From the NCBI GenBank assembly GCA_001655205.1, contig LPNZ01007618.1, positions 1-36,590 of the forward strand: DNA of 36,590 nucleotides, in the 5' to 3' direction. Of this stretch, positions 1-36,590 are shown in pieces (position 1 is the stretch's first letter; every line of letters begins with the position of its first letter). The notes under the pieces are model-generated. The model saw only the letters and a program-made list of their open reading frames with translations. It did no database searches and was not told where the DNA came from. The stretch is from Lenisia limosa. Its lineage: Eukaryota > Protista > Breviatea. Position numbers and translations under genes: made by a program.

Positions 1-2545
1 AGCCTAAGTCATCATCCTGAGACCGGTACCCTCTTTTGCCTATAATATTGAGATTCTGTGCATAAACTTTGGCATTTATATTAGTTTGCATCCCCAGGTT
101 GTATTTAATAGATTTTCTTGCTATTATTTAACAATAATTAATAAACCACCCACGGGAACGGGGGGAGTCGAGCCACAACGGCTCGATAATGTCTGGCACC
201 ACTTCCGCCGATATGCGGCTCATACGGCTCCGTTACAGGCTGGACGGCAAGGTTTCGCACCCGGTTGTCAAGGGTGCAGNNNNNNNNNNNNNNNNNNNNN
301 NNNNNNNNNNNNNNNNNNNNNNNNNNNNNNNNNNNNNNNNNNNNNNNNNNNNNNNNNNNNNNNNNNNNNNNNNNNNNNNNNNNNNNNNNNNNNNNNNNNN
401 NNNNNNNNNNNNNNNNNNNNNNNNNNNNNNNNNNNNNNNNNNNNNNNNNTGCACGCCAAATAATCCTAATGCCAATGAGGAGAGTCTGTATTTCATATAA
501 GCGTGATGATGTGGACAGCTTTGGCCAGATACAACCTTGTTTTATTTCTTATCTCTGTATTGTACATATACATCTTATATATACATGTATATATCTAGTA
601 TTATAATATGAGGAAATAATCCTACAGTTCTTTATTAACAGGGAGAGATGAGAAAGCCAAACAGGTGGTGCCGTCCATTTATATAAGAGATATTGGATTA
701 GAGTAAAAAAACCTTCAATCATTTGTATTACAACTTTCACATCATCACGTTTATTAAAGATTGGTTTTGGGAACCACAATACGCAAATATGGTAGAAGTA
801 ATAATACTAAACTTAGGGGAATCATTTGAAAAAGCCTGATAGTCAGCTGATCAACTCGGAAGTTTAAACCATTGGGGGCTTAATTGCTGTCTTTTTCCAA
901 AAAAGACTAACTAGATCGCTGAGCCTGACAACTACCAGAATCGGTTCTTTCTACCAACCAAAAAGAAGCCTTCTTGGACTTGGTACGAAGGATTTGTTTG
1001 GTGACCCCTCGTATTCCACCAACCTATGAACCAGCCCCAAAAATTGCGGCCCCGCGGAGCCACGCTTCACGGCAATTCCTAAATGATTATGAAGGAGGTT
1101 TGAGGAGCCCAATATATTGTTAAAACAGTATTGTTTTTTGGTCTCAAAAAAGCTTGATGAGGGTGGTGATGAGAAGGGAATAAAAGGCTTGGGTCAAGAA
1201 CTGTTGCGTATGAATCACAAAAAAAGAGATGTAAAAGGTTGTACCAGTCGAAGCTGTCTATAATCTTTCCAAGTAGCATCCCCCCCCCCCCTTTAAANNN
1301 NNNNNNNNNNNNNNNNNNNNNNNNNNNNNNNNNNNNNNNNNNNNNNNAGAAAATAAGAGGAGGTCCAAAAAAATTCTTGAATTGACATAACATTTTAGAA
1401 TTACCCGATCGCCCCGATCGCCCCCTTAGAACAAGAAAATAAATGAAATATAATCTTGCCCCGCCCCACCCAGGTTTCGTGACTGGTTGGCCAAGCTCAA
1501 GAGGGCCTTTTGGTTTCGAGGGGGAGGCATGGCCCCCACTGTCCTGTTAAAGATGATGAAATGAAAGAAGCAGCTGTGTTTGTTCATGGAACTGAAAAAC
1601 GGTTATGTTTGTTCATGTGAGATAAGAGAAATGATGGACTGGAAATAAGCATTTTATTATCCAATATTTCTTGCTCTGAAAAAAAAGAAAGACTCAAAGT
1701 AGCTGGAGCATAGATCATTATCATTGTTCGGTTTCACTCAAGCCCCTTACACGATCGGTGCTCAGTTGCTGTTGCCTTTTAGGAGTAGTTATGTGTTCAT
1801 TTATTCATTTGTACCGAGCAAGGTGGATTAGGGTCTTCTTGAACTTTAAGGGTTATGAGATATAACCAGAACAAGGTAGGAGAATGGGGGATGGTATAGC
1901 AAGGACTCTTCAAATGCCACTTCTAATCATCACAATAATACAACCTTCTTCCCTTCTTCCCTTCATCAGCTTGAAAGGATCAGAGAGGAGACGTGGCTGA
2001 GACTGATGCTGATGATGTTAGGGCTTTTGTCGCCGCCGCAAGTATTGGCCCGCCAACGCCAACAGCCCGCCCCCCAAAAAAGAAAACACCAAAACAAACA
2101 ACAATATTACAATATTATCACAGTATCCCCCCAATCATCATCACCCCGATCAAACCCCGATTTAGACTTGATTTAGCCAAGTAATAACACGCGAGTAGCG
2201 ATTCACCCACTATCACGTGCCAACATTACTTTCAACACCAGTCCATTCTGTGACACTTTCAAGGCTCAAATTGTGGGGTTGGCGGGTCGAATGGTTGGAA
2301 GGATTTGCTATTCTCTGTGATGTTTTGTCAGAATACATTTACAACAATACACGATTTTGTCAAATTGTGGGTAATTTGGAATAATAAAATTATTTTCAAG
2401 TCGAATTCAAGGACCGCAAAATGGTGAAGGTCGTCCGACTATATACCGGGAACCTCCTGACAACCAATGCGTCCGAAGAACATTTGAAAACTATCATTGC
2501 CTTCATTGATGACGATAATATTGGGAGAGACAGAAAACATACATA
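1..2545. other. Unresolved coding-like segments of neighbouring gene(s)
   Basis: GC-richer exon-like blocks with splice-like ends: minus 152-279 (..TEPYEPHIGGSGARHYRAVVARLPRS), minus 1470-1543, plus 1978-2184, plus 2401-2545 (EFKDRKMVKVVRLYTGNLL..). Strand and product could not be fixed; N gaps interrupt. Confidence 0.25.
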
Positions 2546-2606
2546 AATAATGAGAAATCGAGAGAAACAACACAGAAAACACAACTAAACCCACCCGAAT
2601 GAAACT

Positions 2607-3443
2607 TTACTTGAAGCCAAGGTTTGTCAGGTCATCAAGAGGTGTCTGGAGGTCAAATAAGGGAAAGGGAAAATATAGAAATCCCCTTGAACGGAAAATC
2701 CCCAAATACAAATAAAAATACAAATAAAATAACTTGTTGTTATTCTCTTCGGGGCTATATATTCAAATATCACAAAAAAATAGTAACTGATAGAATTGTC
2801 TTACTCTGCTTGAATTATCGAAAGTTTCAGTTGGCGCGATCGTTTCGGAGTCACAGTCGTATAACGGATTGGCAGACGTAGAGGCCGCTGTTCCGGTGTA
2901 TAGTGCTGCGGTCGGAGGTAAGTTAAACAGGGAAAGTTTTCAAGACACCTCGGAGCCTAATATTTCATGCAATCTCGTTCACAAACTGTTTTGTGAAATA
3001 TTTCATGAGAGGAGAAGCACCAAGAAGCGGGAATCAAGAAATAGAATGTTGAGCGTGATGTTTTGCGAATAGTCAAAAGACCCACAGTTTTCCTTGTCAG
3101 CCCAGGTTTTGTCGTGTAGGCCTCGTCTGTACTTGTTGAACTCTCTTCTGCCTTGGTTGGCCTGGAACGCCTTGACACCTGCAATGGCTGCGGCTCCTGT
3201 GGGGGGTCAACTTAAAAAAGTGTCCAATGAAACAACGCACGTCTAAGAAGCGATCTTAATTAGTAAAATAAACAAAAACAAACAAAAACAATTAAGGCAC
3301 TATATCGGAGTGTAATAGGAATACAACGACACTTAATAATCCTTTTTGGGACAGGCTTCCGCCATACCGATTCCGGCAACACCAACGAGGGTAATGATTC
3401 CAGTTTGCACCGTTTCGGCTGGAAGTTCAATTGCAGCAGGCGT
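2607..3443 (-). CDS. Integrin beta transmembrane helix and cytoplasmic tail (4 exons)
   Basis: Exons 3443-3368, 3196-3086, 2905-2805, 2645-2607: GIITLVGVAGIGAAAIAGVKAF-QANQGRREFNKYRRGLHDKTWADKENSLYTGTAASTSANPLYDCDSETIAPTETFDNSSR-TPLDDLTNLGFK*. Confidence 0.85.
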
Positions 3444-6400
3444 CTGGAGGGGGATGAGAGGTGAAGGAAATGTCAATTATAAAAGGTAGTCAAGAAGGTT
3501 GGACCAAAGGGGCGATATATCATGAAGACATGTACATATCATATATTGATATTATCACACACTGACTAATAGTATAATATGATCATTATACATATCTATA
3601 TGATATGTACACGATGCCCCCAACATACGACGTAGCATTCAGTAGAGTCGGTATTGAGATCGGTCATTCGGGTGAGACACGGGTGGACCACAGGGGGGTC
3701 ATTGGTAGAGAAGCAGGTGCCGGTCTGGCATGCGTGAAGGCAATAAGAAACGAAGCAAAGGAACGAAAAATAAAACTTCAAGTTCGGTCAGGGTCACAGC
3801 AGGTATATAACAAGAAGAAGTGCGTAAATATCATGAAAGGTATGGTTTCCAAAGACACATGTGGGGATACATTTAGTGTCAATGACAGCTTTGCCAAAAC
3901 AATAACGAGGTGTGGGATATATAGAGAAATAAATGATGGAAAGAAAGCATCACAATGAATCATGAAAATTCATTTTCTCAAAATAAGTGAGACGATTTCT
4001 CAAATGACATTCCGCTATCCCACCTCGCCCGACACGGGGCACCAGGTGCAGCCTATGACGTCGTTATCGGTACAGGTGCTGCATTGGTCGATCTAAGGGG
4101 AGTCAATAGGGTGACAGGAACAGTCAAATGTGTCATGTTCACCATGACGGTGACCAGCAGGTATAATATCATTCAAACTAGTAAAAGAGTAATCAACCAG
4201 GGTACTGCATCACGAAAGCGATCAATATTTCACAATACTAACAACTTTGGTATCAAGCAAGTACTCAGCATCCTTTTGATCTATGCAATGACCAGATTAC
4301 AGGCATCACACAAGATATACAGACGTATTAAAATTTGTGGTTAACAGGCACCGTATCCCCTTATGATCCACGTTGCGTAATAAAGTACACATATCAAATC
4401 CATATTTAGAAAGTGACCGTATCAGTCAAGTCAAGCCGAAGCGTACCAGAGTACACGCATCAAGACAGGCCGCGGATCCACAAAGGCTGCAGTCGCCAAG
4501 CTGCCATCCATCACCACACTCACTACAGAATGTAAATAATGCAAATAATTAATTTACTACAGTGTAATATAAACAATCAACTCTTGTGAGGAATATAATG
4601 GAAGAGACTGTGACCCACCAGGTGCCGCATTCATTGCATTCACCTGAATAGTGAGGAATGGAAAAGTTTCAAAATAATTAAAAACACAAGAGGAGAAAAT
4701 CTGCCAAAATTAATCCAATATTCAACCTCCATGTCTCCATGTTGTAACTGCGCCCACATCATAAATAACATGTCACGGCATACTCATATTTTCCAGTTTC
4801 ACCACCATATACTGTATTCTCTGAGTAATAGTTGAAGTGAATGCCTACCATGTCCAGAACATGTTTTGCCATTAGGTCCAGTGGGGCAGGTTTGGCCGAA
4901 GTTGCAGTCACATGAATCACCACTCCAGCCATCATAGCAGTTGCTGAAGGAAATAAGTGTGACGTCAGGGATGAGCTTCAAGTTATTATATCAGATTTGG
5001 CCTTTAGTCACCATTATGGCGTCACTTCATTATTTTAAAAGACTGAATTGCTTAATATTTAAATGTACTTGTATATCCTCGAAAAGTATCGACATTTAAC
5101 TGGTGTTCTCTGAATCAGAATGAAGCCATTGTCACTGTCCCCAATCTTCTGGAGAGCACGAGCGTAACACGTGGATACTTTTGGTGATGGTGACCCCACT
5201 ATTGTTGTCCAAATCATTAGCAGTCGCTTACCAAGTTCCACAGTCACAAATGCCTGAGATACAGAGGGGGCATCCTGTTGAAGATCAAAGCGAAAAATGA
5301 CTCAAAAATATTCTTCACAACGTGTCTTCGCAATATTCATTTAAAACAATTCGGCTTCAACTTCCTCCACAAACCAGCAGTTGAGCAATTACATGAGGGG
5401 CCCTCCCATCCAGTGGCACAACGACTGCAGGCGGTTAACTCAGGAAAGCAATGCAATTGAATAATTATTAAAAGAGGAAAAATCGTAATACCATATCAAT
5501 ATCATTGTATACTATACAATGCAACCAGAGAAAGTATGTGGATTTGTGACACTTAAACCATGGATTCCAGGAGGATGTGGGTTGACATTCATGTTGAAGG
5601 AAGAAGTTGTTTTCGTGAATACTAACAAATGAATCAAGATAAAGCAACAAACACAACAACAAAAGAATGTGTGATCAGAAGAATAACTGAACCGAAGTTT
5701 CCAAAGTTCATAACAAGTCAGATATGAGTGATGCTTCAATTCGACCGAACCTGATCGACCACCGATTATGGCTGAGATCGATCCAATCCGGTCTCAGATC
5801 ATTTCGTAGTAAAGTGCTGAAATAAGACATACCATTCACCACATTCACAGGAGCCGGAAGCGCATGGCGGGTCACAGGTCAGTGCGTCGTTACACGAGCA
5901 GTCATCGGCAGTGAAACCCTAAATATTATCAGTATTGTTCAGATTAAGTTTTGGGCTAATGGAGAGTGATTAAACCCATTTCCAGATGCAGAAACAGAAT
6001 CATGTCTACAAGAACCAACATACCTCTTGGCAATCGCATTCTCCGCAAATACTAAAGAAATTAAACAAAAAACAAAATAAAACAAAAACGCTCCTTTGAA
6101 AACAACACAAAAACAAATAAGTCAACCAAAAGACGTTGTATACCATTCTCCATTGTTACTGCACTGATCACCGTTGTCGTTCTCCAGACACAGTTTCATT
6201 GAGCTGGATGGATTACTTTGTTGAAATATTATTGGGATACTATTTACAAAAACAATAGTAGCAACGCCACACATGAAAAACAATATATCAAAATGAAACA
6301 AAAACAGGATTTGATATATGACTTGATGGTAACTTGATTTTCACTATGCATCCACATATCCGATCAATCTCAGTCATAAACCCTAAGAAGTGTAGCCGAC

Positions 6401-9400
6401 CATTTACAGTCATCGCCTGAGAAACCTGTGGATGGATCGCACTGTAAGAAGTTATTGCAAGACAAGAATGGCAAAGCAAGAGGCCAAGGGATTTTGATGA
6501 TCTCGTTCATGCTACATTGTACACCAGTGATTCCTAAGAAAACAGCAAAACATGTGTTACACTGCCCCTTGTTGCGAAGAAATAATTGCCCTTCGCTCAC
6601 CTCACAAACGCCACATTTGCAAACTCCATTTGGAGAACAATCATGTTCACATGGGGTATCGGGGCAATTACAGGTGTCGCCAGAGTACCCACTTTCGCAT
6701 TCACTACAATATGAATTCAAAATAAAACTCAGGGAAATCAATATAAGCAATCTATTTTATTCAATAACAAGGATAAAATTCTTTAAACACGAAAAAAGTG
6801 AAGAATCAAAAGCAAACCAGATTCCACAGTTACAGGTGCCATGATCTGAGCAAATGGCAAGTTCTCCACTACATGCATCAGTTTCAGAATTCCCAACATA
6901 AGAAGGTGGACAGCCACCGTCATGGTGCAATTTTCAAACAAGTAAATAGAAGATGTGAATGAGTTAGGGCATATAGATGAAGTGGAAAATAACAAGACTC
7001 AAGAGGTCAAGAGATGACGTTATGAATCGGAGTGTTAAGATGCCAACAGATCATTGAAGTCTTCTTGGCATGGGTTCTTGGAACAGGTGCAGTCGTCTCC
7101 GGTCCAACCACTCGAGCACTGACATGTAGAACTGGGACAATAAATGAATGTAAACAAGCTGATGATCGTAAGTTAAAATAACACACGGTAAGAGGTGAGA
7201 GGTAATCCTAAATCTGCCGTCCTCCTCACCAAATACAGTCACCGCGACCGCCGCACGTTGCGTTGGCCGACCCGTCTTCTGTTTCAGCAACTGGGCAAAC
7301 ACCAACGGTCAGGCAGGAGCAATCTTCATTGGTATAGTCCGAGTCACACTGAGCAGTAAAATACACTTTAGGGGTTTTAGTGATGTGTCAACATTGTAAT
7401 GCCCGACATACATCACAAGAGCCGCAAATGCAAGATCCATGGCCTGAACATTCCAAGAGGCTGCCATCTGATTGAAGAGAGGACATGCATGCTGCCTTAG
7501 AACAATCGCACGTCGCACCGGAGTAGCCAGTGTCACAAGCACTGGGTGAAGTTATTAAATCAATTAAAGTAACTTGCAAAATTCCATCGAAATAATCAGG
7601 TGCACTTGAGAGATGAGTACACATGACTGGGTATTGAAACAGGAAAAATGTACAAATGGCCAATGTAATATGTCGAGAATTTATCAGAGCCAGCAAACAA
7701 AATGTGATGATTGATAATTACCACGAGCCCCCTCCACCTCCCTATACACAGTTTGTATCCCATTAAAAACTTCACTGAGCTTCACCCTTATTGTCTTCCA
7801 TCAAACATTTTTTCCTGGCTTTACACACCCCTACAAACCAGGTACCGCAGACGCAGGTGCCGTGATCGCCGCAAAGGCCGCCGTCACCAGGACATGGCTT
7901 GGCAATCTATGGTGGTTATTATGGCTTGGCAATAAATGATGCATTCTCCTTGATACTGATGTGCCACGTTGACAGATGGACCAGAAACGACCCCCTCACC
8001 TCGCAGGTACAGTCAGCAAGGCCGTAGCCGGTATCACATACACATTCGCCACATTCACAGCTGCCTTTCAAGTTGCTGGGGAGTATAAACTTAAGAAACA
8101 AAGTAAACGAAATGCAAAACAAACTCTGATGATGAGGAGTGTAAACTCAGGGAAGCCTATTATTAAGAAAAACAATAAAATCAAGAGTTGCTGGGGTAAA
8201 ATAACGAAACACTCTCAGATAGCAGCACACCAGAGAAAAAAAATAGAATGTCATCAAATACGAATGTGATAATTGACGTTTTTACTGAATCCTACCAAAT
8301 TCCGAGTTCACTTGAAGGGCATGGCAGACTTGAGCAATTGCTGGAGCCATGACAAAAGAACAATTTGATACAGATGTGTGATATTAATCCTCCCAGTTTC
8401 TTACCAAGCAGCACCCGCCCATCCGGAGATGCAGTCACATAATCTGAAGGAAATCAAACACNNNNNNNNNNNNNNNNNNNNNNNNNNNNNNNNNNNNNNN
8501 NNNNNNNNNNNNNNNNNNNNNNNNNNNNNNNNNNNNNNNNNNNNNNNNNNNNNNNNNNNNNNNNNNNNNNNNNNNNNNNNNNNNNNNNNNNNNNNNNNNN
8601 NNNCCTCCTTGACGTACCCGTTACATCCGCACGTTCCGCGTCCGCTGCATTCCTCAGTCATACCAGGCGAAGTTTGGCACGGCAGGCCTGAGGGGTGTAA
8701 ACTCAGGAAGTTTTGAATGAACGACAGTTACATCGGGGAAAATGAGCTACGTATGGAAGAACATGAGAATAAGAAGACGCAATTCCAAAGGGACAAAGCA
8801 ACAAGCAGCAGAGCAACAAAAGACTCAATATACATATAGCTATATATATCCGCCCTATTTCAATCTTGTATTTTTGAAGCGGAAGAAAACGGCAGCGTCA
8901 TACCCATAACGCAGTCACAGTCATTCTAAAATAATGAAATTAATGGAGACTACTGCGTAACAGTTGAACGACAGTTGATGGTTGTGAGTTAGGATGAGTA
9001 GTATAGTGAGTCTGATGCAACGGGAGTCTCGAGTATAAACTTGTTTTTATGACATAAGTGTTGACAGTGTCTTTCAAAGACACACTTGAATTTGGAGAGA
9101 ATTTAGTGATAACTAACCAAATGACAATATCATCATCTAAATTGTGATCGATATTACTCACGTTTGGCCCAAGGATATGAGGGTCGGTGCATTCGCAGCT
9201 GCCGCAGTTGCTAAGATGGTAACATAGATATGAACGATTTAAACCAAAAGATCACAGCCATCAATATTAGCTAGCGATGTTAGAGACATACCAAGTTCCC
9301 ATTCCCTGATCAGAGTTGCAGTTGTTGGGGCAGGTTGTTGATGAACAGTTACATGCGTCGCCCTTCCATCCCTGGGAATATCAATCTCAACACACAACAA

Positions 9401-12400
9401 AGCATAATCAGCGAAAAGCGACAAATGCCGATCAATTGACAATGTCGAAAGATATCAAAATAATACCATCAAATCACAGCACGTTGACTATTTCGTGCAT
9501 CATAAGATACCATAGAAACAGACACAGATACCAATGACGACATAATCCCCCAGGTCCGACCTGGAAACAGTCGCACTCTCCACAATTGCACACGCCTTGG
9601 CCGCTGCACTCCTTTCCATCAACTATCGGTGGTTAAAGATAGGAATGATTTTGAAGACAATGAAGAACAAAACAACAACAAAAAAAAAAACAGCAAATTC
9701 TAAAATTCTAGAGCGAATAATTTTGAGATCATTGAGATATGAAAATACGTGACTTCCGAAATGAAGTGAAAAAAAAAATCATATTTTACTCCCTACCTGT
9801 CGGACATGTCTTTGAAAGGTCACATTCACAGGCCGGTCCTGTCTTTCCTACGGGGCATTGGCAGGTACCGCAGACACTGGTGGAGTGATGAACGAATGGT
9901 ATTGATGCGGATGATATAAACCACATATAAAAACAACAACTAAAATACTCACACACACATAAAAAGAAACAAAAAAACTTCAAAATGGGTAGACAGGTAC
10001 CGCAAACTGGTGCTTTGAAATGACATCAAATATTAAACATCACAAATATGTCAGAGATCGGGCAAAATGAAATGATGGCGGCATCCGAATAAGCCAGAAA
10101 AGATTCTCACCAAGGATAGCCATCGCAGGAATCGCCAGATGTAGCAGTGGGGCACGGCAAAATAGAACATGAGCAGTCATCCTGGAAGAGTTAGGGGAAT
10201 CAGTAGCCAAAAATGAAATGGAAGAAAATCACTTCAATCAAGGAGGTAAAGGCAAAGGCAAACACACTGATGAGATCAAAAGCCACAACAATCCATTGAG
10301 CATAAACAGGAGCACGCAAGCAGACAGTGTAGAACGCGGGGTTACAGACGCAGACGCCACATTCACAGGTGCCTTGGCCGGAACCTGCGACGTCAATTTT
10401 TTGGAAAATAATGAATGGTTGTCAAAATAAATGACAGCCGCAATTGAGGTAATATGAGAAATAGTCTCATATATGGGAGCTACAGATTTCTTGTTACCCG
10501 AACCGACCACCCATTCACTTTCGTTTCATTGAAAAGAACCTACAGTCATTGGGACAAGTGAGGCTTGTATCACAATCGCAGGAATCACCGGTGAAAGGCA
10601 AAGTACAGTTGCAAGTTCCACTACACGTTGTCAATATGTAATAACAGCGTCATGGGTGTAAAAAAATAGGGATTACCCCAAGAATAATCACAAAAAAAAG
10701 AAAGAAGAAAAGCACTGTCATAATTAGACTCAATAATGATATCCAAAACATCACAGTAGAGAGCCTACCAGTCGCAGATACCTTGAGAGTTACAGGTGCC
10801 ATCTACAGTGAAAGGGCAAGACGCACATTCGCAATCATCGCCTTCGAATCCGGAGAAACAGTCACATTCTCCACCTGGGGATAGTAACCGACAAAATAAA
10901 ACGAGTGAACATCCTGGGAGTCGTAGATTCTATAACATCTCGACCCTTATTACAAAAGAAAAACAAATACAAAAATGCATTCTGAAACCAACAGTTTAAG
11001 TTTCCATTGCCGCTGCAGGTCTTCAGTGACGCCATGTAGCATGAACATGGACCGAGTGGGTTGGTAACATAGTCCGCTGAGGGATACGGGTACATCAGAA
11101 GAACAAGGGGTTTATGCGTCATCTAATCTGAATTCATGGCAAGACCCACCATCGCATTCACAGACGCCGCAATTGCAGTTTCCATGGTTGGAACAGATTT
11201 CGCCTGTCAAGGAATGGACTGGGCAGGCCGTGCAGTTGCATGGGCCTGTGCCGGGTACCTGGGAGGTTAGCAGAGAGTTAAACGGAATATGTGACAGTAT
11301 TTCATCGACAATAACAAGAACGTTGTAATGCGGTGAATCTCATATTTTGATAAAAATGGCTGATTAATCATGGAAGTCAACTTTCATTTAGAGCAGCCTA
11401 CAAGTTGGCTGAAACCAGGGTTGCATTGGCATTCACCTGGGGAAATAAATCAGTGAAACTATCACAACTGGCTGGTTCCAAAACACCAATAGGGGGAACA
11501 TAATACACATTATCTCCTAGGGGCCAACGTCTATCCCAGAGACGACTGTCATATCTCGTACGCTGTGTTCACCAAGTCATTGAATGGAATGTAATAACAC
11601 ACTCCAAGGAGATAACGGTATAATACATGGGGGGATTTCCATAAACCTCAAACGTAAATGGCGGGTTCATAAAAAAGGGGCATGTTATACTATGGATTTA
11701 CATTTACATAGAGGTATTCGCACTCACCNNNNNNNNNNNNNNNNNNNNNNNNNNNNNNNNNNNNNNNNNNNNNNNNNNNNNNNNNNNNNNNNNNNNNNNN
11801 GCCACATGGTTTGTCGGTTTTACAACTACAGTCAGATCCGCTGTAGCCCTAAACACATCAGGTTTAACCCGAATAAAGCAATGGAACGGAATCATAATGT
11901 AGTCACCCTGAACGTCTCGATCTGACCAGTCATCCCACCTCTGTACAGTAGCATCGCCCGCACCTAATAGAGCGTTAATCGTGACAATAAGAGGGAAAAA
12001 AAAGAAAAAAGCATCACACCACGGGGCAACAAACGGAAGACGTATTCAAAAGTACAAGGAGTGAACATACATGAAAATGAGGCTACAATTCTACCATCAC
12101 GGGACATCATATTACAGCATCCTAAGCCAGCCTACTCGCAGGTGCCGTGTCCAGCACAAGTCGGATCTTCGCATGTCACGCCCGCGCAGTTGCACGTGTA
12201 CTCAGTGTTGACGGTGACTGCGTGTGGGGGGGGGGNNNNNNNNNNNNNNNNNNNNNNNNNNNNNNNNNNNNNNNNNNNNNNCATCTCGCCCACTATCAAT
12301 TCTGCCGTATCCTGCGATGAGAAGAGAGATCGGAAGGCCATCGCCAAGTTCCGACCCCGGGGTGTTGAGGAGGGTCAGGTTAAACTGGACCGATAGATCG

Positions 12401-15400
12401 GGATCGTCAATTGGGTTATCCTGGGGGAGGTAAACCATGGAAAAGTAAAGCCAGGAAGTGAAGTGGGGAGTTCTGCAGGAAAGATTTTGGAAGTTTTTGA
12501 ACGATGCATTATTTGACAGACGTAGCTAACAGCATTAAAATATGAAGCAAACAACTAAGTTCATCTGGTGTCTCACTTGGAATCCTCCTGGGGGCTGAAT
12601 GCCATTAGGAGCAATAATGCCATGTACATCACTCGCAATTGACAGCCGGACATCATCAGCTACTGAGAGCATGCCTGACAAGGTGGTTAGAAGGGGAAAC
12701 GGGGAAAATACATATTGACAATATAGCGTGGATTTTGTCGAGACAACGACCGGAAGAATAGACAAGCACAGTATCGTTTTTAACCGAGGGATTCAGTAAT
12801 TATTATGCCCACCTTTGACAACACTCTCCACTAGGTTAGAACTGTCGCCTTCCAGAACGTTGACAAATCCGAAACCAAACTCATCAATGAGGGCTGAAGT
12901 CGGGTTAGTAGGAGAGTCGAAATATGGACCCCAGCTTTAAGCATGGGAACGATGTGTTTTGAAAGATATAAAACACACTGGAATGAACAGTTATGCACGC
13001 ATATACTTGAATGGTATCAGAGAACAACAAACGTTAACACATAGTATTATGTTGATATACTACCCCTTGTAGAAGGCATCAATCATACACCAACGGTTAA
13101 CATACAAACACACATGGTAACGCTCCAACAAGGATGAATGCATACTACCGCTACCAACCCTGGTAAGTTTCGAAATGGTTGGCAGTGACGGCGACGATGG
13201 GGAAGATGTTGTTCGTCACCAGTCCGGCCCGGGCCTGTCCCACGGAGGGGTAGTCTGACCCCATGCCAGGTGTGGCTCCTGTGGGGGTAAACTCAGGGAA
13301 TTAGTTGCAATTCGACCAAGTCAAGAAATGACACATACTATATAAATAGAATCAATAGAATAGATAATATGTGCCAAACATACCCTTGACGTTTGGTGGC
13401 GTGAGAGTGCCGTCATTGGGGTTATGAAGACCAGCTAGGTAGCCTTCGCCATATTGATGGTATGGAGCTTCACGAATAACGGGGAAAATAAAAATAAAAA
13501 CGATACTCCTCTTCAAATGGTTCACCATAAGAAAGTCGACAACCACTGACCAATATGGGAGTTGTGTTATATTGGGAAATTTCCACGTAAAATCGAAAAT
13601 GAGATGATTACTAACACTTAATCTGCGACCCCTAGGATATATTTTCAAGTCCAACCGTCGGTTGAGAGAAGGATGAGATGCCTTGACNNNNNNNNNNNNN
13701 NNNNNNNNNNNNNNNNNNNNNNNNNNNNNNNNNNNNNNNNNNNNNNNNNNNNNNNNNNNNNNNNNNNNNNNNNNNNNNNNNNNNNNNNNNNNNNNNNNNN
13801 NNNNNNNNNNNNNNNNNNNNNNNNNNNNNNNNNNNNNNNNNNNNNNNGAATTTCGTTGAGATAATCAATATTAAAAAAACTCCCCCATACCTCGGAAGCC
13901 ATAAGAAGAGCGGTCAGTTGGGACTCCGGAATATCACCGCCATTGTAGATTCTAAAATTGTCAGCTGAAGCAGAATTACTTTCTAAAAATCACTCGATTC
14001 ATCTCAATCTTCATCAAAATGAAGGTCCCAACCTCAGGTTATCGAACACTTCCTGGAGGAGCTCGGTGTTACTTGTAAGTGCCGAGTCAACTTGATACTC
14101 GTAATCTCCTTCAGTTTCTGAAAAGTAAAAATGAGTTACTTTTTGTCAGCATCATCACAAAAGAGAAGTAAACACTAGGATACAATCATTGTCAACCCAT
14201 TGCGGAAAGCAGAGTGTCAAAGTCAATGAACATCCTAACTGAGTGTAGATCCTTACCTGAACCAAACGGAGGGAACGGCTTATCGACAAACGAGGCGACG
14301 CCAAAAGTCGAATCATCCTGAATCGCCTTGACCGCGTTGATGAGCTAGACGTGGGATTAGAAAGGACAAACAAAGAATAAATCAGCGTGTTCCAAAACAC
14401 ACTCATTGGCTCATCATATGGTATTTTCATTGTTGCATTGATGTGTCCATTTCAGAGAATAATTTTGTGTTGATTGGTAAGTTTTATCAATCCCATCACC
14501 AACATCAGGAAGCACAGCTCTGAGAGTGATGATATCGTCATCAAATGAGGTGGACAGATCTTCAAGAACTAAACAGTCAAATACAAAAACAAATAATCTG
14601 AATATGGAACCAATATGACTAGTCATAACTACATCATGGCCATGAATTGTGAAGAAGTTCGAGCAACATTGCAGTGTACATGTCACGAGATATTCCAGGC
14701 ATCTTACTGAGGAGGTCAACCGGGGCCGGGCGGGCAGGCCAAACTGTGATAGGGATTTCGAGGGGATCTCCAGGTCTACGGATGAATTAGTCATTCGTGG
14801 TAACAATAAATATATAAGTTGAAAGCAAACAACCAGTATTGAAGATAGGATACAGTATTATTTTCGTACCGAAGGAACACATTGAGAGTTGTGGGGTGTA
14901 ACAGCGTATCCGCAGTTTCATCGTCAGTGGTTAGCACTTCACTAACTGGGAACTAAACAGGTGAGCCATTGTCTGTTTTCAAGTTGAAGATGAAATTGTA
15001 TTCAAAAAGCTGACGAACAAAATGCACATCAATCAAGAATGAGTGTCAAAATACTACATGTTTCCAAAAAGCCGGATATATGAGACGGATACTATCACGA
15101 AACGTGTGACTGACTACCATGAATCCCACCATCCAATCATCAACGCAAGGCTCCCCGAAAGGTCCGTCTTCGTTGCCTTGGCTGCATTTAGCTGGGTTAC
15201 TGCACCAGCCGCAGGTGGGCTGGAGACGGAGTAAACTTGAGAAGCAAAGCGAACGGAATGGAAAGTTCCAAGTCAAGTGTAAATCCGGGAAAGTTTAATG
15301 GAATACAGTGAAGCCAGGAAATGAACTACGATGGTGGAATCAATACCAAGGGGTATGTGTTAAATCTCATCAATATTGTTGATAGGGGCCCAAGTAAGTC

Positions 15401-15813
15401 GTCAATGGGGGAGGTGAAGAAAGCAACAAAGAATATGAACAGTGACTAAAAGAAGAAGAAAAGAAAAGAAAAAAAGTCGACGAAAAAACACGATTCAAGA
15501 AAGAATGAGATGCATCTGAAATGATCCCATGTCAATACCTCATGAATGCAGGTGTCACATCGGGTGATTTCAGCGCAATCTGTTGATAGTGAGAATAAGT
15601 TTCACGATAAAGAAGGGAGTTGCCGGATTTTAAAAGCCAGTAGTTATTGTCTGTACCACGGCTAGCTATAGAAACCACGGATGAAAGCTACGAGTCAAGA
15701 TAAATGCAGCATGTTGTAACCCCTTTATCAAGCATATGCAAACCTAAGCCAAGCACCACTGGGAGAACCACTAGGAAAATGGCAACGAAATCAAGCAATC
15801 TGAAAGATCGCAT
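2607..15813 (-). CDS. Integrin beta-like protein, ~55 exons (SP-PSI-hybrid-betaI/vWA-hybrid-~20 I-EGF-PSI-like-TM-NxxY tail)
   Basis: Phase-consistent GT-AG exons assembled by hand from ATG 15813 (MRSFRLLDFVAIFLVVLPVVLGL) to TAA 2609-2607. Integrin-beta motifs: LHPTTLNVFLRPG, PVDLLILEDLSTSFDDD, FGVASFVDKP, GGDIPES, LILLSTDAPYH, LAGLHNPNDG, DYPSVGQ..NNIFPIVAVT, GDSSNLV, repeated CSGxGxCxCGxCxC, RREF..W..ENSLY..NPLY. A few exons fall in N gaps; the last exon is less certain. Confidence 0.92.
3629..4092 (-). CDS. Second, membrane-proximal PSI-like module of the beta chain
   Basis: (CLDACTL)|IDQCSTCTDNDVIGCTWCPVSGE|TGTCFSTNDPPVVHPC from exons 4092-4024 and 3724-3629; same C..C.....C.WC.....C spacing as the N-terminal PSI. 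Confidence 0.72.
4447..12217 (-). CDS. About 20 tandem integrin-type EGF (cysteine-rich stalk) modules
   Basis: About 34 short exons with C-x-G-x-G-x-C-x-CG-x-C-x-C-x-x-G-[WYF]-x-G-x-x-C-x-C, e.g. CSNHGNCNCGVCEC, CSGQGVCNCGECDC, CSGHGSCICGSCDC, CSDHGTCNCGICEC. Counted by eye; module 2 is partly in an N gap. Confidence 0.88.
12813..14775 (-). CDS. Integrin betaI (vWA) domain exons
   Basis: Exons 14775-14708, 14568-14504, 14344-14257, 14117-14033, 13951-13891, (gap)-13656, 13467-13384, 13278-13159, 12893-12813 give DLSTS (MIDAS DxSxS), FDDD, SFVDKP, DIPE, STDA, PNDG, DYPSV, DSSN in canonical order. Confidence 0.92.
15118..15579 (-). CDS. Integrin beta N-terminal PSI domain (2 exons)
   Basis: DCAEITRCDTCIHE|PTCGWCSNPAKCSQGNEDGPFGEPC matches the PSI pattern C..C..C.....C.WC...C. 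Confidence 0.85.
15744..15813 (-). CDS. Integrin beta exon 1: signal peptide
   Basis: MRSFRLLDFVAIFLVVLPVVLGL followed by donor GTTTGC at 15743; phase matches the next exon (15579-15539). Confidence 0.8.
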
Positions 15814-16403
15814 CGTGCGAACGGTCACTGTGACCCACCCGTCTGTCACTTAAAGCTAAATGAGTTAGTTGTAGAAACATAGACATCAGTTTGAAACATC
15901 AACAATTCAATCAGTCTGCTGGGAGGGAGAGGAGACTTTCAATGTCCAAGACCTGTCAGTAACCTCTTGATAACAACCACATTCGTATCAACCGTTTGCT
16001 TCCCATAGCAACGCCAGGAGACCCCTTAAACCTCTGCTTCCGCAACTTCTAGATCGGTGATTGGTACGTCAGCACATGAATTCCTTCTTCTTCCTCGATA
16101 TCTTTTGTTCTCTGGCGCTTTCCTTTACTCTGCTGTGTGTTGGTTGTGTGGACTACGCAAACGCCATCAAAACATCAAAACAGAACACTCAGCACAGTCA
16201 GCACAGTGGCACAGTCCTTTTGTAGCTCTGGGTTAATCCGGCCCGCTCTGGGGGATGTTAATAGGGGTCTGTCCAAATCTGAGGCAATTGACTAGATGTT
16301 GAAATAGGCGGCTATTTTTTACCGTGAATTGATGTTGCGTTGATAACTTGAAGAGGGAAGAACATTGAGCCTTTAGAACCGTCGGAATCAAGCGGAACCC
16401 AAG
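15814..16403. promoter_or_regulatory. Candidate bidirectional promoter/5' UTRs shared by the beta and alpha-like genes
   Basis: 590 nt between divergent ATGs; three GCACAGT copies at 16192-16215. Promoter function is inferred from geometry only. Confidence 0.6.
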
Positions 16404-19400
16404 ATGATCATCTGGCAGTTGAGCTCGTTCCTGTGCGCTCTCTTCTGCTTGGCTTTGCTTCCATTTAGTACAACAGCAATATCGGTGTCCACAGAGGCAG
16501 TCGCTCCCTCAACTTCGTCATCAGGCGTCCATTTCAATTCAGATGATTGGCAGATCAACCTGTCAACTGTTTCGGTATGTCCGTTCATGGTTGCTTTTGC
16601 GGGTTTCTGGGTGCTTTAGTCAGTCAAAACTTAGAAATATATATGTTATCATATAGCGTTATTTTTTTCCTCCTGTTTTGATTAGAGTTCCAATTCAATC
16701 AATCCGACATATTGTGAAACTCATTTCTTGAGTCTTGGTGTATCAATCTGAAATGTCATTCATGTATCACTGGATTTTTGATTGTTATGCTCCAGGTTCA
16801 GGACTACGCCTCACGGGAAACCCTCAATTGTGAATTCCACAATGTTGTCACCGTGGGTCGAGGGACGGTTCAGAGTGTGTCATTGATGTTCATAATGCTT
16901 TATGTTCTTCGCTCAAAACATACATAAGTAATGGCAAAAAGTTTTTCGTCACAACTTTTCCTAAAATAGGTCATTTTTTCTAAAAAAATATGTCATTTTG
17001 TAGGGATAAATATATTTCATTCTATTTAAGAACTTAATTACAGGTAATTTCAGACTAAGGTTTGCAATTTTTCCATCATATCGGATTCAGAGGTCGGTTT
17101 AACATTCGAGGCACGGAGTTTGTTATCAAGCAGTTGCCATGCATGCTCAATAGGGTTGAGGTCGGGACTTTGAGCGGGCCACTCAAGTAGAGTGTACGGA
17201 GAATCATTGAAGTACTTCAAACAGATTTAAAAAAAAATTAAAAGCATTTGAAAAATGGGGTAGGACCAATACAAACTGACCTTTTGCAGTATGCTTAGGG
17301 GCATTGTCCTGTTGAAAGATGGAATTCCTGAGGGTCACATGGCTGCAGCACATCTGAAGGANNNNNNNNNNACAAAATATTGAAAGTTCAATTCCATGCA
17401 AAGCAGTCAAAGTCATAGCTATTTTCTATCACTGATTCATTAGAACTGCATAAAAGATAAAATAAAGTACAACATGAATGTCACCATAAGCAGTCATCAC
17501 CTAAAACATCTTACTTCGAATGAAGGCTTGACCTGTCGATGAAGGATCTTGTGGAGGTACTCTTTCTTCATGCCCTTGATTTGGTAGAGATTTCCAACTC
17601 CACCTTTCCCAATAGCACCCCAGACAAGAACTCGCCCACCACCATTTTACATCCCAGGCAGTACCTTCCTTCCTCCAAACGCGAGCGTTACCATCAGGCT
17701 TGAACAATTGGAACTTTGATTCATCAGTCCACATGACACGGTACCATTTGGCAAGCGGCCAATTTAATCTTTCAGTTGCCCACTTCAGTCGATGTTCCTT
17801 GTTCTTGTCTGAAATCCATGGCTTTTTCCTTGCTTTATAGCAGTAATAGCCAGCTTCATTTAATCTTGAGCGCATAATGCGTTCTGATGTGGAAATTCCT
17901 TCTTCTTCCAGCTCCTTTTTGTGCTCAGTCACGGGCTTCAGTGGCTCGGAGGTGACCTTCTCCACAATTCGAGCATCTTCATCTTCTGTAGTTGTTCGTG
18001 GTCGTCCATTGGGCCTGTCGTTAATATGCTCATTTTCTTCTGAAACTTCGTTACACTAGCGATAAATACTTCTCTCGGACATTTTAAGCAGAGAACCTTT
18101 CATTTTGCGTCTAACTTTGACTGGAGACAAACCTGCACGTGCCATATCGTAAACTTGGCCTTTAGTGAGCCATTCTTTGGATTTNNNNNNNNNNNNNNNN
18201 NNNNNNNNNNNNNNNNNNNNNNNNNNNNNNNNNNNNNNNNNNNNNNNNNNNNNNNNNNNNNNNNNNNNNNNNNNNNNNNNNNNNNNNNNNNNNNNNNNNN
18301 NNNNNNNNNNNNNNNNNNNNNNNNNNNNNNNNNNNNNNNNNNNNNNNNNNNNNNNGCTAATTTATATTTAGTGAATGGAACCTTCCTAATTAGGAGGGTT
18401 TAATTTGGTGAATAAAAAAAATCAAAATGGATGCCAAAAATATGAATTTTGGTGCAATTTAGACTTAAAAGGACCTATTTTAGGAAAAGTTATGAAGAAA
18501 CTTTTTGCCATTACTTATGTAGTGCACTGTAAATGGTATGTATTGAGCTTTTCCCGACCTTATTATACCAGATTGTGATATCCTGTTTTGCTGAACCTTC
18601 ACGTTTCCTTGGTCTGTGTCACTATCCCAGGATGCCTCTGGTGGCCGTAAACACGACCTTATCATCGACTCCTGCGACAATCTCTCTGAACTGCCCCCAT
18701 GCATCGTAACAGTGGACGTCACTTCAACTGGTGGGTTGGGTGTCTCGTTTTTGGTGTCCATGTTTGGATGTTGGTGTGACTTAGTTTCGCTTTGCTTATT
18801 TTTGCTTTGGTCATTCTCTCACCCGTCTTCAGGAATTGACCAGATTGAGACCCACGCTGACGGATTTGTCGCTCGCATCGGATCAGAAATCGTCTTTAGC
18901 TACGGTGAGTGTACGGGTGTTTCACCAAAGTCAACATTTATCCATTGATGCTCATCGTCTCTCTTATATTTTTAAGAATAAAAAAATATGGATGTTGAAA
19001 AATACAAAACAAACGGGGTGAGACCTAGGGGACGGCTTCAGGTGTTGACATTCTCGAAATGTTTTTTCGAGCCTTTTCCGAGGCGATGACGAGGAAAAGG
19101 CGAGGAAGAAGCATTGAGAGAATAGAAACTCAGAGACGTACCTTGGGTTGAGGTTCCAGAAGGGACAAGACACCGGGAAAGTTCCCTATGAACATTTTGC
19201 GAAGAAGGTGAGACAAGTAGAAAGATTGCCATCCTGGACTTAGAGTTCTACATCTTTATAAAAACTTAATCACTTTCACCCATGTATGAGGCTGCGCCAT
19301 TTTTTTTTGTAAAAAATCTTACTCATGTTCCCGAGAGTCTAGACTTTTGAGCAAAAATGGCATAGGGATAAAATACAACTTTGAGATGACTGATACATCG

Positions 19401-22400
19401 TATAACATTATTGAATCTTATGTAATTATCTATCTTCTCTGTTTGGTGTCATGTAACTCCCCAGACGGCCTTCTAGTCCAAGATGCCCACTCGAAAACTA
19501 TCATATCACTCGCCAAATACACCGCAGAATCCGCCACGTTTGGCCGTCTCTCATTCCGAACAATGAAAGACTCAGAACTTCCGACAACTTTCGACCCTCT
19601 CGCTTCGAGTCATTCGGCTGTCTTCTCAAGTAGGTTCTATGGAATATTGAGCAGATATTTGAAAATCATATCCAAGCCTATTTTGTACCACGATATTGCT
19701 TATTTATGAGTTCATCTTTATTCAATTAGTTAGCAAAACCATCTTATTTTCTCTGTTCTTCCAATCTTTTCATTACTATGGTGATCCACTTTTAGAGTAG
19801 AGTTAAATATGAGTTATTTGTTACACTTGCAGGTATTGTGTCCAACACTTTTGCGCCATGCCCGACTGGGAGTGACCCCTGCTACATCCACATCACAACT
19901 GCAATGACATACAACGCAGCAGTGGAGTACTGCCATTCTTCGGTGGGGAGGGGAGAATGAGATAAACACAGGGCCTCGCTTCACTCCGAAAGGCTGCATG
20001 TATCTGAATATCTCAGAAGAATATCATTATTTTTAGTCTTTTATTAACCAGAGTGAAGCCCATGATAATCATAAACAGGGCTATCAACATGGGGGTCATC
20101 GCAGTATGACACATATTTTCCGTTGTTTTGATATGCCTTCTTTTCTTTTCACCTCTTCAGGGATGGTTTCTTGCAATGCCCTCGTCAAGTGCCAAGAACA
20201 TTGCCCTCACCGGATATATGTAGGCAATTATCCGAGAAATGCTGATATCAAATTCCATACAACATTTGTTGTCCTCTCTTGTATTTTTAATCCTGACTTG
20301 CAGGCTTTGCTTCTGTTCCTTTAATTACCATTTTTGTGATTTATAAAACAGGATCGTATCTATCATACTTTAACGTCTATTATTTTTTGCGTCATCATCT
20401 CCTGTTACCGGTTCCAGAAGTGCGGATTCCTACATCGGCCTTGCAGCTCTCAGTGGATCCGCGGATTGGTCTTGGGACACGGAGGAGGCGGCAACGTGGT
20501 TCAACTGGGATACGGGATACCCGGTAAGCGGTTGTCATCATCAGGATCGTCAACTCATGATTCAATTTGGAAATTGGACGGGGGTGAATGGGTGCATGTG
20601 GTGGNNNNNNNNNNNNNNNNNNNNNNNNNNNNNNNNNNNNNNNNNNNNNNNNNNNNNNNNNNNNNNNNNNNNNNNNNNNNNNNNNNNNNNNNNNNNNNNN
20701 NNNNNNNNNNNNNNNNNNNNNNNNNNNNNNNNNNNNNNNNNNNNNNNNNNNNNNNNNNNNNNNNNNNNNNNNNNNNNNNNNNNNNNNNNNNNNNNNNGCG
20801 TGACCATTGACTCCGCTGGAAATTGGCGTGATGCAGGCTGTGGTATGACTCTTCGTATTTTATGATTTGGGGAGAGTGATTATATGTTTTATCTTGTTCT
20901 CTGATATATTGGAATATTATACATCAGATCTTCCTGTGTTCTGTGATGTATATCTACATATCACATTGACCTTAGGTTTTAATGCGTATTCTTACCATCA
21001 GATGCTTCTCTTCCATTTACCTGCGAACGTACAACATCCAAGGTTAGTAGGTCGTGGTGTTATCTTTCATTGTTCCCTGTTTTCTTTTAATTTACATCTC
21101 TCGCATTTCCCGGGGGCCTGTGATTGTATGGCATAAACACGCCTCACTGAGTCTGACAATTGTCTATAATAATATAGATGGCGGGCTACAAGGAGATGTA
21201 TTTTCACTGATTTCATCCCATTTCATTAACTACGCCCCACAGGCGCCTTCCATGATGTCGACTCGTCAAAGCATGGGTTCCGCTCTTGCTGTTCTTGACG
21301 TTAACGGAGATGGGTGGGCTGGACCAGGATTGCTCTGGTGTATTTATTGATGTTTCTTGTCATAAATTTTCTGAATTTTTCTGATTATTTTGTTTTTGAG
21401 TTCTGAGCCTAGTTTTGAAGCCCACCAACTTGCTCCTGATTGTATTGTGTAGTCTATTTAAAACTTCCCTGGTTTACACCACTACTAGTATTGCATCTCT
21501 AAACACATAATTAATTACGCTGTATCACACCCTAGTATTTGAGAAATTTGACACCTCCAGTATTGAAGACCTTGTTGTCGGAGCCCATGCCTCAGGTGTC
21601 GACTCTACTGGTGGCGGCGCCATCCTAACCTATCTTGGGACTGCAGGCGGACTGTCAAGTCAAGCTGCAAGGTGGGGACAAAGGGGGTTTTGGTGGCATG
21701 AAATCATGTTGTAGTTTGCCGGACTATCTCGAGCTGTTTGGAAAATGGAGAGGGGATGAGTTGCATATGGTATTATACTAGTTCGTCAGTGGTTGAACCA
21801 ACAGCATATCTTGTATTGTCAGTGTCTCGTGGCTTCTTTAGTGCTGATAGTATCCTCCAGAAGGTTTTTTAAAAATTCGTATTTCCGATGCGGTATAATT
21901 CTTGTTTACCATCAATCATCGACTTACTTCTTTAGCATTGTTCGGTCAACCAGTTCCGGAGAAAAGTTTGGCTATTCACTCGCATCTCTAGGCGATATCA
22001 ATGGTGCGTTTGTTGTTGTTTTGTGTTGTTCATAATATAGTTACACAGTTTGTTGGATTCAGTTTTTTTTTGCTTTGTTTCCCCACTTTACTTCCCTTGC
22101 AGGTGATGGTCTTGATGATTTGTTGGTAGGATCTCCTTCAGGACAGCACTACTTCTCTGGCCTGGTATGATATCCATTTGGTCTTTGGTCCATTTCTCAC
22201 CACAGTTTCTTGTCACCTTTTAATTGGTTCTTATCGTTTGTTATTATTCACAATATTTCTGTTTTACAAAGTTCTTTTCTCCTTTCATATTCCCTATCGT
22301 TTTTAATACCCATTCTAATACCCAAGGTGTCCATCCATTTGGGAACCTCTGTCGGCCCTTCAAGCACGGCTTATCACACCCATCGAAACGCTCCGGTTTG

Positions 22401-25400
22401 TTGATGGGGGATCAGGGGGGTTAATTATCTTCTCAAAACTTTGTTAACAGCGCTGGCCATCCGTATTATTACCCCCCCCCCCGCAGGACGAACGACTTGC
22501 AATGTACGGCCAAGCCGTCCTGGCAGCAGATATCAGCGGAAATGGACTGGTCGATTACTTCGTCTCTACTCCTGCGGCGGATTACTACAGAGTAAGATGA
22601 CGAAAGGCCAGGGTTTAGCTTCCCTTCTCTCTCTCTGGAACTGTCTTCGCTTTGTTCTTCTTTGATTCTTCATCTCTGGATCTTAACTGTATTTCCATCT
22701 GTTTCATCTTCCAGGGCCGCGTGGAATGGTACCGACGAACATCTGGGGGTACCACCTTGGAAACACCCTGGGTAGGAGGAGTGGTTGATGCTCATGCCAA
22801 TTTACCTCCCTATATTTATCAATTTCTGTTTTGAGAATAAGAAATACTTGTTTGAAATAATAGAGTCGAACAAAACTAAATGGGGTATGGGGCGGAGGGT
22901 GTGTGACAAACCGAAACATCACAAAAACAATCCCGCTGCTGTTTACTATTGTAGCGTTCTACGGTGAACATTGTCGGTCCCAAACAAGTGGCGCTTCGCC
23001 AGTCTTTCTTCGGCAGGTCGCTGGCGGCTTGTGGTGGGGCTTGGACCGGAGGGAACTTCTTTTGATTTTTTATTTGCTTTCATTATCATTTTAACGTAAA
23101 CACAGTAGTATGTTGTGTTCCTATTGGTGATAATCCAATTAGCTACATGTATATATATGATATATACTACATGTATATACCTATATATACAGTGTATAGT
23201 ATATATGATATACTATATATCATAAATATATATAGATATATTATATGATATAAATGAATATTGTTTTTGAGAGGAATCACCCTTTCTGTTCGTGTTTCAT
23301 CCTCGTAGATGTCACTGGCGATGGAGTGAAGGATCTCATCGTCGGTGCTCCCCTGGATTCTGAAGCAGGTTTGTGCAGTTTGGTCCATCCAAGGGATCTA
23401 ATTTTGGAGGGGGTCCCTCAGAGGCAATATAAATGTTACTAAGGTGTAGCAGAAGGGAGGGAGGTGGAGAGGTCCCAAGGGCTAAAATGATATATACCAT
23501 GATATGGTTTGAATGACCATTCTCATGTACGCAGGCAAAGTGATGGCAGGCGGTGTCTACATCTACAAAGGTGGCCTTGGCGGTGTGACTGATAACCCCC
23601 TGCAAGCGCTTCCTGGTCTCCAAGTCGGGTCGTCCTTTGGCTTCAGGTTCGCGGAAAACTACCGGCGCCTGCGTATACTTCCTCTTTTTGTCTGACCTTA
23701 CTGTTTGATGTTATTTCGATTCATTTTTTTGTTGTTTTTATGTTCCATACTGTTTTTTTGCTTTGTTTCTTAAGTTTACCCCCCCCCCCCNNNNNNNNNN
23801 NNNNNNNNNNNNNNNNNNNNNNNNNNNNNNNNNNNNNNNNNNNNNNNNNNNNNNNNNNNNNNNNNNNNNNNNNNNNNNNNNTGCTGTTGGTGCCCCTCTC
23901 TACTCCGACAGACATCCAAACCAAGTAGGAGTTATGGGCATATCAGTACTTTACCAATGAAATTAATGTGTTTTTGTTGGCTAAAATCTAGTAAAATGTC
24001 TATGCATACGTATTGTGTGCTTTCATTTACAATTTATTCAAAGTGTGATTTGTATAATAGGGAATGCTTTCACTTTTTAATTGTATTTTTATTGCTTCGT
24101 CAGGGAGCAGTTTACGTCTTCGGAGGATCTGCTACCGGTGTAAAGACTATTCCCATTTGGCAGGTTGGCCTTTCGTGGCTGTTTTTGTTGTCTTTGTATT
24201 GGCTGCTTCATTGGTTGACGTGCCTTTTGTCGGTAGCTTCTGCCCAAACCATTTCTACAATAAAATTATATCATATGATTCCCAATCCAGTAACCAGTAT
24301 TTTATCCCTCTCGACATTATTCTGCGTCACCCTACCCTTTCCTCTTCTCTCTTATCCTCCTTTCCTATTGACATTTAAGCTGGATTCTAGTTCAATCTAT
24401 GACCTGTAGGTTGATTCAAATGAAGGGTTTATATTGACATGTGTTGACAAGATATAATTTAAAATTACAACTTGTCTGGACTAGGAACGAATTCCTCTCA
24501 GGTTAATGGATTAACGGAAGCATTTATCCATTCCCAAGGCGTCCAGTCCTGTGCTGCAAAAGGGGGTGGTGGGTGGGTGAAATGTCTTGTTTTAAAATTT
24601 GAGGGGAATTCAATTATTTTCTTAACTTTTATTGTCGTTCTGGAAAGTTCGTCATCCGAGGTATCGAGTGTTCTATTGATCTGAATTCAACCTCCCAATT
24701 AAATTGGTCCACTAAGTTAATTATTCTAACACCTATCCCAATGGGTGATGTTTTAGTAGGTTTTCCTGTTTCTTCTAACCCTCCAGATTGGTCTTTCTGA
24801 GCAATGTGATTTCAAGCAACATCCTGAAATCATCTCCTATTCTCTCATTTCTTTCTCTCTCTCTCCCTCCCCCCTTTTCTCTCCTTCAATAATGTCATGG
24901 ATAAAACGGATTTAATCCCCCTCCGGTTCCCTAAATATATCTTTTTTCCTGTTTTGATTTTTGATTTCTTTTTTCGCTAACCTTGCAGACCGAGGGTTCA
25001 AGGGGCCATTCTCAGTTCGGCTTCTCTCTGACCTCGGGCGGAGACTTCGACAAAAACGGCATTCCGGACTTGGTAGGTTGTCTGATTGTTTTTAATGTCA
25101 TCCATGAGATATGGTTAATATGCATGTCATCTACGTTATTACTACGTCTTCCATTATGAATGTGGTATCCAGACACTCATTTTTTGCGTACTTTATTTCT
25201 CTATATATAGTATGTCATCTATCCCCGTTCCCCCGATTCATCTTAAATCCCTGATAATTTTGAATTGGTTCACAATCCGCCCTGAGAAACTTTCTGCAGT
25301 TCGTTTTGTTCTCTTACTCTTACTCCCCCAAAGGTGGTCTCCGCGCCATACGCAGCCGAAAGTGGAGCCAGAGGCGGCTCGGTCTACGTCTACCATGGCG

Positions 25401-28400
25401 ATGCCACTGAGATTTTCGGCAAATGGGAGCCCCAGGAAATCAGCGGTGGAGACACTTTCGGCTTTGGCGTTGCAGCTGTTCCGATGGATATCAACAAAAA
25501 CGGTTATTCTGACCTGGCAGTTGGGTCAGGACATCCGGATGATATTTACAAGGTTCGTAGGTCAATAGTCGGTCTTGGGGTTGTCATTTTCATCAAATCT
25601 ACTTTAACGATCAATCTTCTTTCATACCGTTGATAAACGGTCTTAACAATACTTTGACCACCATTGGCTGCCGTAAATTTAATGAAGTTCTGGTTCATGT
25701 ATCGTCGAAGTTCACATGGATAAACATGTTCATTTTGCTGTTTATAATGGAAACCACTCTTAGAAATACTTCTATATCGTCAAGAACCCTTGATCCGTAG
25801 CCCCTGGTCAATGCCTGCAGCATTTTAACGACTTTAGACAGTGCCTATTCCCGAACAAGACGTCATCTACATGAAGGCAGTCATCAGGGACTTCAATACG
25901 TATAGCACTCCGTCTGGCACACAACATCACGATTTCGAGGTAGCCATGGTGTTATGGGAGAGGGTCAGTCCAGATTTGGGTGGATGTATGTGTGCGTGTA
26001 TCTGTTTTTTCATCTACCTATGTAGTCTCATCGCGTTGTATTTCAGAGATAAACAAAAATATTGAGAATGGAGAGACTAGAGATTACAATGTTTACTTCT
26101 GCTGTTGCCAGATATTTCATTGAGAGTTGCTATGGGAATTTACCTGGCTTCCTTTATTGTTGTGTCTTGCCAAGTATCCAATCATCAGTTCGTGAAACTG
26201 ACACACTCTAGATGCCTTGGGGCGCGGTTGACTGCAGTAACGGCTTCCTCTATGGCATGATTCGAGTGGGCGGGTTGATATTATCTTGGCCTGATATGTT
26301 ATACCATTTCGCATTGGCGTGGTAGCCATGCCTTTTTTACGTGATCTTTCAATTATCTATACACGGCAGGCACAAATGAGATTCATGATATTTAAGTGTG
26401 GATATTTCCATTCTAGATTTTGTCACCACATGTGTGATTTACTTGGAAATCAAGAGGGTCAAGTCCGATTTTCAATCACAATAAACCCCAGACCTTTTTT
26501 CAGACTTTGATTATGACTCTCCAGGGTAGCGGCAGCCAAGACCAGTGCGGATGGGATAATTGCCAAAACGACGCAGATCCTGTGCAGGGACGTGCAGACT
26601 GCAAGTAGGCTCTCTGATACCCATTAAGGCAATTCGCCACACTACTATATGATCATATAGGTGAAAGTAGGAAACCATAGATAGTTGCTATCTGTCTGGG
26701 GTATTATTTTTGAAGCTGACAAAGTGATGCAATGCATATATCATGATATTGTGGATAGCATCTATTTTTCTTGATTTACTGTATCCTCACCCAATCAGTG
26801 TTTGCTGTATCCCCAATGGCAGTGGCGCCTACAAAGAGATCTACGCTTCAGGTTTTTCCGGCATGACTACCGGTCTCTTGCAGCCCAACCTTGGAAGCTG
26901 CCCGGGAAGACTGTGTCGAAAGGTGGGGAGGGGTCATGGGGAGAAAAAGACGAGAATCTGAGCTTTATCATGATTCATGTATGAACGCTATTCTATGCCA
27001 AAAATAGTCCCATGATTGAAGTGTCGATACAATAGTCTGCTCTTTTCTTGGACTAGTGGTTTTTTAGTGGCGCCTAGGGATGACTAGACGGGCCCGGGGG
27101 ATGCATGATTTGGCGTGACCGAAATGTTTGAGTTCTTATTTCCTTAGCCGAGTCTTGTCGAATGTGCTGGAGGCGAACCATGCTCCAAATGTTTCCACAC
27201 CCAGGAAATGTTTCAGTCTTGGTATGTTGGATGATAATGCTGATATTCTGCCTCTTGGCAACACATGTCTTCGATGACCAACATGTCTTTCTCATATTAT
27301 TCTGTTCATAAAATGTCGGAATTTAGTTTTTTGCGTCATCCCATCTATTTATGTCCTCACCTCCTACAGGTATCTTGATGACAACCAATGGGCCCGGAAC
27401 TCAACAGTCTATATTGAACTTACTCGCGACCCAACAGACACGCGCTACTTCGTTTTCAAAATGAAACCTTCCGTATGTTGTTACCTGACAGAGCTGGTCT
27501 TTTCATTTGGTCGCTGTTCCCTAGCTATCTGATTGCGTTACATCGCTACACTATCATATCGTATACTATGTGTGTCTTTCTCGACCATTTATTTGAGATT
27601 CCGCTTTAATTAGGACGTCACTTCGGTACGAAAAAAGACTTAAATTCATAAGTCCTCGATACATGTCGATATTTCACCGTCGTTTCGAACCGAATTATCC
27701 CCACTATTAATATGTCTTGACAATATGACCATTTAGCCTGGTAACGAAAATGCCCAGTTCTTTGCTGCCGACCACATGGTTGGTTCAATACCAGGAATGA
27801 TTGAAATACAGTCATCATTCGTTTAGTCCAATGTGGTTTGGTTTAATTGATATTTCTTTATTTTTCCACACAGTAAATTTCGTTCTTAACCCGATTTTAG
27901 GTCCAGGATCCTGACTATCTTGCGGGCGAATCTCTAGGATGGGGCGACGTTTATTCCATTTCCGGCACCAACCAGTGGGTTATTGAGACCTTCATATCAT
28001 GTGAGATCATCATGTTCATTCAGTTGAGAAAAATGCATCATCATCATACCATCATGCAAAGAGCAATCGTTGTAGCAGCTGCATTTCAACAGTAAAATTC
28101 GGCCTCACTGCCCGCTATATCTTGGATTATTTGGCATTAATGAATCCAGTAACTTCGGTTTCACCTCGGAAATCAATTCCGACTTCGTATATCGAGGTGG
28201 CGAGGAGTTCTTCTTCTCTGGAGGTTGGTTTTAAGATCATATCATCTCCAAACTCAATTATTTACTTTTATTGGTTCTATCAGATGGCTCCTCCGGGCAG
28301 TTAATTTTCATAATATGCGTTTTATGTTGTTTTTCGACTGGATGTTTGAAAATGTTATCATTTGCAAGAACAATTACTGTATGATCAAATAATGTCACTT

Positions 28401-31400
28401 CATCGCAACTTTTCGAAAGACCTAACCAATTATGTCTGATTCTTATTTCTCTGTAGATGACGATGTCTGGGTCTTTATCAACAACAAGGTATTCAGACTT
28501 GGTCTCAAAATACATTTGAACGACGGCCAATTGTCTGACTTGCTGTTATTTCCCCGTTTTTTTTGCCTGGCTTGTGAAGTTCATCCCCCCCCCCCNNNNN
28601 NNNNNNNNNNNNNNNNNNNNNNNNNNNNNNNNNNNNNNNNNNNNNNNNNNNNNNNNNNNNNNNNNNTATCACTTTGGACTCCATCAAAACTTCGGTACGG
28701 CAACCTGTTCATTTCTGTCCCCCCTTTCCCAGTCGCCTAACTATTTTGTAAAACGGGTCAAACACTTTCCCCGAACACTCCAGATTATCACAGTCTAACG
28801 TAATGTTAGTATTGGGGACAATGGTCCAGTTGCCACAAAATCTGACTTTTTTTAGCATTCTTTGGAAGTTGGGAAGCGCTACAATTTCGACATGTTCCAT
28901 GTAGGCTCCAGGAAATATACTCGTTATTACAACTTTGTTAATTGTTGTTTTTGTTTATTTTTATATCTTATCTATTCCATATGTGTCTCATCAACCCAGG
29001 CTGAACGACATACAACGGCCAGTAACTTCGAAATCACAACGTCCATTGAATTTGACACTCAGGTTGGTTGCGGAAATACCCCATGTTTTTCATAAACGTT
29101 GAAGGCCCATAATTATAATATTGATGATATTACATACAATTCTTTGTAATTTGTTTATTTTGCTTTGTTTCTGACCCCATCCAGGCGACGTTGGAGACGA
29201 TCAGTCGTCGCGGCCATCGAGTGATGTTGTCGCAGCCTTCACCAGAAGTCCCTCACCCTGAGGACTTGAAACTCGCACAGGATCGTGAGTTATAGTCTCG
29301 AGTTAATTGGTCTTGGTTTCATTTCAATATTAGTTTTGTTGATTATGTGTGTGTGTGTTACATTTCTCTTGATTTCGTTTTTGTTTTGATCGTATGGATC
29401 ATTCTTTGTAATTCCATTTCCCTTTACTTCATCTCACTCTCCAGCCGAATCCAAGCCTTCGCCCTTGTTATATTACGTTCCAAGACAGGATACGGATGTG
29501 AGCAGTTCTTGAGAGGTTTAATAATATTTGCGTTTTTCTTCATGAACATTTTAACGCAAGAACCTTATTTTGGACCTGATTGACTTTTCCGCAGATATCT
29601 CGCGACGACCACACCAACTCACGGAGTGTTGCTGAAGATGAAATGTCCCTTATTGATCGCCGTGATGCTGCGTCGTGTTCAGGCCTCTATGCTGACCATG
29701 CGTGTTACACATTCCATACCTTCCCGTCAACGCACAGCCAAGTATGCAAATGTGACTGTTTTAAATGTTACTCCATTATTGTTGTTATATTTCCATCACT
29801 CATGATCCCCATATTTAACATCGTTGTCTTGCGCAAATGTGGTATAACTCAGTTCAGGCGTATTTGTTATTTGATATCAACTGTCACCAATTTCGTCCAG
29901 GTTGTCGTCTTATGAACCACTTTTGTGTTATATGAATATCATATGATATAAAGTATGGCCCAATTCTTTCCCCATTCACAATGTAGTCTGAAGCAACCTG
30001 CCTCGGCATTGGCGGCCACTTGGCGTCCGTTCATTCAGCGGAACTTAACGCAGAACTCAAGGAATTGGTCGAATCCAAATTGTCACCTGGTTGGTCGTGG
30101 TGCATCGGCTGGTAGTTTTTCTACTTACTCTTGTTCGTGTTACTAGTGGCTGTGATTTAGTTCAATTTGACACGATCTGTGAGGAGAACCCCCAACCTTC
30201 CACCGTTGAAGTTGTCTCCACTGTACCTTTTAGCTTCCATTATTTTTGTTGATATTCTGTTTTGACCCCCTCAGGAGCGTGGGCACACATTGGGGCTTCC
30301 GACACAGTGTCTGAAGGCAACTTTGTTTGGACCGACTCCACCGCTTTTGACTTCGGAACTACCGATAATGTGGGAATGGATGATCATTGACAGTCTTTAT
30401 TTGACATCTGTTTATTTTTTTATTTTAAAATTGTGGGAGTATTGCTTCATTTTTTATTTGGATGTATTAACGTTTGTTTTCAAATTGTATTTTGAGTTGT
30501 GAATCCTCAATTCCCAATTATTTTTCAGGTCTACCCTTGGGAAGCCTTCGAACCGAATGACCTTTCAGGAGTATGCTGGACCTGTTTCATTGTTCTACTC
30601 TTCATATGCTACTTATGCTCAAGTACTTCTTGTTTATATTGCCGAAATGTTGTTCTTTCTAATTTTGATGATTTAATTTAATAATTTTGTTGGACTCCCT
30701 GTCCTACACAACAACTATATTGATAATGTTACCATATATGACCCGTTCAGTCCGAAGACTGTGTCGCCATCACCTCGCTTGGCTATTGGAAGGACGTTTC
30801 ATGCTCCATCGCGTCCAGCTTCATCTGTCGTGTTGCCTACGACTGCTCTGTGGTAAGTTACGGCAACTTTCAATTTATTCTGCTTCTTTTGTTTTCTTCG
30901 ATTCACATTGAACGGGCGACCTTCGAATCATTTTTAAGTGTTTTATCGGATACAAAGTATTGTCTTGGTGACTCGATCCACATGTATGCGATATATTTTT
31001 TGGTCGCTTCTTCTGTTTATTTAATATTCCAGGGTGGCTGTACAAATGGCATCTGCGAAGGTGACAACACATGCCTTTGTGCCAAAGGATTTATTGGGGA
31101 AAAGGTACGCGAGCAAAGAATAATCAGACGCGATAATATTATGATGTGTCTTTAAGCCAAATTCGTAAAATCTAGGATAATCAAGATTTAACGATTCCCA
31201 TTTTGTGTGATATTCATTTTTCCACCAACCTACTAATTATAAGTTGATCCCCATTTTGCAGTATTCCTTTTTTATCTCAAACCTACATATCATACGTTGA
31301 TTCCCGTTTAGTGCGATGTTCCCTGTGACGCAACCGGCGGTGTAGACAATGGAAAGGGAGAATGCGTGTGTAGAAACTGTTTCTTCGGTGACACTTGCTC

Positions 31401-34400
31401 TTCGACTTTGCCGGGTGAGTCCCATTCTCAAGATCCATTAACATGATGCAATATTTCAAAAACATACTTAAAATCCACCCATATCTAGGAGGTGTATTGA
31501 GTGGGGATGGTAGGTCAGGATTTTCATCGAAACAGGCTCGCCACGTCATCAGCTTCTACTTGAGATATTTTTTTTCGTCACAGAATGGTTTCTAATGCAC
31601 TTCAATCAACATGCCTAGAGATATTATGTTGAGCGTAGATGGATGACTCGCGTATCACCTTTGATTATGGAAATCGAAAGTTATTACTGGATACAAACAC
31701 CTTTCTCGATTCCTGTTTTCATTATTTATTACTCAAAGCTCACATAAACTAATTAGGAGTATTGCGGAGATAGTTCTAACTATCCTTGATAAATTTTTGA
31801 AAGTGAAAAATTCTGATGTCGGTCAGCCTGTCTGGGATCGACCCAAATTTTGGGCCACCTACTATTATATCCTTTTCATATTAATGACCCCCCTTAGTCG
31901 AAGATGACCCAACCTCATTGTGCACCGGACATGGAACCTGTGCTTCTTCAACTGGTACGGCTGTGCTTTACGTTAACAAAATAGTGATACTTTGTATCTC
32001 CATTGTCATTGTCACTCTCTTTCAATTCTATTCGGCACTTAGTTTGGTCTCGTTCTTGTTTCATCTCTTTAATGACTTTGGCATTGACCATTTCAGGACT
32101 CTGTAGCTGCTCCTCCAACTTCTTTGGCGATAGTTGTTCCGAATGCAAATCCGGATTCATTGGTCCTGACTGTCTCGAGGAATCGCAGTTTACCGGGTTT
32201 TTGACGGATAGTGTAATGGTGACCCCTCTTTCTCGAGCGGTTGACTTCGCCGATTTCAATCCGGTGGGTTCCTAACTTTCCGTCAAAAACTGTTCAGATG
32301 ATACTCTGTTTTCTTTATTTTTCTCGGAATTTTTTGTGTTTTGGCAGTCTGTATTGTTATCACATATTTCGCTATCATGATAATTCGACACTTGAACTGT
32401 TATTATTATCAGGCCGCCTTCCGCCTTTCGGCTGAGCTTCTGCCCGTATCGATGACCTCAGTGCTCCCTAAGGTCATTGTTGCCCTTGGTGGTGACTCTG
32501 ATAGTACTTTCCTTGGTGTTGCTCCAAATGGAATCTCATACATGGCTCAAGTCAAGCTTTCAGACGTGGGGGGTTGTGGCTGTCAGTTTGTCTGTCTTCC
32601 CAGCGTTTTTATGAACACTGTGAATTACTTCTCTTACGGTTCAGGGTTCTGTGGTGAAAATTGAGGCACTGAATAGTGTGACACTCAATACCTGGCAAAC
32701 GGTCGAGTAGGAGGGGTTTTTTTTTTGTATTTCCTGTTCTCTCTTCAGAATCAATACCAATCACATCATACTCCATTGCTATTTATGAATTTTTGATAAT
32801 GTGTCAGTTTTCGCTCTGACCTCTCCAGACTGGTCTTCGAAGATGATGTTCTGTCGATTCTCGTCAACAACACGGTTCTTGCCTACACTTCAGTGGAACT
32901 CGATGCGTCACCTGGTGCGTTGGGGTGAACCTTTGTTCATTCTTGTGTGGAACATTTTATATTAGTTCCCTTGTTATTGATATGTGAATATCTAGTGCTC
33001 TTCAAGTGGTAACAAGACGCCCAGTATTTGCATAATTTATTCACATAATGTGTAATAGTATCCTTTTTATTTTTGATATTTTAGTGTCCCTTGCTATTCA
33101 TGTTGGCGGAAATGGTGCGAGTTCAAACCCCCTGCCTGGAACTGTAAGCTTTGGAAACAAATTATGACAGAGATAAAAGGCAAAGGAAATGGGCATTTTT
33201 TGGCTTTGAATCATTCATTTCCTATTTTTTTTGTTTCCAGTAAATATTTCATAAGTTCTGCTGTTCCTTTCCTGATATTTTTTGATATTATGTTAAAAAC
33301 ATCGGTGCCCCCCACTCCCACCCCATTTGTGTGCCTTATTGACGCACCGTTCACCTACCACAGTTGACGAACGTTCTCGTGGCCTTGGACCATTCCGGCC
33401 CAGCAGCGTACCGCCTGCCGTCTTTCATTCAACCGGAAACTGCGGCCATCATCATGAAGTGGGAAGGGATCTCTTTGTTATGCATATGTAAGTATAAGTT
33501 AATGTATTCATATTGTTCAATCTACCTCGTTAAAACACAATGAGAAAAACATCTGTTAGTCTTATAAATGGTGTATTCAACCATTGTAATCATCTGGAAT
33601 GGATAACAGCAAAACTAAGTTATTGACATGAATTTAACTAACTTGTATTCATATCTGAGGTATCTTGCTTGTCTCCACATAGTTTAGTTTCATTATCTGA
33701 AGGTCTGGCGAAGAAATCTTTTTGTCACATGATTCAATTGGTCCAAAGGTGCCTCGAAATGGCGATTTCGTCATCACTGGAAAGGTCTGGGGAATTTATT
33801 GGGGGTCTTTCGATATCATACACCTTACGTTCCTTGTTATTGTATGTCACGTTTATGACGTAACGTTTGCTCCAGATGTCCGGGTTTTCAACGACTGCCG
33901 GCCTATTGCGTGAAGAGTACTTGGTGTCACTTAACAACCTTCCATCTCAGGTGGGCCTTTTCGGAGTCCCATTAGACAATGCAACTATTGGAAACATGTT
34001 CATGTCATTTCTGACATTTGTTAATTTTCATAGTTTTATCCTTTCTTGATCTGCAGGCTGTGGTTGGTTGCGTTTTTTTCATTACCATACTGACTCTGAG
34101 TTGAGTTGTTGTTTAACGTACATGTATTTACAATATTTGACTTCCAGTTCTCGTTTCGTTTTCATTTTATTTGTTTCTAAAGTTACCACCCCCAGGACTA
34201 TTATCTGACCAACACGCCCAAGACCTCCAGAATCGCGTCCAATATCAACATGAAGTAGGAACCTGGGACGTTTGATTGTTAATCAAACTCTTCATAAGGG
34301 ATACTAGCTCTGTTATTGTGTTGTAAGTTCTTCATCCGTTAACCCTCATCAGCGATCTCTACCAAGACGACCATTTCCTTCTGCGCTATCTCGGACAGAT

Positions 34401-36590
34401 CCGAGTGCACAGTACTGGTGGGCTGTTCTATCGATTGTTTTTGTTATTTATAAATTATTTAGCATACATTTGCTGAACCTGCTTCTTGTGTCGACTTCGC
34501 TTGTTTATGTTGTATTCATTTATTTTCATCTCATATTCATATTTTTATTCAGTTCAGTTGGCCATTGCTATCATATTTGAGCACATTATATTCTAAGAAA
34601 CCTTTTTCCTTCTCCTCTCCAGCTATATATTAACCCTCCAGTTGGCTCCACCTGTACCTTCATGTGCCAATAATATTTTCTTCTTCTCTTGGTTATTATC
34701 CACCAGTTGGCTACACCTGCACCTTCATGACGGCCTCGGACGACGGCAGTGACTTCTGGCTTGACGGCGTCAGAATTGTTGGCTTTATGGGAAGGGGGGT
34801 GCTGCATTATGTTGTTCTCTTGAGGAATGTGATCGGTTCTGTGTTTTCCATGTTTCCTCCATTTCATTAATCTTTATGTGACACACGACAGGTTGACAAT
34901 GACGGATTGCATGGCACTGTCACTGTTTGGTCCAGGTGGGAGCCCATATACCATCTATGATCGTTAATATGCTACTTTGATGATATATTTTGAGATTTGC
35001 TCCAAAATAGTATGGTGTTCTATCTATGAAATACTGTGGGACGATATCATATCGTAAAAGTATTAGGGGTGTTATATTTAATATTCCTTATTTTTGTGTG
35101 TATATTTCATCATTTACATAGCAATAGGGAATATATACCTTTTTTATTATTATATCTATGTGTCTATATTGCGTCACCATTACAGCTCCGTCTATGTGTC
35201 ACCAGGCCATCATGAAATTGCGGTTCACATGTTCGAGAAGGGTGGTGGAAACACACTCACTGTAGGTGGGATTCACTGAACTATCGGTGAACAACAGTAA
35301 CATTGCGGGGCGGATTTCACTGTCATCATTAACCGCAAATTGGAAATAATCCCGAGGGTGGTGGCTTTGGTGTTTGGTTCACTTGACATTTAATATTTTA
35401 TAGGTTCTGTTTTGTTTTTTTATTCATTTCTCGAGGTGTTGATCCTTTCAGGTGCAATATTCCTGTTCAGGTCTTGGTTCCGGCCTAATTCCAGATAGCT
35501 TCTTTTCCTACTCCGGTAAGTTAGAGACAACCTTTCTGACTGTATCGCGTTGGGCCCTGATGACTTTGTGTATTTCACACCTTCATTGGGAAGCGCCTTT
35601 GAACGGTTTACATTCTCGTCTCACAGTTAACTGTTCTGGCTCTCACAGTTTTGTCCAGTTATTTAACAGTATTGTTACTCAGAAACTTCCTTATTTGGTA
35701 TATAAATTAGAAACCTTCCTGTTGACCAACCAACTAACTCCCCACCCCCCAGTTGTCTCCGAGCGGCACCTCATCAAAACGCCTGCAGTGTCGATCACTT
35801 CCAACGCAGCCACTCTTGGTGCCCATTTCACTGATGTCCTTGGAACTGTGCATGATGTTGCGTCTAGTGTAGGCCTCGGAATTACGCTTTATTCCGTACT
35901 GATATGACACTTCAAGTGTTGTCAGATGGCCGTTCATCAGCCTTTCAGATTTCATGTTGTGAAATGCTGCATATTCTGCAGCATTTTCAGTCATTTTCCA
36001 TCACTAAACTGTAATACAGCTTGTTTATCACTCAAAAAAACCTACAATAACGATCTCAGGCCCCTGCTCTCGAGGACGAAATTTCTATCGAAGTCAGCAA
36101 AGTCGGAAATACGGTCACTGTCAAAAACCAGGGTGCCACGCTTTCCAGTAAAACCTTGACATCGACACTGGCCAGATCCATTGTAGGCGGTCAAGTATAA
36201 TTAAGACTGTTTATGGTACAAATCATTTATCTTTTTACGTTTTGTTTTTTTTTCACATGTTGTTATACATCTTCATCATATTTGACCACAGGACCCACCA
36301 AAAGTATGGTCTCTTTTATGNNNNNNNNNNNNNNNNNNNNNNNNNNNNNNNNNNNNNNNNNNNNNNNNNNNNNNNNNNNNNNNNNNNNNNNNNNNNNNNN
36401 NNNNNNNNNNNNNNNNNNNTCGGTAGGACCCGTCATATTTCGGTGTTGGCCAAGTCGGGTCTCTCTCAGATGTTGTAATCTATAACAGTGCAACCAAAAC
36501 TTGTAACGGTTGGGGGTGGGGGATTCAGGAATATCATTGATTGGATGAAAGAAAGTGTATTATTATTTTTTTTTGGGGGGGGGGGGTGTA
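16404..36590 (+). CDS. Integrin alpha-like FG-GAP mosaic protein, >60 exons, 3'-incomplete (SP-N domain-CTLD-7xFG-GAP-fibro-slime-CTLD-EGF-LamG-PA14-...)
   Basis: Starts MIIWQLSSFLCALFCLALLPFSTTA. Phase-consistent exons traced to 36194 (APALEDEISIEV...IVGGQ) and probably beyond. No stop, TM or GFFKR seen in the window, so alpha identity rests on the 7 FG-GAP repeats and adjacency to the beta gene. Confidence 0.82.
16923..16972 (+). repeat. Left terminal inverted repeat of the Tc1 element
   Basis: Near-perfect reverse complement of 18472-18519; differences are limited to a short central stretch. Confidence 0.9.
17070..18184 (-). pseudogene. Decayed Tc1-family transposase
   Basis: NGRPRTT, VMWTDESKFQLF..DGNARVWR, GGGRVLVWG, IFQQDNAPKHTAK, EWPAQSPDLNPIEHAW. 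In-frame TAG at 18058-18056, a frameshift near 17645 and apparent introns. The 5' end lies in an N gap. Confidence 0.88.
18472..18519 (-). repeat. Right terminal inverted repeat of the Tc1 element
   Basis: Reverse complement CATAAGTAATGGCAAAAAGTTTCTTCATAACTTTTCCTAAAATAGGTC matches 16923-16972. Confidence 0.9.
19833..21042 (+). CDS. C-type lectin domain 1 (N-terminal to the propeller)
   Basis: CPTGSDPCYIHITTAMTYNAAVEYCHSS|GWFLAMPSS..|SYIGL..WSWDT..WFNWDTGYP|(gap)VTIDSAGNWRDAGC|DASLPFTCE. Confidence 0.85.
21243..25552 (+). CDS. Seven FG-GAP repeats (integrin alpha beta-propeller)
   Basis: MGSAL..DVNGDGIEDLVVGA; FGYSL..DINGDGLDDLLVGSP; YGQAV..DISGNGLVDYFVSTP; FGRSL..DVTGDGVKDLIVGAP; FGF..(gap)..AVGAP; FGFSL..DFDKNGIPDLVVSAP; FGFGV..DINKNGYSDLAVGS. 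Confidence 0.9.
23144..23255. repeat. Degenerate (TA)n low-complexity tract in an intron
   Basis: TATATATGATATATAC... directly visible; similar shorter tracts near 560-612 and 3517-3607. Confidence 0.8.
25838..29062 (+). CDS. Fibro-slime / PA14-type domain
   Basis: AVIRDFN..HHDFE, WYLD, FFAAD, HNFGFTSEINSDFVYRGGEEFFFSGDDDVWVFINNK, YNFDMFHAERHTTASNFEITTS: the signature motifs of the fibro-slime family (Dictyostelium PsiA-like proteins and bacteria). Confidence 0.88.
29595..30852 (+). CDS. C-type lectin domain 2 with EPN motif
   Basis: CYTFH..SQ|SEATCLGIGGHLASVHSAELN|WAHIGASDTVSEGNFVWTD|WEAFEPNDLSG|SEDCVAI..YWKDVSC..FICR. Confidence 0.87.
31033..32263 (+). CDS. EGF / laminin-type EGF repeats
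   Basis: GGCTNGICEGDNTCLCAKGFIGEKC; GECVCRNCFFGDTC; CTGHGTCASSTGLCSCSSNFFGDSCSECKSGFIGPDC. Confidence 0.85.
32413..33460 (+). CDS. Laminin G / concanavalin-like domain
   Basis: AAFRLSAELLP..IVALG..LNTWQTVELVFEDDVLSILVNN..IHVGG resembles the LamG3 pattern (N.W.HV..V.D....LYVNG..L.IGG). Confidence 0.6.
33876..35515 (+). CDS. PA14 domain
   Basis: GLLREEY..SRIASNIN..DHFLLRYLGQIRVHST.GYTCTFMTASDDGSDFWLDGVRIVDNDGLHG..GHHEIAVHMFEKGGG..LIPDSFF. Confidence 0.88.

Follow-up and report, generated by a model that had tools for sequence, protein, structure and literature searches.

The present locus of the breviate Lenisia limosa raises the question of whether an integrin beta gene and an alpha-type gene can lie head to head, and whether such an arrangement would name the two chains as partners. 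Integrins are obligate alpha/beta heterodimers, and to our knowledge the animal genes for the two chains do not form divergent pairs, being loosely linked at most, as are ITGA2B and ITGB3 on human 17q21. Within the window, by which is meant the whole 36,590-nt stretch of DNA that was analysed, the minus-strand start codon is read as CAT at 15811-15813 and the plus-strand ATG lies at 16404, leaving 590 nt between them (15814-16403). The first-pass annotation had placed the starts at 15813 (-) and 16404 (+), 590 nt apart and each with a signal peptide; the coordinates are exact and both exons are present in polyA RNA. The two N-termini are hydrophobic (MRSFRLLDFVAIFLVVLPVVLGL in beta and MIIWQLSSFLCALFCLALLPF in the alpha-type chain), and these segments are the top Kyte-Doolittle windows of their respective models. 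No description of such a linkage emerged from a literature search on integrin genes in head-to-head or divergent orientation. We consider it probable that two integrin subunit genes truly lie here as a divergent pair, in which a region of at most 255 nt would act as a bidirectional promoter for both subunits of one heterodimer.

The minus-strand integrin beta gene

The minus-strand gene is a full integrin beta paralogue, as the first-pass annotation had claimed, with a PSI domain, intact betaI metal sites, approximately 20 I-EGF modules, a transmembrane (TM) helix and a tail bearing NSLY and NPLY. The coding gene occupies 2607-15855 of the minus strand, with its ATG at 15813 and a TAA stop at 2607-2609, in at least 55 exons; the model comprises about 1,316 aa, plus residues concealed in four assembly gaps. 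The first three splices are confirmed by RNA, and the stop and tail were read directly. Upstream of the coding exons lies a non-coding 5' exon of the mRNA (16032-16107, minus strand), which an RNA contig of polyA run X1 joins to 15855 across a GT..AG intron (15856-16031). The signal peptide is followed by a PSI domain (CAEITRCDTCIHE-PTCGWCSNPAKC; 15130-15579, minus strand), placed by the model and by RNA-confirmed splices, with a weak Pfam PSI match (0.0078). The betaI (VWA) exons at 12813-14776 (minus strand) were identified by direct reading, Pfam and PDB matches, and carry, in order, DLSTS (MIDAS), SFDDD (ADMIDAS), NGGDIPE (SyMBS-like), LLSTD and DYPSVGQ. Pfam Integrin_beta is matched at 4.5e-5 (model positions 180-212) and 0.06 (32-58), in collinear positions, and the PDB matches of this domain are exclusively integrin beta chains; approximately 15 betaI residues are concealed by the gap at 13688-13847.

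The I-EGF stalk (4447-12235, minus strand) is modelled at 746 aa with 156 cysteines in about 20 modules, including 16 strict CxCxxCxC motifs, and gave weak EGF_2/EGF_integrin matches. No beta-tail domain is found before the membrane; its place is occupied by a membrane-proximal PSI-like module (3629-4092, minus strand; Pfam PSI E = 0.0016). The TM helix and cytoplasmic tail (2607-3443, minus strand), both by direct reading, run from TGIITLVGVAGIGAAAIAGV through KAFQANQGRREFNKY...KTWADKENSLYTG... to NPLY and include RREF..KTWADKENSLY..NPLY. A PDB search with the tail exon gave no match and Pfam Integrin_b_cyt reached only 0.22, so that the tail motifs rest on this direct reading. A glycine stands at the site of the animal aspartate that clasps the arginine of alpha GFFKR. 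The four gaps in the beta gene are unfilled; each is flanked by stretches of one protein that follow on from one another and share a strand. A 15,668-nt DNA contig that ends at 16315 and extends leftward past the shown stretch would span all four if collinear. The reading frame is taken from the model across these gaps, as it is across the gap at 23791-23881 in the alpha-type gene.

The plus-strand gene and its alpha-type ends

The plus-strand gene opens with an exon supported by RNA (16363-16574), which contains 5' UTR, the ATG at 16404 and the signal peptide, and ends at a GTATGT donor at 16575. A 36-nt intron proposed by the first model within this exon was ruled out by an RNA contig that is continuous there. 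An early intron contains a minus-strand Tc1/mariner transposase fragment (17372-18184; Pfam HTH_Tnp_Tc3_2 E = 7.7e-15) with uneven DNA depth; exons predicted within this fragment were rejected, as were others predicted within a dispersed repeat at 24300-24944. A C-type-lectin-like domain N-terminal to the propeller (19833-21042, plus strand) is recognized by motif only, and Pfam scans of its single exons gave no match. The seven-blade FG-GAP propeller follows (21243-25552, plus strand; model, Pfam FG-GAP and PDB), with DxDxDGxxD calcium-loop motifs visible in blades 1-4, 6 and 7, the loop of blade 5 lying inside the gap at 23791-23881.

A 73-aa exon covering blades 6-7 (25334-25552) found integrin alpha chains in 50 of its 52 PDB matches, with alpha6 the best (9.3e-13). 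In a library of 1.84 billion proteins, the best matches of the same exon are multi-propeller proteins, matched in 14-27 stretches each, that we took to be bacterial, the library carrying no taxonomy; the search of the full library yielded no integrin alpha orthologues. The nearest Atlas clusters to the propeller are all bacterial. Because bacterial FG-GAP proteins score equally well, propeller blades alone are not integrin-specific. That the blades by themselves do not set this protein apart from bacterial FG-GAP proteins counts against the alpha identity. In blade sequence, the protein thus resembles bacterial FG-GAP or "integrin alpha family" proteins, the best matches in both the library and the Atlas. 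It differs from them in that its gene is intron-rich, eukaryotic and adjoins an integrin beta, and in that no TM helix with a GFFKR-like motif was found at the C-terminus of any of the top 150 representative matches.

Downstream of the propeller, the gene continues through a long series of modules on the plus strand. A fibro-slime/PA14-like module with a Cys-rich insert (25838-29062; IRDF..HHDFE ... GDDDVWVFINNKLALDLGGLH) was recognized by motif reading, with no significant Pfam match, and its PA14-like core exon was restored in frame from the ENA contig NODE_79. A second C-type lectin domain (29595-30852; Pfam Lectin_C 1.4e-4) retains EPN, has WKD in place of WND, and matches only C-type lectins in the PDB. 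EGF-like modules (31033-32263; Pfam EGF_laminin 2.4e-4 and others) precede a LamG/ConA-like module (32413-33458) assigned by sequence pattern only, for which Pfam gave no match, and a second PA14-like module (33703-35515) assigned by motif reading with a weak Pfam PA14 match (0.16). Further exons (35789-36590; model and NODE_79, pieces L001-L003) carry the gene past the window. These Pfam scans of single exons of 20-70 aa have low power, and many true domain exons give no match.

Across 25537-36590, NODE_79 matches the window at 100% identity, and it continues past the window end. It supplies 48 nt for the gap at 28596-28666 and 90 nt for that at 36321-36419, with flanks 100% identical; at 20605-20797, a DNA contig carries 194 letters across the gap. 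Past the window, NODE_79 encodes a further EGF module, about 11 DUF11-like modules, a TM helix and the integrin alpha signature WKSGFFRKKK, followed by an acidic tail and a stop. This C-terminus (AFGAGGGVFVVACVLW-KSGFFRKKK), read by eye, is a direct observation; it lies at 3198-2531 of L003, on the minus strand of NODE_79, 19.5 kb beyond the window end. Pfam and PDB searches of the 24-aa TM exon gave no match. In the leg, one exon passes the Pfam threshold for DUF11 (3e-5), and no Integrin_alpha2-type match to thigh, calf-1 or calf-2 was obtained on any exon scanned, the DUF11-like leg instead following the PA14, C-type lectin, EGF and LamG-like modules. The first-pass annotation had made its alpha-like reading depend on a TM helix downstream in the plus-strand gene; on the one-gene model, the TM helix with WKSGFFRKKK on NODE_79 answers that objection. 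The reading of an alpha-like gene is thus supported at both ends, by the propeller within the window and the TM helix with KxGFFR beyond it, and the gene, modelled at ~39.7 kb, runs far beyond the window end. The alpha chain is non-canonical, in that lectin, PA14, EGF, LamG-like and DUF11-like modules replace the thigh and calf.

The gene finder predicts a single plus-strand gene, with the first stop in the exon after NQAFGAGGGVFVVACVLWKSGFFR (KKKIPEREAG...), and this end holds whether the gene penalty is set to -15, -5 or 0. RNA over the body of the gene is nil (21000-30999, X1 word share 0.00), and a single transcript is therefore a matter of the model only. It is very unlikely that the plus strand is instead divided among at least two genes, with a secreted lectin-propeller-PA14 protein encoded beside beta and a separate DUF11-TM-GFFR protein downstream, such that the neighbor of beta would not be an integrin alpha. 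The gene body devoid of X1 RNA, multiple tiny low-scoring bridging exons in the model, and an exon-free 1.2-kb stretch with a repeat (L001 12881-14063) would fit such a division. However, no in-frame stop/ATG boundary is picked at a penalty of -15, the sole split at -5 is a tiny break within a PA14 domain that we judge spurious, as are the tiny splits that looser penalties produce, and the DUF11 repeat pattern carries on across the 1.2-kb intron. Further, a GFFR tail with no propeller, or a propeller with no anchor, would each be odd, and published breviate alpha chains unite both in one transcript encoding more than 3,300 aa. The plus-strand gene is thus most likely one chain, modelled at approximately 3,450 aa in some 130 exons over ~39.7 kb. 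Such a chain would consist, in order, of a signal peptide, a C-type-lectin-like domain, seven FG-GAP blades, PA14, C-type lectin, EGF and LamG-like modules, a leg of about 11 DUF11-like (Ig-fold) modules, a TM helix and KxGFFR.

The candidate shared promoter region and the junction

The orientation of the two genes and the RNA positions of their 5' exons are likewise observed directly. In the polyA run X1, a spliced 454-nt minus-strand contig joins 16032-16107, 15744-15855, 15539-15579 and the PTCGWC exon through GT..AG introns, and a second, unspliced contig covers 16363-16544. Because these contigs cover both, the first exons of the two genes are transcribed, in the same polyA library, albeit at very low depth (2 and 3.6) in one sample, the locus being present in one RNA run. 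The genes thus lie on opposite strands, less than 1 kb separating their 5' ends: the beta 5' exon ends at 16107, the alpha RNA starts at 16363, and both genes are transcribed at low depth. The AT skew changes sign at about 16 kb and keeps a constant sign along each gene. The first-pass annotation had proposed a shared divergent promoter of 590 bp; the divergent layout and the transcription of both 5' exons stand, but because beta mRNA has an upstream non-coding exon, the mRNA starts lie no more than 255 nt apart (16108-16362) rather than 590. Since beta mRNA begins with the exon at 16032-16107 and alpha mRNA at or before 16363, the region of at most 255 nt between the transcript ends, a candidate feature with no strand of its own, probably acts as one bidirectional promoter, and both halves of one adhesion receptor would be made together from it. 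This region contains three tandem copies of GCACAGT (16190-16215) and a short dispersed repeat with its right edge at 16334.

It is also conceivable, although unlikely, that the subunit genes are genuinely adjacent and their adjacency is inherited history, for example from a block copy, with no shared regulation and chains that need not be partners. The evidence for co-expression comes from one low-depth sample, which leaves room for such an account. However, two independent promoters would hardly fit between starts no more than 255 nt apart, chance adjacency of members of two families with few members is very unlikely, and the obligate heterodimerization of integrins is established knowledge.

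A slight risk of misassembly comes from the short repeat near 16.3 kb. That the junction is an artefact, either a chimeric join at the repeat (approximately 16,305-16,334) or scaffolding that falsely crosses the transposon (17.4-18.4 kb), is highly improbable. One DNA contig ends at 16315 and the next begins at 16305, none of the listed short-read contigs bridges 16315-16335, two contigs diverge from the window beyond 16334, and coverage at that point is some 2.5-fold that of single-copy sequence; exon 1, moreover, connects to the remaining alpha exons solely across the two scaffold gaps (17362-17371 and 18185-18355) that bracket the intronic transposon fragment. However, the window has no N from 13848 to 17361, and the stretch exactly shared at the break is short (the contigs end within 16305-16334), the repeat being fixed only at its right edge. 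Left of window position 25537 lie 25,682 nt of NODE_79 and 25,536 nt of the window, which accords with collinearity of the two up to a common end.

Known integrins and what the pair may mean

In common with animal integrins such as alphaIIb-beta3, alpha6 and alphaV, the pair has a propeller and betaI head, the three beta metal-site motifs, single TM helices, KxGFF(K)R in alpha, and NxxY motifs with an RREF..KW core in the beta tail. The beta chain differs from its animal counterparts in having some 20 I-EGF modules rather than four, a PSI-like module rather than a beta-tail domain, and glycine rather than the clasp aspartate, whereas the alpha chain has lectin, PA14, EGF and LamG modules in place of thigh and calf, and calcium loops in nearly all blades. 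Divergent pairs encoding partners of one complex are known from histones H2A-H2B and from COL4A1-COL4A2; like these, the present genes point outward from a short region and encode two subunits of an obligate complex, and their regulation would be shared.

Closer parallels come from breviates. Pygsuia biforma has an ITGA of 3,312 aa and an ITGB of 1,793 aa, and L. limosa itself an ITGA, LenisMan47, of 3,346 aa (Kang et al., bioRxiv 10.1101/2020.04.29.069435). According to that source, breviate ITGAs exceed 3,300 aa and have DUF11/Ig-like legs and GFFKR, and the present pair shares with the published proteins a giant DUF11/Ig-like-legged, GFFKR-type alpha and a beta with an expanded Cys-rich stalk and NPxY. 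LenisMan47 may be the alpha chain described here, because the spacing of its propeller motifs (310 to 701) equals that from blade 1 to blade 7 in our model if exon 1 splices directly to 18631. The beta chain, with MIDAS residues at 121/123/125, SFDDD and GRREFNKY, is a different paralogue from the published Lenisia ITGB, which has MIDAS at 130/132/134, an S-x-x-N-D ADMIDAS and a tail reading RFNAAMKE. Gene order, a head-to-head layout and lectin domains find no mention in the text and the supplements examined, where PA14 appears only as an ORF beside the Mastigamoeba ITGB (bioRxiv 10.1101/2020.04.29.069435). According to supplementary table 1, the ITGA of Thecamonas trahens (2,114 aa) has Ig-like repeats, Laminin_G3 and GFFKR (Kang et al., bioRxiv 10.1101/2020.04.29.069435); like the present chain, it is a non-animal alpha whose leg includes an additional lectin-fold module, whereas the chain described here has many more inserts (two C-type lectin domains, two PA14 modules and EGFs), one of the C-type lectin domains preceding the propeller.

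A broader proposal, to which we give rather little credence, is that breviate integrin alpha and beta genes have been kept and duplicated as head-to-head cassettes, each with one short bidirectional promoter and with position naming the cognate partners, possibly as an ancestral pre-animal layout. The cassette here would then encode a "lectin integrin", whose C-type lectin and PA14 modules may bind glycans, for example those of prey or of bacterial epibionts, which are known for Lenisia. For integrins outside animals, a tight divergent pair offers a direct and testable guess at partners, together with a simple mechanism for balanced expression, and whether the arrangement is original could be answered by comparing the order of genes in Thecamonas, Capsaspora, Amoebozoa and further breviates. 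If the alpha chain is one polypeptide, as modelled, it shows that integrin-type ends can enclose a long series of carbohydrate-binding-type modules, and in a unicellular organism such a series hints at ligands beyond matrix proteins.

Transcript ends and the core between them

The window, a stretch of eukaryotic DNA rich in introns, is interrupted by 12 N gaps. Its AT skew is positive between ~2 and 16 kb and turns negative from there to the window end, a change of sign consistent with a minus-strand gene in the left part and transcription of the plus strand in the right. The first-pass annotation had placed an integrin beta ATG at 15813 (minus strand) and an alpha-like ATG at 16404 (plus strand), each opening a signal peptide; these positions and their spacing of 590 nt are confirmed, and a hydrophobic, signal-peptide-like N-terminus follows each ATG. 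Only two public runs contain window DNA, namely X1, a polyA metatranscriptome, and X2, whose type is unrecorded, which holds 93-98% of the sampled window words and behaves as a DNA run from X1's study. Two X1 contigs fall on 15400-21399. One, of 454 nt, joins 16032-16107, 15744-15855 and 15539-15579 to letters encoding PTCGWCSNPA, the next exon (15219); the skipped sequence has CT..AC ends, equivalent to GT..AG introns on the minus strand, and this splice pattern indicates that the beta mRNA begins with a non-coding exon within the intergenic interval. The other is unspliced, covers 16363-16544 and crosses the plus-strand ATG. X1 depth over both 5' exons is only 2 to 3.6, and DNA carry-over is an unlikely source of the contigs, as none lies in introns or further downstream within these 6 kb. 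The proposal of a shared 590-bp promoter thus stands for the spacing of the start codons and not for the promoter's length, since the transcript ends lie at most 255 nt apart (16108-16362). The core between the transcript starts carries three tandem copies of GCACAGT at 16190-16215 (twice as CAGCACAGT), out of seven forward copies in 58.6 kb, and this array may constitute a putative factor-binding site.

In X2, the 15,668-nt beta-side contig ends at 16315, the contig that carries alpha exon 1 begins at 16305, and two other contigs track the window to 16334 before continuing as ACTTTTCACGACAACTCG..., a sequence absent from the window. Such breaks could be taken to mean that the head-to-head junction is a misassembly. 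However, the window itself contains no N at the junction near 16.3 kb, and to the left of 25537 the ENA contig NODE_79 (ERZ3820729) runs for 25,682 nt where the window has 25,536 nt, which is what collinearity of the two up to a common end would give; misassembly is considered very improbable. The divergence after 16334, together with X2 depth there of ~2.5 times single copy, points instead to a repetitive component of the promoter core, and the element at ~16,2xx-16,334 could therefore represent either a short repeat dispersed in the genome or a promoter element that paralogous loci have in common. To model genes within this arrangement, we wrote a small gene finder that takes splicing into account, with this locus as its training data; it recovers all three beta splices proven by RNA and, once retrained, also the alpha exon 1 that RNA shows to be unspliced.

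The minus-strand integrin beta gene

Assignment of the minus-strand gene to integrin beta is borne out by a directly readable domain order, by Pfam Integrin_beta matches in two exons at collinear model positions (E=4.5e-5 and 0.06), and by PDB matches to integrin beta chains, the only proteins matched by the DYPS exon. A signal peptide, PSI domain and the start of the hybrid domain are followed by APVDLLILEDLSTSFDDD (MIDAS DxSxS and ADMIDAS), FGVASFVDKP and NGGDIPE (the SyMBS/MIDAS Glu region), then by an assembly gap, beyond which lie HLILLSTD, NPNDG, DYPSVGQ..IFPIVAVT, LEGDSSN and the remainder of the hybrid domain. The modelled stalk of 746 residues contains 156 Cys and ~20 I-EGF modules, and leads to a PSI-like module, beyond which a TM helix precedes the tail KAFQANQGRREFNKYRRGLHDKTWADKENSLYTG..NPLY; the stop is TAA at 2607-2609. 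In contrast to animal beta chains, the PSI-like module occupies the place of the beta-tail domain (Pfam PSI 0.0016). In animal beta chains, the Asp of HDR(R/K)EF forms a salt bridge with the arginine of alpha GFFKR, whereas the tail here (3086-3196) reads QGRREF, with Gly at the clasp Asp position. Breviate ITGBs have been described as lacking an HDR(R/K)EF-type motif (Kang et al., bioRxiv 10.1101/2020.04.29.069435). The minus-strand gene is not the Lenisia ITGB tabulated in that study (ADMIDAS S-x-x-N-D, tail RFNAAMKE), as metal-site numbering, ADMIDAS and tail all differ.

The plus-strand gene and its C-terminus

An early alpha intron holds, between two scaffold gaps, a Tc1/mariner transposase HTH fragment (17372-18184; ORF 17504-18055, minus strand; Pfam HTH_Tnp_Tc3_2 7.7e-15), which explains these gaps and the uneven DNA depth around it (0 to ~200). 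Candidate exons up to 18631 are all phase 0, and exon 1 is therefore in frame with those downstream. After exon 1 come an N-terminal region without domain assignment, a C-type-lectin-like domain and seven plus-strand FG-GAP blades (21243-25552), six of the seven with visible DxDxDGxxD-type loops. For the 73-aa exon of blades 6-7, 50 of 52 PDB matches are integrin alpha chains (best alpha6, 9.3e-13); a second blade exon gave weak matches, mostly integrin alpha chains, every one at E >0.05. Judged from sequence, FG-GAP blades by themselves are not diagnostic of integrin alpha, because the best matches of a blade exon in a 1.84-billion-protein library are multi-propeller proteins without TM+GFFKR, and every one of the nearest Atlas clusters consists of bacterial FG-GAP proteins. 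Thigh and calf domains were not found downstream of the propeller; there, a fibro-slime/PA14-like module precedes a clear C-type lectin domain (Pfam 1.4e-4; PDB matches to C-type lectins only), EGF-like modules, a LamG-like stretch and a second PA14-like module, and the gene continues off the window end. WND is a motif of Ca/sugar-binding C-type lectins; this second lectin domain keeps EPN and has WKD for WND (30529-30852), which makes carbohydrate binding uncertain. A dispersed repeat of ~650 nt (86% identity) occurs at 24300-24944 and, inverted, at 13497-14128 of L001, a piece of NODE_79, both copies in alpha introns; tiny exons predicted at it are false, the repeat having misled the gene finder.

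NODE_79 (58,740 nt), found via P0151, a spurious ORF product in a public protein collection, is 100% identical to window 25537-36590, fills two N gaps with 48 and 90 nt, one of these fillings restoring the in-frame PA14 core exon (LALDLGGLH..), and extends 22 kb past the window. Public gene calls on its pieces (L001-L003) use genetic code 4 (TGA=Trp), nearly always starting at the first ATG, and on this eukaryotic contig such code-4 calls give rise to spurious "proteins" (P0151, P0152) in protein collections. In our models the alpha gene here adds an EGF module and ~11 DUF11-like leg modules, one exon reaching the Pfam DUF11 cut-off (3e-5), and closes with three exons, ..ETDDSFNW-NQAFGAGGGVFVVACVLWKSGFFR, KKKIPEREAGLEELDDVDFSDG and EIDDDIGDDDGWAL-stop, which encode a TM helix containing a GxxxG run and, directly after it, WKSGFFRKK. 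Integrin alpha chains are marked by a motif of this type next to the membrane. A downstream TM helix, whose absence the first-pass annotation had held would refute the pairing, is thus present with this motif, provided that the 39.7 kb form one gene. That single gene is no more than a model, as X1 has no sequence from 21000-30999 of the gene body. Whether the gene penalty is set to -15, -5 or 0, its end is unchanged; with -5 the sole added split before it is tiny, lies within a PA14 domain and was judged spurious, and with 0 several further tiny splits appear. Some 760 nt past the alpha stop (L003 ~1770, minus strand), the gene finder opens another plus-orientation gene (MDSGRRGSTSSTGSNAAQ...).

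A proposed mechanism and published breviate integrins

Geometry and domain content alone are demonstrated, and the remainder of the mechanism we infer. Integrins are obligate alpha/beta heterodimers. A single promoter region, no longer than 255 nt, would fire both ways, and beta and alpha chains would be produced together, possibly pairing via the propeller/betaI interface and the TM helices, each of which carries a small-xxx-small motif. The NxxY motifs of the beta tail may then engage talin-type adaptors, and the lectin-type modules of alpha may supplement or substitute for ligand contacts.

Published ITGAs of breviates, 3,312 and 3,346 aa long, each derive from one transcript and combine DUF11/Ig-like legs with GFFKR (Kang et al., bioRxiv 10.1101/2020.04.29.069435). 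The Lenisia ITGA of that study may be the plus gene itself, as its motifs are spaced (310 to 701) like alpha blades 1 to 7 here. Gene order and lectin domains are not mentioned in that account of breviate integrins, and PA14 is named solely for an ORF next to the Mastigamoeba ITGB (Kang et al., bioRxiv 10.1101/2020.04.29.069435); a literature search turned up no description of divergently arranged integrin genes. The protein families are already known, and the alpha chain is unusual in being lectin-rich; the paralogous pair is new, and new for the integrin family is its gene arrangement, in which, for families of few members, adjoining genes encode both subunit types of an obligate heterodimer.

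Follow-up and report, generated by a model that had tools for sequence, protein, structure and literature searches.

A contig of the breviate Lenisia limosa (LPNZ01007618.1, positions 1 to 36,590, referred to below as the window) carries, head-to-head with an integrin beta gene, a gene that joins a seven-blade FG-GAP beta-propeller to C-type lectin and fibro-slime/PA14-type modules. This gene may encode an alpha-like chain for a protist integrin, with lectin-type modules in place of the thigh, a reading to which we give about an even chance. The evidence comes mainly from the propeller, which is of the integrin-alpha type judging by its matches to solved structures, from the beta gene whose start codon lies 590 bp away, and from the non-Ig modules that were recognized directly after the propeller.

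Gene model

As modelled ab initio, the alpha-like gene lies on the plus strand and extends, through ~55 exons with GT-AG introns, from the ATG at 16404 past the window end at 36590; its product has at least ~1800 aa, with the 3' end of the gene located beyond the window. The modelled order is signal peptide, a ~110-aa module, CTLD 1 (a first C-type lectin-like domain), the seven-blade FG-GAP propeller and a fibro-slime/PA14-type domain, followed by a second C-type lectin domain (CTLD 2) with EPN, three EGFs, a ~185-aa module, a weak PA14 and ~80 residues. The exon boundaries were set by an ab initio dynamic programme that chooses splice sites freely. In this model, the strongly scoring exons are all in phase along the chain, the modelled micro-exons are phase-neutral, and no exon needs a frameshift or a read-through stop. 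Several of the phase-neutral micro-exons were discarded as probable artefacts of the dynamic programme, as were the first-pass exons at 16796-17993 (antisense to a transposase) and at 24502-24805 (within a high-copy repeat). The AT skew keeps a constant sign from 16 kb to the window end and is reversed over the beta gene. A single contig from DNA run X1 spans two of the six assembly gaps and supplies real sequence in each (194 letters at 20605-20797 and 48 letters at 23791-23881); hence the DNA is continuous at both. A 13.6-kb contig of this run, which covers 24901-26480, should by calculation reach ~1.9 kb beyond the window end.

Exon 1 (16404..16574) contains the start codon, which is the earliest ATG of its ORF, followed by a hydrophobic, signal-peptide-like N-terminus; the signal peptide was read by eye and the exon end was taken from the ab initio model. 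Intron 1 harbors the remnant of a Tc1/mariner transposase (17504..18055, minus strand, i.e., antisense to the gene; Pfam HTH_Tnp_Tc3_2, E 7.7e-15) between the gaps at 17362-17371 and 18185-18355. The N-terminal module that follows (18631..19629, ~110 aa in three exons) has coding scores in the ab initio model and had no Pfam or PDB match when searched exon by exon.

Coverage of the alpha-like gene was zero in the single polyA RNA run available, a small data set of 47 million letters. Among 1.84 billion representative proteins queried with exon 25286-25630, neither the gene's own protein nor a close orthologue was found, and no database representative matched regions outside the propeller. In the search for DNA flanking the window or filling its gaps, neither exact ORF look-ups nor an exact-match scan with a 39-mer against metagenome contigs gave a match, and no related loci were found in metagenome contigs. 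The Pfam searches were performed exon by exon, which is insensitive, and the 32 non-propeller exons were also scanned together with E values up to 10; this joint scan contributed just one further match, the weak PA14 described below.

An integrin-type propeller next to an integrin beta gene

The propeller occupies 21243..25552 (plus strand) and resembles the head of integrin alpha chains that lack an inserted I domain. A reading based on the sequence alone (the sequence-only reading) had proposed a complete propeller of seven FG-GAP repeats, and our results agree: five exon ORFs matched Pfam FG-GAP, and the spliced propeller aligned over its full length with database FG-GAP proteins (31% identity, E 3e-41), the spliced model showing seven repeats. 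Six cation motifs of the form D-x-[DNST]-x-[DN]-G-x-x-[DE] recur at intervals of 60-66 aa and fall in blades 1, 2, 3, 4, 6 and 7; three are completed by codons that predicted introns split, and the gap at 23791-23881 covers the loop of blade 5. That is, the motif occurs in no fewer than six of the seven blades. In animal integrin alphas, cation-binding loops are confined to the final three or four blades, a restriction that this propeller does not show, resembling in this the bacterial FG-GAP propellers. The intron at 24300-24900 within the propeller region contains a high-copy repeat, and the last propeller exon is followed by a GTTCGT or GTAGGT donor.

For exon 25334-25552, each of the best 50 PDB matches was to an integrin alpha, with the alignment falling on blades 6-7 (alpha-6, E 9.3e-13); to our knowledge, few FG-GAP propellers other than those of integrin alphas have a solved structure. 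These matches support the assignment of the propeller to the integrin-alpha type. Over its full length, the propeller was most similar to bacterial FG-GAP proteins (WOR-3, T9SS-sorted, MYXO-CTERM), the best database matches of exon 25286-25630 were many-repeat FG-GAP proteins at 35-45% identity, and a GFFKR tail was present in none of the best 150 database representatives matching the propeller.

The neighboring gene (2760..15813, minus strand) is a true integrin beta gene, an assignment supported by its sequence features: a signal peptide, a PSI-like Cys motif, the MIDAS motif DLSTS, DYPSVGQ, and NPLY in the region of the tail (~2766-2939). Exon 13154-13300 had PDB matches only to integrin beta-2, -7 and -6 (E 1.8e-3), and a PDB search with another beta exon had no match. 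The two genes are divergent, with the beta ATG at ~15813 and the alpha-like ATG at 16404.

Modules flanking the propeller

The propeller is directly preceded by CTLD 1, a non-canonical C-type lectin-like domain (19833..21042, plus strand), which was absent from the domain list of the sequence-only reading. Its motifs, found by reading, comprise C..C at the start, IGL, W.W and the end WRD..C-D-ASLPFTCE, completed via a split codon; the CTLD 1 exons had no significant Pfam match when searched exon by exon. The gap at 20605-20797 lies within this domain, and the 194 letters that fill it put its two flanks in different frames, which fits a GTAAGC donor at 20524 with an acceptor hidden in the gap.

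Past the propeller, after ~17 aa, starts the fibro-slime/PA14-type domain (25838..29062, plus strand), with the motifs RDF...HHDFE, GDDDVWVFINNK and FHAERHTTASNF. Three consecutive exons matched TIGR02148 in order (model positions 2-26, 23-38 and 72-89), with scores of 19, 20.9 and 17.3 that sum to 57.2 bits, each single exon scoring below the 45-bit cut-off; this collinear match supports the earlier proposal of such a domain after the propeller. Positions 39-71 of the 90-position model were matched by no exon. They are partly in the gap at 28596-28666, which conceals the centre of the domain, and the remainder was recognized by motif reading only (ITLDSIKTS and HSLEVGKRYNFDMFH); the flank past the gap keeps the frame through ITLDSIKTS as far as a GTACGG donor. 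The donor past the last fibro-slime exon is CAG|GTTGGT at 29063, and, read unspliced, this exon reaches a stop at 29093. A linker of two weak predicted exons follows (29185..29497, plus strand; ab initio scores 11.1 and -0.4), and no ATG with a signal peptide was seen by eye in the plus-strand frames overlapping 29063-29760.

The second C-type lectin domain, CTLD 2 (29595..30852, plus strand), carries EPN, the following Glu and WKD. It matched Lectin_C with E values of 1.1e-3 and 1.4e-4, the latter at model positions 78-106, and, in the PDB, collectins including mannose-binding protein A (E 2.5e-3), in line with the C-type lectin previously placed after the fibro-slime domain; its first exon also matched weakly Chordopox_A33R, a CTLD family. 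The fold signature of these domains (Cys framework, WIGL-type core and C-terminal W.D..C....C) is present in CTLD 2 and, by motif reading only, in CTLD 1. The complete calcium site 2/sugar ligand set of C-type lectins consists of EPN or QPD, Glu and WND, and neither domain has all of it: CTLD 2 keeps EPN and Glu with WKD for WND, while in CTLD 1 Y-P replaces E-P and WRD replaces WND, one further position being inside the gap. Single-sequence hhalign comparisons of CTLD 1 with CTLD 2, and of one PA14-like region with the other, gave no informative alignment.

Three EGF-like modules (31033..32200, plus strand) come next and matched EGF_laminin (E 9e-6; 26.2 bits, the cut-off being 21) in addition to EGF_2, EGF_Teneurin and EGF_alliinase; the EGFs of the sequence-only reading were thus recovered above the cut-off. 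The two modules that it had placed further downstream fared less well. Its LamG-like domain corresponds to the ~185-aa module (32200..33458, plus strand), the exons of which score as coding and had no match in Pfam, PDB or ESM Atlas, exon by exon; any resemblance to Laminin_G_3 comes from sequence reading alone. Its second PA14 corresponds to PA14-like domain 2 (33703..35515, plus strand), read from the motifs GYTCTF..SDDGSDFWLDG and HEIAVHMFEKGGG, in which one 23-aa exon (34709-34777) gave a Pfam PA14 score of just 12.2 bits (E 0.16), the match being nonetheless located at the correct model positions (63-80); the other exons of this domain had no PA14 match, and a PDB search of the PA14 exons was also empty. 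Two final modelled exons (35753..36182, plus strand; ab initio scores 19.8 and 16.9) add ~80 beta-rich residues with no Pfam match, and in the Atlas the last of them resembled Ig-like beta-sandwiches of the Por_Secre_tail/FlgD kind with a sub-threshold score (0.80).

In animal alphas, the propeller leads directly into an Ig-like leg (thigh, calf-1 and calf-2), then comes a single TM helix with a GFFKR-like motif behind it, and the chain pairs with a beta chain. With E values up to 10, an exon-wise, insensitive search of the 32 non-propeller exons matched no integrin leg family, which agrees, if weakly, with the earlier statement that the region read contains no recognizable thigh or calf. The stronger statement, that the leg has been replaced, holds insofar as non-Ig, lectin-type modules directly follow the propeller and otherwise goes beyond the data, since the ~80 beta-rich residues at the window end could be the start of a conventional leg; we consider the latter only a lead.

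Proposed model and alternative explanations

Under the model that we favor, the product of the alpha-like gene would carry a signal peptide and a seven-blade, calcium-binding propeller that would dock on the neighboring gene's beta chain, at its beta-I domain. The fibro-slime/PA14-type domain would then take the place of the animal thigh directly past the propeller, with CTLD 2, three EGF spacers, the beta-rich ~185-aa module and a probable second PA14 following and CTLD 1 just ahead of the propeller. These flanking modules may form at least the upper stalk as well as sites for further binding, the ligands possibly being glycans of bacteria or substrate, and signalling would presumably proceed via the NPLY tail of the beta chain. 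Accordingly worded, the model presumes a single transcript, an anchorage of the chain in the membrane, pairing with the beta chain and sugar binding, all of which we infer. The label of 'lectin integrin' given by the sequence-only reading stands to the extent that the propeller is integrin-type, the modules are non-Ig and the beta gene is head-to-head; its part about a replaced leg exceeds the data, as mentioned above. A bolder version, i.e., a true heterodimer in which an alpha chain with lectin modules for the Ig-like leg and a CTLD on its head couples beta signalling (both inside-out and outside-in) to glycan recognition, appears unlikely to us.

The most serious competitor, which we nonetheless consider less probable than our model by some distance, is that the gene encodes a stand-alone, mosaic surface or secreted adhesin built on a bacterial propeller with calcium in all blades, with no beta partner, the adjacency to the beta gene reflecting coincidence or shared regulation only. 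The bacterial origin of the best full-length propeller matches (~31% identity) and the cation motifs in at least six of the seven blades are consistent with such an adhesin, as is the lack of a visible leg, TM segment or GFFKR in a window that ends inside the gene; FG-GAP proteins lacking membrane topology have been left out of the integrin alphas before (10.1101/2020.04.29.069435). However, a start codon only 590 bp from the divergent start of an integrin beta gene argues for a connection between the two. The solved structures listed point the same way, integrin alphas being the sole matches and at equivalent blades, with the caveat that few other FG-GAP propellers have been solved.

It is also possible, though improbable, that at least two adjacent genes on the same strand were read as one, for instance a signal peptide-CTLD-propeller(-fibro-slime) gene followed by a secreted lectin of the type CTLD-EGF-X-PA14. 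No RNA joins the parts, the 530-bp stretch at 29063-29594 holds weak predicted exons only, and the last fibro-slime exon stops at 29093 if unspliced; yet a donor (CAG|GTTGGT) is located exactly at 29063, the frames around this point revealed by eye no ATG with a signal peptide from which a second gene could start, and the strand skew is uniform. The strong exons also chain in phase, an argument weakened by the freedom of the dynamic programme in choosing splice sites. Finally, zero coverage in the polyA RNA run, the Tc1/mariner remnant in intron 1 and the high-copy repeat in the intron at 24300-24900 might be taken to indicate a silenced or decaying paralogue of a breviate integrin alpha (a pseudogene in the making), which we regard as very improbable. 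The domains have intact motifs, cation loops completed over introns among them, and no frameshift or stop read-through had to be assumed in any exon; further, transposons in introns are compatible with function, and zero coverage in one small RNA set of 47 million letters argues only weakly for silence.

Comparison with known systems

Integrin alphas of a mosaic 'Type II' that bear WSC, EGF or Laminin_G3 domains have already been published (bioRxiv 10.1101/2020.04.29.069435), as the sequence-only reading had anticipated. Like the alpha-like gene, these Type II alphas of Amoebozoa and Ministeria combine an FG-GAP head bearing cation motifs with flanking domains that are not of the animal type, and their cation motifs are not limited to the last blades either (10.1101/2020.04.29.069435). 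Type II alphas are defined by an FG-GAP head of at least three blades with at least one FG-GAP/cation motif, by a flanking domain unreported in integrin alphas and by docking at the membrane (signal peptide and/or TM region); the alpha-like gene has seven blades with six visible motifs, the fibro-slime and C-type lectin domains next to them, and a signal-peptide-like N-terminus as read by eye. The published members, at 523-1200 aa, carry EGF, TSP1, WSC, kinase or extensin domains, the carbohydrate-binding WSC being N-terminal to the head (10.1101/2020.04.29.069435), whereas the alpha-like gene has its head flanked on both sides by modules of the C-type lectin, fibro-slime/PA14, EGF and PA14-like types and encodes at least ~1800 aa. 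C-type lectin is absent from that paper and its supplements; PA14 occurs there only for a separate ORF on a Mastigamoeba beta-gene scaffold, with its InterPro ids absent from the supplements, and FG-GAP proteins of other protists without membrane topology were excluded from integrin alphas (10.1101/2020.04.29.069435). In the open literature that we searched, C-type lectin and fibro-slime/PA14 modules were not found combined on an integrin alpha. Hence, the published Type II mosaics would be extended by this combination.

The integrin alpha of Thecamonas trahens (2114 aa) offers a comparable case in that its Laminin_G3 is a non-Ig, ConA-like stalk module in a protist alpha; it keeps, however, two Ig-like repeats, a proven TM segment and GFFKR, whereas neither an Ig-like leg nor a tail was seen for the alpha-like gene in the window, and its LamG-like module has no tool support. 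The giant breviate alphas (LenisMan47 of Lenisia limosa, 3346 aa, and that of Pygsuia biforma, 3312 aa) have the FG-GAP head in common with the alpha-like gene but continue into a leg of at least 11 Ig-like/DUF11 repeats and a GFFKR end, where the alpha-like paralogue has lectin-type modules directly past the head. The published table contains a single Lenisia alpha, and the alpha-like paralogue is not in it (10.1101/2020.04.29.069435).

Bacterial FG-GAP proteins (e.g., MCX7995130.1 of a WOR-3 bacterium) share ~31% identity with the propeller over ~400 aa and have a cation motif in every blade. They differ in their two or three tandem propellers, their bacterial sorting signals and the lack of flanking modules, while the alpha-like gene is intron-rich and eukaryotic. 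Fibro-slime proteins (TIGR02148; Dictyostelium, Fibrobacter) and PA14 adhesins share with the alpha-like gene the start RDF..H.DFE, the core GDDDvWVFIN and the end AERht..Snf, and we know of no FG-GAP propeller in either group; in the alpha-like gene, by contrast, the domain occupies the position of the integrin thigh.

What integrins bound before the animal extracellular matrix existed is an open question, for which the alpha-like chain provides a testable ligand hypothesis, namely glycans on bacteria or substrate. If the heterodimer reading is true, the receptor could hold or sense bacterial prey or the surface-attached Arcobacter partners of this breviate. It would also join two solutions to protist adhesion that have been seen separately, heterodimeric integrins on the one hand and, on the other, lectin receptors whose tails are integrin-like. 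The latter are exemplified by the Gal/GalNAc lectin of Entamoeba and the mannose-binding protein of Acanthamoeba, which represent the same functional idea of extracellular lectin recognition linked to an NPxY/talin-type tail (PMC12686525). These amoebae have no integrin heterodimers and bear the tail on the lectin itself (PMC12686525), whereas in Lenisia limosa the lectin-type modules would sit on an alpha chain and the NPLY tail is located on a separate beta chain.

An integrin-alpha-like head beside an integrin beta gene

The complete seven-repeat FG-GAP propeller that the sequence-only reading had described in the plus-strand gene was borne out (21243-25552): Pfam FG-GAP was matched by five exon ORFs (E 5e-5 to 9e-3), the spliced 390-aa propeller aligned over its full length to database FG-GAP proteins (~31% identity, best E 3e-41), and cation motifs (D-x-[DNST]-x-[DN]-G-x-x-[DE]) recurred at a spacing of 60-66 aa in six blades (1-4, 6 and 7), while the seventh, in blade 5, would fall in the assembly gap at 23791-23881. 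An inserted I domain would not fit in the propeller. Against the PDB, nearly all matches of exon 25334-25552 were integrin alphas, led by alpha-6 (E 9.3e-13) and followed by alpha-4, alpha-V, alpha-IIb and alpha-5 (the sole non-integrin matches were two MreC chains, E ~0.4), with the last cation loop of the exon aligned to their blade-7 site, whereas the best propeller matches among 1.84 billion representative proteins were bacterial, among them T9SS-sorted and MYXO-CTERM-sorted proteins and a WOR-3 "FG-GAP-like repeat-containing protein". A GFFKR tail was absent from all of the 150 best database representatives matching the propeller. Judged by sequence, the fold and repeat structure of the head thus resemble those of integrin alphas, but the head is of the all-blades-calcium kind.

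The strongest argument that this gene encodes a partner chain is the head-to-head integrin beta gene on the minus strand (2760-15813), which begins at ~15813, 590 bp from ATG 16404. The beta gene encodes a signal peptide, a PSI-like motif, the MIDAS DLSTS and a DYPSVGQ...AVT motif, the exon of the latter matching only integrin beta-2, -7 and -6 in the PDB. Its tail region has NPLY, which lies, like the TM-like hydrophobic stretch GIITLVGVAGIGM, in separate downstream ORF pieces (2766-3476, minus strand), and a talin-type tail motif thus appears to be kept. Overall, we give even chances that the alpha-like gene encodes an integrin alpha chain paired with this beta chain.

Modules flanking the head

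Upstream of the propeller, a signal-peptide-like exon at the 5' end is followed by a ~110-aa module without family assignment and by a C-type lectin-like domain (lectin domain 1, 19833-21042) that stops <10 residues before blade 1. Downstream, most of the proposed modules were recovered. The fibro-slime/PA14 domain (25838-29062) opens with the motif RDF...HHDFE ~17 residues past the last FG-GAP repeat, and three consecutive exons matched TIGR02148 in the correct order, each below the 45-bit cut-off but together summing to 57 bits; the unmatched middle of the model coincides with the gap at 28596-28666, in whose 3' flank the reading frame stays open. The C-type lectin that follows (lectin domain 2, 29595-30852) matched Lectin_C and, among collectins, mannose-binding protein A and others; it retains EPN and the Glu after it, but has WKD in place of WND. 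In both lectin domains a basic residue stands where the WND calcium/sugar motif has Asn (WRD at 20523/20524, WKD in 30529-30852), a shared departure that may mean that calcium site 2 has been lost or that binding is non-canonical. EGF modules, also proposed earlier, come after lectin domain 2 and number three.

Farther downstream the agreement was partial. The "LamG-like" stretch drew no support from any tool, and the later PA14 domain has one match, at the correct model position but scoring only 12 bits. As for the claimed replacement of the leg, no Ig-like leg was recognised directly after the head in the exon-wise searches; however, the last 80 modelled residues, which have no family assignment, resemble small bacterial beta-sandwich domains in the Atlas at a score below threshold, and a conventional stalk might begin there, which we treat as only a lead.

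Relation to known integrin alphas and lectin receptors

The earlier caution that mosaic alpha chains might already be reported proved justified, since Type II integrin alphas, defined by novel domains flanking the head, have been published (Kang et al., bioRxiv 10.1101/2020.04.29.069435). The flanking domains listed there are EGF, TSP1, carbohydrate-binding WSC, kinases and extensins; in the accompanying table, the Thecamonas alpha has a Laminin_G3 domain in its stalk, and Lenisia is represented by a single alpha (3346 aa, Ig-like repeats, GFFKR). C-type lectin is absent from that paper and its supplements, which name PA14 only for a separate ORF on a Mastigamoeba beta-gene scaffold, not within an alpha chain, and the combination of FG-GAP, PA14 and C-type lectin was not found in the searchable open literature. 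The chain described here departs from animal-type (Type I) alphas in its cation pattern and in the Ig-like leg expected after the head, and its predicted product, with putative membrane docking, can be placed in the Type II concept as published. Functionally, the proposed system resembles the lectin receptors with integrin-beta-like tails of Entamoeba and Acanthamoeba (PMC12686525).

Gene model and integrity of the locus

No annotated product of the alpha-like gene was present in the protein collections searched, and the gene was modelled ab initio on the plus strand, after masking one transposon and one repeat, with our own splice-aware dynamic programme (codon log-odds combined with trained matrices for GT-AG sites). 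The model runs stop-free from ATG 16404 to 36182, with ~60 exons and ~1,830 residues. Two independent checks back its junctions: the Gly, Gly and Asp expected in three cation loops come from split codons at predicted junctions, and a 41-nt exon that itself scores low (21002-21042) supplies the last part of a textbook C-type lectin ending, WRD..C-D-ASLPFTCE. Five phase-neutral micro-exons are probably spurious.

Alternatively, two genes might have been read as one. A polyA metatranscriptome gave no RNA coverage of the gene. Indirect evidence favours continuity: donor sites follow both the last propeller exon and the last fibro-slime exon, no ATG with a signal peptide was found by eye ahead of lectin domain 2, and strand skew is uniform over the gene. 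We regard the two-gene alternative as unlikely. Across the window, which is intron-rich eukaryotic DNA (GC ~40%, twelve N-gaps), the AT skew changes sign at 16 kb, from positive in 1-16 kb to negative in all that follows, a pattern that fits one minus-strand gene and a single plus-strand direction of transcription over the whole alpha-like region.

To examine the assembly gaps, contigs of DNA run X1 were aligned to 20500-26480. A single 5.8-kb contig bridges the gaps at 20605-20797 (194 real letters) and 23791-23881 (48 real letters), showing that the DNA is continuous at both. The flanks of the former lie in different reading frames when joined by the 194 letters, which is expected because the left exon ends at 20523 with a strong donor (CCG|GTAAGC), so that the hidden letters must contain the acceptor for the exon that follows. 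Within the 48 letters of the latter must lie the start of the exon encoding ...AVGAPLYSDRHPNQ, and their number would be about the size needed for the absent blade-5 cation loop. A second contig, 13.6 kb long, covers 24901-26480 and extends a further 12 kb to the right; if collinear, it would span the gaps at 28596-28666 and 36321-36419 and reach ~1.9 kb past the window. Long homopolymer C or G runs adjoin gaps and the window end (23785-23790, 28585-28595, 36567-36586), and one contig loose end is ACCCCCCCCCCCC. It looks as if the homopolymers made the assembly fail at these breaks, and not as if biology were missing there.

Finally, the 2-kb intron 1 (16575-18630) holds an antisense Tc1/mariner-type transposase remnant (HTH_Tnp_Tc3_2, E 7.7e-15; 17504-18055, minus strand) with an assembly gap on each side (17362-17371 and 18185-18355). 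The intron segment 24300-24900 looks like a high-copy dispersed repeat, with contig word depth up to ~507x vs. ~31x around it, several short contigs ending there and a 58-nt length variant at 24532-24591. In the intron between the blade-4 exons, 23150-23255 is taken up by a TA-rich, imperfect tandem repeat with periods of 2, 11 and 28, where depth rises locally to 66x.
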